Source of the DNA: an uncultured Candidatus Saccharibacteria bacterium
GTDB lineage: Bacteria > Patescibacteriota > Saccharimonadia > Saccharimonadales > Saccharimonadaceae
NCBI GenBank assembly: GCA_934717805.1
Contig: CAKUZG010000001.1
Span: forward strand, 2,806-66,805
Reading direction: 5' to 3'
Length of the DNA stretch: 64,000 nucleotides
The translations under genes and the position numbers were made by a program. The notes under the pieces are model-generated. The model was given only the letters and a program-made list of their open reading frames with translations. It was not told the origin of the DNA and made no database searches. Shown one piece after another: positions 1 through 64,000 of the stretch (positions are counted from its first letter, which is position 1; each line of letters opens with the position of its first letter).

Positions 1-92
1 AAAAGATCACTGATATTATTGGTGCACGCCTACCAATGGAAGAAGTTAAATTCGATCTTATTGATAAGATTATCCGTAAAATCAAGCTTTAA
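1..92 (+). CDS. 3' end of an unidentified CDS entering from upstream (...KITDIIGARLPMEEVKFDLIDKIIRKIKL*)
   Basis: Frame 3 is open from the window edge to TAA at 90-92. 29 residues are too few to name a product. Confidence 0.4.
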   Translation, partial: KITDIIGARLPMEEVKFDLIDKIIRKIKL

Positions 93-181
93 TTCTTGCA
101 AAAATATAAAAAATATGCTAGAATTGAAAAGTCCATTAATGTGGAAGAACTTCAAAAGTTAGCTACTGAAAAGTAGCATAT

Positions 182-258
182 GCACCTGTAGCTCAGCTGG
201 ATAGAGCGTTGGCTTGCGGAGCCAAAGGTCGTAAGTTCGAATCTTGCCAGGTGTACCA
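182..258 (+). tRNA. tRNA-Arg (anticodon GCG), CCA encoded
   Basis: Cloverleaf read by hand: acceptor GCACCTG/CAGGTGT (G1-U72 wobble), D-loop AGCTGGATA, anticodon loop TTGCGGA, T-loop GTTCGAATC, then A-CCA. Confidence 0.9.
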
Positions 259-315
259 TAGAAAAAGCATCAGAGAAATCTGGTGTTTTTTCTATTTTAG
301 TAGTATAATAAACTT

Positions 316-1833
316 ATGGTTAAAGGAATGAGTGAGAAATATCAAAAATTAATTAAAAATAATCAGCAAAATCGAAAAATTTTGATTTTTTCGGCGTTAA
401 TAGTTTTAGTTATCGCAGTCATTTCTTACTGTGCTTTTTATATGATTAACAAAAATAATCAACAAAAATCTACTCCTCAGGCTGAAAACTCTCAAGAAGT
501 TTCTAAATATTATTTTAAAGATTCAAAATATGAAGGAATAGCTTCGAAATTTATCGAAAGGAAAACTAAAAAAGAAGAAGCTTCTTTGGAAATTCCAGTA
601 ACAAAAAACTCGAAAATCAATGATTTTATTAATAAAAAAGTTAAAGAAATCGATGATACTTTTCGTGCAGATGCCAAAAAACCGTTTTTTGATAAGCCTG
701 CAACTGAAAAAATGAGCTATCAAGTTTACTACAACCAAGATAATCTTCTTTCGTTAGTTCTTTCAGTTAAACAAGATACTCATGGAGCAAACTTAATTGA
801 TGAAAATCTTTTTTGGACTTTTGATAAAAATAGTGGTGATATTATAAAATTAAGTAGTTTCTTAACTGATAAGGATAAATTTAAACCAAAAGTCCTAGAA
901 ATTTTTAAAAATAAAGTTTTCGAATTTTTAAAGAGTAAAAATCTAGAATATTCGAAAGATATTTTGGATGAATTAACTTTCGATAATCTTGAGAATTTTA
1001 TTATTTTAGATAAGCAAACTATTGATTTTCCATTTTCTCGATCGGATATTTTGCCGTCTAGTTATGGTGATATTCAAATTCAATTAAAAATTAGCGAAAT
1101 TTACGAATTTCTACAAAATGATTTTGCGCGCAAAACTTTTGATGTTCCAGAACCACCAAAACCTAAAGCTGTAGCTCCGAAGCCAGCACCACAACCCGCA
1201 CCAGTTATTTCAAGAGCACCAGTTGTTTCGGGTAATTGCCCAAATTGTATTGCTATCACTTTTGATGACGGCCCAGGAATTTATACTGATCGACTTTTAG
1301 GATATTTGCGAAATTATAACGCAAAAGCAACCTTCTTTATGATTGGCCCTAACGCTCAACGATATTCGGGCGTGGCTCGACGTGTTTTCGAAAATGGTCA
1401 CCAGATTGGAAATCACACATGGTCGCACCCTTCATTAACTAGCTTACCTGACGCTCGAGTTCAAAATGAAATTTCATCTACAAATAATGTGTTACAAAGT
1501 ATAACAGGCGTTCGACCACAAGCTCTCCGCCCTCCTTATGGAGCAACAAATTCTCGTGTTCAAGCTAATGCTGCTGCTCTCGGTATGGCTTCTGTTTTGT
1601 GGTCGGTAGATACTCGCGACTGGGCAGATAGAAATTCGGCGGTGGTTTGTAACCGTGCAGTTTCGAACGCTCGTTCGGGATCGATTATCTTATTACACGA
1701 CATTCATCCAACTTCGGTTGATGCTGTTCCATGTATTTTGCAAAACCTAACATCTCGCGGATTTCGTTTTGTAACGGTTAGCCAACTTTTGGGCGGATTA
1801 CAGGCTGGTCAGATCTATTATTCCGGAAAATAG
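316..1833 (+). CDS. membrane-anchored polysaccharide/peptidoglycan deacetylase (PdaC-like: N-terminal TM, DUF3298/DUF4163-like region, Pro-rich linker, NodB domain)
   Basis: NodB motifs ITFDDGP and HTWSHP, plus LLHD near the C-terminus. An N-terminal hydrophobic helix is present. The architecture matches B. subtilis PdaC from memory. Confidence 0.85.
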   Translation: MVKGMSEKYQKLIKNNQQNRKILIFSALIVLVIAVISYCAFYMINKNNQQKSTPQAENSQEVSKYYFKDSKYEGIASKFIERKTKKEEASLEIPVTKNSKINDFINKKVKEIDDTFRADAKKPFFDKPATEKMSYQVYYNQDNLLSLVLSVKQDTHGANLIDENLFWTFDKNSGDIIKLSSFLTDKDKFKPKVLEIFKNKVFEFLKSKNLEYSKDILDELTFDNLENFIILDKQTIDFPFSRSDILPSSYGDIQIQLKISEIYEFLQNDFARKTFDVPEPPKPKAVAPKPAPQPAPVISRAPVVSGNCPNCIAITFDDGPGIYTDRLLGYLRNYNAKATFFMIGPNAQRYSGVARRVFENGHQIGNHTWSHPSLTSLPDARVQNEISSTNNVLQSITGVRPQALRPPYGATNSRVQANAAALGMASVLWSVDTRDWADRNSAVVCNRAVSNARSGSIILLHDIHPTSVDAVPCILQNLTSRGFRFVTVSQLLGGLQAGQIYYSGK

Positions 1834-1873
1834 TCTTTATTTCAATCTATAATTATGATAAAATAGGAATATT

Positions 1874-1963
1874 GGAGAGGTGGCCGAGTGGTTGAAGGCG
1901 CACGACTCGAAATCGTGTATGCGGGCAACCGTATCGGGGGTTCGAATCCCCCCTTCTCCGCCA
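1874..1963 (+). tRNA. tRNA-Ser (anticodon CGA), long variable arm, CCA encoded
   Basis: GGAGAGG...CTTCTCC acceptor, anticodon loop CTCGAAA, long extra arm, T-loop GGTTCGAATCC. Confidence 0.92.
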
Positions 1964-2064
1964 CGAAAGTAGCTCGCGTTTGCGGGCTTTTTTCGTATTT
2001 ATTGACATTAGCTTTAGACTATGTTATAATGCAACTATAGTTCTTTAGAAACGAGGTTAGAAAA

Positions 2065-2475
2065 ATGAAAAAGATGATTTCTCTGCTTATTTTTGTTTAT
2101 GAAATTTCACTAATTGCTGCGGCATTACTGTTAATTTTTAAATCAAGAATTTCAGAAGGTAACTATCTTGTAGTACAACTTGTACTTTTTTGGTGCGGTG
2201 TATTGACAGGCATGTTATGTTTTGCTCCAAGATTTACTGTATGGCTAACAAAGAAAATTTTTAAAAATGCTGCAGTTAATCCTGCATTTAATCCTGAAGA
2301 TTATCCTGAAGATTCTACATATTGGTGGATTATTATGGTAATTATCTTATTATTAAGTGTCTTTTTTAAGATGACTTCAATAATTCCTATAGCTGTTATT
2401 ATCCAATCTAGTTATTTAATATTTAAGCTTGTTATAATACATAAAACTTTAAGTTTGACGAATCCGGAAGAATAA
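2065..2475 (+). CDS. small multi-pass membrane protein, unknown function
   Basis: 136-aa ORF with 3-4 hydrophobic segments, an SD-like GAGG upstream, and a terminator at 2485-2507. Confidence 0.6.
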   Translation: MKKMISLLIFVYEISLIAAALLLIFKSRISEGNYLVVQLVLFWCGVLTGMLCFAPRFTVWLTKKIFKNAAVNPAFNPEDYPEDSTYWWIIMVIILLLSVFFKMTSIIPIAVIIQSSYLIFKLVIIHKTLSLTNPEE

Positions 2476-2484
2476 CCTCTCTAA

Positions 2485-2507
2485 GTCAGCAGAAGCTGGC
2501 TTTTTTA
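2485..2507 (+). terminator. rho-independent terminator
   Basis: GTCAGC-AGAA-GCTGGC hairpin followed by TTTTTT. Confidence 0.7.
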
Positions 2508-2518
2508 TTTTCGAAAAA

Positions 2519-2555
2519 TAAAAACCGCCATTTTGAAACTTAATGGCGGTTTTTA
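2519..2555. terminator. bidirectional rho-independent terminator
   Basis: ACCGCCA...TGGCGGT hairpin flanked by an A-run and a T-run, between convergent genes. Confidence 0.75.
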
Positions 2556-2558
2556 AAA

Positions 2559-3608
2559 TTATTTTACTAATTCAATCTTTAGTTTTTCAATTAATTCCAC
2601 TGGTGTTGGGTTAACATTATTCAAAATTGCAAGATAAATACTGACAAAATCTGCTAAAATCGAACCCCAGAAAATTTGCTCAAGATAGGTTGAACCTTTA
2701 AGTTCGATATTGCGTGCGGCTGGGCGCTTTCCACTTAAAAGCCTATCTGAAATTTCAAAGCGTTTTTGCACTCGCGGATGATCTAAATTACTTCGAAGAT
2801 TAAAAATTGCAAAGAGTTTTTCAACTGGGTGCGAGCTCCAACCGATAAATTCATTGTGATTGAATTCCGGATATTCGTTATAAAAGCTAACATTTTTAGC
2901 GTTTTCGTTCCAAGAAATCTTCCATTTGTAAGCTAGCGGCGAAAATTCGTTTGAACTTAGAAAAACTGCACTTCGCCCTGCCGAATAAAGCGCTAATTGT
3001 TTGGCGTAGTTTCTTTCAGTTAAAATATTTGCTGTCCAAGATTCGCTTTCTTTTCGTAAAAAGTCGGCATAATGTTCGATTTCTTCATGCTTTTCGTTTG
3101 AGATAATTCCAAAATTTACTAAAATTTTTGTTAGAGCGCGGAAATTATAGATTACGGCCATTCGAGGTTGTAGGCCAGCTGGTAGTTTAACGTGCGCAAT
3201 ATCACGACTTCGAGCGATTTCTTCAATTTTACCATGTGAAGAAACGGTTGCGATTTGTGCACCGATTTCAATAGCTTGATGTAGCGCTGAAACTGTCTCT
3301 TCAGTATTTCCAGAGTAAGAACTAATAATTACAAGTGTATTTTTCGAAACATTTTTTGGTAAAGTATAGTTTCGAATAACTTCAATCGGTAAAGAAATCT
3401 CATTTTCGAGCCATTTCTTAACAATCAAGCCAGCGAGTGCTGAACCACCCATTCCAGCAATTACAATATTTTTAATTTCCCTCCCATCATTTTCAGGAGA
3501 AAGAACTTCTGCTTGAAAAAGCGCTTGTTTCCACTGTTCGCTAGCAACTAAAAGTGCATTTTGTGGATCGCGCTGAACTAATATATTGAAATTATCTAAC
3601 ATTTCCAC
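2559..3608 (-). CDS. bifunctional phosphoglucose/phosphomannose isomerase (SIS domain family)
   Basis: SIS motif GMGGSALAG and SYSGNTEET. Length and C-terminal region are typical of the PGI/PMI family. Confidence 0.8.
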   Translation of the reverse strand: MEMLDNFNILVQRDPQNALLVASEQWKQALFQAEVLSPENDGREIKNIVIAGMGGSALAGLIVKKWLENEISLPIEVIRNYTLPKNVSKNTLVIISSYSGNTEETVSALHQAIEIGAQIATVSSHGKIEEIARSRDIAHVKLPAGLQPRMAVIYNFRALTKILVNFGIISNEKHEEIEHYADFLRKESESWTANILTERNYAKQLALYSAGRSAVFLSSNEFSPLAYKWKISWNENAKNVSFYNEYPEFNHNEFIGWSSHPVEKLFAIFNLRSNLDHPRVQKRFEISDRLLSGKRPAARNIELKGSTYLEQIFWGSILADFVSIYLAILNNVNPTPVELIEKLKIELVK

Positions 3609-3696
3609 CCTTTCGAAAAAATAATCTTGATTATGCTTTAATTCTATGATACAATATAACTAATAAAAAGTAAAGTCAATTAAGAAAAGGTGGGTT

Positions 3697-4161
3697 ATGG
3701 AAATTGATATGAGTCAATCAAGCAAAATGCCAGTTAGCGACGACCCAGAGCTCGCTAAGATTCTTTCTGGTGTTAATGGTTCAAGTAGCAATGATGCTAC
3801 AAATGATGATACGACAAACGACGGATTGCAGTATGAAGGTCTTGAGCAAATGCCAGAAGCGCAAGAAGATATTCAACCAGAACAACCAGTTGAACAAACA
3901 GTGCCTATGACAAGTTTTGCTGGTTTAGATCTAGACGGAATTAAAAGTCATGCACTTGAAGATTTGCGTCCATTGGTTGATAAATTAACAGTTACAAATG
4001 AAGAAAAATTCGATATTTATCTTCTACTTCTTCGTTCAAGTGATGATGATACTTTGATTGAACCAGCTTATAATGCTGCTCGTGCAATCGAAGATGAAAC
4101 AAAGCGTGCGAATGCTCTACTAGATGTAATTAAAGAAATCGATTACTTCAAATCAAAATAA
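3697..4161 (+). CDS. acidic hypothetical protein
   Basis: 154-aa ORF with SD AAGGTGGG upstream and a hairpin plus T-run after the stop. No recognisable domain. Confidence 0.55.
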   Translation: MEIDMSQSSKMPVSDDPELAKILSGVNGSSSNDATNDDTTNDGLQYEGLEQMPEAQEDIQPEQPVEQTVPMTSFAGLDLDGIKSHALEDLRPLVDKLTVTNEEKFDIYLLLLRSSDDDTLIEPAYNAARAIEDETKRANALLDVIKEIDYFKSK

Positions 4162-4227
4162 TTATAGATTTAAAAACTACGCTGGAGTTAACCGGTGTAG
4201 TTTTTTTATTAGAGATATACTGATAGT

Positions 4228-4253
4228 TAAAGGAAATATCTAAAGGAAATATC
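4228..4253. repeat. perfect 13-bp tandem direct repeat (TAAAGGAAATATC x2)
   Basis: Read directly: 4228-4240 and 4241-4253 are identical. Located between convergent gene ends. Confidence 0.9.
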
Positions 4254-4263
4254 CTTATAAGTT

Positions 4264-4485
4264 TTATATGATTGACTGTAGATTAACAGTCTCTTTGATA
4301 GCTAAAACCCTATAACCTGCTGCTTTGACTTCTTTATTTGTCGTATTGTAATGACTATAATCCTCAATATGAATTGGATAAATATTTTTAGGTTGAAATA
4401 GATCATTCATTTGGTTTAGCATTTTCAAATCCATTGTAAATTCAATGGGTATTGATAAAGTACTTAATAAAATCAAGTTTTTCAT
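4264..4485 (-). CDS. hypothetical 73-aa protein, possibly a gene fragment
   Basis: ORF only. Sits 50 nt downstream of the 4535-5101 ORF on the same strand. No domain recognised. Confidence 0.3.
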   Translation of the reverse strand: MKNLILLSTLSIPIEFTMDLKMLNQMNDLFQPKNIYPIHIEDYSHYNTTNKEVKAAGYRVLAIKETVNLQSII

Positions 4486-4534
4486 AATTAGACTGGGTCA
4501 ACCGTATTCCTTTTGTTTATTTATGTTTGACAGT

Positions 4535-5101
4535 TTATTCTAAAATATCATAAACTTTAATAAAATTATCGTAAGATGTAGGATAGAACTCGCCCTCAAT
4601 ACCTTTTACTACAACTTCTCCTGAGAATAAACGTTCAGTACCCTCTAGGGTGTTTATTTCAAGAAATCCCTGTTGTTTTACAGATTTCACTAGTTTATCT
4701 TGTTGTAGTTCTTCTAAAGGAGTGGCAATTTTATATCCTAAGAAATTAAGGACTTCAATAACATTTTTAGTATCGTTTGTATCAATTTTAACAAAATCTA
4801 CGTCATATACCTTTTTTATAAATGTATTTACAGTTCCTTTTACTCGATGGTATGTTTGCAAAAAGATATCCGGGTCTATCGACCAAAAACAACCGTCGGT
4901 ATTGTCTTCACGGATGACCCAATTGCCTTTCGGTAAAGCAATCTCGCCTCGTTCTTTGATAATGTAAATTGTTCCATCTGATTCATCATACCGAACGGGT
5001 TCTTTTTTATTGGTTCTTAGAAGTTTTAAAAATTCTTCCAAAATGATATTGTTGTCGTATTTTATGGCAAAGACTTCGATTGGTTTTTTGCGAGCTTTCA
5101 C
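4535..5101 (-). CDS. hypothetical protein built from two tandem copies of one small domain
   Basis: Both halves start with the same pattern (KKPIEVFAIKYDNN / KKVYDVDFVKIDTN) and end alike (DPDIFLQTYHRV / SYDNFIKVYDIL). No named family recognised. Confidence 0.55.
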   Translation of the reverse strand: MKARKKPIEVFAIKYDNNIILEEFLKLLRTNKKEPVRYDESDGTIYIIKERGEIALPKGNWVIREDNTDGCFWSIDPDIFLQTYHRVKGTVNTFIKKVYDVDFVKIDTNDTKNVIEVLNFLGYKIATPLEELQQDKLVKSVKQQGFLEINTLEGTERLFSGEVVVKGIEGEFYPTSYDNFIKVYDILE

Positions 5102-5135
5102 GTTTCCATCCTTTTTAAGAATTTCTTTTTAGTTA

Positions 5136-5207
5136 CTAGGGTAGCTGGATTCGAACCAACGCATGAGGGAGTCAAAGTCCCTTGCCTTACCGCTTGGCTA
5201 TACCCTA
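5136..5207 (-). tRNA. tRNA-Gln (anticodon TTG), no encoded CCA
   Basis: Reverse complement reads TAGGGTA...TACCCTA-G with a U1-A72 start typical of bacterial tRNA-Gln. Anticodon loop CTTTGAC, T-loop GGTTCGAATCC. Confidence 0.9.
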
Positions 5208-5606
5208 TTAAGTTGCCCGTTTATCTGAGGTGGGCTAGACCTCTACCGCATCTTGCGCACCGATTTGGTAATGGGAGTTATTTAGTGTCATTCTCCAAAT
5301 GACCCAAATGGTTTTACAGGGACTCTTTAGCTGACGGGCTAAAGCAGTATGTATTGGTACCATCGCAATCTGCGTGCTTTACAGCACGACTTGAGTTTTA
5401 ACGTCTTTTCTTTGACAAAACTGAATGCTTTTAACGCATCTAGCATTCCTTGTGTTGGAGAACCTTTTAACCAACACGTTTTTTGAATTCACGACCTGGT
5501 ACATTCGGATCGTTTATCTTCGCGGATTTTCTTATTGTGCAAATGTACTTTACGATACGAGGTCTTAGTTTAATATAGCAAACGAGCACATCAACTACAT
5601 CGTTAT
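5208..5606 (-). ncRNA. candidate large structured RNA of unknown class (strand tentative)
   Basis: 399 nt with no ORF of 60 aa or more on either strand. It is GC-richer than its flanks and has several perfect 6-7 bp hairpins. The 5373-5388 hairpin loop reads GUAA (GNRA) on the minus strand only. Flanked by two tRNAs. Confidence 0.4.
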
Positions 5607-5680
5607 GGTGACGTAGGGCAATATGGTGCGCCACTCGCCTGTGAAGCGAGCGTTAGTCGGTTCGAACCCGGCACGTCACA
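5607..5680 (+). tRNA. tRNA-His (anticodon GTG) with encoded G-1, A73, no CCA
   Basis: G-1 then GTGACGT/ACGTCAC acceptor, anticodon loop CTGTGAA, T-loop GGTTCGAACCC. Atypical A8 and a 3-bp D-stem lower confidence. Confidence 0.75.
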
Positions 5681-5829
5681 TAAAAATACCGTCGGTTTGA
5701 GCCAGCGTTTTACCTTGCTATCAATAGAAAGGACTCCGCATACAACTCCACAATAAGTAAACGAAATAGACATAATACCTCTTTTATTTTATTAATTTCT
5801 TTATACGTCTCAAATAAATCTTACAGTGG

Positions 5830-6396
5830 TCAGCTATAATCCACATAATATCTCTGTTTTGTTGGTTTTGAGAAAAATAATAAATATATTCCAAACACAA
5901 GTTTAATCACTGAGTCAATATATGCTATCACCCCTAATGGGATAGTGATAAAAATATACCCTATAAAAATATTAACGGCGCAAATAAGACCTAGATATAT
6001 CATTGATTTTCCATGCACAAAATAATACGGTAAGAAATGCAGTGCGGTCGCCATCAGCGCCCCTAACCAAATCAATCTCCAATTTTCAGTCGCAAAGAAT
6101 GGTCCACCCAGTAGAACCATTAAGATAAATAATAAAATAACGGCATATAAAGATACTTTCTTTTGAAATTCACTCGAAGAGCCAGCAGATAATCTATTCA
6201 ACACCTTTTTATTCATGTTGATCGAGAAAAAACTAATAACATATCCAATGCTAAATACTTGCATATTTATTATTTGTTTTCCTCCTATTAAAGTAGCTAT
6301 TGAGATAATCGCTGCTATTACAATTAGCCACAATCCACACGCTTTCTTGTAGTTAAACTCTAATTTTTTATCTTTATTGTAGCTTAAAAAAGCCAT
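5830..6396 (-). CDS. multi-pass membrane protein, unknown function
   Basis: 188-aa ORF with 5-6 hydrophobic helices. No motif recognised. Confidence 0.6.
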   Translation of the reverse strand: MAFLSYNKDKKLEFNYKKACGLWLIVIAAIISIATLIGGKQIINMQVFSIGYVISFFSINMNKKVLNRLSAGSSSEFQKKVSLYAVILLFILMVLLGGPFFATENWRLIWLGALMATALHFLPYYFVHGKSMIYLGLICAVNIFIGYIFITIPLGVIAYIDSVIKLVFGIYLLFFSKPTKQRYYVDYS

Positions 6397-6490
6397 AAAT
6401 ATCTCCTTAATCTCTAATATTTGCTCACTATATTACTATTATTTAGCAAGATTTTTTGTAGTAGAATAGCAATATAGTTTTTCGAATACT

Positions 6491-8290
6491 TTATTTCTTA
6501 GGATTTTTCTTCTTTCTAGAAATTAACGCAATAGCTATGGGAGCGATAATCGCTATAACCAAACCAACGAGGATTAGAATGTTGTTTTGTTTATCTTGTT
6601 GCCTTTTACTTTCTCGCAAGAATCCTGTTTCTGGTGAATTAACATGCTGATTTTTAACTTCAGGGCTATGTTTTTCTTCTGCTGGTTTAGGTTTATTAGC
6701 TTCAGCTTCAGCTTTTACTTTTACTTTTTTAGCATCAATTAGTTCTTTAATCTTTTGAAGCTTTTCAGTTAATTCTTTGCGCTTATTTTCATCTTTAACT
6801 TTCGAAATCAAATTCTCGGCATTGGTAATTTCTGAATCAATAGTTTTAAGTGTATCGTCATCGATATTTTTCTGGATATCTTTCAATGAATCTTCAGCTT
6901 TTTTCTGATTCTCAGTTTCTTTATCCAGCAATTCTTTAATCTTATTTTTTAGATTATCGGCCGCAGTTTTTATTTCATCCTCTGTTGTTAAAGGTTTATC
7001 AACTAATTGTTTTGCAGCGTCAATTAAACTTTTTGGTATATCATTTTTGATATAATCTGGCTGATTATCTAGAATTTTAAGTGCATCCTTGATTAGATCG
7101 CGTGAAATTGTTCCAAGAATGAGGTGAACTTTAACAGTAGTCGAATTTCCGTATTCATTGATTGCTGTTGAAGTTATAACAAAATCGCCGTTTAATTGAT
7201 TCTTTTGATCATTTAGAACTTTTTCGGCATCGTTTGTGAACGAAGTAATTTTAGTTGTTGCGCTTGTTGCGTAATAGCCCGATGTTTTCGAAATCTCAGC
7301 TGCTAAACTATTTTTTATATCGTTTAAAACTGATTCGGTTAGCTTTGTAGAAGTTTTATCAATAGTTAAGGTTGAATTTTCGCTAAGTGGGGTATTTTCG
7401 AATTTGATCACAGGTTTTTCATTAGAGTTTACATCAATTCCTTCAACTGTAATTCCAGACTTGCTAAAATTCAAACTGAATTTATTTCCACTTGGTAAAG
7501 TATCATTTTTTTCGTGAACTTCAAATTTAAAATTACCTTTTAGAACAGGCTTAATAATTTTAACATATCCGCCATCTTGTTTTGGATTTCCATCGGCGTC
7601 AACATTAATAAAATTATCATTTTCTACAATTGGCATAGCTTTTCCGTCAAAATTAATGAACGGATTTTTGAAAACTCTTTGACCTTTTTGAACTTTAATT
7701 TTTGCATTTGAACGAACTCCCCAAACCGAAGCACGTGGAAGCTCTTTAAGGAATGAAAAATCAGTAATAGGATTATCGTGAATCCAAAGCAATTCAACTT
7801 GTTTCCAATTTTTTACAGCCGACATATCCGTAATATTTGAAGAACTCAAATAAGCCGTTTTAATTTTAGTTAATGTTTCGGCTGCAGATATATCTTTCAA
7901 GCTACTCATTCCAGCAACGTGAATTCCTTCAAGATTTGTAAAATATTGGATTCCTTCAAGATTTGTAAAATTACGATAAGGTGCATCTGGCCAAAATACA
8001 GTCATTTTTTTAGCTGCACCAACTGTAATTGGACTATCGAGATTTCGAGAAGCGTCGGTTTTCATTAAAACAGAATTTAACGCACGCTTAAAATTATTAT
8101 CTGTAAATTTAATTTCGTAACTATCTGGTGCATTGCTTGGATCAACAGGATTAACTGCTGAAGTGTAAGCTAATGCTTTCGAAAATAAGTTTTGTTTGTT
8201 AAGTAATTGTGTTCCGTAATATCCGCCGCCTAGAGCTAAAACAGCCACAGCCATTGTGGGCACTAATATTTTATGATTTTTTACTTTCAT
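6491..8290 (-). CDS. surface protein with internalin-like leucine-rich repeats, coiled-coil stalk and LPXTG-like C-terminal anchor
   Basis: N-terminal signal/TM segment. LRR units (NLEGIQYFTNLEGIHV, ITDMSAVKNWKQVELLWIHDNPITDFSFL). K/E-rich coiled coil. C-terminal NSPETG, then a hydrophobic helix and an RKKKNPKK tail. Confidence 0.75.
   Translation of the reverse strand: MKVKNHKILVPTMAVAVLALGGGYYGTQLLNKQNLFSKALAYTSAVNPVDPSNAPDSYEIKFTDNNFKRALNSVLMKTDASRNLDSPITVGAAKKMTVFWPDAPYRNFTNLEGIQYFTNLEGIHVAGMSSLKDISAAETLTKIKTAYLSSSNITDMSAVKNWKQVELLWIHDNPITDFSFLKELPRASVWGVRSNAKIKVQKGQRVFKNPFINFDGKAMPIVENDNFINVDADGNPKQDGGYVKIIKPVLKGNFKFEVHEKNDTLPSGNKFSLNFSKSGITVEGIDVNSNEKPVIKFENTPLSENSTLTIDKTSTKLTESVLNDIKNSLAAEISKTSGYYATSATTKITSFTNDAEKVLNDQKNQLNGDFVITSTAINEYGNSTTVKVHLILGTISRDLIKDALKILDNQPDYIKNDIPKSLIDAAKQLVDKPLTTEDEIKTAADNLKNKIKELLDKETENQKKAEDSLKDIQKNIDDDTLKTIDSEITNAENLISKVKDENKRKELTEKLQKIKELIDAKKVKVKAEAEANKPKPAEEKHSPEVKNQHVNSPETGFLRESKRQQDKQNNILILVGLVIAIIAPIAIALISRKKKNPKK
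7923..7971. repeat. 22-nt exact direct repeat with 27-nt period inside the LRR gene
   Basis: ATTCCTTCAAGATTTGTAAAAT occurs at 7923-7944 and again at 7950-7971. It encodes the duplicated NLEGI unit. Confidence 0.9.
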
Positions 8291-8397
8291 TCCCTATTCC
8301 CTTTTAAACTATTTTGCTTAAGTCTATTTTACTGTGAATTTGCTCAAAAATCAATACCGTGCTAAAATAGTAACACTTTTCGAAAGGGGTGTTTTTT

Positions 8398-8733
8398 ATG
8401 AATTCGAAAGAACTTTTAAAAAGATTTGGCTCAACAAACTTATTTTTAGGCTTAAACGCTATTTTCTATACTCACCGAGTTAACAATATAGAAAAAACAC
8501 GGCTATTATCGAACAAGAAAAACTTCGATTTTTTGTTTTTAGAAATTGAACTTTATGAGCCAATGGGAGTTTTTAGAAGAAGAAGCTTCTTTTTTGTGCT
8601 AAATAAGAATAATTTAAAAGAAGCGAAAAAAGCTTTTCGAAACCGAGAAATTAAAGATTGGTATATCCGTAAATTTTTTTCTGCAGCTTTTTTTGAGGAT
8701 AAAAGGATAATCCAAATCTATAGCCAAATCTAA
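8398..8733 (+). CDS. hypothetical basic protein
   Basis: ATG at 8398 lies 8 nt after AAAGGGG. A terminator follows directly. No domain recognised. Confidence 0.5.
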   Translation: MNSKELLKRFGSTNLFLGLNAIFYTHRVNNIEKTRLLSNKKNFDFLFLEIELYEPMGVFRRRSFFFVLNKNNLKEAKKAFRNREIKDWYIRKFFSAAFFEDKRIIQIYSQI

Positions 8734-8739
8734 AACTAG

Positions 8740-8762
8740 CCGTTCATGTGAACGGTTTTTAT
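8740..8762 (+). terminator. rho-independent terminator
   Basis: CCGTTC-ATGT-GAACGG followed by TTTTT. Confidence 0.75.
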
Positions 8763-8818
8763 TTTAAAAAATCGCCCAGAGTTTGAGCGATTTTATGGTA
8801 ATTGTAATTTTTCGAAAG

Positions 8819-10129
8819 CTATTTTTTAAAGATTTCTTTCGAAATTTCACGAACGATTTCGGTATCGTTCCAAGGTGTTTTTTCGCCATCGATTATGCGA
8901 TAAACTTCGTGACCCAAGCCAGTGATTAACACGGTGTCACCTTTTCCTGCAATCTGTAGAGCTTTTCGAATTGCTTCTTTTCGATCTGGAATTTCTTGAA
9001 TATTTGCTGGCAATTTTCCATTCTTTTTCGAAAATCCTGCAATAATTTCTTCACGAATTTGTTTCGCATCTTCAGTGTAGTTTTCTTCATCTGTTACGAT
9101 AATTCGATCGGCCAAATCTTGAGCGATTTTTCCCATAATTGGGCGTTTTTCGCGATCGCGATCGCCACAAGCACCGAAAACTAAAATAGTTCGATTTTTA
9201 GTGATTTTCTTTGAAGTTTGAAGAAGTTTTTCGAGCGCGTCAGGTGTGTGAGCATAATCTACCACAACTTCGAAAGGAAGATTTGATGTTGCATATTGGA
9301 AACGTCCAGGAACGCCTTCAAGGTTCGCGATTCCTTCTTGAATATCTTGCAGTGAAATTCCTAAAAGATACGCACCAGCTGCCGCCGCAGTCATGTTGTA
9401 AACATTAAATTCTCCCGGCAAATTCGTAGCAATTTCAAGCGCCACGTTGTTATCGATTCGCAATTTAGCTTCACTTCCTTTTTTATAAAGTTTAAAGCTT
9501 TTAATTTTAACTTCTGCCGAATCGCTTTCGCCATAAGTGATTTTCTGGTCGCCAGCATCAAATTTATTAAAATAATCAAAGTATTTGTCGTCGGTATTTA
9601 AAACGATAAAGCGTGGTTGCATTTCGAAAAGCTTAGCTTTTGCTGCAGCGTAATTTTCCATTGTTTTATGATAGTCAAGATGATCTTGAGTAAGGTTAGT
9701 CATGATTGCCATTTCAATTGGTACGCCAGCGAATTTATACTGGTCGAGTGCGTGCGAAGTTGCTTCAATTAGCGCAAATTCAACATCGGCTTTTTTTGCA
9801 TCATAAAAGAATTTTTGCAATTTCGAAACTGTTGCAGTTGTAGAATTGGTGTCATTAACTGTTTGAATACCTGCAATTTCGATATTTGCAGTTGAAAACA
9901 TTGCTGTTTTGTAGCCAGCTTCTTTTAAAATCTCATTAAGAAAATTAACAGTAGTTGTTTTACCGTTGGTGCCGGTCACAGCAATCACTCGCAAATCACG
10001 AGCGGGATTTCCGTAACGCGCTGCAACTACTTTTGCGCGAGATTTTCGATAAGTTCTTTCAAGCTCAATAAGCGCCGATTTTGGCAAAACTTTTCGAGCG
10101 GTTTTAGCTAAAGTATTCTTAATGCTCAT
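8819..10129 (-). CDS. murE: UDP-N-acetylmuramoyl-tripeptide synthetase (MurE-type Mur ligase) with a short N-terminal region
   Basis: P-loop GTNGKTTT, DYAHTPDALEKLL, FGACGDRDREKRPIMG, GLGHE. Only about 50 aa precede the P-loop. Confidence 0.85.
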   Translation of the reverse strand: MSIKNTLAKTARKVLPKSALIELERTYRKSRAKVVAARYGNPARDLRVIAVTGTNGKTTTVNFLNEILKEAGYKTAMFSTANIEIAGIQTVNDTNSTTATVSKLQKFFYDAKKADVEFALIEATSHALDQYKFAGVPIEMAIMTNLTQDHLDYHKTMENYAAAKAKLFEMQPRFIVLNTDDKYFDYFNKFDAGDQKITYGESDSAEVKIKSFKLYKKGSEAKLRIDNNVALEIATNLPGEFNVYNMTAAAAGAYLLGISLQDIQEGIANLEGVPGRFQYATSNLPFEVVVDYAHTPDALEKLLQTSKKITKNRTILVFGACGDRDREKRPIMGKIAQDLADRIIVTDEENYTEDAKQIREEIIAGFSKKNGKLPANIQEIPDRKEAIRKALQIAGKGDTVLITGLGHEVYRIIDGEKTPWNDTEIVREISKEIFKK

Positions 10130-10217
10130 ACTTAAATTATATCACTTTTTTGAGATCAGAGCAAATTGCAAAACAAAAAAACAGCTTCTTTCGAAGACTG
10201 TTTTAAAAAATAATTTC

Positions 10218-10302
10218 TGGTACACGAGAAAGGACTTGAACCTTCACGCCGATTGGCACATGCTCCTAAGGCATGCGTGTCTACCAATTCCACCACTCGT
10301 GC
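10218..10302 (-). tRNA. tRNA-Leu (anticodon TAG), CCA encoded
   Basis: Reverse complement reads GCACGAG...CTCGTGT-A-CCA (G1-U72 wobble). Anticodon loop CTTAGGA, long variable arm. Confidence 0.9.
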
Positions 10303-10369
10303 AAAATTACTTTACTATTTTAACTGATATTTTTCGAAAAGTCAAGGATTTTTTCAAAAAATAGTTTTT

Positions 10370-10457
10370 TGGCGGAGAGAACAGGATTCGAACCTGCGAG
10401 AGCTTGCGCCCAACACGCGTTCCAGGCGTGCGCCTTAAACCACTCGGCCATCTCTCC
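10370..10457 (-). tRNA. tRNA-Ser (anticodon GGA), CCA encoded
   Basis: Reverse complement reads GGAGAGA...TCTCTCC-G-CCA. Anticodon loop CTGGAAC, long variable arm. Confidence 0.92.
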
Positions 10458-10574
10458 ATGAAAATATTATAACACGCTAAAACTATTAGTCCAAATTAAA
10501 TATATACTAAACTTTTTAAATGAATCGTGCTATAATTTCAGATATAATTATTTAATATTTTAAGGAATGAGTTA

Positions 10575-10976
10575 ATGCAAGAAAAATCAATTTTTACGCG
10601 AATTATTGAGGGCGAAATTCCCTGCCATAAGGTTTATGAAGACGAAAAAGTTTTTGCGATGCTTGATATTGAACCACTTTCGAACGGCCATGTTTTGGTC
10701 TTTCCGAAAAAGCAAGTTGATTTGCTTTGGGACTTAGAGCAAGATGATTATGATTATTTGTGGCAAATTGCTAAAAAAATTGCTAAAAAAATTCAAGCCG
10801 AAATGAAACCGATTCGTGTTGGCGTTGTAGTTGAAGGTTTTGGCGTGCCACATGCACACATTCACCTTGTGCCACTTTATGATCAAAATGTTTTGCAACT
10901 CCATCACGGCTACCCTGCTGAAACTTCACCAGAAGAACTTGCAAAAATTGCCGCAAAAATCGCTTTCGAAAAATAA
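10575..10976 (+). CDS. HIT-family (histidine triad) nucleotide hydrolase
   Basis: HxHxHxx motif (HAHIHLVP) and a typical N-terminal FxxIxxGExP. Confidence 0.9.
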   Translation: MQEKSIFTRIIEGEIPCHKVYEDEKVFAMLDIEPLSNGHVLVFPKKQVDLLWDLEQDDYDYLWQIAKKIAKKIQAEMKPIRVGVVVEGFGVPHAHIHLVPLYDQNVLQLHHGYPAETSPEELAKIAAKIAFEK

Positions 10977-10983
10977 AAAAGAA

Positions 10984-11006
10984 CCCCACAAATTGTGGGG
11001 TTTAAA
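10984..11006 (+). terminator. hairpin terminator (weak T-run)
   Basis: CCCCACA-AAT-TGTGGGG followed by TTTAAAT. Confidence 0.5.
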
Positions 11007-11036
11007 TAAGTGAGATGTTAGATTAAGCTGCGTTTT

Positions 11037-11345
11037 TTAAAGCATAACGATGTCTTTTTGTGCCCAAAATTCAATTTCTTCCCGGACGGTATGTGCATAT
11101 CCTCCATCATGCTTGTCCTCGACATGCATTGAAAAGTTTCCAGTCTGATTTTTTGATACGTATTCTTCTAGCTGACGTGGATAGAATTTTAAGAAATCGT
11201 ACCGGTTTTCATCTGAAGCTTTAGAGAAGTCAACACCTTCTACTGTTTTCCAATCAGGTTTGCCTTTGTCTTTTGATTGTAATTTCAAAATGACTGTGCC
11301 ATCAGGTTGTTTTTCAAACTTTGTGTAAACTCCGAGTTTAGACAT
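11037..11345 (-). CDS. hypothetical 102-aa protein
   Basis: SD GGAG lies 7 nt before the ATG. The leader contains the 20-nt block shared with 30624-30643. No domain recognised. Confidence 0.55.
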   Translation of the reverse strand: MSKLGVYTKFEKQPDGTVILKLQSKDKGKPDWKTVEGVDFSKASDENRYDFLKFYPRQLEEYVSKNQTGNFSMHVEDKHDGGYAHTVREEIEFWAQKDIVML

Positions 11346-11552
11346 ATAGGTTCTCCGCGCTTAAAGCCCGCATGGCTATAGAATATTTTCGAAACTTTTT
11401 AGCTTCGAAAGCTGAGCTCAAATTTTTAAACTCAATTTTCGAAACTAAAAATCGATAAATAGCCAATTTCTCACTTCTGAAATGTTCCCTTGTTCCACAC
11501 AAGCTTTTAAATTATATCACAAAAAAATAAAAAAGTCAATAGTTATATCACA

Positions 11553-11584
11553 AAAAAAGAAAAAGCCTTGCAAAAACAAGGCTT
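11553..11584 (-). terminator. rho-independent terminator of the 11606-11944 gene
   Basis: AAGCCTTG-CAAAAA-CAAGGCTT, with the T-run on the minus strand. Confidence 0.75.
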
Positions 11585-11605
11585 GATTTAAGAATTGAGC
11601 TGTAT

Positions 11606-11944
11606 TTAGCTGTACTTAGCCAAGGCTTGACAGCCAATAATTTGGCCATCGCTATTTCTCACTGTCTTACCAGTAAGAAGTAAATCTCGCGTATTCCGAC
11701 CGCTTAAACTTGCGGCTTTAGCGGTTAAGGCGCTTACAATATAGTAAGTTCCCTGGCTATATTCTGGCAAATCAACTGGTTCGCCAAATGTCGTTTTGAC
11801 AATTGGAATACCTTCAAGTGTCCCAATTTCAACATCCTTTTGTGCAGCTCTTGCCACGCCCGCAGATTCGAAGACTTTAATTACATCGCCCTCTTTATCC
11901 ACGATGTTGATTCTGTGCGGTGTCAAGTTAATGATATTTGTCAT
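11606..11944 (-). CDS. hypothetical 112-aa protein (conserved-looking, starts MTNIINLTPHRINI)
   Basis: Clean ORF with its own terminator. No family name recalled with certainty. Confidence 0.55.
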   Translation of the reverse strand: MTNIINLTPHRINIVDKEGDVIKVFESAGVARAAQKDVEIGTLEGIPIVKTTFGEPVDLPEYSQGTYYIVSALTAKAASLSGRNTRDLLLTGKTVRNSDGQIIGCQALAKYS

Positions 11945-12193
11945 TTTTATTTACTTCCTCTTTCGAGGCCCTTCTATTATTTTACCAAGTTTACTACTTA
12001 GCAAAAAATCTTTAAATAATCTTTAAAAACTTATTGCTAAGCAGTAAAAAGATAATAAAATGAACAATATTTTTTTAGCTCAATTCTGGTAATGTTCGGT
12101 TGTGCTTGCAATAACCACAACTCTGTTAATTATAGCATAATTATAATAAAAAGTCAAATTCGAAAAAACTCAAAAAAATGTTAAAATAAGAAT

Positions 12194-12652
12194 ATGAAAA
12201 TGAAAATTATTGCGATTGGTAAAAAACATGAAAAATGGGTTGCGAGTGGAATTGAAATGTTCGAAAAACGGTTAAAAAAGCCGTTTGGGGTGGAATGGCA
12301 GATTTTGGCGCATTCGAATTTTGCCGAAGAAAAAGCTCGTGAAGAAGAAACTTTGCGAATTTTAGAGAAAATTAAGCCGAATGATTTTGTGATTTTACTC
12401 GATGAGCGCGGTAAAAATATTTCTAGTCCAGAATTTGCGAAATTGCTTTCGAACGGTTTTGTAAATTCGCAAAATTTTGTGATTGTGATTGGTGGCGCTT
12501 TCGGGGTTACGGAAGAGCTTCGAAAACGTGCAAATTTTGTTTGGAGTCTTTCGAAATTGGTTTTTCCGCACCAAATTGTGCGACTAATTTTAATTGAACA
12601 GATTTATCGGGCGCAAGAAATTTCTTCTGGCGGAAAATATCATCACGAATAA
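12194..12652 (+). CDS. rlmH: 23S rRNA (pseudouridine1915-N3)-methyltransferase RlmH (SPOUT)
   Basis: Length about 152 aa, IIAIGKK start, IGGAFG and C-terminal YHHE, all typical of RlmH. Confidence 0.88.
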   Translation: MKMKIIAIGKKHEKWVASGIEMFEKRLKKPFGVEWQILAHSNFAEEKAREEETLRILEKIKPNDFVILLDERGKNISSPEFAKLLSNGFVNSQNFVIVIGGAFGVTEELRKRANFVWSLSKLVFPHQIVRLILIEQIYRAQEISSGGKYHHE

Positions 12653-12755
12653 CTTTATTTTGTGGAAAAAACTGTGGAAAATTTCCAAAAAATGTATTAA
12701 AAAATAAGCTAAAGCAATTGCTAAAAATCGCAAAAAAATATATAATAGAATTACT

Positions 12756-13556
12756 ATGGCGAAAAATGAAAAAGAAATTGTTAAACTGCGAAATTTAAAG
12801 AAGCGTTTTGGTGTTGGCGACGCTGAAAACTATGCCTTGAACGGTGTTAATTTAACTATCAAACAGGGCGAATTCATTATAATTATGGGGCCTTCTGGCT
12901 GCGGAAAAACCACTCTTCTTAATACGATCGGGCTTCTTGATCGTGCGACGGAAGGAGATTATATTTTTGATGGGCGAAATGTTGCGCGAATGTCGCGTTC
13001 AAAGCAAGCGCAAATTCGAAGTGAAAAAATCGGGTTTATTTTCCAGAATTTTAATCTAATTCCTCGCTTAACGGTGATTGAAAACGTTGCTCTTCCCCTT
13101 GTTTATAAAGGTGTTGGCAAGGTTAAACGCCTTGAACAAGCTTCAGAAAGTTTGAAACAATTTCATCTTGGTGAACGTGAATTTTATATGCCGTGGCAAC
13201 TTTCGGGTGGTCAAACACAACGTGTAGCAATTGCACGAGCTCTTGTGAATAAGCCGTCAATTATTCTTGCTGATGAGCCAACTGGAAATCTAGATTCAAA
13301 GAGTTCACACATTATTATGGAAGAATTAGCCGATGTGCATAAAAAAGGTAATACTATTATTATGGTAACGCACAACCCTGAATTAATGGCATATGCTACG
13401 CGAATCATTACAATGTTTGATGGAAAAATCGACACTGATACCAAAAAGAAATCCGCTAAAAATTCTTCGAAAAAAGATGAAGAGCCAAACACGCTAGATA
13501 AACTTGAGCAGATGGAAGAAAAAATCGATGAAATTAAAGAGGAATTAGGAGTTTAG
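12756..13556 (+). CDS. ABC transporter ATP-binding protein (MacB/LolD-type) with K/E-rich tail
   Basis: Walker A GPSGCGKTT, signature LSGGQTQR, Walker B ILADEPTGNLD. Confidence 0.92.
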   Translation: MAKNEKEIVKLRNLKKRFGVGDAENYALNGVNLTIKQGEFIIIMGPSGCGKTTLLNTIGLLDRATEGDYIFDGRNVARMSRSKQAQIRSEKIGFIFQNFNLIPRLTVIENVALPLVYKGVGKVKRLEQASESLKQFHLGEREFYMPWQLSGGQTQRVAIARALVNKPSIILADEPTGNLDSKSSHIIMEELADVHKKGNTIIMVTHNPELMAYATRIITMFDGKIDTDTKKKSAKNSSKKDEEPNTLDKLEQMEEKIDEIKEELGV

Positions 13557-13557
13557 A

Positions 13558-14790
13558 ATGAGTCCGAGAGTTTTAAAAACGAATATTGAAAATGCAATAG
13601 AATCGCTCCACGCAAATCGTTTGAGAACTTTCTTGACGATGCTTGGTGTAATGATTGGTATCGCTAGTGTTGTGGTTATTTTTTCACTTTCTGGCGGTGT
13701 GGGCTCAATGATTTCAAATCAAATTGTTGCTGAAGGTGGTGCTTTAGCGGTTGTTCGACCAAAAGAATTAACTGCAAATAATAAAAATGTAATTACGAGC
13801 TTGGCGACTTCGAAAAACTTTACGCAAAGTTCGATTACGAATGAAGATCTTAGTACAATTTCGAAAATTAAAGATGTATCAGCGGTTGCTCCACTTGCGA
13901 ATTTTTCAGCAAAAGTTAGAGGAGATGGCGAAGAAAAATACGCAAATCTTCTTGCAACAAGCCCAAGTCTTGATCAAACTGTAAGTCTTAAAGTGCGTGA
14001 AGGTCAATTTATAGCTGATAGTGCAAATGCAAATACGGTTGTGATTGGTAATCAGATGGCGATTGATCTATTCGGAACAACTCAAGCTGTTGGTAAAGAA
14101 ATTGCAATGAAGGGTGAGAAATTCATTGTGATTGGTGTCTTAGCGCATCAAAGTTCATCAATTAACTTTAGTAATGTTGATTTTAATAATACTGCAATTA
14201 TTCCGTATGAAACCGCAAAACGAATCATTGGTGATAATTTACAGATTCAACAAGTAAATATTCATGCGAAAAGTATTAATAGCCTAGGAGCAATTCAAAA
14301 ACAAATTGAAAGCGAGCTTTTGAAAAAACATAATGGTGAGCATGATTTTGAAGTTCTTGCGGGTAAAAATATTTCACATCCATCAGATAAATTCATTGAA
14401 CTTTCAACACTAATCTTAGCAATTGTTGCTAGCGTTTCATTGGTTGTTGGTGGAATCGGGATTATGAATATTATGCTGGTGAATGTTAGTGAACGAACAC
14501 GTGAAATCGGAATTCGAAAAGCACTTGGTGCGAATAACCGACACATTTTGTTCCAGTTCTTGACTGAATCAATGATTATTTCGCTTGGTGGTGGAATGCT
14601 TGGATATTTGATTGGCTATGCGTTTTCATTTGGTGTAAGTATGTTCTTGCCATTTAGTCCGGTTATTTCTTGGCAGATTGCACTTTTGGTTTGTGGGCTT
14701 TCAACAGTTGTTGGTGTGATTTTTGGTTTATACCCTGCCTTCCGTGCAGCTCGAAAAGATCCGATTGTCAGTTTGCGCCAATATTCATAA
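13558..14790 (+). CDS. ABC transporter permease (MacB-like periplasmic domain plus FtsX domain)
   Basis: N-terminal TM, large extracytoplasmic domain, C-terminal FtsX-type helices (ERTREIGIRKALGA motif). Translationally coupled to the ATPase. Confidence 0.9.
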   Translation: MSPRVLKTNIENAIESLHANRLRTFLTMLGVMIGIASVVVIFSLSGGVGSMISNQIVAEGGALAVVRPKELTANNKNVITSLATSKNFTQSSITNEDLSTISKIKDVSAVAPLANFSAKVRGDGEEKYANLLATSPSLDQTVSLKVREGQFIADSANANTVVIGNQMAIDLFGTTQAVGKEIAMKGEKFIVIGVLAHQSSSINFSNVDFNNTAIIPYETAKRIIGDNLQIQQVNIHAKSINSLGAIQKQIESELLKKHNGEHDFEVLAGKNISHPSDKFIELSTLILAIVASVSLVVGGIGIMNIMLVNVSERTREIGIRKALGANNRHILFQFLTESMIISLGGGMLGYLIGYAFSFGVSMFLPFSPVISWQIALLVCGLSTVVGVIFGLYPAFRAARKDPIVSLRQYS

Positions 14791-14808
14791 TTATTTAATA
14801 AATAAAAA

Positions 14809-14830
14809 GGTCGCTTGAATGCGACCTTTT
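14809..14830. terminator. bidirectional terminator
   Basis: GGTCGC-TTGAAT-GCGACC flanked by A- and T-runs, between convergent genes. Confidence 0.7.
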
Positions 14831-14843
14831 AAGTTTCGAAAAA

Positions 14844-15323
14844 TTAAACGTTTGTTGGTGGAACACCGTTCACACCATTTGGATTGCTTCCTCCACCGAA
14901 ACCAGTTCCGGTACCTGTAAACAATCCGATAATGAAGTTGATGATTGCGTATGCAAGAAGCGCGATAATTAAACCAACGATTGCATAAAGGATTGTATTT
15001 TTTGCAGCGTCAACTTTTTTTGAATCCCCGTTTGAGAGAATGTAGCGAAGACCACCATAGATTAGCATAACAACGCTAAGAATTCCTACTGCGAAAAGCA
15101 TCATGTTAATCATTTGGGTGAAAATTCCAGTATTTCCATCGCCAAAAAGGGTTGTTGGAACGCCTACACCACGGCCTCTATCCGCTCCACCTTGAACTCC
15201 ACTATTAAAAATAGTGTTAGTCGCAAAAGAATTAAGCGTTAGAAAAGTTGCCGGAAAAGCCGAAGCTATAAAACCGCTAATTGAGATTTTCGAAACTTGT
15301 TTTAAATTCTTCATAATAGGCAT
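14844..15323 (-). CDS. TrbC/VirB2-like (type IV secretion pilin-like) small membrane protein
   Basis: Signal-like N-terminus and two hydrophobic helices around GGLRYILSNGDSKKVDAAKNTILYAIVGL, the pattern I associate with T4SS pilin-like proteins common in CPR and Gram-positives. Confidence 0.6.
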   Translation of the reverse strand: MPIMKNLKQVSKISISGFIASAFPATFLTLNSFATNTIFNSGVQGGADRGRGVGVPTTLFGDGNTGIFTQMINMMLFAVGILSVVMLIYGGLRYILSNGDSKKVDAAKNTILYAIVGLIIALLAYAIINFIIGLFTGTGTGFGGGSNPNGVNGVPPTNV

Positions 15324-15396
15324 ATTATATCAAAAAAATGGTTTTTTGTCAATGCTCTTGTGTTTTTTGTAAAAATTTGTTAAAATGGAAAGTACT

Positions 15397-15489
15397 GGAG
15401 GATTACCCAAGTGGCTGAAGGGGACGGTTTGCTAAATCGTTAGTCTGGGGAAACCTGGAGCGGGAGTTCGAATCTCCCATCCTCCGCCA
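15397..15489 (+). tRNA. tRNA-Ser (anticodon GCT), CCA encoded
   Basis: GGAGGAT...ATCCTCC-G-CCA, anticodon loop TTGCTAA, long variable arm. Confidence 0.92.
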
Positions 15490-15496
15490 AATAAAA

Positions 15497-15525
15497 AACT
15501 CATCGTAAGATGAGCTTTTTATTTT
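15497..15525. terminator. bidirectional terminator
   Basis: CTCATC-GTAA-GATGAG flanked by A- and T-runs. Confidence 0.75.
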
Positions 15526-15539
15526 GTAGCATTTTAGCT

Positions 15540-17666
15540 TTATTGCTTTACGCCTTTCATTGTAAGATTTAATCTTCCCTTTTCATCAATTTTATCTAGT
15601 TTTACCCAAATTTCTTGATCTTGACTTAAAACATCTGTAACTTTTTCGGTTCGCTTTTCAGACATTTGTGAAATGTGAAGCATTCCATCAATTCCAGGAA
15701 GAATATTTACGAAAGCACCGAAGTCTTTAATTGAAACAACTTTTCCGCGATAGATTTTGCCAACTTCAGGCTCTTCAACCAATGATTTAATCCAATTTAG
15801 TGCTTTTTCGATTTGTTCAGCATTTGAGCTTGCGATTGTAATCAAGCCGTCTTCCTTAATATCAACTTCGGCACCAGTTTCAGAAGTGATTTTATTGATT
15901 GTTTCACCACCTTTACCAATGATTGCACCGATTTTTTCAGGATTAATTTTAATTTTTTCAATTCGTGGCGCATATGGTGAAAGCGATTTTTTAGGCTCAG
16001 AAATCACACTTAACATGTGGCGCAAAATGTGTTCGCGACCTTTTTTCGAAGTTAAAATTGCTTTTTCGAGAACTGAAACTGGCAAACCATGAACTTTCAT
16101 ATCCATCTGGAGTGCTGTAATTCCGTTTTTCGAACCCGTACATTTGAAATCCATATCGCCAGCAAAGTCTTCGGCGTCGGCAATATCACTTAGAATGTAA
16201 GGTGTTTCGCCATCCATCATCAATCCCATTGCGATTCCTGAAACAGGATTTTTCAAAGGCACACCTGCACTCATTAAAGCCATACAACTTGAACAAGTTG
16301 CCGCCATTGAAGTTGAACCATTTTGGCTCATAATTTCGGTCACGCTACGGATTGCGTAAGGAAAATCTTCAATACTTGGTAGAACTGCTTCCAAAGCTCG
16401 TTGTGCCAAATAGCCGTGGCCAATTTCGCGTCGGCCGGGGCTTCCTAAGCGGCGAGGTTCACCAACGGTATATCCGGGTGCATTGTAGTGGTGCATATAT
16501 CGGCGTTCAATTTCGTTGAACTCCATTGTATCAACTAATTGCGAATACGAAAGTGGCGCAAGAGTTACGATATTCATTGCTTGAGTCACACCACGAGTAA
16601 AGAGGCTCGAACCGTGTGCGCGTGGTAAAAAGTCGATTTCGCTTGAAAGTGGTCGAATTTCATCTAACTCACGGCCATCTGGTCGCTCACCGTCTTCGAT
16701 AATTCCCTTTCGAACTGCTTTATGAACCGCTAAAGTAAATGCTTCATCATATTCTTTTCGAATTTCTTCATACGCTTCTTCACCAAATTTTTCGAGCATT
16801 TCTGCGTGGAATTTCTCACGAATCTCGGCAATATTTTGGTTGTATTTTGGATAAGCCTCACGAATTTTCGAATCAAATTTTCCGTCCGTCCATTCTTCAA
16901 CCTCTTTCGAAATCTCTTCATTCGGCAAAACTAGTTCGAAAGCGCGCTCCTCAAAATAACCTGCTTCGATATATTTTGCACGTAATTCATTTTGGAGCTT
17001 AATTGCTGGTTGGAAATTTTCGTAAGCCCAAGCTAGACCTGCAATAATTTCTTCTTCAGGAACTTCATTGGCGCCAGCTTCAACCATTGTTATACCACTT
17101 TCAATTCCAGCAACAACCAAATTGAGCGGAGATTTTTCACGTTCTTCAGGATTTAAGAAAGCTTTAAATTCACCGTTAATTTTACCAATTCGAAGACCAG
17201 CAACTGGACCATCAAATGGAACTCCAGCAAGATGCAACGCGCTCGAAGCCGCAATCATCGCAATCATATCTGGTCGAAATTCCGGATCAGCCGAAAGAAC
17301 TGTCGTGACGACTTGAACTTCTTCGCGATAACCTTTTGGAAACAAAGGTCGAATTGGGCGATCGATTAATCGACCAATCAAAACTGCATCATCGCTTGGG
17401 CGACCTTCGCGCTTAATAAATCTTGAGCCAGAAATTCGTCCGCTCGCGTACCACTTCTCTTCGTAATCAATTGAAAGTGGAAAATAATCTAGTGCTACTG
17501 GTTTAGAGCCCAATTGAACCGTTCCCAAGACAACAGTTTCGCCATATTTTACGATAACGCTTGAAGTTGAGCGAAAGCCAACTTTGCCAACTTCTAGTGT
17601 TAATTTTCGACCCAAGAAATCAGTACTAACCGAAATTAATTTCTTCCCGGTTGGATTTATGATCAT
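15540..17666 (-). CDS. pnp: polyribonucleotide nucleotidyltransferase (PNPase)
   Basis: Two RNase PH domains plus KH (GKGGETINKI) and S1 (GKVVSIKDFGAFV). Start moved to the ATG at 17666, 5 nt after GAAGGAGAAG. The longer track ORF reads through the leader. Confidence 0.95.
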   Translation of the reverse strand: MIINPTGKKLISVSTDFLGRKLTLEVGKVGFRSTSSVIVKYGETVVLGTVQLGSKPVALDYFPLSIDYEEKWYASGRISGSRFIKREGRPSDDAVLIGRLIDRPIRPLFPKGYREEVQVVTTVLSADPEFRPDMIAMIAASSALHLAGVPFDGPVAGLRIGKINGEFKAFLNPEEREKSPLNLVVAGIESGITMVEAGANEVPEEEIIAGLAWAYENFQPAIKLQNELRAKYIEAGYFEERAFELVLPNEEISKEVEEWTDGKFDSKIREAYPKYNQNIAEIREKFHAEMLEKFGEEAYEEIRKEYDEAFTLAVHKAVRKGIIEDGERPDGRELDEIRPLSSEIDFLPRAHGSSLFTRGVTQAMNIVTLAPLSYSQLVDTMEFNEIERRYMHHYNAPGYTVGEPRRLGSPGRREIGHGYLAQRALEAVLPSIEDFPYAIRSVTEIMSQNGSTSMAATCSSCMALMSAGVPLKNPVSGIAMGLMMDGETPYILSDIADAEDFAGDMDFKCTGSKNGITALQMDMKVHGLPVSVLEKAILTSKKGREHILRHMLSVISEPKKSLSPYAPRIEKIKINPEKIGAIIGKGGETINKITSETGAEVDIKEDGLITIASSNAEQIEKALNWIKSLVEEPEVGKIYRGKVVSIKDFGAFVNILPGIDGMLHISQMSEKRTEKVTDVLSQDQEIWVKLDKIDEKGRLNLTMKGVKQ

Positions 17667-17790
17667 ATCTTCTCCTTCTGCCAAATGAGTTGCAGGAATC
17701 CTCTTCGAAAATCTTTCGAAAATAATTTCTACCACACATTTGGCGTTAATTTTACCCTTTTATTATAGCATTTTCAATTAAAATTAGCAA
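17667..17790 (-). promoter_or_regulatory. sigma70-type promoter plus about 95-nt structured leader of pnp (copy A of a duplicated module)
   Basis: -35 TTGCTA (17785-17790), 17-nt spacer, -10 TATAAT (17762-17767). Leader helix GCCAAATG...CATTTGGC abuts the SD. 38 nt including the SD and start match copy B with one mismatch. Confidence 0.65.
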
Positions 17791-17810
17791 AATATAATCA
17801 CTGATTAATT

Positions 17811-18140
17811 TTATAGTTCTACTCTAATTCCTAGAACACCAAACTTTTCTTGTTTTTCTGGTGTATAAAATTCACTAAGAACACCTAGAAGTTCTTGTTT
17901 TGTCATTGTTTTGTTGGCGAGAATTTCGATTTCGAAATCATTAAAAAGAGCTTTAAAGTCCTTATACTCTAATAATCCAATAACTTTTGCTGTGAATTTA
18001 TCTTTTTCATTGCTAAACTCGATTAAATCGCCGATTTTTATTTGTCGTCGTTTCTCATCATTTAATCTTAATTCAATTCTTTTTGTTCCATTTTTGATAA
18101 AGTTAAAATATTTATCTTGTAAGTTCATTTTATGGATCAT
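17811..18140 (-). CDS. ASCH (PUA-like) domain protein
   Basis: MNLQDKYFNFIKNGTKRIELRLNDEKRRQIKIGD is typical of ASCH. Start set at the ATG (18140) behind the same SD as pnp. Confidence 0.75.
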   Translation of the reverse strand: MIHKMNLQDKYFNFIKNGTKRIELRLNDEKRRQIKIGDLIEFSNEKDKFTAKVIGLLEYKDFKALFNDFEIEILANKTMTKQELLGVLSEFYTPEKQEKFGVLGIRVEL

Positions 18141-18238
18141 ATCTTCTCCTTCTGCCAAATGAGTTACAGGAAGTCTCTTCCATACATTTGGTGCTAATTG
18201 TATTCTTTTATTATAGTATTTTTAAATAAAAATCGCAA
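18141..18238 (-). promoter_or_regulatory. promoter plus about 65-nt leader of the ASCH gene (copy B of the duplicated module)
   Basis: -35 TTGCGA (18233-18238), 17-nt spacer, -10 TATAAT (18210-18215). ACCAAATG...CATTTGG helix with an internal GGAAG-AGA-CTTCC hairpin. Confidence 0.65.
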
Positions 18239-18523
18239 AATTAAATAGTCTAATTAAGGGCCATTTAATTAAATTTTGTGTCGAATAATCCAAGTTAAAA
18301 TGAATGGTAGCGTAATAATTACGGTGACAATAAATATCGGAAGATTCTTAATATTTTTTGCGATCCAGTATTTGGCGCTTTAACTTTCGAATCTGTTTTT
18401 ATTTTTGTTTATTTTCTCCTCCTCCTAAAAAGAATAACATTTCGATTATAAAATATTTATAAATAAAAATTAATAGTAATTATGCTTTTTTAAAAACAAA
18501 AAAGCTTCGAAAATAACGAAGCT

Positions 18524-19537
18524 TTAAAGTGTTTGGTGGTATTTATTTTCGATTAAGGTTTTAACATCACACGCATATAACCCAGAATTCGGAAGCGGGT
18601 TCAATTCAACAATTCCCGGTTTGCCGTTAATTATTGCCACATCTAGCGCAAAATCTTTAGTTTTAAAAACTGGCGTAATTTCTTTAGCGGTTTTTCGAGC
18701 AAATTCAAGCAATTGATTTCGAATCTTAGGTTGAAATTCAACTTTGGTTTGATTGCGAATTTCTTGCAGTTGCGGGTCAAACTTTTCGGTATTTTGCAAC
18801 CAAGTAAAATCTTCAATACTGCCGGCCGAAGTTAGAACTTCCCCATTCACGCAAAAACAGCGCATTTCATAACGAATATCTGCAAAGTCTTGAATGAATA
18901 AATCATTTTCATGCCAGGCATTCATTATTTTTACCAGAGTTTCGTGCCTCGGTTTTTGAGATAAATCGATTTCGAAAATTCCCGCTTTTGGATTTGTCAT
19001 AATTTTAACCATCGCTTTTTTATGATTTTGGCTAAAAATTTCAAGCGTTTCTAGAAAATTTTCACTACAACAGTGGATAAAATCTCGATTAAAATATTTT
19101 TGAACTTGCGGTTTTAAATCGTATCGATTAACGTCGTAATTTGGGTGTTTCTCGATTCCAAATCGAGGCAAGTTTAATTTCGAATAATCCAAATTTAAGA
19201 TTTTTCCGGTTCTATCAAATATAATCGTATCTTGTTTTGAGCCAAGATCATAAAAAATAAAAATTGGATTTTGCGCAACTTCGAGACCAAATTTTATTCG
19301 GCCAATCATTTCTAGCCAAAGCTCGGTGTCTTGCTTTAAGTGAGTGTGCAAATTATTTATGTAATTCAAAATGCTGTGCAAATCTTTTGGATTACAATTT
19401 TGTATTTCCTGCTTGGGAAATTCAAATTTTTGGGCAAGTTTTTTGAACTCTGTCTTCAATGAATCTGGAACACGCTTTTCGAAATCTTTATTCGAAATTT
19501 CATACACATAATTACTAATAATTAAATCGTAGGCCAT
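18524..19537 (-). CDS. ATP-grasp-like domain protein, unknown substrate
   Basis: C-terminal FALDVAIINGKPGIVELNPLPNSG resembles the Mg/ATP-binding E-x-N strand of ATP-grasp enzymes. The rest is unassigned. Confidence 0.5.
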   Translation of the reverse strand: MAYDLIISNYVYEISNKDFEKRVPDSLKTEFKKLAQKFEFPKQEIQNCNPKDLHSILNYINNLHTHLKQDTELWLEMIGRIKFGLEVAQNPIFIFYDLGSKQDTIIFDRTGKILNLDYSKLNLPRFGIEKHPNYDVNRYDLKPQVQKYFNRDFIHCCSENFLETLEIFSQNHKKAMVKIMTNPKAGIFEIDLSQKPRHETLVKIMNAWHENDLFIQDFADIRYEMRCFCVNGEVLTSAGSIEDFTWLQNTEKFDPQLQEIRNQTKVEFQPKIRNQLLEFARKTAKEITPVFKTKDFALDVAIINGKPGIVELNPLPNSGLYACDVKTLIENKYHQTL

Positions 19538-19672
19538 TTTAATACCTCCAAAATAAAAAAGTTCAACAAAAAGTCTAGTTTTAATTATAATATATTTTTA
19601 TATTAAGTCAAACTGAAAGTGCGCAACAAAAAATCGCCCATATTTTGAGCGATTTTTGCAGTTTCGAAATTA

Positions 19673-19939
19673 TTATTTTCGAAGACCTAATTTAGCAACA
19701 ACAGCTTTGTAAGCTTCAAAATCTTTTCGTTCAAGATATTTTAGAAGTTTTTTACGGCGACCAACCATTTGCATCAAACCGCGACGAGCCATGAAGTCAT
19801 GCTTGTTTGATTGAAGGTGTTCCGTCACTTCTTTGATACGAGCTGTCAAGATTGACACTTGCGCCTGTGGCGAACCAACGTCATTCTTTGAAACCTGAGT
19901 CAAAGCGATTGCCTTCTCTTTATTCTCTTTAGTAATCAT
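19673..19939 (-). CDS. rpsO: 30S ribosomal protein S15
   Basis: LTARIKEVTEHLQSNKHDFMARRGL...LGLRK. Start at the ATG at 19939; the longer track ORF begins at a TTG inside the -35 box. Confidence 0.93.
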   Translation of the reverse strand: MITKENKEKAIALTQVSKNDVGSPQAQVSILTARIKEVTEHLQSNKHDFMARRGLMQMVGRRKKLLKYLERKDFEAYKAVVAKLGLRK

Positions 19940-19946
19940 CCTGAAT

Positions 19947-19975
19947 ATTTTAACAAATTTTTTCAGATAAGTCAA
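19947..19975 (-). promoter_or_regulatory. rpsO promoter giving a leaderless or near-leaderless mRNA
   Basis: -35 TTGACT (19970-19975), 17-nt spacer, -10 TAAAAT (19947-19952). Only 7 nt separate the -10 from the ATG. Confidence 0.6.
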
Positions 19976-19990
19976 GAAAGTTTTATAATT

Positions 19991-22549
19991 CTATAAAATT
20001 TCAAGCGCTTTTTTAACTTTTTCAAGTTCGGCTTTTTTGTTTGAGAATTCTTCACGGGTTTCTTCAACCAAATGTGCTGGCGCTTTCGAAACATAGTTCT
20101 CGTTCGAAAGTCGTTTTTCGAGCAAGTTGATTTCGTTTGAAATCTTTTCGATTCGTTCGTTTAATTCAGTTTTATACTCAGCTAGAACGCTAGTCGGAAC
20201 ATCAAGATATGCACCCAAACCGCTGGCGGCAAGACTGAATCCGTGTGGCGCGTCCGTTTGAACAATTTCTGGCACGCGTGAAAGGTGGCGAATTGTCTCG
20301 GCATTTTTTGCGATTAATTCATCTTTTTCGAAAACCAAATTGTAGCGTTTTTTACCTGGAAGTTCCGCTGTAATCAAGCGAATTTCACCAACCAAATCTT
20401 GAATTCGTTCAAATTGAAGCGCTTCGAATTCATTAAATTCTAGTGATTCGGCAAGTTTTTCATTTGCAAGAATTCCCTCAGTCCAAGGCAAAGTTTGCCA
20501 AATAGTTTCGGTTACGAAAGGTGCAAATGGGTGTGCAATCTTCAAACAAGTTTCCAAAACCCAAGCAAGAAGTTCAGGGTTTTGTTGTGTTTTTGATGCT
20601 TCAATATACCAATCGGCAACTGTGCTCCAAATTGTGTGATAAACAGTTTCAGAAGCTTCGGCAAAACGATAATTCTGCATGTGATTATCTAATTCTGAAA
20701 TTGCACGGTCAAGTTCTCGTACGATCCAGTGATCTGCTGGCGAGAAAGCTTCGGGGCGTTTTTCGCTCTTAATATCGCCAACTTTTTCTGAAATGAACCG
20801 TGAAATATTCCAAAGTTTATTGCAGAAATTTCGCCCAGCGATAACTTTGTTTTTCGAAAATGCTTGGTTTTGCCCGGCTGAACGCGCTGCGATAATTCCA
20901 AGGCGGAAAGCATCGGAACCATATTCTGCAATTACGTCCATTGGGTTGATCACATTTCCTTTTGATTTGCTCATTTTTTGGCCGTGCTCATCAAGAACCA
21001 TTCCATGCAGATAAACTTCGCGGAAAGGAATTTGGCCTGTACAATAAAGCCCCAACATAATCATTCGTGAAATCCAAGGGAAAATTAAGTCGTGGCCAGT
21101 TTCCATTACGCTATTTGGGTAGAATTTCGAAAGCTCGCCGCCCTCAAGAAAATCAGTTGTAATGAATGGCCATTGACCACTCGAGAACCAAGTGTCGAGT
21201 GTATCTTCATCCCGTTTATAGATTTTGCCGTTAACTTCAATTTCGGCCTCGTGAACGCGTTCATCGAAAATCCAATCTGTTGGATCTTCAACATTTTGAA
21301 ATGCTGGGATTGGGATTCCCCATGGTATTTGACGTGAAATGTTCCAGTCGCGAATATTTTTAAGATATTCCATTAGAACATTTTTCTTGTTTTCGGGTGT
21401 AAATTTAATTTCGTCTTTTTCAAGAACTTCAATAGCTTTTTTAGCTAGAGGTTTTGTAGAGATAAACCACTGCTCTTTTACAAGTGGCTGAATTGGTTCG
21501 CCAGATTTATAGTCATAACCAACCACGTGCGTAATATCTTCTTCTTTAAAGAGAGCGTTAATCTTTTTGAGATCTTCAAGAATCTTTTTTCGCGCCTCCA
21601 TAACTTCTAGGCCAGCATATTCACCAGCGTTTTGGGTCATTTTTCCATCAAAGCCAATTACTTGAATTTTTGGTAAGTTGTGACGATTACCAACTTCAAA
21701 ATCGTTAGGATCGTGGAATGGTGTAATTTTGACAACACCAGTTCCAAATTGTGGATCAGCATATTCATCGGCAATAATCTCAACTTCACGGTTAGTTAGA
21801 GGTACACGCACCTTTTTACCGATTAGATTTTGGTATCGTTCATCTTCTGGATTAACTGCAAGTGCAGTGTCGCCAAGAATTGTCTCTGGGCGTGTTGTTG
21901 AAACTAGCATATATTCACTAATATCACCAAAATCATCAAGAACAGGATACGCGATTGTCCAAAGTTTACCCTTCTCTTCTTTGTAATCTACCTCAATATC
22001 GGCGTAAGAAGTTTGGTATTTTGTTGAATAATTAACAATTCGCTCACCTCGATAGATTAGGCCATCGTTCCACATTTTTTCGAAAGTTTTATAAACGCGA
22101 TTTACGACTTTTTCATCTAGTGTGAAAGTAAGGTTTTTCCAGTCAGCTCCAGCTCCGAGTGCACGAAGTTGTAACTCCATGTTTCCGCGTTGGCTAGCAA
22201 CGAAATCCCAAACATTTTTGTAAAGTTCATCACGAGAATAATCAAAACGGCTCTTCCCTTTTGCATTTAGAAGGCGTTCATAAACAACCCACGTTTCAAA
22301 ACCAGCGTGGTCGGCACCAGGCAAATAAATTGCGTCATAACCTTTCATTTTGTGATAACGCACCAAAATATCTTCCACAGCGGCCATCAATCCATGGCCA
22401 ATGTGAAGATTTCCGTTTGCATTTGGTGGTGGCATTACAATTGAATATTTTGGGCCAACTCCGCTACTTTCGAAAGCGCCAGAAAGTTCCCAAAGATTAT
22501 AAATTTCAGGTTCGTAATTGTTCGGTTCGTAAGTCTTTGTAATTTTCAT
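19991..22549 (-). CDS. valS: valyl-tRNA synthetase
   Basis: Class I HIGH (NLHIGH) and KMSKS motifs, C-terminal coiled coil. Start at the ATG at 22549 after AAAGGGA. Confidence 0.95.
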   Translation of the reverse strand: MKITKTYEPNNYEPEIYNLWELSGAFESSGVGPKYSIVMPPPNANGNLHIGHGLMAAVEDILVRYHKMKGYDAIYLPGADHAGFETWVVYERLLNAKGKSRFDYSRDELYKNVWDFVASQRGNMELQLRALGAGADWKNLTFTLDEKVVNRVYKTFEKMWNDGLIYRGERIVNYSTKYQTSYADIEVDYKEEKGKLWTIAYPVLDDFGDISEYMLVSTTRPETILGDTALAVNPEDERYQNLIGKKVRVPLTNREVEIIADEYADPQFGTGVVKITPFHDPNDFEVGNRHNLPKIQVIGFDGKMTQNAGEYAGLEVMEARKKILEDLKKINALFKEEDITHVVGYDYKSGEPIQPLVKEQWFISTKPLAKKAIEVLEKDEIKFTPENKKNVLMEYLKNIRDWNISRQIPWGIPIPAFQNVEDPTDWIFDERVHEAEIEVNGKIYKRDEDTLDTWFSSGQWPFITTDFLEGGELSKFYPNSVMETGHDLIFPWISRMIMLGLYCTGQIPFREVYLHGMVLDEHGQKMSKSKGNVINPMDVIAEYGSDAFRLGIIAARSAGQNQAFSKNKVIAGRNFCNKLWNISRFISEKVGDIKSEKRPEAFSPADHWIVRELDRAISELDNHMQNYRFAEASETVYHTIWSTVADWYIEASKTQQNPELLAWVLETCLKIAHPFAPFVTETIWQTLPWTEGILANEKLAESLEFNEFEALQFERIQDLVGEIRLITAELPGKKRYNLVFEKDELIAKNAETIRHLSRVPEIVQTDAPHGFSLAASGLGAYLDVPTSVLAEYKTELNERIEKISNEINLLEKRLSNENYVSKAPAHLVEETREEFSNKKAELEKVKKALEIL

Positions 22550-22577
22550 AATTCCCTTTAATCGCATTTATTCAACA

Positions 22578-22644
22578 TTTCACGCGAAATTTTTTAATGC
22601 GTGAAAATTTTACATTTACAATTATACCACATTCGGTGTATAAT
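22578..22644. promoter_or_regulatory. divergent valS/FemAB promoter region with an 8-bp inverted repeat
   Basis: Back-to-back -10 boxes (minus TGGTATAAT at 22621-22629; plus TATAAT at 22639-22644). IR TTTCACGC-N13-GCGTGAAA at 22578-22606 lies in the valS leader. Confidence 0.5.
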
Positions 22645-22650
22645 ATAAAC

Positions 22651-23730
22651 ATGCTAAAGATTATCGAAATTACAGATAAAAAAGAATGGGACGATTTTGT
22701 TAATGAACATAACGGTCATCCTTTGCAGCTTTGGGGTTGGGGTGAACTTAAAACTGAATCACCAAATTGGAAGGTGGTGCGAGTTTTTTTGAAGAACGGT
22801 GAAGAAAAATACATTGATCGCAAGAAGAACGATCATTCAGATATTGTGGCGGCGGCGCAAATTTTAATTCGAAAACTACCTTTTCCGCTTAATAGTTTTG
22901 CGTATATTCCGCGTGGCGCTTTGGTACTTTCGAAAAAGCCAATTGAACGAGCTCGCATTTCGCGTGAAATAGCGCTTTGGGTTTCGGAAAATATCAAACC
23001 AAAACCAGTTTGTTTGAGTATGGAACCAGATTGGAATGAGGGTGAATTCGATATCCGCGATGGCTGGCGAAAGAGTAAAAATACTATTTTAATTCCACGG
23101 ACGTTAATTGTCGATTTAACGCAAACTGAAGATGAACTGCTCGCTCAAATGAGCAAAAAAACACGTCAGTATATTCGAAAGAGCAGTGGGGAAGTAAAAA
23201 TTCGCCAACTTCGTTCGAAAGAAGATATTGATCGCGCATTGGAAATTTACGTTCAAACTGCAAAGCGTGCTGGTTTTGCAATTCACCCTAAAAAATATTA
23301 TCACGACCTCTATAAAAAAATGGGTGAAAATTCGCCAATTTTTGGTGCATTTATAGATGTAAACTCGAATGAAGAGCAGGGGCAAGCTTTCGAAAATAGC
23401 CAAACTCAAGAAATGGTTGCATTTTTGTGGTTTGCGCAAAGCAATTATACTTCGTTTGAGCTTTATGGTGGTGTGACTGAAACAGGTCAAAAAGTGCGCG
23501 CTAACTATATTTTAAAGTGGACAGCAATGCTTGAAATGAAAAAACGTGGCGTGAAAAGATACGACTTTAACGGTCTTTTAAATGATGGGATTTCGAAATT
23601 TAAAGCTGGTTTTGCTCATCATGAAAATATGCTTGTCGGAACCTTGGATTTTCCAATTTCGAAAACATATTTCATCTGGAATTCATTCTTGCCAACTGCG
23701 AAAAAAATCGTGCGAAAATTCAAAAAATAG
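22651..23730 (+). CDS. FemAB-family peptidoglycan interpeptide-bridge aminoacyltransferase
   Basis: The N-terminus (WDDFV...HPLQLWGWGELK) and length are typical of FemX/FemAB. The ATG at 22651 is 6 nt after the -10 box. Confidence 0.8.
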   Translation: MLKIIEITDKKEWDDFVNEHNGHPLQLWGWGELKTESPNWKVVRVFLKNGEEKYIDRKKNDHSDIVAAAQILIRKLPFPLNSFAYIPRGALVLSKKPIERARISREIALWVSENIKPKPVCLSMEPDWNEGEFDIRDGWRKSKNTILIPRTLIVDLTQTEDELLAQMSKKTRQYIRKSSGEVKIRQLRSKEDIDRALEIYVQTAKRAGFAIHPKKYYHDLYKKMGENSPIFGAFIDVNSNEEQGQAFENSQTQEMVAFLWFAQSNYTSFELYGGVTETGQKVRANYILKWTAMLEMKKRGVKRYDFNGLLNDGISKFKAGFAHHENMLVGTLDFPISKTYFIWNSFLPTAKKIVRKFKK

Positions 23731-23837
23731 GGAAGTACAAAATAAAGAAATCGCTCAAAATTGGGCGGTTTTTCTTTTTTCGAAAGCTAAAAATCTAAAA
23801 AATTGACCAAAATATTAAAAGGTAGTAAAATAGAATT

Positions 23838-24926
23838 ATGAAAATACTAGGAATTGAAAGCACTTGTGATGAAACTGCGGCGGCCGTGGTTGAATTTGAT
23901 GCGAATCAAATCACGCGCGAAAGTTCGCCAAGATTAAATTTGCTCTCAAGTGTGGTTCATTCACAGATTGATATTCACGCGCAATTTGGTGGTGTGATTC
24001 CTGAGGTAGCGGCGCGTTCACATATTGAATACGCGAATCCTGTAGTTCGAAAAGCGCTCGCGCGCGCCGGTGTTTCTTTTGAGGATCTTGATGGAATTGC
24101 CGTTTCTTATGCACCAGGTTTAATCGGTTCACTTTTGGTTGGCACATTAACTGCGCGAACTTATTCACGAATTTTCAACAAACCTTTCTACCCAATTCAT
24201 CATGTTGAAGCGCATGTTTACGCGAATTTTTTGAACGAAAAACCGCCAAAGTTTCCATTTTTAGCGCTAGTCGTGTCGGGTGGTCATTCGCAAATTGTTT
24301 TGTTTAAGGCTCACGGAGATTATCAAATTTTGGGCGAAACGCAAGATGATGCGGTTGGTGAAGCTTTCGATAAAGTTGCAAAAATTATCGGTTTGCCTTA
24401 TCCAGGAGGTCCGGCAATTTCAAAAGCAGCACAAAACGGAGATTCTTCAAAATATAAGTTGCCAAAAGCGCGCTTAAAAGGGAAGTACGATTTTAGCTTT
24501 TCGGGCTTAAAAACGGCTGTTTTGCGAGCAGTTCAAAAAGAAGTTGGTGTTGATTTTAATTTTCCTTCTTTCGAATTGGCGGCAAAACTCAGCGAACAGC
24601 AACGAAATGATTTTGCGGCAAGTTTTCAAAAAACGGCGGTTGAAACTTTGGTTGATAAGCTTGAGCTTGCGGTGAAAGATTTTGCACCAACAACAGTTGT
24701 GATTGCTGGCGGTGTGGCGGCAAATTCAGCGTTAAGGGAAGAGCTGGTCAAGCGAGTTTCGGATAAATTGCCGGATCCAGTGATTTTTACTCCACCGGAA
24801 CTTTGCACTGATAACGCTGCGATGGTGGCAACATTGGGCGCTTTTCAAGCAGTTTTGAGCAAGCCAAAAGATCCGCTCGAGCTTGAAGTTAAGCCTTCAC
24901 TTTCGATGAGTGATTCAAAGTGGTAA
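23838..24926 (+). CDS. tsaD: tRNA N6-adenosine threonylcarbamoyltransferase TsaD
   Basis: MKILGIESTCDETAAAVV, HxxAH and GGVAAN motifs. Confidence 0.93.
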   Translation: MKILGIESTCDETAAAVVEFDANQITRESSPRLNLLSSVVHSQIDIHAQFGGVIPEVAARSHIEYANPVVRKALARAGVSFEDLDGIAVSYAPGLIGSLLVGTLTARTYSRIFNKPFYPIHHVEAHVYANFLNEKPPKFPFLALVVSGGHSQIVLFKAHGDYQILGETQDDAVGEAFDKVAKIIGLPYPGGPAISKAAQNGDSSKYKLPKARLKGKYDFSFSGLKTAVLRAVQKEVGVDFNFPSFELAAKLSEQQRNDFAASFQKTAVETLVDKLELAVKDFAPTTVVIAGGVAANSALREELVKRVSDKLPDPVIFTPPELCTDNAAMVATLGAFQAVLSKPKDPLELEVKPSLSMSDSKW

Positions 24927-24934
24927 AAAGAAAA

Positions 24935-24956
24935 CCCGCAATATTGCGGGTTTTTA
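24935..24956. terminator. bidirectional terminator
   Basis: CCCGCA-ATAT-TGCGGG flanked by A- and T-runs. Confidence 0.8.
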
Positions 24957-24967
24957 TTGGAGGGATA

Positions 24968-25582
24968 TTAGAGTTCTTCAATTTTAAAAATATTCAATGA
25001 ATGAAGAAAAAGATTTGTTGGTTTGAAAATGAGATCATTTTGTACCTCGACCAAATCTTCGCCAATCAAAGTTGGATCAAACTTTTCAGGAAAAACCCAA
25101 CCATTTTGAATAAATTCATCCACAGCATTTAGGCCGCTATTGACCCAATGGTCGCGAATCACTAAAGTGATTTCTTTCAGATGTTCAGGATTCTCAAAAT
25201 CTTCATCGGTAGCCTGAACTTCTAACCCCACTTTATTAATATTTTCGAAGAACAATGTTGGTGGAATTTCCATGATTTCGCTTGTTGCGAGACAAGCTTG
25301 CGTGATAAGTCCAATCATTGTTGAAGAAGTCGTAGCTATATTATTTCGATCTGGATTGACTGCATTGAGAAAAATAAAACCAAGCATAAAGCTTTCAAAA
25401 TATTCTTGGATGGTTTCTCGTTTTAACCCGTTGAGATAAATTGAAAGAAGAACGTCATCTTTAAAGCGAAGATGCTGTTTGTTAAGAACTTTTTCTTGCC
25501 AATTTTCACCATAAATATTTTCGAAAGGAGTCCGAACATCTTCAGATTCAAAGTAAAAAATAAAATCATTTGTTATGAGCAT
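24968..25582 (-). CDS. hypothetical protein, paralogue 1 of a tandem pair
   Basis: Starts MLITNDFIFYFESED...GENWQ, clearly homologous to the next gene. Has its own promoter and SD AGGAGG. Confidence 0.65.
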   Translation of the reverse strand: MLITNDFIFYFESEDVRTPFENIYGENWQEKVLNKQHLRFKDDVLLSIYLNGLKRETIQEYFESFMLGFIFLNAVNPDRNNIATTSSTMIGLITQACLATSEIMEIPPTLFFENINKVGLEVQATDEDFENPEHLKEITLVIRDHWVNSGLNAVDEFIQNGWVFPEKFDPTLIGEDLVEVQNDLIFKPTNLFLHSLNIFKIEEL

Positions 25583-25609
25583 AACTGCTTCCTCCTAAAA
25601 GTGCTATTT

Positions 25610-25662
25610 TTTGCTAAAAAGCAAATCTTTTAAATTATAATATTTTTAGCTATTTTTGTCAA
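25610..25662 (-). promoter_or_regulatory. promoter plus leader hairpin of paralogue 1
   Basis: -35 TTGACA (25657-25662), 17-nt spacer, -10 TATAAT (25634-25639). Leader hairpin TTTGC-loop-GCAAA at 25610-25625. Confidence 0.65.
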
Positions 25663-25735
25663 GTTTAACTAGAAGGAGATTGGAGTACAAAATAAAAAAG
25701 CCCGCAAATTTCTGCGGGTTTTGGCTTTTGATGGT

Positions 25736-26317
25736 TTAAAGTTGAAATTGTTTAATCTCAAAATCATCAAAATGCTTAAGGAAGATATTAGTTGGAGCAA
25801 AAAAACAATCATTTTGGTCTTCTTCGGGTGATACCGTAGAGATTTTAGGTAATAAATAAATCCAGCCATTTTCGATGAATTTATTTATTGACTCTAGGCC
25901 GTTTTCAATCCATTCTTCCTTTATTGCTGGCATAGTATTTTCTGAACCTTCATTATCTTCTGGAAAATCATCAAGGATGTCCCGTTCTTTTGTGTCGAAA
26001 AATAATGAAGCTGGTTCTTTCAGATAATGATAAGCTACTAAGCAAGATAATGTGATTAAATGTCCGACTGAAAAAATTTCTTGTTCAGAATTAATTTTAC
26101 TAAGAAAAATTTCCCCAAGCATTAGACATTCCAAAACTTCTTTAGCTTTTTCTGGTTTTTTACCTTTGGGGTAAATCAATGTGAACAAACCATCTTCTAG
26201 ATAAATTATCTGTTTATTCGCTATTTGATCTTGCCAATTTTCTCCAAAAAGTTCTTTGATAGCTAGAGTAATATCTTCGCTTTCAAGGTGAAAAATAAAA
26301 TTATCAGTTATAAGCAT
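25736..26317 (-). CDS. hypothetical protein, paralogue 2 of a tandem pair
   Basis: Starts MLITDNFIFHLESED...GENWQ. Same architecture as 24968-25582. Confidence 0.65.
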   Translation of the reverse strand: MLITDNFIFHLESEDITLAIKELFGENWQDQIANKQIIYLEDGLFTLIYPKGKKPEKAKEVLECLMLGEIFLSKINSEQEIFSVGHLITLSCLVAYHYLKEPASLFFDTKERDILDDFPEDNEGSENTMPAIKEEWIENGLESINKFIENGWIYLLPKISTVSPEEDQNDCFFAPTNIFLKHFDDFEIKQFQL

Positions 26318-26344
26318 AACTAAGTCCTCCTAAAGTGCTATTTC

Positions 26345-26395
26345 TACCAAAAGGTAAATCTTTTAAATTATAGCATTTTTAAGTAGAATTGTCAA
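26345..26395 (-). promoter_or_regulatory. promoter plus leader hairpin of paralogue 2
   Basis: -35 TTGACA (26390-26395), 17-nt spacer, -10 TATAAT (26367-26372). Leader hairpin TACC-loop-GGTA at 26345-26356. Confidence 0.65.
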
Positions 26396-26459
26396 GTTTT
26401 TGAAAAAGGAAAAATAAAAAAACCGCCCAATTTTGAGCGATTTTTGAAAATGTATCAAA

Positions 26460-26714
26460 TTAAGCAAGTTTTACGCCAGCTTTTTTTGCGGCAGCAGCAA
26501 GAGAAGCTTTTCGGCGAGCAGCTGTATTTTTCTTGATAAGACCTTTTTTAACAGCTTTGTCTAGTTCGCTTTGTGCTTTTGAAAGGTTTTTTGCGTTTGG
26601 TTCAGCAACAAAAGCTTTAACTGCACCTTTGATATCTTTTTTAATTCCAACGTTGCGTTCGCGTCGTTTTGCGGTTTGTCGCATTCGCTTTACAGCAGAT
26701 TTAATAATTGGCAT
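26460..26714 (-). CDS. rpsT: 30S ribosomal protein S20
   Basis: MPIIKSAVKRMRQTAKRRERN is the canonical S20 N-terminus. Confidence 0.93.
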   Translation of the reverse strand: MPIIKSAVKRMRQTAKRRERNVGIKKDIKGAVKAFVAEPNAKNLSKAQSELDKAVKKGLIKKNTAARRKASLAAAAKKAGVKLA

Positions 26715-26875
26715 TTAATGTCCTTCTTTTAGGTTGTTATTTACAATTCAACATCGATTATACAGTATTTCGAAAGAAAAAGCAAGTATTTCAAATAAAC
26801 TATTGACATTTTATTATGATTATGCTAATATAGAGCTATAAATTATAAAAATAAACAATAGGATTCAATAAACAA

Positions 26876-28867
26876 ATGTCAAAAAATAATGCCCAAGAGC
26901 AGATTATCGCAAAGTTGAAAGAATCAGAAAGCATTCTAATTGCGGTAAATGATAACCCAAGTGTTGATGAACTTTCATCAGCTTTGGCGTTGACGCTTGC
27001 AATAAACAATTCAGGCAAGCATGCAACAGCGGTTGCGAGTGGCGAAATGCCAGATGCGCTAACTTTTTTGCGCCCAGAAAAAACTTTCGAACATTCGGTC
27101 GATTCTTTACGTGATTTTATTATTGCCTTAAATAAAGAAAAAGCCGATCATTTACGCTACAAACTTGTCGGTGATCACGTTAAAATTTTTATTACGCCGT
27201 ATCGTTCGGTGATTTCTGAAAAAGACCTCGAATTCGAACAAGGTGATTTTAACATTGATTTTGTTTTAGCGCTAAATGTTGAGAGTCAAGATCGACTCGA
27301 TGGTGCTTTGGCGGCACATGGTCGAATTTTTCACGATGCTTCAGTGGGAATTTTAACTGTTGGCGAAAATCAAACAAATCTTAACGGAATTCACTGGCAT
27401 GATGAAAATGCAAGTTCTTTGAGTGAAATTACTGTTCAAATTATTGAATCTATTGGCAAAAAAAATCTTACCGAATCAGTTGCTACTGCGCTCTTAACTG
27501 GAATTGTTGCAGAAACTGATCGATTCTCGAACTCAAAAGTAACGGCTGAAATTATGAGCCTTGCTTCAAAACTTATTGCGTGTGGCGCTGATCAACAGCT
27601 TGTGGTTTCGAAAATTCGTGAAGCCGAAGAAAAAGCAGGTGAATTTGCCGTTCAGAAAAATGCCAAAATGGAACAAGCGCTTGAAGAAATTTCTGGCGAA
27701 AAAGAAGATAAAAAGCAGATTTCGAAAACTGAACAAAAACGCGATGGTGCTTTCGTGATTGCTCATGAAGAAACAAAAGCAAAAGAAGAATCTCAAGAAG
27801 AGCCAAAAAAAGATAGCGAAGAAGAACTTGAAGATTCGCTTAATGATTTAAAAAAAGTAAGTGCTGAAGTTAATGCTTTTTCGGCACTAGAAAATGAAAA
27901 TCCTGAAGAGGAAGAAACTGAAGAACCTCAAGAAGATTTTAAAGAAGAGGTTAAAAAACCTGTTAAAAAAGAAGAATTTATTCCTCAGGTTCCAGTTCAA
28001 CCAACAGTTGAAGCTACACCAGCTCCAGTTGCTGAACCAAAAGAAGCTCCAGCTCAAGAACAGGCTAACAGTACGCCAGCTCAACAAGAAATTCGACAAG
28101 CTCCAGTTCAAAATGCAGAAGGTTTAGTTGAAGCGCCAGTTGAAAACTATGCGCCAGAAATTCCAGCTAGTGAACCTTTCGAAAATCCAAATGCGTTCAT
28201 TGCTGAAGCTCCAGTTCAAGAACAAGTTTTCGAACCAGCTCAACAAACTGAAATTTCTGTTCCAGCTTCTGAAACACCAGTTCAACCAACAGTTGAAGCT
28301 ACACCAGCTCCAGTTGCTGAACCAAAAGAAGCTCCAGCTCAAGAACAAAAACAAGGTGATGAATATTATCACCCTAAAGATAATGCTGAAATTGTTAGTG
28401 GTTTGATGGGTGCACAACCATATCCACCAAGTGGAATCAAACGGGAAGACAATAGTGCTGCAACTTCAAACCCTGAAAAAAATGATTATATTTTAAATCG
28501 TAAACAAACTCAAAATGCAGTTTATGAAGAGCCAAAAAATAACGATAGTTTCATGCCTGATACTAACGCTTATGCACAAGCTGCTCCAGTTCAACCTCTT
28601 TCAAATTTTGAATCAAGCAATCCAATTTCGAATGAACAATATGCGGCAAATAATCCAGCGCAAAATTCAAACGATTTTGCAATGCCAATGCCACCAGCTA
28701 TGCCAGATTTTAGCACAATGCCAATGCCGCCAGAAATTCCAAATTTTGATGTAGCTCCAAGTCCGGCAGAACAACCAGCAATGGGTGCACAAAATAGCGG
28801 CAATAAAATAATGACGGATCAAATTTATCCTAACGATCCATCACAGTTTAGAATTCCAGGAATGTAA
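26876..28867 (+). CDS. DHH-like (degenerate) N-terminal domain protein with a long disordered P/E/A/Q-rich C-terminal half
   Basis: The first roughly 230 aa resemble NrnA/DHH phosphoesterases, but the DHH/DGD metal motifs are not evident. The remainder is low-complexity with an exact internal repeat. Confidence 0.6.
   Translation: MSKNNAQEQIIAKLKESESILIAVNDNPSVDELSSALALTLAINNSGKHATAVASGEMPDALTFLRPEKTFEHSVDSLRDFIIALNKEKADHLRYKLVGDHVKIFITPYRSVISEKDLEFEQGDFNIDFVLALNVESQDRLDGALAAHGRIFHDASVGILTVGENQTNLNGIHWHDENASSLSEITVQIIESIGKKNLTESVATALLTGIVAETDRFSNSKVTAEIMSLASKLIACGADQQLVVSKIREAEEKAGEFAVQKNAKMEQALEEISGEKEDKKQISKTEQKRDGAFVIAHEETKAKEESQEEPKKDSEEELEDSLNDLKKVSAEVNAFSALENENPEEEETEEPQEDFKEEVKKPVKKEEFIPQVPVQPTVEATPAPVAEPKEAPAQEQANSTPAQQEIRQAPVQNAEGLVEAPVENYAPEIPASEPFENPNAFIAEAPVQEQVFEPAQQTEISVPASETPVQPTVEATPAPVAEPKEAPAQEQKQGDEYYHPKDNAEIVSGLMGAQPYPPSGIKREDNSAATSNPEKNDYILNRKQTQNAVYEEPKNNDSFMPDTNAYAQAAPVQPLSNFESSNPISNEQYAANNPAQNSNDFAMPMPPAMPDFSTMPMPPEIPNFDVAPSPAEQPAMGAQNSGNKIMTDQIYPNDPSQFRIPGM
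27992..28347 (+). repeat. two identical 71-nt copies (27992-28062 and 28277-28347) inside the CDS
   Basis: Both copies read CCAGTTCAACCAACAGTTGAAGCTACACCAGCTCCAGTTGCTGAACCAAAAGAAGCTCCAGCTCAAGAACA, encoding PVQPTVEATPAPVAEPKEAPAQEQ. Confidence 0.95.
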
Positions 28868-28868
28868 A

Positions 28869-29549
28869 ATGGCGTTTTTCGAAAACGATAGCGGGCGAAT
28901 CTTAATTGATAAGCCCGCTGGAATTACTAGCTTTGGTGTTGTTGCACGAATCCGCCGTGTGCTAAAAAATGAGTTTGGCAAGAAAATAAAAGTTGGCCAT
29001 ACAGGAACGCTCGACCCTTTTGCGACTGGGCTTTTAGTTTTGCTTTATGGTAAAGAAACTAAAAATGCGATGAATCTCACTAAGCTGGATAAAGTTTATG
29101 AGGCTGAATTTATGCTTGGCCAAATTTCCAGCACGGGTGATCCCGAGGGTGAGATTTCGAAATGTGAAAATTTTAAAATTCCAACTTTCGAACAGATTGA
29201 AAAAGAAATCAAAACTAACTTTTTGGGCAGAATCGAACAAACGCCGCCAGCTTTTAGTGCGATTAAAATTGATGGTAAGCGCGCTTATGATTTAGCGCGA
29301 AAGGGTGAAAATTTTGAAATTCCTAAACGCACGGTTGAAGTTTTCGATTTTGAAATTTTAAGTTATGATTTTCCAAAACTAAAAGTTCGTACGCATGTTT
29401 CAAGTGGGACTTATATTCGTTCACTAGCGGAAGATTTGGGTGAAAATTTGGGTTGTGGCGCGTTTTGTTCGCAACTTCGGCGCACAAAAATTGCCGATTT
29501 TGATATTTCAAATTCTAAAAAGCTTGAAGATTTTGGAATTTTAGATTAG
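28869..29549 (+). CDS. truB: tRNA pseudouridine(55) synthase TruB (short form)
   Basis: Catalytic motif GHTGTLDPFATGLL. Confidence 0.9.
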   Translation: MAFFENDSGRILIDKPAGITSFGVVARIRRVLKNEFGKKIKVGHTGTLDPFATGLLVLLYGKETKNAMNLTKLDKVYEAEFMLGQISSTGDPEGEISKCENFKIPTFEQIEKEIKTNFLGRIEQTPPAFSAIKIDGKRAYDLARKGENFEIPKRTVEVFDFEILSYDFPKLKVRTHVSSGTYIRSLAEDLGENLGCGAFCSQLRRTKIADFDISNSKKLEDFGILD

Positions 29550-29588
29550 TTTTTGCTTATTCTACTAAAAAATGATATAATTTAAACA

Positions 29589-30137
29589 ATGAAAAACGCG
29601 AAAATTCTTTGGATTGATTTAGAAATGACTGGTCTTGAACCTGAAAAAGACCGAATTTTAGAAGTTGCCGCAATCGCAACAGATTGGGATTTTAACGAAA
29701 TTGCCACTTTTGAAAGTGCGGTTAAAGTTGATGAAAAAATACTCAAAAGCCGAATGGTTGGCGAGTTTTGGGATGCTTTTAGCGAAACGTGTAATGCTTT
29801 AAAATTACAAAATTCTCGTGCTACAAAAAATTCACAAGAAGTTGAAGCGGACTTAATTAAATTTGTGGAAGAAAATTTTGCGGAAGAACTTTCGAAAGGT
29901 GAAAGGATTATTTTGGGCGGAAATTCAATTCACCAAGATCGCCGATTCATTCGTGAAGAATGGAAAAAACTTGAAAAAATGCTGCATTATCGAATGCTAG
30001 ATGTTTCAGCGTGGAAAGTTGTGATGAGCGCTAAGTTTAAGCGGGTGTTTACTAAGCCTGAAAATCACCGTGCGTTAGATGATATTCGTGGTTCGATTGA
30101 AGAGTTGAAATTTTATTTAAAAAAGGTGAAAAAATAA
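29589..30137 (+). CDS. orn: oligoribonuclease (DEDDh 3'-5' exonuclease)
   Basis: LWIDLEMTGL (Exo I), NSIHQDRRF and HRALDD motifs. About 181 aa. Confidence 0.9.
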   Translation: MKNAKILWIDLEMTGLEPEKDRILEVAAIATDWDFNEIATFESAVKVDEKILKSRMVGEFWDAFSETCNALKLQNSRATKNSQEVEADLIKFVEENFAEELSKGERIILGGNSIHQDRRFIREEWKKLEKMLHYRMLDVSAWKVVMSAKFKRVFTKPENHRALDDIRGSIEELKFYLKKVKK

Positions 30138-30562
30138 TGAATCAAGATGAAATTAGAGATTTTTTGTTAACTTTTGATGCGGCAGAAGTTCGAAAAGATG
30201 AAGAAAACAAACTTGAAATTTTCGAAGTTAATTTTGATAAATTAGAAAAAATTTGGCAAGAAAAAATGGCCAGCGAACTTGGCGATTTTGAGCGTGAAAC
30301 TGGTGAAAAGATTCTTTCGAAAATTGCAGAAAGCGAAGATTCGAAAGCAATTTTTGCGATTATTCACGATGGTTCAAAACCATTAAACGTTGAAATGAAA
30401 ACTGGTGTGCAATTGGCGCGAATTTTGCGCGAAAAGGAAAGTGTAGTTCCTTCTAAATTGATGAGCGAGCGTGAATGGAATTTGATTATTGGGCAAGGGC
30501 AAATTGCAGCTGATGAACTTTGCGATTTGTTGCGATTAAGCTATCGATTAGCTTGTGAATAG
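30137..30562 (+). CDS. hypothetical 141-aa protein
   Basis: ATGA overlap with orn indicates coupling. No domain recognised. Confidence 0.55.
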   Translation: MNQDEIRDFLLTFDAAEVRKDEENKLEIFEVNFDKLEKIWQEKMASELGDFERETGEKILSKIAESEDSKAIFAIIHDGSKPLNVEMKTGVQLARILREKESVVPSKLMSEREWNLIIGQGQIAADELCDLLRLSYRLACE

Positions 30563-30569
30563 ATAACTA

Positions 30570-30598
30570 TTGACAAAAGTATTTTTATGTGGTAATAT
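30570..30598 (+). promoter_or_regulatory. near-consensus sigma70 promoter
   Basis: TTGACA (30570-30575), 17-nt spacer, TAATAT (30593-30598). Confidence 0.7.
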
Positions 30599-30630
30599 AG
30601 TAATTACCTCTTTTCGAGGAAATTATAGCC

Positions 30631-30924
30631 ATGCGGGCTTTAAACGTGGTAAATTACATGATTGATCACCACACAGCGTATAGCCAAACTAAAGCCGGTT
30701 TGGTAGTTGGAAGCAGCAATACAACTGGAGGAAGTCCAGATGGCCATTTTGGCCAACGCTGTAACTGTCTTGGAGCTGTCGTAGTTGACGGCAATAGGGA
30801 TGGCGGCGAAAGTGAGCCGTTATGGGTCGGACAGACTGCCTGCTTTGGTACGTTTAATGAAGGCACTACTTGCGTTGTTCATCGAGAAAATGAAAATTTG
30901 CATTATTCTGATGAACGATGGTGA
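30631..30924 (+). CDS. atypical GC-rich 97-aa ORF (Gly/Asn/Thr/Val/Cys-rich, almost no Lys); alternatively a structured RNA gene
   Basis: GAGGA lies 10 nt before the ATG and a terminator follows 22 nt after the stop, which supports coding. Composition and about 48% GC are unlike neighbouring genes, and the opposite strand is also open, which supports an RNA. Confidence 0.4.
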   Translation: MRALNVVNYMIDHHTAYSQTKAGLVVGSSNTTGGSPDGHFGQRCNCLGAVVVDGNRDGGESEPLWVGQTACFGTFNEGTTCVVHRENENLHYSDERW

Positions 30925-30946
30925 AAAACCTTTTTAAACTTTTCTT

Positions 30947-30967
30947 GGTCTCGAAAGAGGCCTTTTT
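30947..30967 (+). terminator. rho-independent terminator
   Basis: GGTCTC-GAAA-GAGGCC followed by TTTTT. Confidence 0.75.
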
Positions 30968-30969
30968 AT

Positions 30970-30998
30970 TTGCTAAAAATTTATAAATTTGGTATAAT
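30970..30998 (+). promoter_or_regulatory. promoter of the 31009 gene (short SD-less leader)
   Basis: TTGCTA (30970-30975), 17-nt spacer, TATAAT (30993-30998). The ATG is 10 nt downstream with no SD. Confidence 0.55.
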
Positions 30999-31008
30999 CA
31001 TAAGTAAT

Positions 31009-31929
31009 ATGAAACCAAATCAAGACTGGAATCAGAACGACCAAAATTATGGTGTTCAACCAAATAATTTTCCTCAGAATCAATATCCACAACAACAAAA
31101 CTATGGTGGATATCCAAATGAGTTTGCTCAAAATGGGCAATTTCCTGCTGAACAAAATCAGCAACAATTTGGCGCTCCATATCAAAATTATGGCGCTCAA
31201 CAAAATTATCCGCAGTATCCAAATGGATATCAAAGTCAACCTCAATATCCACAAAACCAGCCAGCACAAAATTCACCAACAGCACCGAATTTAATGCCAA
31301 ATCAAAATTATGCTGGCAGTTCTTCATCTGAAAATCCGTATACGGTTGAATATTTAAATAAGATTTCGCCAAAAAAAGCCGTTCCATTTTGGACAAAAGG
31401 TAAAATTTTGATTGCATCTGCACTTGCAATTGCATTATTCTTCGCAATCTTTATTATTGCAACTTCTGGAAAAAGCGATGATTCTACGCAAAAAGTTCTC
31501 CGTGCATATTATAACATTTTGAAGTTGAAGGAAATTACAGGATCTTATCAAAAGAAGATTAAAAGCTCTGATCTTGCTGCGGTGAATGCGGGAATTAATA
31601 TTTCGCTCAGCTCAGATGAACAGATTATAACAGAATACATGAAGAGCAAGAAAATTGATGTTCCGCGTGGAGATTCAAAAAAGAAATCAGAGATTTATCA
31701 ACAAACTGAAACTGACTTCAATAAACTCGATACAACTCTTGATGATGCATTTTTGAACGCTACAATCGATGAAGTTTATTCTCGTGAAATGGCCTATCAG
31801 TTAGTTCGTGTTAAAAACTTGATTGTTCGCCATAAAAAGACAGCAGGTTCTGTGCAGAAAAAAATGTATGCAAAAATCGAGAAAAATCTTGAAGAATCTT
31901 CAAAACAACTCGAAAACTACAAAAAATAA
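31009..31929 (+). CDS. membrane protein with a Q/N/P/Y-rich N-terminal region
   Basis: Low-complexity QNYPQ repeats, one TM helix (ILIASALAIALFFAIFIIA), then a helical extracytoplasmic domain. Confidence 0.6.
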   Translation: MKPNQDWNQNDQNYGVQPNNFPQNQYPQQQNYGGYPNEFAQNGQFPAEQNQQQFGAPYQNYGAQQNYPQYPNGYQSQPQYPQNQPAQNSPTAPNLMPNQNYAGSSSSENPYTVEYLNKISPKKAVPFWTKGKILIASALAIALFFAIFIIATSGKSDDSTQKVLRAYYNILKLKEITGSYQKKIKSSDLAAVNAGINISLSSDEQIITEYMKSKKIDVPRGDSKKKSEIYQQTETDFNKLDTTLDDAFLNATIDEVYSREMAYQLVRVKNLIVRHKKTAGSVQKKMYAKIEKNLEESSKQLENYKK

Positions 31930-31936
31930 TACTTTA

Positions 31937-31970
31937 AAAGCCGCTTTTTGAAAAAGGCGGCTTGTTTTTA
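31937..31970. terminator. bidirectional terminator
   Basis: AGCCGCTTTTT-G-AAAAAGGCGGCT hairpin between convergent genes. Confidence 0.75.
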
Positions 31971-32552
31971 TTTATTGATAATTTCTTGAACTATTTTTTG
32001 CAAATCTGGAAGTACATCATCTTTAAACCAAGGATTTTTTGCTTGCCAAATATTATTACGAGGAGAAGGATGAACAAGCGGAAAATATTCCGGAAGATAA
32101 GATTTGTAATTTTTAACGGTTTCAGTGAGCTTATCGGACGGTTTTTGGTTAAGGTAATAATGCTGAGCATAATTGCCAATTAAAATTGTTAATTCTATAT
32201 CTGGAGCAAGAGCAAGGACTCGCTTGTGCCACTTTTCAGCAAAGCCTTTTCTTGGTGGCAAATCGCCTGATTTTCCGTGTCCGGGGAAATAAAAATCCAT
32301 CGGAACAATAGCAAATAATCCTGAATTATAAAACTGTTCTTTGCTTACGCCAAGCCATTCTCGAAGATTATCGCCACTGGGGTCATTCCAATATAGCCCC
32401 GATTCTTGCGCACGTATTCCTGGTGCTTGGCCAACGATATTAATGCGGGCAGTTTTTGGAATTGTAAAAAGCGGTTTAATTCCTTGTTCTGTATAGTTAG
32501 AATTTTGTGGATCAGCCATGATTTCGGCTGTAAGTTTTTCAATCGTTTCCAT
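31968..32552 (-). CDS. uracil-DNA glycosylase superfamily protein
   Basis: Motif A GQAPG and motif B HPSPRN. Start at the ATG at 32552 after AAAGGA. Confidence 0.8.
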   Translation of the reverse strand: METIEKLTAEIMADPQNSNYTEQGIKPLFTIPKTARINIVGQAPGIRAQESGLYWNDPSGDNLREWLGVSKEQFYNSGLFAIVPMDFYFPGHGKSGDLPPRKGFAEKWHKRVLALAPDIELTILIGNYAQHYYLNQKPSDKLTETVKNYKSYLPEYFPLVHPSPRNNIWQAKNPWFKDDVLPDLQKIVQEIINK

Positions 32553-32655
32553 TTTATTTTTTCCTTTTCTAATTTCCATTTTAGCACTTTAATTTTATCA
32601 AATCAAGAAAAGGTATTTTTTAGAATATTTTTTCGACCCGTGGTATAATATAGAT

Positions 32656-34392
32656 ATGAACGATGCCAGGGAAGAAATTAAATCACGAATAAGTATTGAA
32701 GATTTAGCTGGCGAATATCTTGAGCTCAAACGAACAGGGCGTAATTTTAAGGCGCTTAGTCCCTGGACAAATGAGCGAACTCCGAGCTTTATTGTTAGCC
32801 CAGATAAGCAAATTTGGCACGATTTTTCATCTGGAAAAGGTGGTGATATTTTTGGTTTTATCATGGAAGTTGAGGGAATGAATTTTCGTGAAGCATTAGA
32901 ATTTTTGGCTCGAAAAGCTGGTGTTGAAATTGAAACTTTCAACTCGAAACGCTCTAAAGAAATTGCCGAAAAGAAAGAACGCCTTCGAAAAATTTTACAA
33001 ATAAGTTCCAATTTTTATCAGCATATGTTGATTCGTGATAAAAAAGCTTTGAATTATGTTTTTAAAAAACGTAAACTTTCGAAAGAAATTGTGCAAGATT
33101 TTAAGGTGGGTTATGCGCCAAATGGCCAAAAAATATTAACAAACTTTTTACTTAAAAAAGGTTTTTCGTTGAATGATATTCGTGATGCGGGGCTTTTAAA
33201 TCGGTTTGGCGGTGATATTTTTCGAAATCGAATGGTGATTGTACTAAAAGATGCAAGTGGCGAGCCAGTTGGGTTTACTGGTAGAATTATAGATGATGAA
33301 CCGAATGCTCCCAAATATTTGAACACACCACAAACTTTGCTCTATGATAAATCTTCGAATATTTTTGGACTTTCGCAAGCAAAAAATGAAATTCGAAAAG
33401 TTGGTTTTGCGGTGGTTGTTGAAGGGAATATGGATGTAATTTCAAGCCATCAAGTGGGAGTGAAAAATGTGGTCGCTACGGCTGGAACGGCTATGACGGT
33501 GAATCACCTCAAGGCACTTAGTCGATTTTCGAACGACATTCGTCTCTGTTTCGACAGTGATCAGGCTGGAATCAACGCAACTGAACGAGCAATTTCTTTG
33601 GGGCAACAAGCTGGAGTTGAACTTTCAATTATTACATTAGATCAATCCGCGGGTCAAGTAAAAGATCCAGATGAATTAATTCAAAAAAATATAGAACTAT
33701 GGAGAAAATCGATTGCGAATCCGCAGCCAGCAATGGAATGGATTTTTGATCAATACCAAAAGAGGTTGGATACTTCAACTGCGAAGGGTAAAAAAGACTT
33801 TTCCACAATCTCACTTAAACTTGTGGAAAACTTAAACGACCCTGTGGAAAAAGATTTTTACATTAATGAGATTTCGAAAAGAATTGGCATTTCGAGAGCA
33901 ACATTGCTCAATAAAATTGGTGAAGAAAAAAAGCCTGAAAAAACCAAAAAACGGGTAAAGATTGAAAAAACAGATAAGAAATTTATTGACGATTTTTTAT
34001 ATGAAGATGATTTGCTCGCGCTTGCGATTAAAGAACCTCGGCTTGCTAAAATGCTGAGCGATTTAAAAGAGAATTCTCTGCATGGTGAACAGCGGAATAA
34101 AATTCTAGACATATTGAAATCTGAAGATATGGAACTATTGAAAAGCTTTGATGAATATGTTAAAATACTACTATTAAAAGCTGACGAACGGCTCGGAAAT
34201 ATTAAAGAAAGTGCAACCGATGAAATGAAGCGTTTGATTCAGAAAGTTAAAACCGAAAATTTGCGAACACAAAAAGAGAATCTTCAAATTGAACTTGAAA
34301 ACGCCGAAATTCAAGGTGATGAAAATTTAAAAACGAAGATTTTAAGTAAGATTATTGAACTAAATAAGGAGCTAAATGGTGGCAAAAGGTAA
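32656..34392 (+). CDS. dnaG: DNA primase
   Basis: N-terminal zinc-ribbon region, TOPRIM ([16 protein letters not shown]), C-terminal helical domain. Confidence 0.92.
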
Positions 34393-35392
34393 AAGCAAGA
34401 AGGAACTTCCAGAAGAAATTTTAAACGAAGATGGTGTTGTTGATGCAACAGTATCTCTTGATGAGTTTGAACCAGATTTCGAAGATCTCACTAATGAAGA
34501 TGAAGAAAATATAACAGATGAGGATCTAATAAATAGCTCGTATTCTGATGATATAACAGACGACAGTGTTCGGATGTATTTGCGTGAGATTGGAAAAATC
34601 CCACTTCTTTCACTTGAAAAAGAAACTGAACTTGCCAAAAAAGCAATGGAAGGCGACCAAAAAGCGAAAGATAAAATGGCAGAAGCTAATATGCGTCTTG
34701 TGGTTTCGATTGCAAAACGATACTCTGGTCGTGGGTTAGATTTGCTTGACTTGATTCAAGAGGGAAATACTGGTCTTCTTCGTGCTGTGGATAAATTTGA
34801 TCCAAGCAAAGGTTTTAAGTTTTCGACTTACGCAACTTGGTGGATTCGACAGGCGATTACTCGTGCGATTGCTGATCAAGCGCGAACTATTCGAATTCCT
34901 GTTCACATGGTTGAAACAATCAATAAACTTATGCGAACTTCTCGTCGATTAACGCAAGAACTTAATCGCGAACCAACCAATGAAGAGCTTGCAAAAGAGA
35001 TGGATATGGATGTTGAAAAAGTTGAATATATCCAAAAAATTAAGCAAGATATTACTTCATTGGATGCAGGAATCGGCCGCGATGGAGAAGAAGGCGAAGA
35101 GTCAACTTTGGGCGATTTTATTGAAGATGAAGACACCGCAAGCCCAGAAGAATCAGCGACAGTTCAACTTCTAAAAGAGCAAGTTCGCGAAATTCTTTCA
35201 ACACTTTCAGACCGTGAGCGTAAAATCCTTGAAATGCGTTTTGGACTAAATGGCACAAAGAGTCATACACTTGAAGAAGTCGGTCTTGAGTTTGCAGTTA
35301 CTCGTGAACGAATCCGTCAAATCGAAGCAAAAGCATTAATGAAGTTAAAGAAACATAAAGATTCGAAAAAACTTCATGAGTATTTGGATTAA
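34376..35392 (+). CDS. rpoD: RNA polymerase primary sigma factor (sigma70 family)
   Basis: Region 2 ([31 protein letters not shown]), region 3 and region 4 ([19 protein letters not shown]). Overlaps the dnaG end as in the classic operon. Confidence 0.95.
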
Positions 35393-35412
35393 AGTGGTGG
35401 AGAAAGGTTAAG

Positions 35413-36054
35413 ATGAAAGAAAAACTTATTCGAATTGCACCAATTTTGTTAATTATTGCGATTGCAATTCTTTCAATTATAACTGTTGTTACAGTAGTGA
35501 ATACACTTATGAATGGCGGCAATAACAATCAACCGCAACAAACTGGAACAAATGATTCTTCGAAAGATGAAGATAAATCTGCGAAAGATTTGTTAAGTGT
35601 TGAGCAAGATCGAAGTGTTAAAATGGCCGTTCGAGGACCAATTGTGGCACAAGAAAATTTTCGATCTTATATGGTTGAAGTTTCACCAACTTATCGTAAG
35701 TTAGTAACTTACAAAGGCTATCTTGATGAAGTTATTAAAGAAGTAAATTTAAGCAATAATTCAGAATCATACACTCAATTTGTAAATGCACTCAATAAAG
35801 CTAATATGATGAAAGGTGTTGCATTCAGTGGTGCAGCTGATGATCTTGCGGGAGTTTGTGCTACGGGACATCTTTATGATTTCTCAATTTTGAAAGACGA
35901 TAATGTACAAAAGCATCTTTGGACAACAACTTGTGCTGGTTCTAAAGGCTCATTATTAGCAAACAATAAACAACTTCAAAATTTGTTTATTTCGCAAGTT
36001 CCGGGAAATGAGCAAATTGTGCGCGATCTTGGAATTAATGAAAACAAACGCTAA
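35413..36054 (+). CDS. membrane-anchored hypothetical protein
   Basis: N-terminal TM helix, then a soluble domain. No family recognised. Confidence 0.55.
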   Translation: MKEKLIRIAPILLIIAIAILSIITVVTVVNTLMNGGNNNQPQQTGTNDSSKDEDKSAKDLLSVEQDRSVKMAVRGPIVAQENFRSYMVEVSPTYRKLVTYKGYLDEVIKEVNLSNNSESYTQFVNALNKANMMKGVAFSGAADDLAGVCATGHLYDFSILKDDNVQKHLWTTTCAGSKGSLLANNKQLQNLFISQVPGNEQIVRDLGINENKR

Positions 36055-36472
36055 AGTTTTATTTTTCGATTGTTTTGGAGTGCTGGTTTTGCGCCAGCCT
36101 TCTTCAGAACATATTTTTGAATATATCTGGAAAAAAGATGAAAATCTTCTAAAATTTATTCGTCAAATTAAGACTAATGGCCTAAAAATCGGAATTATTT
36201 CTAATGTCGCACAATATCAATTTGATGAGTTTTTTTCGAAAGAAGAGCAGACGGAACTCTTTGACTTTTTAGTGCTATCTGGTGAGGTTGGGTGCGCTAA
36301 ACCAAATCCAGAAATTTTTAAAATTGCGATTGAGAAAAGCAATGTTCTACCGAGCGAAATAGCTTTTTTTGACGATTCGATTTTAAATATTGAAGCCGCC
36401 CAAAAAATGGGAATTCAGGGATTTTTATATAAAAATTGGGAAGATTTTTTAAAGGAATTTAAGGAGGAATAA
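36038..36472 (+). CDS. HAD-superfamily hydrolase (small, haloacid-dehalogenase-like motif I)
   Basis: Motif I FFDCFGVL, ISN (motif II) and FFDD (motif IV). Start choice at 36038 is tentative. Confidence 0.65.
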   Translation: MKTNAKVLFFDCFGVLVLRQPSSEHIFEYIWKKDENLLKFIRQIKTNGLKIGIISNVAQYQFDEFFSKEEQTELFDFLVLSGEVGCAKPNPEIFKIAIEKSNVLPSEIAFFDDSILNIEAAQKMGIQGFLYKNWEDFLKEFKEE

Positions 36473-37356
36473 TGCCAGAATTACCAGAGGTAGAGACTGT
36501 TGTTAGAGGATTGAATCGCTTAATTTTGAAAAAGAAAATTTCGAAAGTAAAACACGATTGGCCTAAAAGTTTTCCAAATTCACCAAAAGATGTTGAAGAT
36601 TTTATGGTTGGCGCTGAAATTTCGAAAGTTAGTCGTCGGGGAAAAGCTATTATTTTAAAGTTAAATAATGAATATACACTTGTGACACATCTTCGAATGA
36701 CGGGCCAAATGGTTTATCGTGGTGAAGAGAACTGGGGTGCTGGCCACCCGAATGAAGATTTTCTTAATGATCTACCGAATAAATCAACTCGTGTTGAAAT
36801 TGATTTTGAAGACGGAACGAAATTATTTTTTAATGATCAACGTAAGTTTGGTTATATGAAATTATTGCCAGATTTTGAAGTTGAACTTTTACCATTTTTT
36901 CAAAAATTAGGGCCAGAACCTCTAGAAGATAATTTTACGGTAGAAGTTTTAAAGAAGCAACTTTCAAGAAAAAGAAAAAGTATGATCAAGCCAGCAATTT
37001 TAGACCAAAGTGTTATTGCGGGTGTAGGAAATATTTATGCCGATGAAGCTTTGTGGCGAGCGAAAATTCATCCTGAAACTCGAATCGAAAATCTTTCGGA
37101 ATCTGATTTTGTAAAATTGCATGAAGCTATTCGGTTTGTAATGAATAAATCAATCGAAAAGGGTGGTTCAACAGATCGAAACTATGTTAATGCTGATGGA
37201 TCGCGCGGAAATTATCTTGAATATGCTGCAGTTTATCACAAGGACGGCCAACCTTGTAAAAGATGCGGAACGGAAATTTCAAAAATTCGAGTTGGTGGTC
37301 GAGGCACACATTTTTGCCCAAATTGTCAAAAAATAAAGAAAGGGCTTAAAAAATAA
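36472..37356 (+). CDS. mutM: formamidopyrimidine-DNA glycosylase
   Basis: MPELPEVETV N-terminus and a C-terminal CxxC...CxxC zinc finger. Confidence 0.93.
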   Translation: MPELPEVETVVRGLNRLILKKKISKVKHDWPKSFPNSPKDVEDFMVGAEISKVSRRGKAIILKLNNEYTLVTHLRMTGQMVYRGEENWGAGHPNEDFLNDLPNKSTRVEIDFEDGTKLFFNDQRKFGYMKLLPDFEVELLPFFQKLGPEPLEDNFTVEVLKKQLSRKRKSMIKPAILDQSVIAGVGNIYADEALWRAKIHPETRIENLSESDFVKLHEAIRFVMNKSIEKGGSTDRNYVNADGSRGNYLEYAAVYHKDGQPCKRCGTEISKIRVGGRGTHFCPNCQKIKKGLKK

Positions 37357-38312
37357 TGCTTGGCGGAAAAACAACAATTCTTTATGGCGAAAATTCTTAT
37401 GAACGAACCGCAAAACTCGCTCAAATGAAAAAGGATGCTGAAAAATCTGGATTTGAGATTCAAAAACAAGAAATTGATGGGCTTTCGAAAAGTGATTTTG
37501 TTAATTTAATTTGCGGAATTAGTCTTTTGGCGGAAAAGCGGTTTGTTTACATTCGAAATCTAAGTGAGAATTCTGAAATTTGGCAAAATCTAGGCGAAAT
37601 TCTTCCACGGATTTCTACTGATGTTCATTTGTGTATTATTGAAGATAAAATCGATAAACGTTCAACTGTTTATAAATCAATTTCAAAAATTGTTGAGCTT
37701 TATGAATTTAAAGCTATTGCCGCAAAAGATTCGAAGAATTTAGCTGAATTTGCGCGTGCTTTCGGCAAAAAACTCGGGTTGAAAATCGATAACAAAACGG
37801 CAAATTTCTTAATTTCGTGGGTTGGATTGAATGAATGGTCGATTCGTGATGCAATCGAAAAGTTAGCATTAATTGGCGAAGCAAACGAGCAAAATATTCG
37901 TGAATTTGTACCGCAAAATGTTGAAAGTAATGCTTTTGCGGTTTTCGAAATGGTGCTTTCGGGCGATGTTTCAGGTTTGCAAAAAGAAATTTCGAAATTA
38001 AAAATAACAGATGGAGAAGAGGGCGCTTATAAGTTTTTAGGTTTAATCTCAACGCAAGTTTTTAATTTTTCAGCTTTAAAAATTGGCAAAAGTTCAGGTA
38101 AAACAACGGCAGAAATTGCAAAAGAAATTGGCGCGAACTCTTGGGCTTTAGGAAAACTTGATAATTTTGTGCAAAATATAAGCAATCAACAACTTGCAGT
38201 AATTGTTTCGAAAATCTCGCAAATTGATGAAGTTATTAAAAGTGAAAATGTCGATGTTTGGGCGATGATTGAATCAACATTAATTGAGCTAGCAATATTT
38301 TTAAACCGTTAA
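37356..38312 (+). CDS. holA: DNA polymerase III delta subunit (HolA-like)
   Basis: Size, position and general delta-subunit pattern only. Sequence is divergent. Confidence 0.6.
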   Translation: MLGGKTTILYGENSYERTAKLAQMKKDAEKSGFEIQKQEIDGLSKSDFVNLICGISLLAEKRFVYIRNLSENSEIWQNLGEILPRISTDVHLCIIEDKIDKRSTVYKSISKIVELYEFKAIAAKDSKNLAEFARAFGKKLGLKIDNKTANFLISWVGLNEWSIRDAIEKLALIGEANEQNIREFVPQNVESNAFAVFEMVLSGDVSGLQKEISKLKITDGEEGAYKFLGLISTQVFNFSALKIGKSSGKTTAEIAKEIGANSWALGKLDNFVQNISNQQLAVIVSKISQIDEVIKSENVDVWAMIESTLIELAIFLNR

Positions 38313-38361
38313 AAAATAAGTTTTCGAAAAAAATATTTTTGTGATATAATATAAAAAGATT

Positions 38362-40617
38362 ATGGCTAAAAAACAAGTGAAAAAAAGCAAAGCTAAAAAA
38401 GCCCCGGCCCCAAAACAAAGTGTTTTACCGGCTGGATTTTGGTCGCAAGTTAGTGCGGTCCTTTTGATTGCGTTTTCATTTTTCTTAATTTTGAGCTGGT
38501 TTGGTGCTGGCGGTGCGGCGCTTACAGCAATTCACCAAGGATTTCTTGGATTTATGGGCTGGGCTGCATTTTTTGTGCCGGCAGTTTTAATCTTTATTTC
38601 GGTTGAAATTTTTCGTGACGAACAAAACCGTTTTCCAGGTTTAAACACTTTTGGTCTTGTGCTTATTTTATTCTGGCTTAGCGGTTTCTTTGGGTTATTT
38701 AGAACTTCTGCTGGAATGCATTACGGCGGTTGGAGTGGTGAAATTTCGAATAAAATTATGCTAGCAATGGTGAATTCTGTTGTTGCCGCAATTATTTATT
38801 TGCTCTTGATTTCAATCACGCTGCTTTCGATTTTGCGAGTTTCGCCAATAGTTGTGATTAAGAAAATTAGTGAGATGCTTAAGACTAGCGATTTTGCTAA
38901 TGAATCTAAGAACGCTAAAGTCTTCGAAAAAGCCAAAGAAGCAATGCTTTCGAAAAAGGCTGAAGATTTGAATAATACTGAAAAGCCGGAAATTAAACTA
39001 AACGCGGGTGTTGCGGTTTTGGATAAAAAATCACGCGAAAAGGCTGAACATAAAGAGAAAAAGGGTTTGATGCGAATTTCAAAAGCCAAAGAAACTTTCG
39101 CTGAAGATTTGAAAAAAGCTGAAAACCACGCGCCAATTTTTGATGATTCGAAATGGCAAGCGCCAGGTTTCGATTTACTTGAGCGTTCACAAAATCCAGC
39201 TGATGCCGGTGATGTTGAACAAAATGCACGAACAATTAAAGATACGCTTAGTGAATTTAATATTGATGTTGAAATGGAAGCCGCAAATATTGGTCCACGA
39301 GTAACACAATATACTTTAGTTCCGCAAAGTGGCGTAAAGCTAAGCAGAATTGAAAACCTTAGCGATAATATTGCGCTAAATTTGGCTGCAGAATCAATTC
39401 GTGTTGAAGCACCAATCCCAGGAAAACGAGCAGTTGGTGTGGAAATTCCAAATTTAAAATCTGCTGATGTTCGACTTTATGGAGTTTTAGACTCTAAAGA
39501 ATGGCAGACTGCTCGTGATACGCTAACTTTTGCAATTGGTAAAGATATCGCTGGCCATCCAGTTGTGGGTAATCTTTCGAAAATGCCGCATCTTTTGATT
39601 GCTGGTCAAACAGGTTCTGGTAAGTCGGTTATGATGAATGCGCTACTTACAAGCTTACTTTATCGACATTCACCAAGCGAATTAAAACTAATTATGGTTG
39701 ATCCAAAAGTTGTGGAAATGACAGCTTACGAAGATATTCCACACCTGTTAACACCAATTATTAATGATTCTGAAAAAGCGCTTTCAGCTCTTAAGTGGGC
39801 GGTGAACGAAATGGAGCGTCGTTATCGTGTTTTAGCTGATGAAAAAATTAAAGAAATCAAAAGCTATAACAAACATGTGATTTCGAAAAATGAGAAGATT
39901 AAAAAATCAACACCAGAGGATGAAGAGCCTAAATTACTTGAGCCACTACCTTATATCGTAATTGTTGTTGACGAGCTCGCCGATTTGATGATGGCAGCAT
40001 CAAAGGATGTCGAGGCTATGATTGTGCGAATTGCACAGAAGGCTCGTGCTGTGGGAATTCACCTTGTTTTGGCAACTCAAAAGCCGGTTGTTAGTGTTGT
40101 AACTGGTTTAATTAAAGGTAATGTTCCTAGTCGAATTGCATTTAAGGTTGCATCAAATGGTGATTCTCGCACAATTCTTGATCGTGGTGGCGCTGAAAAA
40201 CTTCTTGGAAACGGGGATATGTTATTCTATATGAACGGTGCACCAAACTTAAAGCGTGTTCAGGGTGCTTGGGTTACAGATGAAGAAGTATTGCGTGTTA
40301 CAAACTTTATTCGTTCGCAAGGACCGCCTCAATATAATGATGAGGTTATCTCGCAACAAGTTCAACCTGGAGCAATGGGCGGAATAGTGATGAGCGGTGG
40401 AAGTTCTTCTACGGATGAAACTTTTGAAACAGCTGTTAAACTCGTCATTGAAGCAAGAAAGGCTTCAACGAGCTATTTGCAACGACGTCTTGGAATTGGA
40501 TATGGTCGCGCTGCAAAATTAATTGATGAAATGGAAGATCGTGGAATTGTTGGTCCGCCAAATGGCTCAAAGCCACGCCAAGTACTTGTTTCTAGTTATG
40601 AAGAAATCGGTGAATAA
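38362..40617 (+). CDS. ftsK: DNA translocase FtsK
   Basis: N-terminal TM helices, motor domain Walker A GQTGSGKS, Walker B VVDELADLM, C-terminal gamma winged helix (YLQRRLGIGYGRAAKLID). Confidence 0.95.
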   Translation: MAKKQVKKSKAKKAPAPKQSVLPAGFWSQVSAVLLIAFSFFLILSWFGAGGAALTAIHQGFLGFMGWAAFFVPAVLIFISVEIFRDEQNRFPGLNTFGLVLILFWLSGFFGLFRTSAGMHYGGWSGEISNKIMLAMVNSVVAAIIYLLLISITLLSILRVSPIVVIKKISEMLKTSDFANESKNAKVFEKAKEAMLSKKAEDLNNTEKPEIKLNAGVAVLDKKSREKAEHKEKKGLMRISKAKETFAEDLKKAENHAPIFDDSKWQAPGFDLLERSQNPADAGDVEQNARTIKDTLSEFNIDVEMEAANIGPRVTQYTLVPQSGVKLSRIENLSDNIALNLAAESIRVEAPIPGKRAVGVEIPNLKSADVRLYGVLDSKEWQTARDTLTFAIGKDIAGHPVVGNLSKMPHLLIAGQTGSGKSVMMNALLTSLLYRHSPSELKLIMVDPKVVEMTAYEDIPHLLTPIINDSEKALSALKWAVNEMERRYRVLADEKIKEIKSYNKHVISKNEKIKKSTPEDEEPKLLEPLPYIVIVVDELADLMMAASKDVEAMIVRIAQKARAVGIHLVLATQKPVVSVVTGLIKGNVPSRIAFKVASNGDSRTILDRGGAEKLLGNGDMLFYMNGAPNLKRVQGAWVTDEEVLRVTNFIRSQGPPQYNDEVISQQVQPGAMGGIVMSGGSSSTDETFETAVKLVIEARKASTSYLQRRLGIGYGRAAKLIDEMEDRGIVGPPNGSKPRQVLVSSYEEIGE

Positions 40618-40767
40618 TTCGCCGATTTTTTTATTTTCGAAAGATATGTTTTTAAAAAATGATAGTTTATCAATGTTTTCTTGATTTTTCTCTTTTAAAA
40701 TGATATAATTTAAAAGAATATTAGCTCAGCTTATTTGAAAGAATAGGCTTTAACCAAAGGAGTAAAA

Positions 40768-41079
40768 ATGAAGGATTACGAACTTACAGTTCTTATTCAT
40801 CCAGATTTCGAAAGCGATCTTGATAAGGTTCTAGATAAAATTCGAGGTTTGGTTGCTGCTAATGGCGGTGAAATTACGAAAGAAGACAACTGGGGTAAGA
40901 AAAAACTTGCTTACACAATTAAAGGTCAAGATTTTGCAACTTACGTTGCTATGGATCTAAAACTTCCAGCAACTGCACCACTAAAAATTAGTAACACTTT
41001 GAATATTACTGACGAAGTTTTGCGATATTTGCTTGTTAAAGCAGAAGAGCGACCAGTTGTAGAATCAGAAGAAAAATAA
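40768..41079 (+). CDS. rpsF: 30S ribosomal protein S6
   Basis: YELTVLIHPD start. rpsF-ssb-rpsR synteny. Confidence 0.92.
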   Translation: MKDYELTVLIHPDFESDLDKVLDKIRGLVAANGGEITKEDNWGKKKLAYTIKGQDFATYVAMDLKLPATAPLKISNTLNITDEVLRYLLVKAEERPVVESEEK

Positions 41080-41102
41080 TTTTTTAAGAATAGGATAGAA
41101 TT

Positions 41103-41534
41103 ATGGCTTTTAATAAAGTAATACTAATGGGAAATCTAACTGCAGACCCAGAACTTCGAACAACTCCAAGTGGCCAAAACCTAGCAAGTTTCACTCTTGC
41201 AATTAACCGAACTTGGAATAATGCTAACGGTGAACGCCAAGAAGAAACAAGTTTTATTAACTGTACTGCTTGGGGAAAAACTGGTGAAACAATTTCGAAA
41301 TATGTTTCGAAAGGTCGCCAATTGCTAGTGAGTGGTCGTTTGCAACAACGAACTTGGCAAGATAAAGATACTGGAAAGAATCGAAGCGCAATTGATGTTG
41401 TAGTTGAAGAATTCAGTTTTGTTAGTGATGGCAATCGTGGCGGAAATTCCGCTCCTGTTGCTAAAGCTGAAGAACCAACTGTTAGCGATGACTTTTCAGA
41501 TGAGCCAATCGATCTATCTGATATTCCATTCTAA
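41103..41534 (+). CDS. ssb: single-stranded DNA-binding protein
   Basis: OB-fold NKVILMGNLTADPELR and an acidic C-terminal tip DLSDIPF. Confidence 0.95.
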   Translation: MAFNKVILMGNLTADPELRTTPSGQNLASFTLAINRTWNNANGERQEETSFINCTAWGKTGETISKYVSKGRQLLVSGRLQQRTWQDKDTGKNRSAIDVVVEEFSFVSDGNRGGNSAPVAKAEEPTVSDDFSDEPIDLSDIPF

Positions 41535-41552
41535 ATTTAAAAAGGAGTTAAA

Positions 41553-41753
41553 ATGGCTAAACGATTTAAACGAGAAATCCCAGCGTATTTTGATTACCGA
41601 GATGTTAAAACTTTGCAAAAATTTGTAAACATCTATGGTCAAATTGAGCCAGCTACAAAAACTGGTTTGAGCGCTAAACAACAACGACAATTGACAGTTG
41701 CTATCAAACGCGCACGTCATTTGGCATTGTTGGCATTCGTAACAAATGCTTAA
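41553..41753 (+). CDS. rpsR: 30S ribosomal protein S18
   Basis: [12 protein letters not shown]...[14 protein letters not shown]. Confidence 0.93.
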
Positions 41754-41826
41754 TTAATTTTTCGAATCTTCCTCGCTTAAAACTGGGTGGGGAAGATTTA
41801 TTTTAAAGAATATTTTAAGGAGGAAA

Positions 41827-42387
41827 ATGTATCAACCAACTGATTTGAAAAAAGGTGTAGTTTTTCAGCTTGATGGTCAACCATATCGGGTAGTTGAATA
41901 TAACCAAAAAGTTGTAGGTCGTGGTGGAAGTATCGTAAGCTTAAAAATTAAAAACCTTATCACAGGTGCTTTGTTGCCTAAAACTTTTAAGGGTCAAGAT
42001 AAAGTTGAGCCTGCAGAAGTTACAAACAAGAAAGTTCAATATCTTTATAATGATGGTGAAGATTTCCATTTTATGGATCCGGAAACATTTGAACAATTTC
42101 AACTCTCAAAAGATATTATTGATGATGCTGCAGGTTATCTAAAAGAGGCAGAAGAATTAAATCTTCAATTCTTTGATGGGAAAGTTATCAATGTTGAATT
42201 ACCTAAAAATGTTTGGCTTAAAGTTGTTTATACCGAGAATGTAGTGAAGGGAGATACAACTTCAAGCGTCCTAAAAGATGCTGAACTCGAGACTGGTATA
42301 ACGGTTAAAGTTCCTGCATTTATTAAAGAAAATGATGTTATTTCAGTTGATACTTCGACTGGTGAATATCGAGAACGACAAAAATAA
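41827..42387 (+). CDS. efp: elongation factor P
   Basis: DLKKGVVFQLDGQPYRVVEY and KPGKG-region equivalent. 186 aa. Confidence 0.93.
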   Translation: MYQPTDLKKGVVFQLDGQPYRVVEYNQKVVGRGGSIVSLKIKNLITGALLPKTFKGQDKVEPAEVTNKKVQYLYNDGEDFHFMDPETFEQFQLSKDIIDDAAGYLKEAEELNLQFFDGKVINVELPKNVWLKVVYTENVVKGDTTSSVLKDAELETGITVKVPAFIKENDVISVDTSTGEYRERQK

Positions 42388-42498
42388 TTAGGTTAATATA
42401 AAATAGGCTCAAATTTTAGCCTATTTTATTTTGTATAAAAATATTGAACAGTACAGGGTTGCTGGAAAATATCTTAAAAATATAGTATAATATAAGAT

Positions 42499-43221
42499 AT
42501 GAAAATCAGATTAGACAATCTATTAGTAGACAGAAAAATGGTTGAGAGTCGCTCTCAAGCTGAAAGTTACATAAAGCTTGGTAAGATTACAGTTGACGGT
42601 ATTAAGAGGACTAAACCAGGTTTTTTTGTTGATGTCGATTCTGAATTAAAAATCCTTCAACAAGTTCAATATGTATCGCGAGCGGGGCTAAAACTAGAAA
42701 GTGTAGCTAAAAAAATGCGAATCAATTTTCGTGACAAAACGGTTCTAGATGTTGGCTCAAGTACAGGAGGGTTTACAGATTATTCTTTAAAAAATGGTGC
42801 TAAAAAAGTTATTGCTGTTGATGTTGGTACGGAGCAGCTACACCCAAAGTTAAGGTTGAATAAAAAAGTTGAACTACATGAGAAAACGGATATTCGAGAT
42901 TTTAAAACAGATCAGAAAATTGATGTAGTGGTTATTGATGTTAGTTTTATATCTATAAAGGAAATTCTTCCAAGTGTCGTAAATCTTTCTAATAAGAATA
43001 CGAAAATAGTAGCCATGGTTAAACCACAGTTTGAAGCGGGAAGGAACGGGACTGTTAATGGTGTTGTAAAAAATAACTCTTACCGTAGAAAAATCCTTCA
43101 AGATTTTGAAAATTGGTGCCGTTCAAATAATTTATACATAGAGAACAAAAGAGATAGCGAAGTTAAAGGAACAAAAGGTAATCAAGAAAGATTTTATATT
43201 TTAAAAAAGACTAGTGAATAA
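42499..43221 (+). CDS. tlyA: TlyA-family rRNA 2'-O-methyltransferase (S4 domain plus FtsJ-like)
   Basis: RLDNLLVDRKMVESRSQAESYIKLGKI (S4) and DVGSSTGGFTD (SAM motif I). Confidence 0.9.
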   Translation: MKIRLDNLLVDRKMVESRSQAESYIKLGKITVDGIKRTKPGFFVDVDSELKILQQVQYVSRAGLKLESVAKKMRINFRDKTVLDVGSSTGGFTDYSLKNGAKKVIAVDVGTEQLHPKLRLNKKVELHEKTDIRDFKTDQKIDVVVIDVSFISIKEILPSVVNLSNKNTKIVAMVKPQFEAGRNGTVNGVVKNNSYRRKILQDFENWCRSNNLYIENKRDSEVKGTKGNQERFYILKKTSE

Positions 43222-43249
43222 AAAGACCGAATTCATCGGTCTTTAGTTT

Positions 43250-44326
43250 TTATACATTGAATCTAAATTCAACAACATCATTTGGGGACATCACATAATC
43301 CTTACCTTCAGTTCGGATTTTACCATGGTTTTTAGCTTCTAGTTCACTACCGCATTCCACTAAATCGTTGTAATTTATAACTTGCGCAGCGATAAATCCT
43401 CTTTCGAAATCAGTGTGAATTACGCCAGCAGCCTGTGGGGCAGTCCAGCCTTTTTTAATGGTCCAAGCATGTACCTCTTTTGGTCCAGCGGTCATGTAGC
43501 TTTGTAATCCTAAGGTGTCGTAAGCAGCATGAATCATTTGGTTGAGCCCTGTTTCTTTTACGCCATAACTTTCGAGTAAATCTTTTGCATCGCTTTCATC
43601 TAATCCTTTTAGCTCTTCTTCAAGTTTTGCGCAAACAAAGATAGATTTTGCTGGTAGAACCATTTTTGCAAGTTCATCTTTCTTTTTATCATCAGTTAAT
43701 GTATTTTCGTCAACATTGAAAGCGTAGATTACAGGTTTAGCTGTTAACAAATGCAAATCAGCAATAGCCTCTAAATCTAAATCTTTTATGCTAGATAATA
43801 AATTTCCAGATTGGAGTTGTTCAAGTAATTTGTTCAAGTAATCGGCTTGTTTCCTGAGGGCTGGCTTGGCTTTTGCTTCTTTTTGAAGTTTTGGTAACCG
43901 ATTTTCAATGGTTTGAATATCAGCCAGAATTAGTTCAGTATTAATAACTTCAATATCATTTTTTGGATTAACCTCATTTGAAACATGAACAATATCATTA
44001 TTCACGAAAGCTCGAACAATGTGAACAATTGCATCACATTGGCGAATATTTGCAAGAAATTTATTTCCCAAACCTTCACCTTTCGAAGCCCCTGCAACTA
44101 ATCCAGCAATATCAACAAAAGTTACCGTTGCTGGAATAATTTTTTGTGAGCCATAAATTTCAGCTAATTTTTTTAGTCGCTCATCTGGTACTGGTACAAT
44201 TCCCGTATTCGGCTCAATTGTCGCAAAAGGGTAGTTTGCGGCTAAAATATCGTTGTTTGTTAATGCGTTAAAAAGTGTTGATTTGCCAACATTCGGCAAT
44301 CCAACAATTCCAATACTTAAACTCAT
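43250..44326 (-). CDS. ychF: ribosome-binding ATPase YchF
   Basis: [19 protein letters not shown]-loop and a C-terminal TGS-like domain. Confidence 0.95.
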
Positions 44327-44468
44327 ATTTCTCCTTACTTAATAAAAATTCTTATAATTATTATATCATATTTTTAACCTTAACTTACAATTTTATAAAC
44401 AGAATTTATTTTGAAGAAGATAATTAAAAGTCTTGATTTTTTGATTATGTTTATGTTAAAATGTAAGC

Positions 44469-45518
44469 ATGATTAATATTAAAGGTGTGGGCGATTTCTT
44501 CTCGTTAGATATTGGAACGAACGCGATTCGTGCCGTCCAGCTTTCGAAAGCTGGAGAAAATTCTTGGAATTTAATTGGTCTTGGATATACTCCAGTTGAC
44601 CCTCAATTAGTTTTGAGTAATTCTGATGAAAGTCGTCGTCGTTTGGGAGAAATTATCTCAACGATGATCGGTCAGAGCGATATTAAAACGAAAAATGTAG
44701 CGATTAGTCTTCCGTCCCAAAAGACATTCACAACAATTTTCGAAGTTCCTAAACAAGATATTAGGGAATTGCAAAAAAACGTTAGTTATCAAATCGATCA
44801 GTATATTCCAATGGCTATCGATGACGCTCAGGTCGACTGGGCTCTTCTTGGAGATTCTCTTTCGAATCCAGATTCATTAGAGATTCTACTTGCAAGCACT
44901 TCTAAAAATTTCAGCGAAGAAAAAATGGAATTTGTTGAAGGTTTAGGATTAAATGTTGTTGCAAGCGAACCTGATTCACTAGCAATGACTCGAGCGCTTT
45001 ATTCTGGTAATCAAAATGGTCAGGCGCAATTGATCATTGATATGGGTGAAATTTCAACCGATCTATCAATTGTATACCAAGGCGCACCAAGGCTTGTTCG
45101 AACAATTCCAACAGGAATTTCAAGCTTAGTTAAATCTGCAACACAAAACTTAAATATCAAAGAAGATCAAGCGCGACAATTCATTATGAAGTTTGGTCTT
45201 GCTCAAGATAAACTTGAAGGTCAGGTTTTTCATGCTATTGAAATTACACTTGAAAACTTCGTCCAAGAAATTGCTAAGTCGATTAAATTCTTGGGAACAA
45301 AATATCAAAATGTTCAAGTTGGATCAATTGCACTTTCAGGTTATTCTGGAATTGTACCGCAAATGCCTGAATATGTTTCTTCAAAGACAGGAATTCAGTC
45401 ATACTCAGCAAATCCATTCCAAAATATAAATGTCCCAGCAAAATATCAACAACAAGTTGCAAGTGTTGGTAATGAATTTGCCGTAGCGATTGGTTTGGCA
45501 GAAAGGAACAATAAATAA
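44469..45518 (+). CDS. pilM: type IV pilus assembly protein PilM
   Basis: Actin-like ATPase fold pattern (LDIGTNAIRAVQL) and position at the head of the pil operon. Confidence 0.88.
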   Translation: MINIKGVGDFFSLDIGTNAIRAVQLSKAGENSWNLIGLGYTPVDPQLVLSNSDESRRRLGEIISTMIGQSDIKTKNVAISLPSQKTFTTIFEVPKQDIRELQKNVSYQIDQYIPMAIDDAQVDWALLGDSLSNPDSLEILLASTSKNFSEEKMEFVEGLGLNVVASEPDSLAMTRALYSGNQNGQAQLIIDMGEISTDLSIVYQGAPRLVRTIPTGISSLVKSATQNLNIKEDQARQFIMKFGLAQDKLEGQVFHAIEITLENFVQEIAKSIKFLGTKYQNVQVGSIALSGYSGIVPQMPEYVSSKTGIQSYSANPFQNINVPAKYQQQVASVGNEFAVAIGLAERNNK

Positions 45519-45519
45519 T

Positions 45520-46287
45520 ATGGTTGAAATTAATCTTTTGCCAGATGTTAAGCGCGATCTTCTTAAAGCGCAACGCCTTCGAAATATTGTTACTTTCGCA
45601 TCAATTATTATTGGTGCTGCAATGCTTGGTGGTGTAGTTTTGCTATTTTTAGTAACGCAAGGTCAACAAATTTTTATGGGCTTGAAAAAAGATGAAATTT
45701 CAAGCAAGTTTAGCGATATGCAAAAAATTCAAGATGGTGAAACTGCAGCAACGCTTCGAAATCAGCTTAATGCTATTCAAAAAATCCGTGAGGCATCTCC
45801 AAATGTTTCACGATTGCTTAGCACAGTTATTCCGGCGATTAAAACTACCGGCGAGAATGAAGTTAAGTTTTCATCAGTAAATTACGACCCAGGAACACGG
45901 ACGGTTTCAGTTGAAGGTGAAACAAGTAATGGATTTACTGCTCTTGAAGCTTTCATTAAGACAATTAAATATTCTCAAGTAATCTATAATGGTGGTGATT
46001 CAAAATGTAAATCATCAGATATCGAAGATAATGCTGATATCTGTAAGCTTGCAGAAGAAGGTTCTGTCGTGCGAACTGAAAGCTCAATCGGCGTAAATGA
46101 CCAAGGTCAAAATATCCTACGCTTTGCTGTAAAATTTAAGATTAACGAAGACGCTCTAAAATTCTCATCAAAAGATTTTGCAATCAAATCTCTTGGAAAG
46201 AAGAATGTTACAGACTCAACAGTTCAAATTCCTGCTGGAATCTTTACACAAAGCTCAAAGAAAGACTCTGAAAAGGAGAATAAATAA
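45520..46287 (+). CDS. pilN: PilN-like pilus assembly protein
   Basis: INLLPD start followed by a TM helix. The start ATG comes 1 nt after the pilM stop. Confidence 0.75.
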   Translation: MVEINLLPDVKRDLLKAQRLRNIVTFASIIIGAAMLGGVVLLFLVTQGQQIFMGLKKDEISSKFSDMQKIQDGETAATLRNQLNAIQKIREASPNVSRLLSTVIPAIKTTGENEVKFSSVNYDPGTRTVSVEGETSNGFTALEAFIKTIKYSQVIYNGGDSKCKSSDIEDNADICKLAEEGSVVRTESSIGVNDQGQNILRFAVKFKINEDALKFSSKDFAIKSLGKKNVTDSTVQIPAGIFTQSSKKDSEKENK

Positions 46288-47126
46288 TGGGTGAAAATAA
46301 AGAAGTAGCTTTTTTGAAACGAAACGCTATCAATAAAGCGAATCAAACAATGTTTTTGGCTGTTGCTGGTGCAGCATTAATTGCTGGTGCTTCAGTAGTT
46401 GGAATGGTTTATCTTTTCAGAATTTATAGCTTTAACACTAAAGTTTTGACTGAACAAGATAAAAGTATTTCAACAATTGTACAAAATATTGAAAATATTA
46501 ATGATCTAAAGAAACGACTAGGATCTTTGGAGACTAACGAAAACCTAAATAAACAAAATTTGAAATCAAATGCTGATGATGGTGGTTTACGTGTTATTGC
46601 TGACGCGCTTCCAGATAGCGAAAATGCATCAGGACTTGGTTCGGCTTTACAGAAGAAGATTTTTTCTGACGGTATAATGCTTGATTCATTTAATATTGAA
46701 TCTTCAGATTCGAATAGCTTAAGTTCATCAAGTTCAGTATCGACAAGTTCTTCTAGTGAGAGTAGTAGCATTCCAGATGGTGTAAAAGATATTCAATTTA
46801 CGGCATCAATCTCTTCATCTTTCCCAAATGAAGGATCACCAGAGGATATTAAAAACCGAGAAACTGCAGCTTATAACAATATCGTTAATACTCTTCAGAA
46901 GATGGAAAAATCCATCCGTGCTATTAACGTCACAAGCTTTAAATTCGAACGATCGATAAATAAATTTACGTTAACGCTTGGTGCTAAAGCTTATTACTAT
47001 CCTAAATATGTAATGACGCTTGACAGTAATAAAGTTAAAGCTGATGATGCTGCGAACCCAGCTACAACTACAAGTGGAACTGGCACGCAGACTAATTCAA
47101 CAACAACATCTGGAGGATCAAAATAA
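46287..47126 (+). CDS. PilO-like pilus assembly protein with a Ser-rich segment
   Basis: Single TM, coiled coil, position after pilN, ATGA coupling. Confidence 0.55.
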   Translation: MGENKEVAFLKRNAINKANQTMFLAVAGAALIAGASVVGMVYLFRIYSFNTKVLTEQDKSISTIVQNIENINDLKKRLGSLETNENLNKQNLKSNADDGGLRVIADALPDSENASGLGSALQKKIFSDGIMLDSFNIESSDSNSLSSSSSVSTSSSSESSSIPDGVKDIQFTASISSSFPNEGSPEDIKNRETAAYNNIVNTLQKMEKSIRAINVTSFKFERSINKFTLTLGAKAYYYPKYVMTLDSNKVKADDAANPATTTSGTGTQTNSTTTSGGSK

Positions 47127-47344
47127 TGAAGAAAACTGATATCGCAATGATTGTTTTGATTGCCGGCATTAGCGTTCTTGTGTCATATCTTGTGATTAAC
47201 TCGATTGCACAAGGTGGTTTTAGTGAACAAAGCTACGAAGTTAAAACAACCAAACCAATTTCTAAGGAATATGTTGAACCAAGCAACGAAATCTTTAATG
47301 GTGACGCTGTTAATCCAACAGTTCAGGTTAATATTGGCCAATAA
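47126..47344 (+). CDS. small single-pass membrane protein of the pil operon
   Basis: 72 aa with an N-terminal TM helix. Coupled start. Confidence 0.5.
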   Translation: MKKTDIAMIVLIAGISVLVSYLVINSIAQGGFSEQSYEVKTTKPISKEYVEPSNEIFNGDAVNPTVQVNIGQ

Positions 47345-47376
47345 TAAGAAAACAATAATTTTTTAGAAGGAATATA

Positions 47377-49146
47377 ATGACATTACTAACCAACGATATT
47401 CAAGATAGGCTTGCAAAACTCCTTGTAGAAGAGGGGCTTGTTCAAGAATCTAAAATTGAGTTGGCTATTAAAGAGGCTGGTTTGAACAATCAGTCTCTAA
47501 TGTCGTATATGATTGAGCATAAACTTCTAGATAATGAAATTCTTGTTCATGCAACTTCTCACGTATCAGGAATTCCATATGTGAATCTTGAGAATACAAC
47601 AATTCCGCAAGAAACACTCGATTTAATAAATGTTGATATTGCGGAAAGAAATATGGCTGTGCCGATCGCGGAAGTACAGGGAAGAATTGCTGTGGCAATG
47701 CTTGATGCGACAAATATTCAGGCTGTCGATTATCTTTCGAGTTTAATTCAGCGTCCATTAAAAGTATTTATGGCGAGCCAAAACTCCATTAAACATGTTT
47801 TGGATCAATATAAAACCGACCTTTCAGGTGTGGATGCTTTAGCCGAAAATGTTGATGCGCAAAAACAAGCCGAGGCAGAATCGAAACGTCAAGTTCAGAC
47901 GATTGTTCAAGATTCACCAATTTCGAAAGCATTAAATACAATTTTGGAATATGCGGTTCGTGCAAAAGCATCTGATATTCACATCGAGCCACTCGAGAAA
48001 TCTCTAAAAATTCGCTGTCGAATCGATGGTGTTTTGCGTGAGATAATGAATCTTCCAAAAGCGATCGAACCAGCTTTGATTTCGCGAATTAAAATTCTTT
48101 CAAACTTAAAAATCGATGAACACCGAATTCCGCAAGACGGTCAGTTTGCTGTGGCTGTTGGTGGAAAAGAAGTTGACCTTCGTATCGCTATTTCTCCAGT
48201 TGTTTGGGGTGAACAGGTGGTAATTCGTTTACTCGATAAAACAGGCAATTCATTTAATCTTGAAGATATGGGTTATGCTGGCCGAGCACTTCGAACAATC
48301 TTAAAGGGAATTTCAGCACCAAACGGAATGGTATTGACCTCTGGTCCAACGGGTTCTGGTAAGTCAACATCGCTTTATGCTTTGATTAAAAAGATCAAAG
48401 ATGATTCGGTGAATATTATCACACTTGAAGACCCAGTTGAATATAAAATGGATGGAGTTAATCAGATTCAAGTGAACCCTGAAGTTGGTCTAACTTTCGC
48501 TGCTGGTCTTCGCTCGATTTTGCGTCTTGACCCAGATATTGTGATGGTTGGAGAAATCCGTGATAGTGAAACTGCAAACCTAGCTGTGCAGGCGGCGCTT
48601 ACAGGGCACTTGGTTTTCTCGACACTACACACTAACTCTGCTGCCGGAATTCTTCCACGATTGATTGATATGGGAATCGAACCCTTCTTGATTGCTTCAA
48701 CGGTGAACACGATTATTGGTCAGCGTTTGGTGCGTCGGGTTGCGCCAAAACGAAACACTTATCAATCTTCACCACTTCAAACACAAAGTATTATTGAAAC
48801 CGTTGGTCACTTATTGCCAAAAACACCAGAAGAAGTTGAAAAGGTTTCTGCTGATCTTGGATATAAAAATCTACCGCTCGCAAACCAAAAGTCTTATACT
48901 CTTGTAAAAGGTCGCGATACGCCGCAAACGCCAGGTGGATATCAAGGCCGTGCAGGTTTGTATGAAGTTATGGAGGTGACGGAAGAAATTCAGCAGTTAA
49001 TCATTAAACATGCAACTTCACATGAAGTTCAAAAAGTTGCAATGAAACAGGGAATGATTACAATGCGACAAGATGGTTATCTTAAAGCATTAACAGGAAT
49101 CACAACAATAGAAGAAGTAAACAGGGTTGCGTCTGATAGCGCATAA
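47377..49146 (+). CDS. pilB: type IV pilus assembly ATPase PilB (GspE family)
   Basis: Walker A GPTGSGKST, Asp box, Walker B, His box (TGHLVFSTLHTN). Confidence 0.93.
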   Translation: MTLLTNDIQDRLAKLLVEEGLVQESKIELAIKEAGLNNQSLMSYMIEHKLLDNEILVHATSHVSGIPYVNLENTTIPQETLDLINVDIAERNMAVPIAEVQGRIAVAMLDATNIQAVDYLSSLIQRPLKVFMASQNSIKHVLDQYKTDLSGVDALAENVDAQKQAEAESKRQVQTIVQDSPISKALNTILEYAVRAKASDIHIEPLEKSLKIRCRIDGVLREIMNLPKAIEPALISRIKILSNLKIDEHRIPQDGQFAVAVGGKEVDLRIAISPVVWGEQVVIRLLDKTGNSFNLEDMGYAGRALRTILKGISAPNGMVLTSGPTGSGKSTSLYALIKKIKDDSVNIITLEDPVEYKMDGVNQIQVNPEVGLTFAAGLRSILRLDPDIVMVGEIRDSETANLAVQAALTGHLVFSTLHTNSAAGILPRLIDMGIEPFLIASTVNTIIGQRLVRRVAPKRNTYQSSPLQTQSIIETVGHLLPKTPEEVEKVSADLGYKNLPLANQKSYTLVKGRDTPQTPGGYQGRAGLYEVMEVTEEIQQLIIKHATSHEVQKVAMKQGMITMRQDGYLKALTGITTIEEVNRVASDSA

Positions 49147-49158
49147 AAGGGGAGGAAT

Positions 49159-50226
49159 ATGAATCAAAATTTAAGAATTGAAATTTTACTTGAAGAAATC
49201 GTTCGAAAAAATGCGAGCGACCTTCATTTGCAAGTTGGTTTGCCACCAATGATGCGTTTGGATGGCGTTTTGGCGCCATTTCCAGGTTATAACCCGTTAA
49301 ATGCTGAAGAAGTTGAACGGTTGGTTTTTGCTATTCTTGATGATGACCAGCAAAAAATCTTAATCAAAGATAAAGAATTCGACTTTTCTTTCGCTTTTGG
49401 CGACCTTGGACGTTTTCGTGTGAATGCTTTTCATGAACGTGGAAATCTAGCAGCTTCATTGCGTTTGATTCCAAATCAAATTAAAACAATTGCTGAACTA
49501 GGTATGCCGCCAGTTATTCAATCTTTTGCGGATTTTCCACGGGGATTAGTTTTGGTTACAGGCCCAACAGGTTCTGGTAAATCAACAACTTTGGCTGCAT
49601 TGATTGATAAGATTAATAATGAAAAAGCTCAACACATTATTACAATTGAAGACCCAATTGAATTTACGCATAAATCAAAGCGATCTGCAATTGTTCAGCG
49701 TGAAGTTCACTATGACACATATTCGTTCTCGGCTGCGCTACGAAGTGCACTTCGTCAGGATCCAGATGTTGTTCTAATTGGTGAGATGCGTGATCTTGAA
49801 ACTATTTCTGCAGCGATTACAATTGCTGAAACTGGTCACTTGGTGTTTGCGACACTTCACACCAACTCTGCCTCGCAATCTATTGATCGTATGATTGATG
49901 TTTTTCCACCACATCAACAACCTCAAATTCGTTCACAGCTTGCAAACATTATTCAGGGAATCTGTGCTCAACGTTTGATTCCTGCAATCGGTGGTGGTCG
50001 AGTTGTTGCGGCTGAAGTTATGGTTGCGAACCCTGCAATTCGAAACATTATTCGTGAAGGAAAATCTCACCAACTTGATACAATAATTCAAACTGGTGGA
50101 GATCAGGGAATGCAAACAATGGATCGCACGCTTGTTAAACTTGTACAATCTGGTGTGATTACTTATGATGATGCACGTGAATTTGCAGTTGATTTAGTTG
50201 AATTTGAAAGATTAATGAGAGGCTAA
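49159..50226 (+). CDS. pilT: twitching-motility retraction ATPase PilT
   Basis: GPTGSGKSTT, TGHLVFATLHTN, AIRNIIREGK (PilT signature). Confidence 0.93.
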   Translation: MNQNLRIEILLEEIVRKNASDLHLQVGLPPMMRLDGVLAPFPGYNPLNAEEVERLVFAILDDDQQKILIKDKEFDFSFAFGDLGRFRVNAFHERGNLAASLRLIPNQIKTIAELGMPPVIQSFADFPRGLVLVTGPTGSGKSTTLAALIDKINNEKAQHIITIEDPIEFTHKSKRSAIVQREVHYDTYSFSAALRSALRQDPDVVLIGEMRDLETISAAITIAETGHLVFATLHTNSASQSIDRMIDVFPPHQQPQIRSQLANIIQGICAQRLIPAIGGGRVVAAEVMVANPAIRNIIREGKSHQLDTIIQTGGDQGMQTMDRTLVKLVQSGVITYDDAREFAVDLVEFERLMRG

Positions 50227-50227
50227 A

Positions 50228-51433
50228 ATGAAAAAGTTTTCCTACAAAGTAAAAGATAAAGTTACTGGAAAGATTGTTAAGGGTGAAATTTCGGCAGATA
50301 GCAAGCGCGCTGCTGGAAAAGCCTTGATTGATCAAGGGTATATTCTTGAAGATGATATTTATGAAGTTGGTCAAGAAAACCCACTAAACCGATTTTTGAA
50401 TCGAATTACAACTAAGGATAAAATTGTTTTCACGCGTCAGTTTGCAACCTTGATCGGTGCTGGATTGCCGCTTGCGCAAGCTCTTCGAACGATTTCAGAA
50501 CAAACTGAAAATAAAAAAATGCGTTCAGTTGTTGATGAAATTTTAGCGTCTGTTGAAAGTGGTTCAAGCTTGAAAGATGCTTTTTCGAAATTTCCAGAAG
50601 TATTCGATAAAGTTTATCTTGCTTTGATTGCTGCCGGTGAAATGTCGGGAACACTTGACGAATCTCTTCGCCGTATCGCAACACAACAAGAGAAAGATGC
50701 CGCAATGATGAGTAAAATCCGCGGAGCTTTAACTTATCCGATCATTGTGCTTGTGGTTATTGCGCTTGTAATGGCTTTCATGATGATTCAAGTTGTGCCA
50801 CAGGTTAAACAGCTCTATAAAGATATGCACCAAACTTTGCCGATAGCAACAGAAATACTTATTGGTATTTCAGATTTTATGATTAACTTTTGGTGGCTTA
50901 TCATTATTGTTGCTGGTATTGGTATTTATTTCTTCCGCCAATATCTTAAGACTGAATCAGGGATCAAATTTGCTGCAAACTTCAAACTAAACGTCCCATT
51001 GTTTAGCCCACTTTTTCGAAAGCTTTATATGGCTCGATTCACACGAACTGGTCAACTTTTGCTTTCGACTGGCGTTCAAATGCTTGATATGCTAAATATT
51101 TGTGGTGACGCAATGAATAATGTTGTTGTGAAGAAAAGCGTTGATGATGCAGCTAAACTTGTTCAAGGTGGTAAAAGCCTTTCTGAATCATTAAAAGGTA
51201 AGGATTATATCTTGGATATGGTTCCACAGATGATCAATATTGGTGAACAATCTGGTAAAATTGATGAAATGCTTGGAAAAACAGCTCAAGTTTATGAAGA
51301 TGAGCTGGATGAACAGATTAAAGCGATTTCAACCTTGATTGAACCAATCTTGATGGTTGTAATGGCATTAATGGCCGGCGGTTTGATTGGTGCAATTCTG
51401 TTCCCAATCTACTCATTGGTTACAAAAGTTTAA
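50228..51433 (+). CDS. pilC: type IV pilus platform protein PilC (GspF family)
   Basis: Two T2SS-F repeats, three TM segments, 401 aa. Confidence 0.92.
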   Translation: MKKFSYKVKDKVTGKIVKGEISADSKRAAGKALIDQGYILEDDIYEVGQENPLNRFLNRITTKDKIVFTRQFATLIGAGLPLAQALRTISEQTENKKMRSVVDEILASVESGSSLKDAFSKFPEVFDKVYLALIAAGEMSGTLDESLRRIATQQEKDAAMMSKIRGALTYPIIVLVVIALVMAFMMIQVVPQVKQLYKDMHQTLPIATEILIGISDFMINFWWLIIIVAGIGIYFFRQYLKTESGIKFAANFKLNVPLFSPLFRKLYMARFTRTGQLLLSTGVQMLDMLNICGDAMNNVVVKKSVDDAAKLVQGGKSLSESLKGKDYILDMVPQMINIGEQSGKIDEMLGKTAQVYEDELDEQIKAISTLIEPILMVVMALMAGGLIGAILFPIYSLVTKV

Positions 51434-51450
51434 TTTTCGAAAGGGAGAGA

Positions 51451-52350
51451 GTGGAGAATTTTCTATTAAGTTTATGTTTCGGGGCGCTTGGTGCTGTTTT
51501 TGGCAGTTTTGCTGTAGCTCAAGTTTGGCGTTTGCGTGCCAAGCAACTTCAAGATGAAAAAACTTCTGGCGAAAAAATCGACGCCGCCGAATGGAAAAAA
51601 CTCTGCTCGCTTGTTTCGGTCAGTCCAAAAAATGATCGTTCACACTGTTTAAATTGTGGTTATCAATTAAAATGGTACGATTTAATTCCGGTTATTTCTT
51701 GGCTTTCACTTGGTGGAAAATGTCGAAAATGCCACTCAAAAATTGGCGCAACTGAATTTTTAACCGAAGTTTCAATGTTTGCGCTTTTTGCAATTATTTT
51801 CTTAGTTTTTAATCCACTATCTGGCGCAGGCTTTCCACTTTTTGGATTCTTTCGACTTTTGATTCTGTTTTTGGCATTTATTCCGCTCGCAATTATGTTT
51901 ATTTATGATGCAAGATGGTCACTTCTACCAACTAAAGTTATTTGGGCTTTTAACTTTTTTGCATTCATTTATTGGATAACAGCATTTGCCAACACTACAA
52001 ATGGTTTTAATCTTTTATCGATATTTAACATTGCAATCTCAATGACACTTTTTCCACTAGTTTATTTTGTGTTAGCTAAAATTTCGAAAGAGGAATGGGT
52101 TGGCGGTGGTGATTGGATTTTGGCGATCGGTTTGATTTTTCTTTTACCAAATCAGCCAATCTTTGCAATGCTTTTATTATTCCTTTCGAATTTTGTTGGT
52201 TTAATTTTTGCGCTATTCCAATCAATTCTGCAGTTTAAAAAAATTAAACGGGGAATAAGAATTCCATTCGGTCCAGCCATGATTTTGGCCACATTGATTT
52301 TGTTAATTTTCCAACAATTTTTATTAATTTTTACAAGTTTTATTATGTAA
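51451..52350 (+). CDS. pilD: prepilin peptidase (A24 family) PilD
   Basis: N-terminal CxxC...CxxC (CLNCGY...CRKCHS), polytopic membrane domain with GGGD. GTG start after AAGGGAGAGA. Confidence 0.88.
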   Translation: MENFLLSLCFGALGAVFGSFAVAQVWRLRAKQLQDEKTSGEKIDAAEWKKLCSLVSVSPKNDRSHCLNCGYQLKWYDLIPVISWLSLGGKCRKCHSKIGATEFLTEVSMFALFAIIFLVFNPLSGAGFPLFGFFRLLILFLAFIPLAIMFIYDARWSLLPTKVIWAFNFFAFIYWITAFANTTNGFNLLSIFNIAISMTLFPLVYFVLAKISKEEWVGGGDWILAIGLIFLLPNQPIFAMLLLFLSNFVGLIFALFQSILQFKKIKRGIRIPFGPAMILATLILLIFQQFLLIFTSFIM

Positions 52351-52383
52351 AATTAAAAAGCTTATGGTATAATAGGAGTAATT

Positions 52384-53361
52384 ATGAAAAACTTAAAGAC
52401 GAAAAAAGCTTTTACAATTATTGAAGTGATGCTGGTTGTTAGCATCTCTGGTTTAATGTTGGTAACAATGCTAGTTGGTTGGAATGCTAATATTGAACGC
52501 CAACGCTATAACGATTCTGTGAATACTTTCAAATCGGATATTCAGGGAATTTTTAGTGATGTCGAAAATCAAACAAACGATAAAACTCAACGAATTAATT
52601 GTAATACAAATGGTCCTAATGTCAGAATTAGTAGTAGTAATAAGGGTGGTGTAGCAACCGGTGCAAGTGATTGTATTATTTTAGGTAAATTTATCTCATT
52701 TGGTGGAAATACAGCAGCTAGTCAAAATAGCTATCAGGTTTATGATGTCATTGGTAAAGATATTAATGTTAATCGAGATTGCAACAATAGACCTTGTAAT
52801 AATAATATAGATGCTTTAAGGGCTACAAGGTTTGTTTTAGATGGGGGAAGCAACCGAATTAATGGTCCTAAGGATATGGAACTCCAATGGCGTGCGCAGA
52901 TTAGAAATGTTACAGATAACCGAAGAAGTTCAGGTTTGCGTCGTCGTTTTAGTGGGGGTGCTCCTATTTTAGTTAGATCAACAGATGTAGTAACAGGTGT
53001 TTTAATTTTAAGATCTCCACTAGATAACTCAATAATTGTTTTTGGCGCTCCAGGGGATGTTTCTACAGGAGGTATTCTTAATGATGATATAATAATTCCA
53101 AACTTTCGAAATACTGTTATTAATCAAGATTGGGCTGTTAATAATAATAAAACAGTAAATATTTGTGTTCAGCCTGCTACTTCAGGTAATGTTGTTGGAT
53201 TTAACTTTTTTGGTGGTAGAAACAAGATTGTCAAAATTGGACCTTCAGCATCTTCGGTCGAAATTGCACCACTAGATGGACCAAACGGTTCTTCTTGCGG
53301 TAATGATTCTAGTAGTGGATCTCAGTTTAACGATGTAATAATTAATGGAGCGAACTTATAA
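52384..53361 (+). CDS. type IV (pre)pilin, large
   Basis: Class III signal KKAFTIIEVMLVVSISGLML (E at +5). Confidence 0.85.
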   Translation: MKNLKTKKAFTIIEVMLVVSISGLMLVTMLVGWNANIERQRYNDSVNTFKSDIQGIFSDVENQTNDKTQRINCNTNGPNVRISSSNKGGVATGASDCIILGKFISFGGNTAASQNSYQVYDVIGKDINVNRDCNNRPCNNNIDALRATRFVLDGGSNRINGPKDMELQWRAQIRNVTDNRRSSGLRRRFSGGAPILVRSTDVVTGVLILRSPLDNSIIVFGAPGDVSTGGILNDDIIIPNFRNTVINQDWAVNNNKTVNICVQPATSGNVVGFNFFGGRNKIVKIGPSASSVEIAPLDGPNGSSCGNDSSSGSQFNDVIINGANL

Positions 53362-53960
53362 TGAAAACTCAAAAAGGTGATACGCTAGTTGAAGTTCTTC
53401 TTGCTATGGCGGTTTTTGCTGTAGTAATGATGATTGGGTTATCGACAATGAACAATGGAATGTCGCGAGCTTTAGCAAGTTTACAGTTAACAATGGCGCG
53501 TAATACAATGGATTCGCAGGCCGAAGCTCTGCGTTTTGCAAATGCGGCGTATATTTCAGAATTTCGTTCCGATGGGGGAGCTGTAACTAGTGCGGCAGCT
53601 CGGGTTTGGCAAGATCAGCTAACTGCAGGAGCTCAAGGCGCAGCTACTCCGCTCGATGCTTGTAGTCGTGGCACAAGTGCGTTTGTGCTTTCGCGCAATG
53701 ATTTATCTTACCATAGTGAAGCAATAACAAATGCAGTAACTTATCCGCGAATAGCTTATGGAACTGATGCGGATTCAAATGCAATCACGAATCCAAGTGC
53801 TGGTTATAGGCGATCTGAAGGTATTTGGGTTGAAAAAGTTCACCGAGCTAATACAAATTATTATGATTTTCATATCCGTGCTTGTTGGTCTGCGCCGGGA
53901 AGCAATGTTAATACAACACTTGGAACGATTGTGAGGTTATATGATCCAGCAAGGAAATAA
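53361..53960 (+). CDS. prepilin-type protein (minor pilin-like)
   Basis: N-terminus KGDTLVEVLLAMAVFAV. Confidence 0.75.
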   Translation: MKTQKGDTLVEVLLAMAVFAVVMMIGLSTMNNGMSRALASLQLTMARNTMDSQAEALRFANAAYISEFRSDGGAVTSAAARVWQDQLTAGAQGAATPLDACSRGTSAFVLSRNDLSYHSEAITNAVTYPRIAYGTDADSNAITNPSAGYRRSEGIWVEKVHRANTNYYDFHIRACWSAPGSNVNTTLGTIVRLYDPARK

Positions 53961-54639
53961 AAAAGGTTTTACAATTATGGAATTGATGCTCGCAATGGGC
54001 GTGATTGCTTTTTTGCTGCTTTCGGTTGCGGGCTTAATTATCCAAATGACAAACACCATTACGCGTGGAACAACCTATAAAGATCTAAATGCAGCTTCTC
54101 GAACGATTAATGCAGATCTAACAAAAACATTTAATTCAACATCTGTTCTTGATGGATGGGATGGTCAAAACAATAATAATGAATATTATAGGGTTGTTGG
54201 CGGTTCGGGTGCATTTTGTACAGGCTCGGTGAGTTATTTATGGAACACTAACTTTAGAGATTCAAGCGCATTAATTGTTTATGCTAGAGATAACAATCCG
54301 GTTCGGTTTGTTAAAGTTCGTGATACCGCAAAAAGTTACTGTTCAAACAATGCTCAGAGTACGGTTTGGAGGAATGTTCCTCGCAACGATACAGTTACTG
54401 AAATTTTGAGCAATAATGAAGTTAATCTTCAGCTTCACAGTATATCATTTACTTCAGGAGGGAATTTGATTAGCTCATCTTCAAATCAAATGATTGTAAA
54501 TATCGCCTATGTTTTAGGAACGCCGAATAATGACGACATTCGACTTAATGCTGGAAGTAGAAACTGTGAAGGCAACGTTAAAAGTAATTATTGCGCAATT
54601 AATAAATTTGAGCTCACTGTAAGAACTCTTGGTAGATAA
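53941..54639 (+). CDS. prepilin-type protein (minor pilin-like)
   Basis: N-terminus KKGFTIMELMLAMGVIAFLLL. Confidence 0.8.
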   Translation: MIQQGNKKGFTIMELMLAMGVIAFLLLSVAGLIIQMTNTITRGTTYKDLNAASRTINADLTKTFNSTSVLDGWDGQNNNNEYYRVVGGSGAFCTGSVSYLWNTNFRDSSALIVYARDNNPVRFVKVRDTAKSYCSNNAQSTVWRNVPRNDTVTEILSNNEVNLQLHSISFTSGGNLISSSSNQMIVNIAYVLGTPNNDDIRLNAGSRNCEGNVKSNYCAINKFELTVRTLGR

Positions 54640-54668
54640 ACAAAAAGCGGCTTTTTCGAAAGTCGCTT

Positions 54669-55586
54669 TTATTCTGTTTCGCTATGAAATCGTTCGTGGA
54701 TTTCTTTCAAATGTTGATCAGTAATGTGTGTATAAATTTGTGTTGTTGCGATACTCGCGTGTCCAAGCATACCTTGAACTGAGCGTAAATCTGCGCCATT
54801 CACGAGCAAATCTGTTGCAAAAGAATGGCGCATTGTGTGCGGAGAAACGTGTTTCGTGATTCCTGCTAGGCGCGCGTATTTTTCAACCATTCTCTGAACT
54901 GAGCGGGCAGTAATTCGGCGGTAATTTCCATCTGTTGATGGTTTTTTATAGCGTTTCGAATAATTCAAAAATAACGGCTGAAGGTTATCTTCTCGTGCTT
55001 GCAAGTAATTTTCAATATGTTCGGCAGCTTTTTTCGAAATAAAAATTGGGCGATCTTTGTTTCCTTTTCCGCGAACCGTAAACTCACGTCGTTTTGTGTT
55101 GATGCTTCCGCGATTTAAACTCACAAGTTCTGAAACACGGAGTCCGCTAGAAAAAAGCAGTTCAATAATTGCACGATCGCGCAAGTCGCTTTCAGTTTCG
55201 TTTGGAATTGCTGAAATTAAACGTTCAACTTCTTCGTAGTGCAAAAAATTTACTTGCGGTTTAACAATTTTTGGTAGTTCAATTTTTGAAGGTTCAAGAC
55301 TTTTAATATCTCGGCGCGAAAGGTAAGTTAAAAATCTTCGAAGCGCGATAAGATGATACGCTTGGGTAGTTCTACCTAAACTTTTGCCAGAATCATTTTC
55401 GTAACGATTGAGCCACAAGCGATATTTTCGAACAAGTTCAGAAGTGATTTCTTTAACAGGGATATCTCCCGAAAATTCCACAAGTCGCTCTAAATATAGT
55501 TGATAATTCTCGGCAGTTTTTTTCGAACGGCCACCTTCAACTTCGAGCGACTCAATAAAATCTTCAATCCCTTCAGAAATATACAT
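54669..55586 (-). CDS. tyrosine site-specific recombinase, XerC/XerD type
   Basis: R...HxxR...Y catalytic pattern (HTMRHSFATDLL, GHASIATTQIYTHI) and an N-terminal SAM-like domain. Confidence 0.88.
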   Translation of the reverse strand: MYISEGIEDFIESLEVEGGRSKKTAENYQLYLERLVEFSGDIPVKEITSELVRKYRLWLNRYENDSGKSLGRTTQAYHLIALRRFLTYLSRRDIKSLEPSKIELPKIVKPQVNFLHYEEVERLISAIPNETESDLRDRAIIELLFSSGLRVSELVSLNRGSINTKRREFTVRGKGNKDRPIFISKKAAEHIENYLQAREDNLQPLFLNYSKRYKKPSTDGNYRRITARSVQRMVEKYARLAGITKHVSPHTMRHSFATDLLVNGADLRSVQGMLGHASIATTQIYTHITDQHLKEIHERFHSETE

Positions 55587-55654
55587 AATCTTATTATAGC
55601 ATTTTTTTCGAAAAAAGAGTATAATTTTAAATATAAGCTTTAAGGAGGATTTTT

Positions 55655-56164
55655 ATGTCGAAAGAGTTAATTCAGCGAACACTAATTTTGTTCAAGCCCG
55701 ATGCGGTTCAGCGTGGAATTGTGGGCGAAATTTTAACACGTTTCGAAAGGGTTGGCTTAAAAATCATCGGTACAAAAATGATCTTTCCAAACAAAGAGCA
55801 TTATCACAAACATTACGAAGGAATCGGCAAGATGGTAACGCGCCGTGGCGAAAAAGCTTTTGATATGGCGCTGGAATTCATGACACAAGGGCCTGTGATT
55901 GCAATGGTTCTCGAAGGCGTTGAATCGGTTGAATTGGTTCGAAAACTTGTTGGCGGAACTGAACCAAAAACTGCGCTTCCGGGAACAATTCGAGGAGATT
56001 ATTCGCACATGAGTTTTGGTTATGCAAACGAACATAATGTTGGCATTCCAAATTTAATTCACGCATCGGGAAGTGTTGAAGAAGCAAAACAAGAAATTAA
56101 ACATTGGTTTGCTGATCATGAAATTTACGATTATCCTTCACCTCGAGAAAAATTTACACGTTAA
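55655..56164 (+). CDS. ndk: nucleoside-diphosphate kinase
   Basis: TLILFKPDAVQRG and the NLIHASGS active-site His region. Confidence 0.92.
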   Translation: MSKELIQRTLILFKPDAVQRGIVGEILTRFERVGLKIIGTKMIFPNKEHYHKHYEGIGKMVTRRGEKAFDMALEFMTQGPVIAMVLEGVESVELVRKLVGGTEPKTALPGTIRGDYSHMSFGYANEHNVGIPNLIHASGSVEEAKQEIKHWFADHEIYDYPSPREKFTR

Positions 56165-56207
56165 AATCTCGCTATTTTTGTAAAAATCTGTTAAAATAGA
56201 GAAGTGA

Positions 56208-56284
56208 GCCTCGGTAGCTCAATTGGATAGAGCAGTTCCGTCCTAAGGAAAAGGTTATAGGTTCGATTCCTATCCGGGGTACCA
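56208..56284 (+). tRNA. tRNA-Arg (anticodon CCT), CCA encoded
   Basis: GCCTCGG...CCGGGGT-A-CCA (G1-U72 and U4-G69 wobbles). Anticodon loop GTCCTAA, T-loop GGTTCGATTCC. Confidence 0.85.
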
Positions 56285-56296
56285 CTGATTTTATTT

Positions 56297-56812
56297 ATGA
56301 AAGAACAAATTTTTAAAGGCCAAAGAGAAGACGAAGAATTTCTCTTTATGTTTCGAAAGCATATTATTGCGATGCGCAAGGGTTTTTACCTTTTTTTGGG
56401 CGTTTTTGCAATTTCTTGTTTGCCGACTTTTTTTCTGCTAACTTCAGATAATCTAATGAATGCGCTTTGGATTGCTTGCGGTGGCTTCTTGGTTGGATTT
56501 ATGCTGTTTTTGTATCATTTCATGCTGTGGTATTATTCAATCTATATTGTTTCGAATCAGCGCATTCGTCAAATTACGCAAAAAGGATTTTTTGGCCGAA
56601 GAATGATGGATTTGCCGCTTTCGAAAATCCAAAGTGTTAATTTCGAAATTCCAGGATTTTTTGGTGATATTTTCCATTTTGGAACAATAAATATTTTTAC
56701 AATTGTGGGAGATTTAGAGATTAAAAATGTTGAACACCCAGAAGATATTTATAACAAACTTCAAGATGCGATTTCGAAAGTTGAAATAGAGGAGGAAAAT
56801 GAAGAATTTTAA
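56297..56812 (+). CDS. membrane protein with bacterial PH (bPH_2/YdbS-like) domain
   Basis: Two TM helices followed by SNQRIRQITQKGFFGRRMMDLPLSKIQSV, typical of bPH_2. Confidence 0.7.
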   Translation: MKEQIFKGQREDEEFLFMFRKHIIAMRKGFYLFLGVFAISCLPTFFLLTSDNLMNALWIACGGFLVGFMLFLYHFMLWYYSIYIVSNQRIRQITQKGFFGRRMMDLPLSKIQSVNFEIPGFFGDIFHFGTINIFTIVGDLEIKNVEHPEDIYNKLQDAISKVEIEEENEEF

Positions 56813-57797
56813 AGAAACTCAAATTGCGAAAATTACAAATACAACACTCGAAGAACAGCGTAAAGAAATTTTAAACAAAGGTAAAAAATTTAAATATCCT
56901 GTTCAGTACAGTAAAAACCGATTAGTTGGAAATGCTTTAATTATTGCTTTGGTAATCCTAGTTACTGGTTCGGGGTCTTTGATGTATCAACTATATAAGT
57001 CGCAGAATACTAGCGAATTCATCTATCGTTTTACAACAGTTATACCATTTCCAGTTGCGAATGTTGATGGCGAAAATGCACTTTATCGCGATTATTTGAT
57101 AGAATATCGTGCAAATATGCAAATTACAACAACTAAAAAAGATGAAATCGAAGGCGCCAACAACTTAAAGACTCTTTCAACTTTTAATAAAAATAAAGCA
57201 ATGAAAAACGCAATTGCGAATGCTTACGCCCAGAAAAAAGCCCGAGAATTGGGAATTTCTGTTTCAGAAAAAGAAATTGATGAGGCTTTTGATGCACAGC
57301 GAAAAACGCAGAACACTGAACTTACCGAAAGTGCGTTATATAAAATTGCTGCCGACAATTATGGTCTCTCACCAAGTGAATATCGCCGAATGTTTATTGA
57401 GTTACCGCTCCTTCGTCAAAAAGTTGCTGTAGCGATTGATAAAAATGCCGCTAATACTAGAGATGAAGTTGTAAAATATTTGAACAACAATTCTAACGAC
57501 TTTTCGAAGGCTGCCGAACAATTTGGTGATAAAATTGAATACAATAAACCTGGAAAAGTTCGAAAAACAAATATTGACGGTGGTCGCTCAAAGGTGGCTT
57601 CACAATTAAACGTTGGCGAAGTTTCGAAACCGTTTATTTCAAATGCTGGTGATGGCTACTATATCGTAAAACTTATCGAAAAAAGTGACAATGAAATTAG
57701 CTATGAATCGATAAAGATTAAGTTTACCGAATTTAATTCACAACTAGAAAAGCTTGAAAAAGAAGGTAAGGTTAAAAAATATATCAAGGTTGATTAG
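56799..57797 (+). CDS. SurA/PrsA-like chaperone with a degenerate parvulin-type PPIase domain
   Basis: N-terminal TM, SurA_N-like helical region, C-terminal GEVSKPFISNAGDGYYIVKL resembling the parvulin end. Confidence 0.55.
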   Translation: MKNFKETQIAKITNTTLEEQRKEILNKGKKFKYPVQYSKNRLVGNALIIALVILVTGSGSLMYQLYKSQNTSEFIYRFTTVIPFPVANVDGENALYRDYLIEYRANMQITTTKKDEIEGANNLKTLSTFNKNKAMKNAIANAYAQKKARELGISVSEKEIDEAFDAQRKTQNTELTESALYKIAADNYGLSPSEYRRMFIELPLLRQKVAVAIDKNAANTRDEVVKYLNNNSNDFSKAAEQFGDKIEYNKPGKVRKTNIDGGRSKVASQLNVGEVSKPFISNAGDGYYIVKLIEKSDNEISYESIKIKFTEFNSQLEKLEKEGKVKKYIKVD

Positions 57798-57810
57798 TCT
57801 GTAATAAAAA

Positions 57811-57838
57811 AGATACCTATAAAATGGGTATCTTTTTA
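57811..57838 (+). terminator. rho-independent terminator
   Basis: AGATACC-loop-GGTATCT followed by TTTTT. Confidence 0.75.
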
Positions 57839-57883
57839 AGCAAATAAAAAAACGCTCGAAAGCGATTTTTTAAAGTCTAAATT

Positions 57884-57961
57884 TGGCGCGCCCGACCGGA
57901 TTCGAACCGGCGATCTCCTCCGTGACAGGGAGGCGTACTAGGCCAGCTATACCACGAGCGC
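57884..57961 (-). tRNA. tRNA-Asp (anticodon GTC), CCA encoded
   Basis: Reverse complement reads GCGCTCG...CGGGCGC-G-CCA. Anticodon loop CTGTCAC, T-loop GGTTCGAATCC. Confidence 0.9.
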
Positions 57962-58059
57962 ATCGCTAGACTAATACAATTTTATCAAACTTCAATAATA
58001 AAATCAAGGGCTTTTTTAGTTTATTTTTTAAAAAGTTTGTGCTATAATATTAAGCATAT

Positions 58060-58135
58060 GCCGATGTAGCTCAGTTGGTAGAGCAACGCACTCGTAACGC
58101 GTAGGTCAGCAGTTCAATCCTGCTCATCGGCTCCA
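58060..58135 (+). tRNA. tRNA-Thr (anticodon CGT), CCA encoded
   Basis: GCCGATG...CATCGGC-T-CCA, anticodon loop CTCGTAA, T-loop AGTTCAATCC. Extended -10 TGTGCTATAAT upstream. Confidence 0.9.
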
Positions 58136-58152
58136 AATAATTTTTTATTCTT

Positions 58153-58524
58153 ATGAAAACAATAACTAATCTATTTAAACCAATTATAAAAGATCGCCGA
58201 ATGTTATTAGCAATGGTTTCGGTGTTTTTAGCAGGAATTATATTTTTCATTTTCATGATTTTAAATGTAAAATCATACGATTATCTATTAAATGTTCGAT
58301 ATACCGTTTTTGGTACCAGTGAATTTTATAAAGATTCTTGGGTTTATCGTATTATTTTAGCTGTTTTTGGCTTGATTGTTGCTTTTGTTCATAATATTTT
58401 AATCGCAAAAGTTTATAATATTTCTGGTCGTCGTGTTGCTGTTGTTTTTGCAGTTTTAAGCGTTGTTTTAATGATTGTTAGCTTATTCGTTATTGGTGCT
58501 TCAATTCGAGAGATTCCAAACTAA
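58153..58524 (+). CDS. small 4-TM membrane protein
   Basis: 123 aa, hydrophobic. Stop overlaps the next start (TAATG). Confidence 0.55.
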   Translation: MKTITNLFKPIIKDRRMLLAMVSVFLAGIIFFIFMILNVKSYDYLLNVRYTVFGTSEFYKDSWVYRIILAVFGLIVAFVHNILIAKVYNISGRRVAVVFAVLSVVLMIVSLFVIGASIREIPN

Positions 58525-60218
58525 TGAAAAAACAAAAGATCGATATCGAAATCCCACTTGGAAAGCGAACTTTAAAGTATCGCTTTTTCGAGATTTTACC
58601 AGCATTTTTAAGTTTTGGCGCAATTATTTTAATGTTCATACTTTCGTTCTTTTCACCTTTTTTGGCCTCAGTTTATCTTTTAACGATTATTACAACTCTT
58701 CTTATTAAAGCGATTGGAATTGCTTATCGAATGATAACAGGGCATATACAGATTGAAAAAGCTCAAAAAGTTAATTGGAATAAGCGACTTTCTGAACTAG
58801 AAAATCCTAAAAAAGCGCTTGAGAAGATAAAAAATCAGGAAAAAAGTAAGGAATACGATTTTAAACAGCATGTTCAAAATTTGCATGATATTATAGATAG
58901 ACCAGAAGCTTTTCCAGATCCTTTCTCGGTAAAAAATGCCGTGATTATTGCCGCTTATAACGAACCTTATGAAGTGATTCAACCAACAATTAAATCTGTT
59001 TTAGCTTCAAATTATGATGCTAAAAATCTTTTAATTTTCTTGGCCTATGAGGAACGCGGCGGTGAAGGTATTGAAAAAACTGCAATTCGGCTCAAAAAAG
59101 AGTTTTCGAAAAGTTTTGGCGCTTTCGAAATTGTAAAACACCCAAAAAATCTACCAAATGAAGTTGTTGGAAAAGGTGGAAATATCACTTTTGCTGGCCG
59201 AGCATTGCAAAAATATTGTGAAGATAATAAAATTCCTTTCGAAAATGTACTAGTTACAACTTTAGATAGCGATAACAAACCTCATAAAGAATATTTTGCT
59301 GCTGCAACCTATGAATTTGTTGTTCATGAAGATCGCAAAAAGTTATCATATCAGCCAGTTTCGTTATTTTTGAATAATATTTGGGATGTTCCAGCGCCAA
59401 TGCGCGTGGTTGCAACTGGTAATTCATTTTGGAATATTGTTTCAACGATGCGGCCGCACCTTTTGCGAAATTTCGCTTCACACTCTCAACCGTTAGATGC
59501 TTTGGTTGAAATGGATTTTTGGTCAACTCGCACAATTGTTGAAGATGGACATCAATTCTGGCGCAGTTATTTCCACTTTAATGGTGATTATTATGTTGTG
59601 CCGATTCGCGTGCCAATCTATCAAGATGCGGTTTTGAGCGAAACTTTACTAAAAACACTTAAAGCTCAATTTATTCAACTTCGTCGTTGGATGTATGGCG
59701 CAAGTGATATTCCTTACGTTGCGAATTTATATTTTTCAAAAAATCGAAATGTTCCACTCATTGATGGCCTAATGAAATTAATCCGATTAATTGATGGTCA
59801 CGTAACAGCTGTGTTTCAATCACCAATGGCAGCTTTTGGCGGTTGGGTTCCGTTGATTGTTTATGCGGCATCATCTCGCAGTGTGATTGTTCACCAATTA
59901 CCGAATGTTATCAGTACACTTCAACAAATTGCAACAATTGGTATTTTTATCACAATTTTAATTAGCTTAAAGATGCTACCACCACGTCCAGAACGATATA
60001 AAAAACGTCGTTCTTTCTGGATGGTTGCGCAGTGGATCTATATGCCTGTAACTTCAATCTGTTATAATGCGGCAGCTGCAGCGTATTCACAAACCCGATT
60101 AGCACTTGGTAAATATCTTGATAAATTTGATGTTACCGAGAAGGGGCGAATTGAAGATGTTGAACGCGCCAAGGCGGAAAAAGCTAAAAAGCGAGCATTG
60201 AAAAAGCAAAAAAAATAA
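58524..60218 (+). CDS. membrane-embedded family-2 glycosyltransferase (processive, cellulose/chitin-synthase-like)
   Basis: IIAAYNEP, TTLDSDN (DxD) and QLRRW (QxxRW) motifs, flanked by TM helices. Confidence 0.8.
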   Translation: MKKQKIDIEIPLGKRTLKYRFFEILPAFLSFGAIILMFILSFFSPFLASVYLLTIITTLLIKAIGIAYRMITGHIQIEKAQKVNWNKRLSELENPKKALEKIKNQEKSKEYDFKQHVQNLHDIIDRPEAFPDPFSVKNAVIIAAYNEPYEVIQPTIKSVLASNYDAKNLLIFLAYEERGGEGIEKTAIRLKKEFSKSFGAFEIVKHPKNLPNEVVGKGGNITFAGRALQKYCEDNKIPFENVLVTTLDSDNKPHKEYFAAATYEFVVHEDRKKLSYQPVSLFLNNIWDVPAPMRVVATGNSFWNIVSTMRPHLLRNFASHSQPLDALVEMDFWSTRTIVEDGHQFWRSYFHFNGDYYVVPIRVPIYQDAVLSETLLKTLKAQFIQLRRWMYGASDIPYVANLYFSKNRNVPLIDGLMKLIRLIDGHVTAVFQSPMAAFGGWVPLIVYAASSRSVIVHQLPNVISTLQQIATIGIFITILISLKMLPPRPERYKKRRSFWMVAQWIYMPVTSICYNAAAAAYSQTRLALGKYLDKFDVTEKGRIEDVERAKAEKAKKRALKKQKK

Positions 60219-60243
60219 GCACTCTGAAAAGGGTGTTTTATTT

Positions 60244-60455
60244 TTGACTTTGGAATTTAAATTTATAAAATTTAAAAGCGGCCATTTTGACCGCCTAACG
60301 TAGGGACATTTGTAAGATTTTATTAAACCTTACCAAAAAATGCGTCGTTGTTTGGGTAACGAAAAGAAGAGGTAGAGAACCTAACAGATGAATTTCCGAT
60401 TTTTTACGCCCAAACCTGGTTGAACTTTTTCCGCAGTTCAACCTCGTTTTTTTAT
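60244..60455 (+). ncRNA. candidate small RNA unit 1 (promoter to terminator, about 175 nt)
   Basis: TTGACT (60244-60249), 16-nt spacer, TAAAAT (60266-60271). Internal helices include GTTTGGG/CCCAAAC. Strong terminator GGTTGAAC-N10-GTTCAACC (60418-60443) plus a T-run. Only 11-codon ORFs inside. Confidence 0.4.
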
Positions 60456-60756
60456 TTTAATGCTTTTTATGTAAAAATTCAAGTGTAACCACAATGACAC
60501 TCACTTTTTAAAGATTAAAATTTTGTTCGCTTTTGGTAAAAAATACATTTTTATAATTAAAACATTTCACGCGAAAGTCAAATAAAAGGAGGCGAACAAA
60601 CTTAAAGCAAATATATCACCAGATAAATAAAAATTTTCAAAAGTTAAAAACTATCTTGTGGAAAAGATTTTAGAAAATGTGCAAAACTAAAAACACTACA
60701 ACGCTATATATGGGGAAGAGAAAAATAACAGAAGCTATAAATCTCTTTGTATTTTT

Positions 60757-60950
60757 TTGCAAAAAAGTGAGCTTTTTGATATAATTAAAGTGTCTCAAAA
60801 ATTAAGTATTAAAAGCATTTCGGAAAGTGCATTTTTTTCGCATAGTTAAAGCCCTTGAAGTAGGGCGCCTTAGCGAGAAAAATTTATTTTAGGGTTTGAC
60901 CCGAAATGCGTAAGAATTTTTGAGACACTCGTTCGGGTGTCCTATTTTTA
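60757..60950 (+). ncRNA. candidate rod-like structured RNA, or structured 5' leader of the methyltransferase operon
   Basis: TTGCAA (60757-60762), 17-nt spacer, TATAAT (60780-60785). Nested helices pair 60790-60803 with 60915-60928 (14 bp), 60815-60823 with 60901-60909 (9 bp), 60832-60841 with 60873-60882 (10 bp), and 60851-60854 with 60863-60866. GACAC (60924-60928) can instead pair with GTGTC (60937-60941) before a T-run. Confidence 0.55.
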
Positions 60951-60992
60951 TTTCTTGCGCATTTTTATCTTTTCGGAAAGAAAGGATTTTTC

Positions 60993-62117
60993 GTGGCGAA
61001 TAAAAATTTACATAACGCCAAAGAATCAAAAAACGATGAATTTTACACACAACTTGAAGATATCGAAAAGGAGCTTTCGCACTACCGCCACCATTTTGAA
61101 GGTAAGGTAATTTTTTGCAACTGTGACGACCCTTATGAGAGTAACTTTTTCAAGTATTTTGTGCTAAATTTTAACACTTTAAAACTCAAAAAACTAATTG
61201 CCACCAGCTATATTGCTTCGCCCGTAGCTTTCAAAGAATTGCCGGCTAAAAAGGGAAATTCATCTTTTGAAGATTTACTCAAGCCTTATAAAATCGAAAT
61301 TGATGAAGTCTATGACCAAAATGGCGATGGTGCGATTAACTTACAAGATGTGAAAGAGATTTTAGAAAAAGCCGAAAAGGGTGGCAAAATGACAAGGCTA
61401 ACTGGTGATGGTGATTTTCGAAGTAGCGAGAGCAAAGAGTTGCTCAAGCAGGCCGATATTGTGGTGACCAACCCGCCGTTTTCGCTGTTTCGTGAATATG
61501 TGGCGCAATTGATTGAATTTAATAAAAAGTTTATTATTTTGGGGAATAATAACGCGATAACTTATAAAGAGATTTTTCCATTAATTAAAAATGGTAAAAT
61601 GTGGCTTGGTTATAGCGCAAATAAAACGATGACTTTTCGTTTGAGCAATCACTACAAACGCTGGAATTATATTGACGAAAATGGTAATAAATATGGCAAT
61701 GTGCCAGCAATTACTTGGTATACAAATTTAGATATTAAAAAACGCCACGAAGAACTGATTTTGGTAAAGAAATATAATCCACTTGATTACCCAAAATATG
61801 ATAATTACGACGCGATTGAAGTTTCGAAAGTGAAAGATATCCCTAAAGATTATGACGGCGTGATGGGTGTGCCAATAACTTTTTTCGATAAGTTCAATCC
61901 TGATCAATTTGAGGTTGTAGGACAAGGACAGGGAAATCTTTTTAGACAAATTTCAGATAAGGGACTTAGGGCTTCGTTTGTTGATAGCTATTATAAATTT
62001 GGTGGAAAAGGAGCTATAAAAGAAAATCACCCAGTTTTAGGATATTATAACAATAATGGTAAGCCTATTATTCCATATATGAGAATTTTAATCAAAAACA
62101 AGAAAGTAGAAAGGTAA
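60993..62117 (+). CDS. N6-adenine DNA methyltransferase, EcoRI-methylase-like family
   Basis: N-terminal SKNDEFYTQ...NCDDP...SNFFKYF and catalytic VTNPPF motif. GTG start after AAAGG. Family assignment is from memory of M.EcoRI-like sequences. Confidence 0.8.
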   Translation: MANKNLHNAKESKNDEFYTQLEDIEKELSHYRHHFEGKVIFCNCDDPYESNFFKYFVLNFNTLKLKKLIATSYIASPVAFKELPAKKGNSSFEDLLKPYKIEIDEVYDQNGDGAINLQDVKEILEKAEKGGKMTRLTGDGDFRSSESKELLKQADIVVTNPPFSLFREYVAQLIEFNKKFIILGNNNAITYKEIFPLIKNGKMWLGYSANKTMTFRLSNHYKRWNYIDENGNKYGNVPAITWYTNLDIKKRHEELILVKKYNPLDYPKYDNYDAIEVSKVKDIPKDYDGVMGVPITFFDKFNPDQFEVVGQGQGNLFRQISDKGLRASFVDSYYKFGGKGAIKENHPVLGYYNNNGKPIIPYMRILIKNKKVER

Positions 62118-62121
62118 AGCG

Positions 62122-63210
62122 ATGAAAATTGAGCTACACAAAATTAAAATAAAAGAGCTGTTTGCTGGTTTCGAAAATGATGAAGAAGCTGGTGTGGTGG
62201 GCTTTGATGGCAAGTTGAATATTCGCCCACCGTATCAGCGAGAGTTTGTTTATAAAGATGATCAACAGCGAGAAGTGATTCGCACTATTCGAAAAGGTTT
62301 TCCGCTCAATATTATGTATTGGTCAAAGAACAGTGATGGCACTTTTGAGCTTTTGGATGGGCAACAGCGCACGATGTCGATTTGTAAATATTTGAATGGT
62401 GATTTTAGTGTTGATGGTGCTTATTTTAATAATTTAACGCTTGAAGAACAAAAGCAAATTGAAGAATACGGGTTGATGATTTATTTTTGCGAAGGTGAAA
62501 CGCGCGAAAAACTAGATTGGTTCAAAATTGTGAACATTGCGGGCGAAGAACTAACGCCACAAGAGTTGAGAAATTCAGTTTATACGGGAAGTTGGTTGGT
62601 TGACGCTAAGCGATATTTTAGTAAAAGTGGTTGTCCTGCACAAGATGGTTATAATAATTATTTGAACAAGAGTTATCTTCGCCAAGAGGTTTTGGAAACT
62701 GTTTTGAAGTGGATTTCTGGCGGAAATATCGAGAACTATATGGGAATCCACCAGCATGACGCAAACGCGAAAGAGCTTTGGCGATATTTTGAAGATGTTA
62801 TGGAATGGGTACAGGCTGTTTTTCCAAATTATCGCAAAGAAATGAAAGGTTTGCCGTGGGGTGAATTTTATAACGAATTCAAAGATCAAGGTTTCGAAAA
62901 GATTGGTGAAGAAAATGAACGGCGGGTTTCGGAACTCTATAAAGATAATGAAGTTACCAAGAAAAGCGGGATTTATCAATATATTCTAACGGATAACGAG
63001 AAATATTTGAGCTTGCGAGCTTTTGATGATGATATTAAAAGTCAAGTTTATGAACAGCAAAAGGGAATTTGCCCAATTTGTCATAAGCACTACGCAATTG
63101 AAGAAATGGAAGCTGATCATATCAACCCATGGAGTAAAGGTGGAAAAACGGTGGCCGAAAACTGCCAAATGCTTTGCAAAAAAGATAATCGCGAGAAGAG
63201 TGATAAGTAA
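62122..63210 (+). CDS. DUF262 (ParB/Srx-like, GmrSD N-terminal type) domain fused to a C-terminal HNH nuclease
   Basis: PPYQREFVY and LLDGQQR motifs (DUF262). C-terminal CPIC...ADHINPWSKGG...NCQMLCKKDN (zinc-finger HNH). Starts 4 nt after the MTase stop. Confidence 0.8.
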   Translation: MKIELHKIKIKELFAGFENDEEAGVVGFDGKLNIRPPYQREFVYKDDQQREVIRTIRKGFPLNIMYWSKNSDGTFELLDGQQRTMSICKYLNGDFSVDGAYFNNLTLEEQKQIEEYGLMIYFCEGETREKLDWFKIVNIAGEELTPQELRNSVYTGSWLVDAKRYFSKSGCPAQDGYNNYLNKSYLRQEVLETVLKWISGGNIENYMGIHQHDANAKELWRYFEDVMEWVQAVFPNYRKEMKGLPWGEFYNEFKDQGFEKIGEENERRVSELYKDNEVTKKSGIYQYILTDNEKYLSLRAFDDDIKSQVYEQQKGICPICHKHYAIEEMEADHINPWSKGGKTVAENCQMLCKKDNREKSDK

Positions 63211-63226
63211 TTTTTATAAAACTAAA

Positions 63227-63253
63227 ATACCGCATAATAAGTGCGGTATTTTA
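63227..63253 (+). terminator. rho-independent terminator
   Basis: ATACCGCA-loop-TGCGGTAT followed by TTTT. Confidence 0.8.
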
Positions 63254-63311
63254 TAAGATGATTATAAAACAACAATATTACACATAACTAAAGGTGTAAA
63301 TGATGTAAAAG

Positions 63312-63388
63312 TGGTGGGCGATAGAGGACTCGAACCTCTGACTTTCACAACGTCAATGTGACGCTCTAGCCAACTGAGCTAATCGCCC
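63312..63388 (-). tRNA. tRNA-Val (anticodon GAC), CCA encoded
   Basis: Reverse complement reads GGGCGAT...ATCGCCC-A-CCA. Anticodon loop TTGACGT, T-loop GGTTCGAGTCC. Confidence 0.9.
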
Positions 63389-63477
63389 GTGGTTTTATTT
63401 TAGCAAAACTTGCAAGAAAAGTCTAGTGGTGATAAAATAAAAGGTAGTTAAAAATATTATTTTCGAAAGGAATCTAA

Positions 63478-64000
63478 GTGGAGAGTAAAGAGGAAAAACT
63501 TTTTAAAATGCGCCACAGCCTTGCACATATTATGGCGGCGGCAATTCAACGAATCTACCCAGATGCGAAGTTTGGTGTTGGTCCGGCTATTAATGATGGA
63601 TTTTATTATGATATTGATTTAGGTGATAATAAAATCTCAGAAAATAATTTTGGTAAAATTGAAAAAGCAATGCGTCGAATTATTGCCGAAAATCAAGATT
63701 TTGTGCGAAGCGAAGTTTCAATTGAAGATGCAATTAATTGGGCGAAAGAAAATAATCAGCCTTATAAATTAGAACTTTTGAATGATTTGAAAAATGCAGG
63801 AACAACTAACGCAAAAATTCTTGCTGAGGGTGATTTTGAACTCGGAAATGGTGCAGAAACAGTAAGTTTTTATACAAACGGAAATTACAAAGATTTGTGT
63901 CGTGGTCCACACCTTTCGAACACTGGCGAAGTTGGTGCTTTTAAATTGATGCGTGTAGCCGGTGCTTATTGGCGTGGTGATGAAAAAAATCCACAAATGC
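63478..64000 (+). CDS. thrS: threonyl-tRNA synthetase, 5' part (runs off the window; apparently lacks the TGS/N1 region)
   Basis: RHSLAHIMAAAI (HxxxH editing/SAD motif), CRGPHL, FKLMRVAGAYWRGDEKN. GTG at 63478 follows AAAGGA; an ATG at 63508 is an alternative start. Confidence 0.85.
   Translation, partial: MESKEEKLFKMRHSLAHIMAAAIQRIYPDAKFGVGPAINDGFYYDIDLGDNKISENNFGKIEKAMRRIIAENQDFVRSEVSIEDAINWAKENNQPYKLELLNDLKNAGTTNAKILAEGDFELGNGAETVSFYTNGNYKDLCRGPHLSNTGEVGAFKLMRVAGAYWRGDEKNPQM

Follow-up and report, generated by a model that had tools for sequence, protein, structure and literature searches.

TTCGAA, a highly iterated palindrome under active maintenance in particular lineages of human-oral Saccharibacteria

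Introduction

The DNA analysed here is a 64-kb stretch, referred to as the window (positions 1–64,000), from a human-oral Saccharibacterium (TM7), in which the hexamer TTCGAA is found about once per 330 bases. This raises the question of whether such an abundance follows from composition and coding content or from a pressure acting on the DNA itself and, in the latter case, of what exerts that pressure. The word resembles the highly iterated palindromes (HIPs) of cyanobacteria, here in a small group of Saccharibacteria of the human mouth.

Abundance and unit of the palindrome

1..64000, no strand: set of 192 TTCGAA copies (90 of them TTTCGAAA), Poisson-like scatter

An exact count gave 192 copies of TTCGAA, 29 of them in the first 10 kb, against a mononucleotide expectation of 21.6 (8.9-fold). 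A reading of the window from the sequence alone (hereafter the sequence-only reading) had counted about 190 copies, with the same 29 in the first 10 kb, and had estimated an 8–9-fold excess, all of which agrees with the exact figures. It had also called for stricter null models, under which the excess persists. Dinucleotide-preserving shuffles (n = 100) yielded 49.6 ± 6.6 copies with a maximum of 66, and Markov models of orders 1–3 trained outside the sites expected 36–52; at order 2, TTCGAA stood at 3.7–4.8 times expectation. For the 160 copies in coding sequence, permutation of synonymous codons within genes gave 53.9 ± 6.1 (maximum 72) and permutation of codon order 39.8 ± 6.2. When trained on the window as a whole, Markov models expect 110 copies at order 3 and 163 at order 4, values which are high because these models absorb the sub-words of the motif itself (TTTCGA, 170 copies; TCGAAA, 154 copies).

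The enriched unit is the entire hexamer. Neighbouring words differing at one position, a comparison likewise proposed by the sequence-only reading, reach only 0.3–2.6 times expectation, and within the TTCGNN set TTCGAA is the sole outlier, the remaining 15 words being as frequent as in non-enriched relatives. No excess of the half-site was found, TCGA outside TTCGAA being present at 1.08 times expectation. The octamer TTTCGAAA accounts for 90 of the 192 sites (47%; 2.2 expected), so that the earlier description of the sites as mostly TTTCGAAA was overstated. The bias of the flanks to T on the 5′ side and A on the 3′ side is present as described, but much of it is the general habit of this genome to form T-runs and A-runs rather than a property of the motif, and the flanks of the window sites hold no information past ±1 nt. 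TTCGAA is therefore, like the HIPs, a short and perfect palindrome far above expectation.

Placement along the window

236..241, plus strand: TTCGAA in the T-loop of a tRNA-Arg (trivial)
12194..12652, plus strand: rlmH, five TTCGAA copies, worked example with phases counted
17704..17720, no strand: TTCGAA pair, 11 nt apart, at the PNPase 5′ end (gene on the minus strand)
57901..57906, minus strand: TTCGAA in the T-loop of a tRNA-Asp (trivial)

The sites are scattered with a mean spacing of 333 nt and a coefficient of variation (CV) of 1.08, with 6 to 20 copies per 4 kb, and spacings of 35 nt or less are as numerous as an exponential distribution predicts (19 observed, 19 expected). All reading frames and non-coding DNA are occupied, in keeping with the HIP class and with the frame independence proposed by the sequence-only reading. 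Coding sequence carries 2.9 copies per kb, distributed over phases 0, 1 and 2 as 40, 42 and 78, and non-coding DNA carries 3.7 per kb, where the 32 copies stand against an expectation of 2.9 (11-fold).

The rlmH gene illustrates this independence of frame, its five copies being in phase 0 (TTC-GAA; 12260), phase 1 (TT-CGA-A; 12519) and phase 2 (T-TCG-AA; 12313, 12448 and 12550), at the positions and in the phases read earlier. Two copies previously placed within 17701–17725 were located at 17704 and 17715; the pair lies just upstream of the first ATG of the PNPase gene, or within the ORF if a GTG start at 17735 is used. It should be noted that TTCGAA in the T-loop is a universal tRNA feature, and seven of the 192 copies are of this kind, with the form GTTCGAAYC (236, 1941, 5150, 5661, 10387, 15467 and 57901).

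Codon choice and turnover of sites

Where the flanking codons permit a site, the site-forming codon is used in 58–80% of cases versus 13–30% elsewhere. Phenylalanine is encoded by TTC in 63% of cases before GAA (22% elsewhere), arginine by CGA in 78–80% between TT and A (30%) and serine by TCG in 58% between T and AA (13–15%). The corresponding odds ratios are 6–10 across all three phases, phase-1 sites (odds ratio 8–10) being as enriched as the others. Identical tests on five non-enriched relatives gave odds ratios of 0.2–0.7, which represents mild avoidance.

Comparison between genomes indicates that the sites turn over. Positions which are permissive in two species are 50–80% occupied even when the other species has no site, and between L098 and L099 the occupancy odds ratio was 0.9, which suggests that site positions keep little or no memory across species. 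Within clades, 21 gains and 29 losses were counted, which are roughly equal numbers, with the gains derived from many different neighbour words. Pairwise retention of TTCGAA (58–68%) exceeds that of all hexamers (29–30%) and of other CpG-centred hexamers, NNCGNN (18%); retention above control words is thus found here as for HIPs, yet whether a position is occupied depends hardly at all on whether the other species has the site. The results indicate a continuing directional pressure, weak and uniform over the genome, which recognises all 6 bp of the palindrome and holds it at roughly 60–80% of the positions permitted by the encoded proteins, with gains and losses close to balance.

Distribution among Saccharibacteria

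Three sister species (~80% nucleotide identity) are all enriched, at 7.6–11.2-fold, as is one separate lineage (L093, L094) at 6–8-fold. No excess was found in the nearest sister lineage (L090, L091), in four other close relatives (L092, L095, L096, L003) or in ~25 further Saccharibacteria. Under an order-2 Markov null across loci TTCGAA was the sole recurrent outlier, while four words passed the 3-fold cut at a single locus each. Relatives that match in GC content and proteins lack the excess, and where it occurs it is seen in independent assemblies from many studies. The sister-genome comparison that had been recommended therefore shows an excess confined to particular lineages, with the five close relatives tested mildly avoiding the word. 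Together with the codon odds ratios of 6–10 and the 11-fold non-coding excess, this bears out the proposal of a positive, frame-independent pressure at the DNA level, by which this highly iterated palindrome is actively maintained in some lineages and not in others.

The pressure probably stems from a reader that recognises the sequence and is encoded by a gene acquired and lost on short time scales. The same word in two lineages would require either that the reader was transferred horizontally or that a single origin was followed by several losses; a neighbour-joining tree of ValS is compatible with two origins as well as with one origin and losses. The reader is most likely a TTCGAA methyltransferase encoded outside the window.

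The restriction-modification pair of the window

60993..62117, plus strand: EcoRI-family N6-adenine DNA methyltransferase (Pfam PF13651, E 2.7e-140; PADLOC MTase_II)
62122..63210, plus strand: DUF262 (GmrSD_N) and HNH protein, partner of the methyltransferase (full-length match to a type II restriction-enzyme model)

TTCGAA is identical to the recognition site of BstBI/AsuII-type type II restriction-modification (R-M) systems, and the sequence-only reading had suggested a search for such genes. One type II pair was indeed found, but it does not explain the excess because the non-enriched sister lineage appears to have it too (methyltransferase 75% and nuclease 87% identical). That this pair recognises TTCGAA and causes the excess is quite improbable. 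No other R-M system was seen in ~100 kb of genome, the pair is kept at the same locus in all clade A strains examined, with the DUF262/HNH protein 96% identical across them, and its N6-adenine enzyme matches the m6A modification known at TTCGAA (PMC4101878). However, 47 loci with methyltransferase homologues of 47–60% identity show 133 copies of TTCGAA versus 163 expected, segments of the methyltransferase have been swapped among equally enriched strains, and an active restriction enzyme would normally lead to avoidance of its target rather than excess. The methyltransferase, the only one seen in ~100 kb of genome, is not correlated with the excess, and the pair is not supported as its cause. 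Nor does TTCGAA behave as an avoided restriction target: such targets are normally depleted, whereas the word is in 4–9-fold excess here and is mildly avoided (odds ratios of 0.2–0.3) only in tested non-enriched relatives.

Comparison with known systems

HIP1 (GCGATCGC) and the alternative cyanobacterial HIPs are, like TTCGAA, short perfect palindromes which are hyper-abundant in all frames and in non-coding DNA. In HIP1 and TTCGAA alike, the positions outside a 6-bp core are looser, retention is above background and the distribution is patchy and lineage-specific; natural competence is known from the groups of both hosts. With ~1,400 copies per Mb, TTTCGAAA is inside the range given by Elhai for most cyanobacteria (300–2,700 per Mb), while its observed/expected ratio of ~41 is below the cyanobacterial range of 55–228. 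The word itself differs, being AT-rich and with the hexamer rather than an octamer as its unit, and the phylum is Patescibacteria. HIP1 is quasi-periodic at 10–90 kb and TTCGAA is Poisson-like at short range within 64 kb; Xu et al. argue that individual HIP1 sites are conserved, whereas the positions of TTCGAA have little or no memory between species. As the word is not GCGATCGC and the host is a Saccharibacterium rather than a cyanobacterium, TTCGAA is not HIP1 proper and can only be an analogue.

Self-DNA in Campylobacter is marked by an orphan N6-adenine methyltransferase, and DNA lacking the mark is not taken up. The word concerned in Campylobacter jejuni (RAATTY, CtsM) is, like TTCGAA, a 6-bp palindromic AT-rich word very frequent in the genome, although it is degenerate and TTCGAA is not, and we know of no claim that RAATTY exceeds the prediction from base composition. 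The mechanism proposed below for TTCGAA would match it in kind. The uptake sequences of Neisseria (DUS) and Pasteurellaceae (USS) likewise show a genome-wide excess from a directional process, permissive genic positions and lineage-specific dialects, and their competence depends on a type IV pilus, a cluster for which is present in the window. They are nevertheless non-palindromic words of 9–12 nt at ~1 per kb, with DUS often paired in terminators, none of which is true of TTCGAA, which is palindromic, 6 bp long and present 3 times per kb, and which is therefore not a word of the DUS/USS type.

Possible origin of the pressure

44469..54639, plus strand: type IV pilus cluster with PilM, PilB, PilT, PilC, prepilin peptidase and pilin-like proteins (Pfam families)

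The sequence-only reading had put forward an uptake signal, a methylated self-mark or a binding site of an abundant protein, and each of the three is compatible with the sequence data; the pilus genes of the window are context that fits these ideas. The reading preferred here, to which a probability of about 40% is given, is that TTCGAA, as an analogue of HIP1, labels self-DNA for natural transformation, probably by being methylated. The tag would mark DNA as self for transformation by type IV pilus and ComEC, and uptake or recombination would favour fragments or alleles rich in it. Changes creating a site would then spread and those destroying one would be replaced, which would amount to a molecular drive. 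Cultivated Saccharibacteria live on Actinobacteria, and an AT-rich tag would be expected to be rare in these GC-rich hosts, allowing DNA of kin to be separated from that of the host. Saccharibacteria are naturally competent and are transformed through comEC (PMC10633639), methylated HIP1 boosts cyanobacterial transformation more than 100-fold (bioRxiv 10.1101/2024.09.10.611283), and TTCGAA-specific m6A methylation is known from Bacteroides dorei (PMC4101878) and from a thermophile MAG (bioRxiv 10.64898/2026.06.24.734251). In ~100 kb of genome no ComEC gene, TTCGAA-specific methyltransferase or DNA receptor was found, and the density of TTCGAA within the type IV pilus cluster is unremarkable.

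A minor possibility is that TTCGAA is a neutral, functionless by-product of repair, as in the methylation-coupled mismatch-repair ratchet described by Elhai for HIP sequences (PMC4390886), where methylation of the site would signal the strand or correct allele, so that mismatches completing a site would be fixed and those breaking one would be reverted. Continual replenishment of this kind would predict the near or complete lack of positional memory, and the pressure is uniform, independent from one position to the next and acts from many neighbour words. To our knowledge, however, Dam/MutH at GATC in E. coli, the best-studied methyl-directed system, gives no comparable excess of its word. The accessible ~100 kb showed neither a TTCGAA methyltransferase nor MutS/MutL or a MutH-like gene, and kinetic objections were raised by Elhai himself (PMC4390886). 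It is unlikely that the word serves as the binding site of an abundant dimeric protein particular to these lineages, such as a nucleoid-associated or chromosome-organising one, with selection acting on site density along the chromosome. A perfect palindrome read whole and a site density apparently under uniform weak selection would suit such a protein, and Xu et al. proposed a role in chromosome structure for HIP1 (PMC5861425), but no candidate protein is at hand, placement is random without regular spacing at the visible scale, and the occurrence of one word in two separate lineages is more in keeping with a mobile methyltransferase or R-M gene than with a nucleoid protein.

Repair of the VSP type together with an m5C methyltransferase, over-correcting T:G in TTTGAA/TTCAAA to C:G and so pumping up TTCGAA, would account for the finding that single differences at sites are most often CpG transitions (93 of 146, and 18 of the 29 losses). 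That share is nevertheless near the ~50% predicted from neighbour abundance and transition bias (by arithmetic on neighbour counts), and gains come from many neighbour words. As sole cause it is contradicted by the phase-1 sites, which have an odds ratio of 8–10 and arise synonymously only from CGT, CGC, CGG and AGA without CpG transitions, and by TTTGAA and TTCAAA, which are not depleted (153 versus 110 in relatives after scaling); the explanation is very improbable. The chance that composition, codon usage, dipeptide content or assembly produced the excess is practically negligible: the order-4 Markov expectation of 163 and the seven T-loop sites would favour it, but it is refuted by nulls of 36–54 from models not absorbing the motif, by the 11-fold enrichment of non-coding DNA, by relatives of the same GC content and proteins without the excess and by its recurrence in independent assemblies.

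Regarding the self-DNA tag, some observations run against uptake: the uptake sequences of Neisseria and Pasteurellaceae are longer and non-palindromic, the spacing of TTCGAA is random rather than even (CV 1.08), and the pressure per site is still high at 3 sites per kb, which might not be expected if an uptake drive gave diminishing returns. It is conceivable, though doubtful, that with TTCGAA the first signal for self-recognition or uptake in Patescibacteria (CPR) has come to light, a methylated palindromic tag distinguishing kin from GC-rich actinobacterial host DNA in type IV pilus/ComEC transformation and spread between lineages with its methyltransferase. If true, highly iterated palindromes would be a general, convergent route to kin-biased DNA uptake rather than a cyanobacterial oddity, and the tag would offer a direct means of raising transformation efficiency in CPR genetics.

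The longest TTCGAA-free stretch

30346..32983, no strand: longest stretch free of TTCGAA, 2.6 kb

A gap of this length is borderline for chance (~0.07 after correction for 191 intervals). A UDG-family gene (31968–32579, minus strand) lies inside it, and is present at that position only in clade A strains.

Abundance and placement of TTCGAA

The window contains exactly 192 copies of TTCGAA, where a sequence-only reading had claimed approximately 190. In this sequence of 36% G+C, TTCGAA and AAAAAT share first place among hexamers, and TTTCGAAA, the octamer form, is by far the most frequent octamer with 90 copies (the next non-overlapping octamer has 32). Base composition predicts 21.6 copies, so that the excess is approximately 9-fold, in line with the 8–9-fold first proposed, and it is 4–5-fold over context-aware nulls. 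Dinucleotide-preserving shuffles gave 49.6 ± 6.6 copies with a maximum of 66, and Markov models of orders 1–3 trained outside the sites predicted 36–52. Within coding DNA, 160 copies were observed vs 53.9 ± 6.1 under synonymous-codon permutation within genes, with codon-order permutation giving an expectation of 39.8 ± 6.2. When trained on the full window, Markov models came nearer to the observed number (110 at order 3 and 163 at order 4), but only because they are fed by the motif's own pentamers. The positions reported earlier were all found to be right: the first 10 kb contains 29 sites, rlmH has five distributed over three phases, and a pair lies at 17704 and 17715; the nulls, the neighbour words and the exact count, all of which were computed, leave the excess standing.

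The enriched unit is the hexamer. Among the words of the form TTCGNN, TTCGAA alone deviates, with the other 15 of 16 matching the observed/expected ratios of non-enriched relatives, while TCGA not within TTCGAA stands at 1.08x in the window and the one-off neighbour words of TTCGAA range from 0.3 to 2.6x. The flanks carry the sole extra information, T being found at 68% of 5′ and A at 66% of 3′ positions; this part of the earlier description holds, although the bias partly reflects the genome's general habit of T-runs and A-runs. The T..A flank pair occurs at 47% of window sites, compared to 13–23% for control cores and just 20–33% of sites in other enriched lineages, and the description of the motif as mostly TTTCGAAA is therefore an overstatement. 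Sites were found in every codon phase and in non-coding DNA, as had been claimed, with 40, 42 and 78 in phases 0 (TTC-GAA), 1 (TT-CGA-A) and 2 (T-TCG-AA) and 32 non-coding vs 2.9 expected; density is 2.9 per kb in coding and 3.7 per kb in non-coding DNA. Spacing is Poisson-like (CV 1.08), with close pairs occurring exactly at the expected frequency. Seven sites are trivially accounted for by tRNA T-loops, and a scan of the window against Rfam returned tRNAs as the sole matches. It should also be noted that an 80-codon ORF at 10122–10364, called by a simple gene caller and containing two sites counted as coding, overlaps tRNA-Leu (10218–10302) and is almost certainly a spurious call.

Distribution among Saccharibacteria

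The window, which belongs to a metagenomic scaffold of 85.8 kb, has a typical gene content, with numerous small unknown proteins alongside FemAB, a T4SS-type pilin and a type IV pilus cluster. Its valyl-tRNA synthetase (ValS) shows 94–96% identity to that of metagenome-assembled genomes, one of which is labelled Candidatus Saccharimonas sp., while most other close matches show 50–64% identity and are nearly all labelled Saccharibacteria. Contigs from human oral metagenomes carry a ribosomal protein S18 identical to that of the window.

Enrichment of 7.6–11.2x was found in all ten syntenic 20-kb loci, which represent three species-level clades with 80–82% mutual identity. The nearest sister lineage (ValS protein 86% identical; 69% nucleotide identity; similar G+C) shows no excess at 1.3–1.5x, nor was an excess found in the ValS relatives at 82%, 75%, 73% and 64% identity. 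A separate lineage, represented by L093 and L094 (77–79% identity; 42–44% G+C), is enriched 6.3–8.3x. Some 25 additional Saccharibacteria and over 50 other bacteria showed no comparable TTCGAA excess. When all 6-mer palindromes were compared with an order-2 Markov null across 37 Saccharibacterial loci, TTCGAA in the enriched lineages was the sole recurrent outlier, with four words also passing the 3x cut in a single locus each. GCTAGC, GCGCGC, CCCGGG and GCCGGC, considered as hyper-abundant palindromes of other Saccharibacteria, disappeared under this null.

In a neighbour-joining tree of ValS, non-enriched lineages fall between the two enriched groups, which implies either two gains or one gain with at least three losses. 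Sites common to both enriched lineages (8 of 43) were considered as a sign of common descent and rejected as such: their share is close to a rough estimate of approximately 20% from residue conservation and occupancy, so that convergent saturation of permissive positions would suffice and common descent is not shown.

The sister lineage L090 and four other non-enriched relatives (L092, L095, L096 and L003) avoid TCGA (0.59–0.66x), and the sign of the bias is reversed between sister lineages. Within the window, GTAC (0.26x), ACGT (0.34x) and CATG (0.39x) are under-represented, TATA and CTAG are also strongly so, and many 6-mer palindromes are scarce, with GGGCCC and CCCGGG absent and TACGTA present in one copy. 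This scarcity resembles a signature of restriction avoidance, alongside a single hyper-abundant palindrome.

Codon choice, retention and turnover

The frequency of the site-forming codon was determined at positions whose neighbouring codons were already compatible with the motif. In enriched genomes, Phe before GAA is encoded by TTC in 63% of cases vs 22% elsewhere, Arg between ..TT and A.. by CGA in 78–80% vs 30%, and Ser between ..T and AA. by TCG in 58% vs 13–15% (odds ratios 6–10, p 1e-11 to 1e-51). The same Phe, Arg and Ser tests in five non-enriched relatives gave 10% vs 27%, 12% vs 16% and 3% vs 12%; at codon positions that permit TTCGAA, these relatives show a mild avoidance of it, with odds ratios of 0.2–0.3 (0.2–0.7 over all tests).

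Between species at approximately 80% identity, 58–68% of TTCGAA sites are retained vs 29–30% of all hexamers and 18% of other CpG-centred hexamers. Where a position is permissive in each of two species, the second carries the site in 79–92% of cases if the first has it and in 50–80% if the first lacks it, and the occupancy odds ratio between L098 and L099, loci from different enriched species, was 0.9. Since occupancy is high with or without a site in the other species, retention mostly represents a high equilibrium occupancy rather than the preservation of individual sites. Fixation across all three clades was seen for only 13 of 126 site columns. Singletons within clades comprise 21 gains and 29 losses, the gains having arisen from TTTGAA, TTCAAA, CTCGAA, TGCGAA, TACGAA, TTGGAA, TTCGAG and TTCTAA, and turnover per fixed site is approximately 0.6 for TTCGAA vs roughly 1–2 for most control words. 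Substitutions polarised with two outgroup clades gave five gains vs 1.7 expected from opportunities and control rates; with few opportunities available, this excess of gains is suggestive only. The pressure is lineage-specific, independent of reading frame and directed at the whole palindrome; it is ongoing, uniform and weak per site (log odds of approximately 2–3), with the system at steady state.

Possible basis of the excess

The function of highly iterated palindromes has been an open question for 30 years, their tie to methylation-dependent transformation being only recent, and to our knowledge they have been described in cyanobacteria only. The closest described phenomenon to the TTCGAA excess is the cyanobacterial palindrome HIP1 with its alternative versions (PMC4390886, PMC5861425). 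The two are similar in density, occur in all frames, have a 6-bp core with less constrained ends, are retained above background and show patchy replacement among lineages. The present element differs from HIP1 in its word, its hexamer unit, its phylum and its little positional conservation, and it is in these respects that a HIP-like element is new here. Searches of the full-text literature returned no report of an excess of TTCGAA or TTTCGAAA in any bacterial genome, no report on motif excess in Saccharibacteria and nothing relevant on methylation motifs in that group.

The above results establish a directional pressure acting on the hexamer as a whole, and every step beyond it is one that we infer. 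The reading tentatively preferred, with a probability of roughly 40%, is that TTCGAA, probably methylated, marks DNA as self. Such a tag would bias uptake or recombination and so drive its own spread, with its reader gene sitting outside the window and moving between lineages. Methylated HIP1 sites raise natural transformation more than 100-fold (bioRxiv 10.1101/2024.09.10.611283), and a role as a DNA uptake sequence has been proposed for HIP1 with the methylated RAATTY of Campylobacter as precedent (bioRxiv 10.1101/2024.09.10.611283, 10.64898/2026.06.24.733823). A role in transformation is plausible here because Saccharibacteria are naturally competent via ComEC (PMC10633639), type IV pilus genes are present in the window, m6A methylation at TTCGAA is known in other bacteria (PMC4101878) and the AT-rich TTCGAA should be rare in GC-rich Actinobacterial host DNA, with approximately one site per 13 kb expected from composition at 68% G+C.

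The main rivals to this reading, both unlikely, are a methylation-coupled repair ratchet that would raise TTCGAA and, with slightly lower probability, a lineage-specific DNA-binding protein that would read it. As a separate explanation, VSP-type T:G repair was rejected as the cause, as enrichment is no weaker in phase 1 than in phases 0 and 2 and TTTGAA and TTCAAA, the products of deamination, show no depletion. Phase 1 is diagnostic in this respect: CGA replaces CGT, CGC, CGG and AGA only via changes other than CpG transitions, and a Vsr-like T:G-to-C:G bias therefore cannot be the sole cause. CpG transitions account for 64% of the differences at variable sites; this share was set aside as a diagnostic, being close to the approximately 50% calculated from neighbour abundance and an assumed transition bias.

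A self-DNA tag that promotes uptake or recombination could be of practical use, in that methylated TTCGAA in constructs could help the genetic manipulation of oral Saccharibacteria. As a second, independent case, the element offers a clean comparison in a naturally competent, host-dependent phylum with tiny genomes. Sister lineages with and without the excess are directly comparable, so the responsible gene can be sought by presence and absence. Sampling is dense (1,670 sequences in the ValS protein cluster; ribosomal protein S18 in 6,140 blocks of the contig collection) and should permit a population-genetic comparison of drive and selection.

Restriction-modification pair and other loci

One type II restriction-modification (R-M) pair was found in the window and in three further sequences:

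Window, 60993–63210: EcoRI-family methyltransferase and DUF262/HNH nuclease
L187, L188 and L190, 10001–12227: EcoRI-family methyltransferase and DUF262/HNH nuclease

By profile, the methyltransferase is a full-length N6-adenine enzyme of the EcoRI family (Pfam, E 2.7e-140), and the DUF262/HNH protein matches, over its whole length, a type II restriction-enzyme model of PADLOC. Plasmids of several phyla also carry this pair, which is widespread in Patescibacteria. Three lines of evidence argue against it as determinant of the excess: DNA around homologues with 47–60% identity shows no excess (133 TTCGAA vs 163 expected), both genes are present in the non-enriched sister lineage as matched across the ValS, methyltransferase and nuclease hit tables, and neither GAATTC nor CAATTG stands out in the window.

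The methyltransferase is a mosaic, with two segments swapped among strains to give three variants between flanks of approximately 90% identity; the nuclease is 96% identical. Reading the segments as specificity swaps is unsafe because the partner nuclease is so conserved among those strains. An apparently split methyltransferase in strain L084 (3340–4480, two ORFs) was considered as a pseudogene and proved to be an assembly artefact caused by a run of N in the scaffold. Upstream of the methyltransferase lies a 770-nt AT-rich non-coding region (60220–60990) with no ORF of at least 150 aa, Rfam match or TTCGAA.

Viral contigs were scanned for paired TTTCGAAA, and the best among the matches listed was L309 (IMG/VR, 12.1 kb), a T4-like contig encoding PhoH, T4 RNase H and DUF932 and unrelated to this host. 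Its 17 TTCGAA vs 3.7 expected is a count biased by selection through the motif-pair scan, and the contig is uninformative on whether phages share the excess. A UDG-superfamily gene (31968–32579, minus strand) lies in the longest part of the window free of TTCGAA (30346–32983, 2.6 kb). It occupies this position only in strains of clade A, the clade of the window, the syntenic loci of clades B and C lacking it, and may be a recent acquisition.

Follow-up and report, generated by a model that had tools for sequence, protein, structure and literature searches.

An operon for a DNA methylase and a nuclease lies in the window (the whole stretch of 64,000 nucleotides that was analysed) behind a consensus-like promoter and a leader that is predicted to fold into a long rod. 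This raises the question of what such an RNA does in front of a restriction–modification (R-M) operon. To address it, we examined the rod and its terminator, the variants of the leader in related strains, and the upstream regions of homologous gene pairs in other phyla.

The operon, its promoter and its start site

All features described here are on the forward strand. The first gene of the operon (60993-62117, GTG start) encodes an adenine methyltransferase of the EcoRI family with two cassette-like variable patches, at roughly 61605-61712 and 61905-62086. The second (62122-63210) encodes a nuclease with domain matches to DUF262 (GmrSD_N) and HNH. Each protein gives a full-length match to a REBASE-derived Type II profile, that of the nuclease being an REase profile. 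The order of genes is the same in every one of the close relatives: a glycosyltransferase-like gene, a spacer of ~775 nt, the leader, the methylase, the nuclease, and ThrRS. The leader thus stays with the operon in all close loci, as the sequence-only reading of the window had supposed when it tied the RNA to the methylase and the DUF262-HNH nuclease. The NCBI names of near-identical proteins indicate Candidatus Nanogingivalaceae, within the Saccharibacteria (TM7), and the contigs come from human-associated metagenomes. The 775-nt spacer contains no convincing open reading frame (ORF) for a small regulator. The module encodes neither a recombinase nor a DNA-binding regulator, and we found neither a C gene nor a methylase helix-turn-helix (HTH) at this locus. 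A scan of the genome collection gave no close relative of this methylase, the best match being 61% identical.

The promoter that had been proposed, TTGCAA-17 nt-TATAAT, is present at 60757-60785 with 10 of 12 matches, and a TG precedes the -10 element (extended -10, TGaTATAAT). Seven nucleotides past the -10 there is a T(-1)/G(+1) step that does not vary in any of 16 distinct leader sequences (columns 2 and 3 of helix a, see below), which suggests that transcription starts at G60792. The earlier claim that the rod begins at the predicted 5' end of the transcript is supported. We rejected a leaderless mini-ORF at this end (GTG, TTG or ATG at nucleotides 2-4), since it has 2-37 codons and is unconserved; the invariant TG is better explained by the -1/+1 step of a start site. 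The sole other promoter-like match before the GTG of the methyltransferase, where none had been seen before, is a weak one (9/12) at 60920-60948. It is also present in alleles B and D of the leader (described below) and overlaps the terminator in A, B, and D, whereas its -35 is not preserved in C, E, and F by our reading of the sequences. It could conceivably be the true promoter of the operon.

An interrupted rod whose base overlaps a terminator

The minimum free energy (MFE) fold of 60786-60950 is an interrupted rod of -53 kcal/mol (z = -5.4), and none of 200 dinucleotide shuffles folds as well. The rod spans 60789-60929. Its strand 1, with segments a, b, and c, pairs with strand 2, with segments c', b', and a'. 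A perfect inverted repeat of 15 nt closes it, between a (60789-60803) and a' (60915-60929), and is supported by the fold and by covariation. Hence, the closing helix of 14 bp that had been described is real, and its size needs correction: the repeat is 15 nt long and leaves 12 bp in the RNA if transcription starts at G60792. Further up, the MFE fold has a middle helix of GCATTTCGG (segment b, 60815-60823) with CCGAAATGC (60901-60909), also supported by covariation. Its second arm belongs to segment b' (60901-60916), which can take either b or a downstream segment, b'', as its partner. There follow a U-rich upper helix of CATTTTTTTCGC (segment c, 60830-60841) with GCGAGAAAAATTT (segment c', 60873-60885) and an apical hairpin, GCCC-UUGAAGUA-GGGC (60851-60866), both found in the fold and in a model-fitted alignment of the alleles. 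All the nested helices and the GCCC/GGGC tip of the earlier description are therefore in the MFE fold, the 9-bp helix lying one base off its implied position, and the interrupted rod is kept in at least seven diverged alleles. The window holds a single copy of the element in its 64 kb. Searches of Rfam, at the gathering threshold in the window and at E <= 10 in 60300-61200, returned tRNAs only and no match to the leader; 14 distant loci searched at the gathering threshold also gave only tRNAs.

The last bases of a' double as the 5' arm of a terminator hairpin, GACACTC-GTTC-GGGTGTC (60924-60941, -9.4 kcal/mol), which can be extended to 60921-60944. Its GGGTGTC arm is followed by CTATTTTTAT, the U-run CTATTTTTATTT occupies 60942-60953, and a YCUAUUU motif is present there in all alleles. 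The alternative hairpin of GACAC with GTGTC before a T-run is thus where it had been placed, at 60924-60941. It is not especially weak, contrary to the earlier description: stem energies range from -8.3 to -13.5 kcal/mol across six alleles. A terminator is predicted at the equivalent position in the related loci L008, L090, and L098 and in the more distant L043. In the 16 distinct sequences its stem (a':a'') is 95% paired, with four of seven columns altered on both sides.

The 3' arm of the rod shares bases with the terminator in every allele, with a three-way covariation of the shared triplet: GUGUC/GACAC/GUGUC in allele A, UGCUUU/AAAGCA/UGCUUU in E, and AUGCU/AGCAU/AUGCU in F. The overlap had been given as 5 nt; it occurs and covaries in all alleles, with a size of 3-6 nt when the RNA starts at G60792. 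Helices that use the same bases exclude each other, and we computed how the two share the RNA. With the G as +1, the top pairs of the terminator have a probability of ~0.9 in five of the six alleles tested; in allele E, the exception, only two of the five inner pairs that were scored, the outermost ones, attain ~0.93. The pairs common to the rod base and the terminator split roughly 40:60 with this start, and adding three more 5' bases to the RNA makes the rod win outright. The competition that had been proposed is therefore real and finely balanced, and with the likely start site it is not the strict alternative that had been assumed.

Diverged alleles of the leader keep the structure

Among 40 related loci we found at least seven alleles of the leader in related strains (Candidatus Nanogingivalaceae), which we named A to F and G (L124). 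They share only ~50-60% identity, the rest of the loci that carry them being 94-100% identical. For example, L008 differs from the window between 60714 and 60990, from the promoter through the leader (~55% identity), with flanks 94-100% identical, and again in the C-terminal patch of the methylase, 61905-62086 (~40% identity). Alleles C and D have the same promoter as the window, and allele B keeps the extended -10 alone. The promoter and the Shine-Dalgarno sequence (SD) are constant among alleles A, C, D, and E, whose divergence begins at the start site and continues to the anti-SD. What varies is therefore the transcribed leader itself. The conserved islands are few and short: UUUCGRAA, UAGRRCR, CGGAAAAAUUU, and YCUAUUU.

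All alleles keep the rod, the terminator, and their overlap by compensatory changes. With a covariance model trained on allele A alone, the other alleles are all matched at full length. In the alignment fitted to the model, 94% of cells are paired, and 36 of the 49 rod pairs are altered on both sides, counts that lean towards the structure because the alignment was fitted to it. The covariation in this alignment is 0.479, against 0.158 when shuffled and 0.05-0.11 when slid. Helix by helix, in the 16 distinct sequences, a:a' has 96% of cells paired (11 of 14 columns altered on both sides) and b:b' 91% (seven of eight); slid controls give 27-56%. In the model-fitted alignment, c:c', which has the highest sequence conservation of any helix, is 87% paired. 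The predicted 5' end of the RNA is base-paired in every allele.

These data also tell which nucleic acid is selected. In 16 of 16 sequences G-U pairs make the rod of the plus strand more stable than that of the minus strand, the difference being 6-21 kcal/mol, and selection has therefore acted on the plus-strand transcript and not on a DNA palindrome. In the window itself both strands fold well. A dispersed palindromic repeat of the MITE or REP type was rejected on the same preference for the plus strand and on the single copy in the 64-kb window. An integron attC site or an inverton was rejected as well: by our reading, the arms of allele A lack GTTRRRY/RYYYAAC cores, the promoter is outside the repeat, and no recombinase is encoded in the module.

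The leader alleles assort independently of the genes that they precede. The identical methylase P0017 is found with alleles A, D, and E, and nucleases that are 99-100% identical are found with A, C, and D, which excludes a coupling of the allele to methylase specificity or to the nuclease variant. Different specificity patches of the methylase are also found with an identical nuclease, a hint that the nuclease may depend on the methylase for its choice of target. Nor is the leader an antisense or a template of the diverged C-terminus of the methylase or another part of the operon, since complementarity and similarity do not exceed chance. The locus is a recombination mosaic in which the leader is one of three independently shuffled cassettes, the specificity patches of the methylase being the others. 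The leader cassettes are ancient.

Further alternative helices in the full-length leader

The leader extends past the terminator, and its downstream part can replace strand 1 of the rod. We call strand 3 the succession of a'' (the 3' arm of the terminator), the U-run, and b'' (TTCTTGCGCATTTT, 60952-60965). The pairing of b'' with b' extends the terminator stem into a second rod, rod II, in which strands 2 and 3 are paired and the terminator is at the tip; like rod I, it is a long duplex. The b':b'' helix is 100% paired in the 16 distinct sequences, and 11 of 11 columns are altered on both sides. Compensation is also seen between copies of the same allele: AAATGCGTAAGAA / TTCTTGCGCATTT in the window corresponds to AAATGCACAAGAA / TTCTTGTGCATTT in L108, and AGATACATTAAA / TTTAATGTATCT in L008 to AGATGCATTAAA / TTTAATGCGTCT in L112. 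In the full leader (~207 nt), rod I is close in energy to rod II in all 16 sequences, with a gap of 0.2-6 kcal/mol between them for totals of about -60; the value of 9.4 kcal/mol for F_L121 is the gap between rod I and the unconstrained MFE, not between the two rods. The duplexes are allele-specific: strands 1 and 2 give -28 to -32 kcal/mol for cognate and -5 to -21 for non-cognate pairs, and strands 2 and 3 give -23 to -34 and -6 to -25 kcal/mol, respectively.

Another helix was first exposed by RNAalifold. The 3' side of the apex, a* (GAAGTAGGGCGCCT, 60857-60870), is complementary to the 3' arm of the terminator and CCUAUUUU (60935-60948), so that its partner comprises the terminator loop, the 3' arm, and CCUAUUU. 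This a*:a'' helix is 93% paired and its covariation is 0.47, against 0.07-0.18 in slid controls, with none of 500 shuffles as high. The pairing is favourable by a net -2 to -11 kcal/mol once the costs of opening are paid. Hence, four competing helices are supported by covariation: the rod (a:a' and b:b'), the terminator, b':b'', and a*:a''.

Near the gene, an anti-SD, ATCTTTTC (60967-60974), pairs with the SD, GAAAGGAT (60980-60987), in a start-site hairpin (60967-60987) that is in the folds of most alleles. Covariation cannot test this hairpin because its SD side is invariant. In the predicted folds it is the same in both conformations, and in this lineage there is therefore no evident sign that the switch controls translation.

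Structured leaders in front of the same gene pair in other phyla

Of 80 distant genomic loci, which belong to many phyla, 74 have the nuclease after the methylase. The 230 nt upstream of the methylase have z < -4 in 22 of these 74 loci, against two of 122 control windows, and among viral contigs six of 71 have a strongly structured leader. Rods of similar length (110-150 nt) recur among the distant leaders. A co-occurrence of structured leaders with homologous gene pairs is thus found, and the covariance model detects clear homology of the leader within Saccharibacteria only. The allele A model matches a single distant locus, L043, which is also from Saccharibacteria and has a methylase 56% identical to that of the window. 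It has the same terminator (GGACACC...GGTGTCC TATTTTG), and b'' there overlaps the AUG. The model gave no match in other phyla, and a sequence search of the distant loci with nhmmer matched the same lineage alone (L124 and L125).

The leaders of the Clostridia type (L010, L045, L055, and L122) and of the Bacteroidia type (L069, L079, and others) likewise combine a long rod with a terminator and a start-proximal hairpin. The 3' side of the apex in both types is complementary to a sequence just past the rod base, within the terminator or next to it. A crude test of this apex-to-tail complementarity gave p <= 0.05 in eight of 27 distant loci and missed known positives because the automatic finding of rods is imperfect. 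A strict automated test of the overlap between the 3' arm of the rod and the terminator gave a clear positive in L043 alone. We treat the leaders of distant phyla as analogous to the one in the window, their homology being unproven.

A probable multi-state attenuator and its alternatives

We think it probable, from the folds and the covariation taken together, that the leader is a cis-acting, multi-state transcription attenuator of the methylase-nuclease operon. A strong promoter would start the RNA at about G60792, inside the 5' arm of the rod. As the rod forms, its base would hold nucleotides of the 5' arm of the terminator (GACACUC...GGGUGUC, then the U-run). A fully closed rod would cut the terminator stem to ~4 bp and let the polymerase read into the operon, and an open base would allow the terminator to form and a short rod RNA of ~155-160 nt to be released. 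With the putative start the two outcomes are nearly balanced, and the default would therefore be a leaky terminator, with much short RNA and little mRNA; we found no input signal. The read-through RNA could then refold, strand 2 exchanging strand 1 for the downstream copy of it (a'', the U-run, and b'') to give rod II, and the 3' side of the apex could also capture the 3' arm of the terminator with CCUAUUU.

An attenuator or riboswitch-like logic had been proposed from the sequence. The competing helices covary, and the switch is richer than proposed, with two more alternative helices. Since the sequence is hardly conserved at all, we consider a ligand-sensing riboswitch unlikely. As to a sensing element, the alleles have no conserved leader ORF (5'-terminal ORFs have 2-37 codons), no aptamer-like conserved core, and no match to an aptamer in Rfam. 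Two observations sit poorly with a simple cis attenuator: the rod of 140 nt is longer than an antiterminator needs, and such an attenuator gives no account of why the transcribed leader alone is an ancient hypervariable cassette. In addition, a*:a'' and b':b'' use bases that are made past the termination decision and must therefore serve a later step, be it the fate of the mRNA or an action in trans. Since there is no sensor, the rod is over-long, some helices come after the decision, and the alleles are ancient, we keep open an allele-specific role of the short RNA in trans.

In such a role, which we regard as rather unlikely, the short terminated rod RNA would act on leaders of its own allele, whether nascent or read through, for instance by pairing of a* or strand 2 with the terminator region or strand 3. 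One transcript has three complementary segments with allele-specific compensation, a layout like that of P4 CI, and the logic of short and long isoforms resembles IsrK (PMC4825925). The hypervariable block is the transcribed leader, with a constant promoter and SD in alleles A, C, D, and E, which is the pattern to be expected for a specificity determinant. A strong promoter before a terminator predicts an abundant short RNA. Part of a* is in the apical loop, and its pairing with the tail still gains energy when the opening costs are included. However, the complementary strands are locked up by pairing within their own molecule, the window yielded no second target, and the leader alleles co-vary with no other part of the locus; folding in cis explains all helices by itself. 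We are more sceptical of a reading in which the rod is mainly a double-stranded element for processing or stability, either a substrate of RNase III or a protective 5' helix, and the terminator is a constitutive dampener. The rod would then set the half-life and the translatability of the operon mRNA. This would suit the conservation of structure without sequence, as expected for a sequence-independent dsRNA-binding enzyme, the paired 5' end in every allele, the recurrence of rods of 110-150 nt in distant leaders, and the long duplex of rod II, but it leaves unexplained the conserved overlap with the terminator, the near-equal energies of both rods, and the a*:a'' helix.

It seems very doubtful that the short RNA, made in excess over the mRNA by a leaky terminator, serves the defence module as a third component and binds or restrains the nuclease or the methylase. 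The order of an RNA gene, a leaky terminator, and genes for toxic proteins resembles that of ToxIN, a type III toxin-antitoxin system, and a structured leader accompanies the gene pair in several phyla. Yet the region 60200-61000 has no tandem repeats, the partner is a DNA nuclease and not an endoribonuclease, and the leader alleles assort freely with the nuclease variants (nucleases 99-100% identical occur with A, C, and D), while many homologous pairs and most viral copies have no structured leader. Least credible of all is a feature that works as DNA: a palindromic repeat, the end of a mobile element, a recombination site, or an operator. The good folding of both strands in the window and the mosaic nature of the locus would fit it, but the greater stability of the plus strand in 16 of 16 sequences (6-21 kcal/mol, from G-U pairs), the single copy in the window, the placing of the promoter, the U-run, and the SD as in an RNA leader, and a module without recombinase or DNA-binding regulator speak for the transcript.

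Comparison with known systems

The attenuator that we favour shares with the trp, pyr, T-box, and riboswitch attenuators a promoter-proximal leader, a terminator with a U-run before the first gene, and a helix that shares the 5' arm of the terminator. Here too an intrinsic terminator precedes the coding region and a conserved alternative helix shares its nucleotides. In contrast to these systems, the leader has no leader peptide, no aptamer core, and no known site for a protein or a tRNA; its antiterminator is the base of a 140-nt rod; two more alternative helices use bases past the decision point; and it is a hypervariable allelic cassette upstream of an R-M operon.

Phages have immunity RNAs of a related layout, among them CI of the satellite phage P4 and, of the same kind, c4 of P1/P7. 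The variants of these P4/c4 systems differ by compensatory changes, like the leader alleles. In P4 CI, a central segment is complementary to the upstream seqA and the downstream seqC and is tied to premature termination (PMC4825925). The leader likewise has a central segment complementary to both upstream and downstream sequences of the same transcript. The central segment of P4 CI is processed to a small RNA that acts in trans in phage immunity, whereas the present element, for which processing and an action in trans are hypothetical, belongs to a chromosomal R-M operon and not to a prophage immunity region. IsrK of the Salmonella prophage Gifsy-1, whose short form acts in trans and activates translation of the long form (PMC4825925), also has one promoter, a short terminated RNA and a read-through mRNA, and a leader with two alternative structures; in our case the step in trans is only possible.

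The known controls of Type II R-M systems answer the same need, the balance between a toxic nuclease and a protective methylase. A review of R-M regulation lists promoter methylation, repression by methylase HTHs, antisense RNAs, C proteins, and start-site hairpins (PMC12707154). The antisense RNAs known for EcoRI and Eco29kI (PMC12707154) come from inside the nuclease gene, whereas the leader is sense and encoded in cis at the 5' end. We found no description of such an element in the literature, and the words attenuation, leader, and riboswitch are absent from this 2025 review (PMC12707154), in agreement with the earlier statement that no described R-M or type IV system was known to have such an element. 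The other likenesses that had been suggested did not hold. In outline the leader is similar to 6S RNA, which also has a promoter of its own and forms an interrupted rod of 140-180 nt, but Rfam gave no 6S match even at E <= 10, and the leader is hypervariable between near-identical strains. Unlike 6S RNA, it accompanies an R-M operon, and the terminator at its end shares bases with the rod. A retron would have an adjoining reverse transcriptase, and the genes next to the leader encode a glycosyltransferase-like protein, the methylase, the nuclease, and ThrRS. Compared with ToxI-like RNAs, the leader lacks tandem repeats (60200-61000), and what follows it is a DNA methylase with an HNH nuclease.

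Implications for R-M systems

The leader is a real, conserved regulatory RNA of a familiar class, terminator-based leader control, and has apparently not been described before. Its novelty lies in its architecture, its evolutionary pattern, and its biological context. It occurs in ultra-small Saccharibacteria, and related structured leaders precede the same gene pair in several phyla. It is puzzling that deeply diverged alleles of a regulatory RNA should be retained. One bold combination of ideas, which we judge unlikely, is that the short RNA is an allele-specific controller of the R-M module in trans and that the apex-to-tail leaders of Saccharibacteria, Firmicutes, Bacteroidota, and other phyla form one RNA class. 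If the controller reading were true, the leader cassettes would be specificity groups under balancing selection, an RNA counterpart of the incompatibility groups of C proteins or of phage heteroimmunity. More generally, R-M systems must keep a lethal nuclease in step with a protective methylase. If a structured sense leader controls, at a terminator, whether the operon as a whole is transcribed, an RNA-only solution to this problem would join the known ones.

Genomic surroundings of the R-M locus

The region containing the R-M locus is flanked by tRNA genes on both sides, with those at 57887-57961 (minus strand) and 58060-58132 (plus strand) upstream and that at 63315-63388 (minus strand) downstream; a gene for a XerC/D-like integrase occupies 54669-55586. 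The leader, i.e., the structured RNA and terminator that precede the methylase and nuclease genes, is itself preceded by a 500-nt AT-rich non-coding spacer (60219-60713). This spacer holds terminator-like hairpins at 60217-60238 and 60418-60443 on the plus strand and at 60296-60276 on the minus strand. Near 60587 it also has AAGGAGG, a strong SD-like sequence that is not followed by an ORF. Although non-coding, it is 90-100% conserved with the close strain L008 in most 50-nt windows; at 60378-60413 conservation falls to 70% and there is a gap of 14 nt. In one strain, L105, the spacer that separates the leader from the glycosyltransferase-like gene has an additional ORF of 222 aa inserted in it (2894-3562, minus strand), and a Pfam search with this ORF gave no match.

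Leader variation and the leaders of related loci

Leaders also vary within a single allele. Within allele C, helix c, the U-rich upper helix of the rod (60830-60841 with 60873-60885 in the window), has in its 5' arm a poly-T tract that is T6 in strain L090 and T9 in strain L120, a change in length that might tune the structure.

Among the distant methylase-nuclease loci, two types of leader have recurrent elements. In the Clostridia-type leaders (L010, L045, L055, and L122), the spacer that separates the rod from a strong terminator contains a conserved motif, GGAGUUUGCGUUU. This motif precedes the methylase start by about 60-90 nt and is complementary to GCAAA(C/U)UCC at the rod's apex. A hairpin or palindrome, GATTGATAG...CTATCAATC, recurs in near-identical form in the Bacteroidales-type loci L013, L018, L021, L029, L034, L041, and L051 and, with one substitution, in L039. 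It lies immediately 5' of the methylase start codon, in the last ~35 nt before the ATG, and could serve either as a hairpin that blocks translation or as an operator.

Viral contigs often carry this methylase family as well, and 182 relatives were found there. In the viral loci (L127-L206), the nuclease adjoins the methylase in about half of the 76 that were scored, and structured leaders (fold z < -4 in the 230 nt upstream of the methylase) are rare (6/71).

A mosaic methylase and a nuclease that does not follow its patches

The methylase includes two cassette-like hypervariable patches, at 61605-61712 and 61905-62086 (aa ~205-240 and ~305-362), set in a frame that is >95% conserved between strains, and the two reassort independently of each other. 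The methylase is a mosaic, and the shuffling of its patches resembles that of specificity domains. The nuclease (62122-63210 in the window) does not follow the changes in the patches: in L114 and L118, the nucleases are 100% identical and the C-terminal patches of the methylases differ. In one strain, L090, the nuclease gene (5181-6269) is broken into ORFs of 230 aa and 122 aa and the methylase is intact; the nuclease may have been inactivated there, leaving an orphan methylase. The pairing of one identical nuclease with differing methylase patches suggests that it would take its choice of target from the methylase, in the fashion of Type I and Type III systems, even though both proteins match Type II profiles.

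Follow-up and report, generated by a model that had tools for sequence, protein, structure and literature searches.

The window, which is the whole 64,000-nucleotide stretch of Saccharibacteria DNA that was analysed, contains near its end two adjacent plus-strand genes that were found exactly as an initial annotation of this DNA had given them: an EcoRI-family (gamma-class) N6-adenine DNA methyltransferase of 374 aa with a GTG start (60993-62117) and a restriction-type nuclease of 362 aa with an ATG start (62122-63210), in which a DUF262 (ParB/Srx-like) domain, a helical domain and an HNH domain follow one another. The motifs quoted earlier for both proteins were also all located. A Shine-Dalgarno-like AAAGGA directly precedes the GTG start of the methylase gene. 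This gene ends in a TAA stop codon (62115-62117), and a spacer of 4 nt (62118..62121, plus strand) leads from there to the nuclease ATG. Read directly from the sequence, the ribosome-binding site of the nuclease (AGAAAGG) falls within the last part of the methylase gene, a placement suggestive of translational coupling. The neighbours of the module in the window and in the relatives L001 and L002 are a glycosyltransferase, tRNAs and thrS, and the GC content of the module is 0.362 versus 0.361 for the window. The locus is a real two-gene cassette of the restriction-modification (R-M) type that consists of an EcoRI-family methylase and a ParB-like/HNH nuclease, and this module of the 64-kb window is an ordinary member of its widespread family.

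Upstream of the methylase gene, a promoter-like TTGCAA-17 nt-TATAAT sequence with a TG extension (60757..60785, plus strand; 10 of 12 consensus positions matched) is the candidate promoter of the operon, and conservation of both hexamers extends to the syntenic relatives L001 and L002. Next comes a structured 5' leader of about 200 nt (60787..60992, plus strand), identified by folding and covariation, with a minimum free energy of -61.5 kcal/mol (z=-4.15 versus shuffles) and an RNAalifold consensus that includes 13 pairs with compensatory changes. A perfect 15-nt inverted repeat within the leader supplies the arms of a long-range helix (60789-60803 and 60915-60929, plus strand), and the 3' arm overlaps a terminator-like hairpin (60924-60941, plus strand) that is followed by a U-rich run; this overlap gives the leader a terminator/antiterminator topology, and its two alternative folds are nearly iso-energetic. 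The long-range helix of 14-16 bp and the overlapping hairpin recur as three different sequences, one common to the window and L001, another in L002 and a third in L003. A covariance model of the leader placed it exclusively upstream of the methylase in the four Saccharibacteria loci, one of which, L003, has a different genomic context; elsewhere the search gave no convincing match, just two at chance level (E 0.4-0.5), so the family as a whole does not share this leader. Comparison of the leader with Rfam gave no match that reached the gathering thresholds, and what appeared at E below 1 was at chance level.

At the other end of the operon, the palindromic hairpin TAAAATACCGCATAATAAGTGCGGTATTTTA with A-/T-rich flanks (63223..63253, unstranded; a 12-bp stem called on the minus strand by a terminator scan) stands between the nuclease stop codon and a convergent tRNA-Val gene, and probably terminates transcription in both directions, so that it would mark the end of the operon; its role on the plus strand is suggested by the symmetry of the hairpin. 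The tRNA-Val(GAC) gene (63312-63388, minus strand) has its 3' end towards the 3' end of the nuclease gene at a distance of about 100 nt, so the location that the initial annotation gave for the module, at the 3' end of a tRNA-Val, stands as far as proximity is concerned, but insertion of an island at that point does not. A tRNA-integrated island was rejected: the module occupies the same site in L001 and L002, its GC content equals that of the genome, the gene calls around the module in L001 and L002 include no integrase, and no att-like repeat of the tRNA-Val end was found in 60150-63450.

The methylase matches the Pfam family EcoRI_methylase (PF13651) over profile positions 1-345 of 345 (E=2.7e-140; 468 bits against a curated cut-off of 26.4) and carries motif IV, NPPF (aa 160-163, 61470-61481, plus strand), together with the N-terminal motifs SKNDEFYTQ (aa 12-20, 61026-61052, plus strand; DEFYTQ is aa 15-20) and NCDDP (aa 43-47, 61119-61133, plus strand). 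The NPPF, NCDDP and DEFYTQ blocks are the best conserved parts of 83 module methylases. Residues 2-374 have 45.9% identity to the real M.EcoRI from E. coli plasmids, and M.EcoRI nests among the module-linked methylases, with a mean identity to them of 0.52 versus 0.55 among themselves and a nearest neighbour at 0.63. Across the module loci, the methylase has hypervariable, indel-rich blocks whereas the nuclease is very uniform; within one variable insertion of the window methylase there is an EF-hand/dockerin-like loop, DQNGDGAINLQD (61314-61349, plus strand). No solved structure was matched by the methylase in a sequence search. A Hia5-like non-specific methylase was ruled out because Hia5 and Hin1523 are Dam-related and not of the EcoRI family. 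The apparent fragmentation of the methylase beside an intact nuclease in L003-L006 was attributed to gene-calling differences on identical DNA and to the leftover C-terminus of a second methylase; the N-terminal and catalytic regions of the methylase are intact in these loci.

The nuclease begins with a ParB/Srx-like DUF262 NTP-binding domain (about aa 1-155, plus strand; Pfam match to aa 34-154, nt 62221-62583), continues with an all-helical middle domain seen in the predicted structure (aa about 157-300, nt 62590-63021, plus strand), which is likely a DNA-binding module, and ends with a zinc-finger HNH domain (aa 317-362, nt 63070-63207, plus strand). The profile search that had been suggested as a check confirmed both terminal domains, with matches to GmrSD_N/DUF262 (PF03235; E=4.9e-18; 66.4 bits against a cut-off of 33.2) and to HNH (PF01844; E=2.3e-11; 44.1 bits against a cut-off of 21.4); HNH_5 (PF14279) also matched the C-terminus, and no DUF1524 match was reported by the Pfam search. 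The NTP-binding motifs are motif I (Q39-R40, in PPYQREFVY at aa 36-44), motif II (D79-G80-Q81-Q82-R83, in LLDGQQR at aa 77-83) and motif III (F134...N138), and the HNH motifs are CPIC (aa 317-320), DHINPW (aa 332-337) and ENCQMLCKKDN (aa 346-356), which contain C317/C320, D332-H333, N347, C352 and N356. Among 45 homologues with 35-54% identity, the NTP-pocket residues (QR, DGQQR, F...N) and the HNH residues C317, H333, N347 and C352 are either invariant or conserved to 90% or more, with D79, G80 and R83 in the former class and Q81 and Q82 in the latter. Conservation of both sets of residues down to 35% identity indicates that both activities are under selection. In the AlphaFold2 model of the nuclease (mean pLDDT 88.7), the secondary structure matches the domain layout, and the HNH region folds as strand 329-333, strand 348-352 and helix 353-359, a beta-beta-alpha arrangement that, together with the profile match, the D-H general base, the structural asparagine, the metal-ligand asparagine/histidine and the cysteine zinc ligands, places the protein in the HNH superfamily. 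According to Foldseek, the best full-length structural match is BrxU (E=1.7e-4), the N-terminal domain also resembles ParB/Noc and sulfiredoxin, and the C-terminus resembles Gme-HNH, McrA and the HNH domain of Cas9, with 4h9d and 6ghc at a probability of 1.00; solved structures searched by sequence yielded generic HNH domains only. Profiles, conservation, model and Foldseek agree on the domain assignments made initially, namely an EcoRI-type gamma-class m6A methylase and a DUF262 protein that ends in a zinc-finger HNH rather than DUF1524.

A genome scan with the nuclease gave at least 600 matches, and linkage was counted in the best 80 of these loci: an EcoRI-family methylase is adjacent to the nuclease in 79 of the 80, on the same strand and nearly always immediately upstream. 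The tight pairing remarked on in the window, for which a survey of gene neighbourhoods had been proposed, is therefore a property of the whole family. Among 89 loci in which gene spacing was compared, the two genes overlap in 47 (by 4 nt in 30) and are separated by gaps of at most 30 nt in 30 more, together 77 of 89, and at least one natural fusion of methylase, DUF262 and HNH exists (688 aa). Pairwise identities of methylases and nucleases co-vary (r=0.56, Mantel p about 0.001). The exception to the linkage is L078, an intact nuclease without a methylase on a 6.8-kb contig. Both genes of the window match full-length PADLOC-DB models with their reading frames 4 nt apart, the methylase as MTase_II (PDLC03297, E=6.9e-124) and the nuclease as REase_II (PDLC03418, E=3.3e-133, residues 1-362 aligned to 1-372 of 372), so the family is already catalogued as a standard R-M type; weaker matches of the nuclease were to NsnA (E=3.5e-26 over aa 29-240), PD-T4-2_A (E=3.6e-10) and mREase_IV (E=2e-4). 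These observations bear on the proposal that the nuclease is a Type IV enzyme that attacks foreign hypermodified DNA as GmrSD and BrxU do, while the methylase travels with it for an independent function of the orphan or anti-restriction type. The structural match to BrxU, the weak matches to mREase_IV and PD-T4-2_A, and the modification dependence of all characterised DUF262 nucleases (PMC10952713) are points in its favour, but genes of independent function would not remain neighbours in 79 of 80 loci across domains of life, nor would they show 4-nt overlaps, co-variation and fusion into a single polypeptide, and the full-length match to the Type II REase model (E=3e-133) far exceeds that to mREase_IV (E=2e-4), which makes the proposal highly improbable.

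The family is large, patchy and highly mobile. A search with the nuclease yielded no fewer than 8,000 clusters (90% identity); nucleases in the best 80 of the 600 or more loci are 56-63% identical and come from many bacterial and archaeal phyla. Carriers include DPANN and methanogenic archaea, small plasmids, and plasmids with optrA, mef/msr or erm; annotated examples of the pair come from Macrococcoides, Aeromonas, Gordonia and Enterococcus plasmids and from a Flavobacterium phage. On plasmids, where the cassette adjoins toxin-antitoxin and resistance genes, the methylase is the sole conserved neighbour of the nuclease. Between L002 and the window, the methylases are only 48% identical and the nucleases 76%, in flanks that are 98% identical; close relatives have thus exchanged cassette alleles at a single chromosomal site. 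The extreme horizontal spread of the best loci across phyla, the carriage by small and resistance plasmids and by a phage, the exchange of alleles at one site, and the frequent presence of HNH domains in homing endonucleases would all be consistent with a selfish element, in which the nuclease cuts empty or rival alleles and thereby spreads the cassette, the methylase protects occupied genomes, and defence against phages is secondary. Patchiness, mobility, plasmid neighbours and allele swapping are, however, typical of R-M cassettes in general and do not amount to a different mechanism, and the cassette is found in many unrelated genomic contexts rather than at one homing site; such an element is accordingly considered very unlikely.

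The best explanation, with a probability of roughly 0.6, is that the module is an R-M system of Type II-like character that is blocked by modification and probably gated by NTP; among the three options put forward in the initial annotation, a Type II-like system with a ParB-NTPase-HNH protein as the restriction subunit is the one that fits best. In this system, the methylase would place N6-methyl groups on adenines of a short target, by which the host chromosome would be marked as self, and the nuclease would cut invading DNA that does not bear the mark. The helical middle domain and the ParB/Srx-like DUF262 domain would bind DNA and a nucleotide triphosphate, the binding or hydrolysis of which would license cleavage by the C-terminal HNH domain, as in BrxU, GmrSD and SspE, and m6A would block the reaction instead of triggering it. 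With the methylase gene first and translation coupled, the nuclease would never be made without its antidote, and in Saccharibacteria the terminator/antiterminator-type leader may additionally throttle the operon. The reading is supported by the full-length PADLOC models, the near-obligate linkage, the overlap, the fusion and the co-variation, by the conservation of NTP and HNH motifs, the BrxU/ParB and Gme-HNH/McrA folds and the mobility, and by the nesting among module-linked methylases of M.EcoRI, the partner of which is an ordinary restriction enzyme.

Several points count against the Type II-like reading. The characterised DUF262 nucleases (GmrSD, BrxU, SspE) need DNA modification (PMC10952713, PMC12065111, PMC12707154); the methylase is far more variable than the nuclease, which is awkward if the nuclease reads exactly the site of the methylase; L078 has a nuclease without a methylase; 589 kb of flanking host DNA shows specific avoidance of no palindrome, and GAATTC is no exception; and the PADLOC label is the name of a family, not a tested function. 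Some of the same points favour an Ssp-like arrangement, in which the m6A mark activates or positions the nuclease, which patrols from methylated self DNA and nicks or cleaves unmarked invaders, with the corollary that the nuclease without the methylase would be inactive and not toxic. Of the characterised DUF262 nucleases, SspE alone is tied genetically to host modification, and it needs the mark (PMC10952713, PMC13251355); the stimulation of its DUF262 NTPase by phosphorothioate marks on host DNA serves as the model, and the architecture of a DUF262 domain followed by a helical domain is common to both nucleases. The apparently orphan but intact nuclease of L078 would be tolerable if the protein alone were harmless, and the much greater variation of the methylase also points in this direction. 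The Ssp-like arrangement nevertheless does not require the linkage, the methylase-first order and the coupling, which are the needs of a toxic nuclease, and the C-terminus is a classical zinc-finger HNH where that of SspE is DUF1524. It is judged unlikely.

The nesting of M.EcoRI inside the module-linked methylases points to a GAATTC-like target, the second A of GAATTC being the base that M.EcoRI methylates, and a GAATTC-like or related AATT-core site is a reasonable guess for the methylase of the window, predicted from sequence relationships. Palindrome avoidance as a clue to the target gave no specific signal in the window, in the 589 kb of flanking host DNA or in the modules themselves; GAATTC has an observed/expected (O/E) ratio of 0.77 and ranks 22 of 64. 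The initial annotation had also ascribed to the module a lower density of TTCGAA, a hyper-abundant palindrome, and had raised the question of a relation to the target. The first is not borne out by the five sites in the module versus 6.7 expected from the window (Poisson P=0.34), and the second is unlikely, since TTCGAA enrichment is a trait of this Saccharibacteria lineage (the window and L001-L005) that most other module-bearing hosts lack (pooled O/E 0.99).

The family is thus present in PADLOC-DB as an R-M type, as had been allowed for, but the known specificity that was to go with such an entry was not found: a literature search that included R-M and DUF262 reviews found no paper characterising a methylase-linked DUF262-HNH enzyme, and no statement was found in the PADLOC papers that PDLC03418 derives from a tested enzyme. 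If the Type II-like reading is true, an otherwise ordinary-looking restriction enzyme of Type II has acquired a nucleotide switch of the ParB type, with a polarity opposite to that of the DUF262 nucleases studied so far in that modification blocks rather than triggers cleavage. More tentative, and somewhat doubtful as a whole, is the combined proposal that this is the first modification-blocked or self-mark-licensed nuclease of the GmrSD/ParB fold, an NTP-switched HNH enzyme that reads m6A at a GAATTC-like site as an unrelated functional counterpart of R.EcoRI and, in Saccharibacteria, is expressed from an operon under the control of a terminator/antiterminator leader RNA of a kind not described before. 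DUF262-HNH nucleases may be more frequent partners of the M.EcoRI methylase family than R.EcoRI is. One biochemical study would provide annotation for thousands of genes labelled "DUF262 domain-containing protein"; knowledge of the target and of the methylation requirement would aid the genetics of Saccharibacteria and other Patescibacteria; and the family could yield a new NTP-controlled restriction enzyme.

Among known systems, that of EcoRI is also a two-gene, Type II-style mobile cassette, to which the module is related through its full-length PF13651 methylase (45.9% identical to M.EcoRI). It differs in that R.EcoRI has a PD-(D/E)XK fold, to which the ParB-like DUF262 and HNH domains of the module nuclease are unrelated, in that its nuclease gene precedes the methylase gene, and in that M.EcoRI has 326 aa whereas the window methylase has 374 aa with extra insertions and a target that is predicted only. 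The HNH Type II enzymes KpnI, Hpy99I, PacI, NlaIII and SphI resemble the nuclease in their beta-beta-alpha-metal HNH domain with one or more cysteine-rich zinc sites (PMC4081073), in being small single polypeptides, and in being paired with a protective methylase, but a sequence comparison of the nuclease with the solved structures of HNH Type II enzymes gave no match at E<=1 beyond generic HNH domains. A ParB/DUF262 domain is absent from the descriptions of these five enzymes (PMC2441816, PMC4081073), and an NTP-gated enzyme would therefore be atypical of Type II. Menshen NsnA, PD-T4-2 and Dazbog share with the nuclease a DUF262 domain followed by a helical domain, without DUF1524; however, they encode the nuclease or effector as a protein of its own, a linked methylase is not among their defining parts, and no NsnB- or NsnC-type genes flank the module.

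The SspABCD-SspE system likewise ties a DUF262 nuclease to modification of host DNA for epigenetic discrimination of self from non-self (PMC10952713, PMC13251355), but its mark is a phosphorothioate made by four proteins and its nuclease carries DUF1524, whereas the module is predicted to use m6A made by a single methylase and an HNH domain; no Ssp or Dnd modification genes (sspABCD, dndA-E) lie beside the module in the window, in L001 and L002 or on plasmids. GmrSD and BrxU have the same N-terminal DUF262 domain with QR, DGQQR and F...N, followed by a helical domain and a nuclease of the His-Me-finger type, but their C-terminal domain is DUF1524 and their length is about 580 aa, compared to PF01844 zinc-finger HNH and 362 aa in the module nuclease. 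With DUF262 and DGQQR present, DUF1524 unmatched and a methylase adjacent in 79 of 80 loci where a stand-alone gene would be typical, the nuclease is not filed as a member of the GmrSD family because of the unmatched DUF1524. Modified DNA is attacked by GmrSD and BrxU without a partner, whereas the module nuclease is near-obligately linked to a methylase, and the polarity of the module towards modification is probably opposite to theirs.

The window carries on its forward strand a two-gene module in which a gene for an EcoRI-family N6-adenine (m6A) methylase (60993-62117; GTG start, 374 aa) is followed by a gene for a DUF262-HNH nuclease (62122-63210; ATG start, 362 aa). As read from the sequence, four nucleotides lie between the TAA stop codon of the former and the ATG of the latter, and the ribosome-binding site of the nuclease, AGAAAGG, is inside the last codons of the methylase gene. 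The coordinates of both open reading frames, their spacing and every motif quoted in the initial annotation were reproduced, and its domain calls were upheld by Pfam profile searches: the methylase matches the entire EcoRI_methylase profile (PF13651, E = 2.7e-140), and the nuclease matches GmrSD_N/DUF262, the ParB/Srx-like NTP-binding domain (PF03235, aa 34-154, E = 4.9e-18), and HNH (PF01844, aa 317-362, E = 2.3e-11), with no match to DUF1524. The two-gene module is confirmed as an observation far above chance.

Relatives of the nuclease number at least 8,000 in a 90%-clustered protein collection, in which they are named "DUF262 domain-containing protein" at most, and 6,175 representative clusters match at E ≤0.001. 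Scanning a single genome of each species gave at least 600 matches, and linkage was counted in the best 80 loci, where the nuclease is 56-63% identical to that of the window and the hosts include Saccharibacteria, Gracilibacteria, other Patescibacteria, DPANN archaea, Methanobacterium, Bacteroidales, Treponema, Rickettsiales, Pelagibacteraceae, Cyanobacteria and Chloroflexi. The tight pairing claimed from the single window recurs in this survey: 79 of the best 80 loci have a same-strand EcoRI-family methylase gene, nearly always immediately upstream of the nuclease gene (it is downstream in one, and an insertion of 0.7-3.7 kb separates the genes in four). A stand-alone Type IV role of the nuclease is hard to reconcile with these linkage statistics and is the least probable of the alternatives considered. 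The two genes overlap in 47 of 89 loci (by 4 nt in 30 of these) and are separated by at most 30 nt in another 30, and a natural fusion joins EcoRI_methylase, GmrSD_N and HNH in one polypeptide (P0149, 688 aa). In another representative protein (P0259, 515 aa), the C-terminus of the methylase is joined to DUF262. Pairwise identities of methylase and nuclease co-vary (r = 0.56, Mantel p ~0.001). Annotated copies of the methylase-then-nuclease pair also occur on Macrococcoides, Aeromonas, Gordonia and Enterococcus plasmids and in Flavobacterium phage laban6-1, and on Enterococcus dispar plasmid pK205-4b-C (L009) optrA is inserted between the two genes. On other resistance plasmids the cassette adjoins mef(F)/msr(G) (L007) or lies close to erm(A) (L011). 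Methylase and nuclease together make up a conserved cassette of high mobility; that its role is mainly selfish or homing is improbable, and such a role would be an evolutionary gloss on the cassette, not a separate mechanism.

Both proteins are matched end to end by defence-system models of PADLOC-DB (2023), the methylase by MTase_II (E = 6.9e-124) and the nuclease by REase_II PDLC03418 (E = 3.3e-133, aa 1-362 on positions 1-372 of 372). The family is therefore already filed as a Type II restriction-modification (R-M) pair, presumably by derivation from REBASE entries, and where the initial annotation had asked whether the pair was a catalogued R-M type, these models answer yes as to cataloguing. 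No paper describing the methylase-linked DUF262-HNH architecture was found in the literature, nor, as far as found, any biochemical study of the family. A 2008 classification of Type II enzyme folds includes no ParB or DUF262 enzyme (PMC2441816), reviews of DUF262 in defence name only GmrSD, BrxU, SspE, PD-T4-2, Menshen and Dazbog (PMC10952713; PMC12065111), and ParB-HNH fusions, termed "novel" in a survey of the ParB-CTPase fold from December 2025, are not characterised there (PMC12704722). The module is a further member of a catalogued Type II-like R-M family with an unusual ParB-fold/HNH nuclease; the family is worth experiment, and the instance in the window is itself ordinary.

A confident AlphaFold2 model of the nuclease, made with 42 homologues as input (mean pLDDT 88.7, pTM 0.78), divides the protein into an N-domain of alpha/beta type (aa 1-140), a middle domain made up entirely of helices (approximately aa 146-300) and, at the C-terminus, a beta-beta-alpha unit (strands 329-333 and 348-352, helix 353-359). 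The top full-length structural match in the PDB is BrxU (E = 1.7e-4), a Type IV enzyme of the GmrSD family. Further matches are ParB/Noc CTPase domains and sulfiredoxin for the N-domain, and the Gme HNH nickase, McrA and Cas9 HNH domains for the C-terminus; the PDB structural matches include no Type II restriction enzyme, and a PDB sequence search returned generic HNH domains only. In 45 homologues of 35-54% identity, Q39-R40, D79-G80-Q81-Q82-R83 and F134...N138, the three described motifs of the DUF262 fold (PMC12065111), show little or no variation, and this is equally true of the QELRN motif (aa 147-151) and of HNH residues C317, H333, N347 and C352; therefore, purifying selection acts on both the nucleotide pocket and the nuclease site. 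In GmrSD, SspE and NsnA a DNA-binding domain follows DUF262 (PMC12065111), and the helical domain is probably its counterpart, with which the match of the PADLOC Menshen NsnA model to aa 29-240 (E = 3.5e-26) is consistent.

The best-supported reading, with a probability of roughly 0.6, is a Type II-like R-M system whose nuclease is blocked by modification; its R-M part is supported by linkage, translational coupling, fusion, co-variation, mobility and the PADLOC assignment. The methylase would mark self DNA, the nuclease would bind the unmarked target via its helical and DUF262 domains, and NTP binding or hydrolysis would then license cleavage by the HNH domain; NTP gating is proposed because the NTP pocket is conserved and BrxU and SspE provide a precedent. 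The methylase-first gene order, with translational coupling, would ensure that the host is protected before the nuclease attacks. The polarity of the nuclease towards m6A, like its target sequence, is something that we infer, and the main rival is an Ssp-like logic, whereby the nuclease needs the m6A mark for its activation. Two observations fit this rival slightly better: the sole locus among the best 80 with no EcoRI-family methylase on its 6.8-kb contig has an orphan nuclease (L078, 1230-2321), and the methylase, with variable, indel-rich blocks at aa 81-140, 201-240 and 321-360, is far more variable than the nuclease, whose length is very uniform across the family (mode 360 aa). We consider activation by the mark unlikely, though less so than the other alternatives. 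The L078 homologue, from a Moraniibacteriota MAG, is intact and keeps all motifs.

A variable insertion of the window methylase contains a motif resembling an EF-hand/dockerin calcium loop, DQNGDGAINLQD (61314-61349, aa 108-119); 15 of 83 module-linked methylases, of diverse taxonomic origin, have the pattern D-x-N/D-G-D-G, and Pfam EF-hand matches are sub-threshold (E ~0.002). The last 60 or so residues of the methylase exist in at least two versions across the family. At two further loci (L003, 5635-6004; L006, 2388-2757), the intact methylase is separated from the nuclease by what is left of the C-terminus of a second EcoRI-family methylase; this remnant, for which gene calling gives fragments of 60 and 59 aa, looks like the scar of a swap of the methylase C-terminal region.

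The hyper-abundance of TTCGAA reported for the window was recovered (192 observed versus 21.6 expected from base composition, an approximately 9-fold excess). TCGA is approximately 2-fold over-represented, and related Saccharibacteria contigs show the enrichment too. Elsewhere TTCGAA is enriched in the close Saccharibacteria relatives (L001-L005) only and is not enriched in most other module hosts (pooled O/E 0.99), and its supposedly lower density in the module did not hold (5 versus 6.7 expected, P = 0.34). A link between TTCGAA and the module is therefore unlikely. A tRNA-Val(GAC) gene (63312-63388) is convergent to the nuclease gene, with a palindromic hairpin (63223-63253) between the nuclease stop codon and the tRNA. 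Neither an integrase nor an att-like repeat was found at the module, its GC content equals that of the window, and it occupies the same site in two syntenic relatives (L001, L002), which speaks against a tRNA-Val island. The R-M part of the initial interpretation is supported by linkage statistics and PADLOC, but its TTCGAA and tRNA-island links are not. When window 60993-63210 is compared with L002 5054-7101, the flanking proteins are 93-99% identical but the methylase only 48% and the nuclease 76%; with the more distant L001 (4881-7089), the flanks are 76-93% identical, the methylase 86% and the nuclease 94%. These identities point to replacement of cassette alleles via recombination at a fixed chromosomal locus, a common behaviour of defence loci. 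Between a glycosyltransferase gene and the operon promoter, approximately 540 nt without a convincing open reading frame (60219-60756) are ~84-89% conserved with L001 and L002, with terminator-like hairpins at 60217-60238, 60276-60296 (minus strand) and 60418-60443.

A promoter-like TTGCAA-17-TATAAT (60757-60785), conserved in L001 and L002, is followed by a leader of approximately 200 nt (in the region 60757-60992) whose predicted fold is much more stable than those of shuffled controls (z = -4.15). In the leader, 60789-60803 pairs perfectly with 60915-60929 in a long-range helix of 15 bp, the 3' arm of which overlaps a terminator-like hairpin (60924-60941) in the 5' half of the latter; a U-rich run comes after the hairpin. 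This topology is repeated in L001 (promoter and leader at 4674-4883), L002 (4847-5056) and L003 (4398-4581), with three distinct arm sequences that keep both pairings, a perfect long-range helix of 14-16 bp in every version and a gap of 0-4 kcal/mol between the two folds; RNAalifold finds 13 pairs with compensatory changes. Rfam contains no match, and a covariance model matches these Saccharibacteria loci only, including L003 and L005, where the module has unrelated genomic surroundings; within Saccharibacteria, therefore, leader and cassette move together. With three independent versions only, it is a lead: the leader looks like a transcription-attenuation switch of the R-M operon in Saccharibacteria.

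The real M.EcoRI, which on small E. coli plasmids (e.g., L013) neighbours a gene annotated "type-2 restriction enzyme EcoRI", shares 45.9% identity with residues 2-374 of the window methylase. It is reasonable to infer a GAATTC-like or AATT-core target for the module; by palindrome statistics, none is specifically avoided in the window, in the 589 kb of flanking host DNA or in the modules. Over conserved columns, the mean identity of M.EcoRI to 80 module-linked methylases is 0.52, compared to 0.55 among those methylases; its nearest neighbour is a module methylase (0.63), and a neighbour-joining tree places it within the module-linked methylases. Thus, one methylase family is served by two unrelated nucleases, the PD-(D/E)XK enzyme R.EcoRI in the EcoRI system and DUF262-HNH in the module, and given the position of M.EcoRI among the module-linked methylases, the textbook EcoRI pairing may be a minority arrangement inside its own methylase family. 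Plasmid records of PLSDB contain a near-full-length nuclease homologue in 43 cases and a near-full-length methylase in 64, so DUF262-HNH is perhaps the commoner partner.
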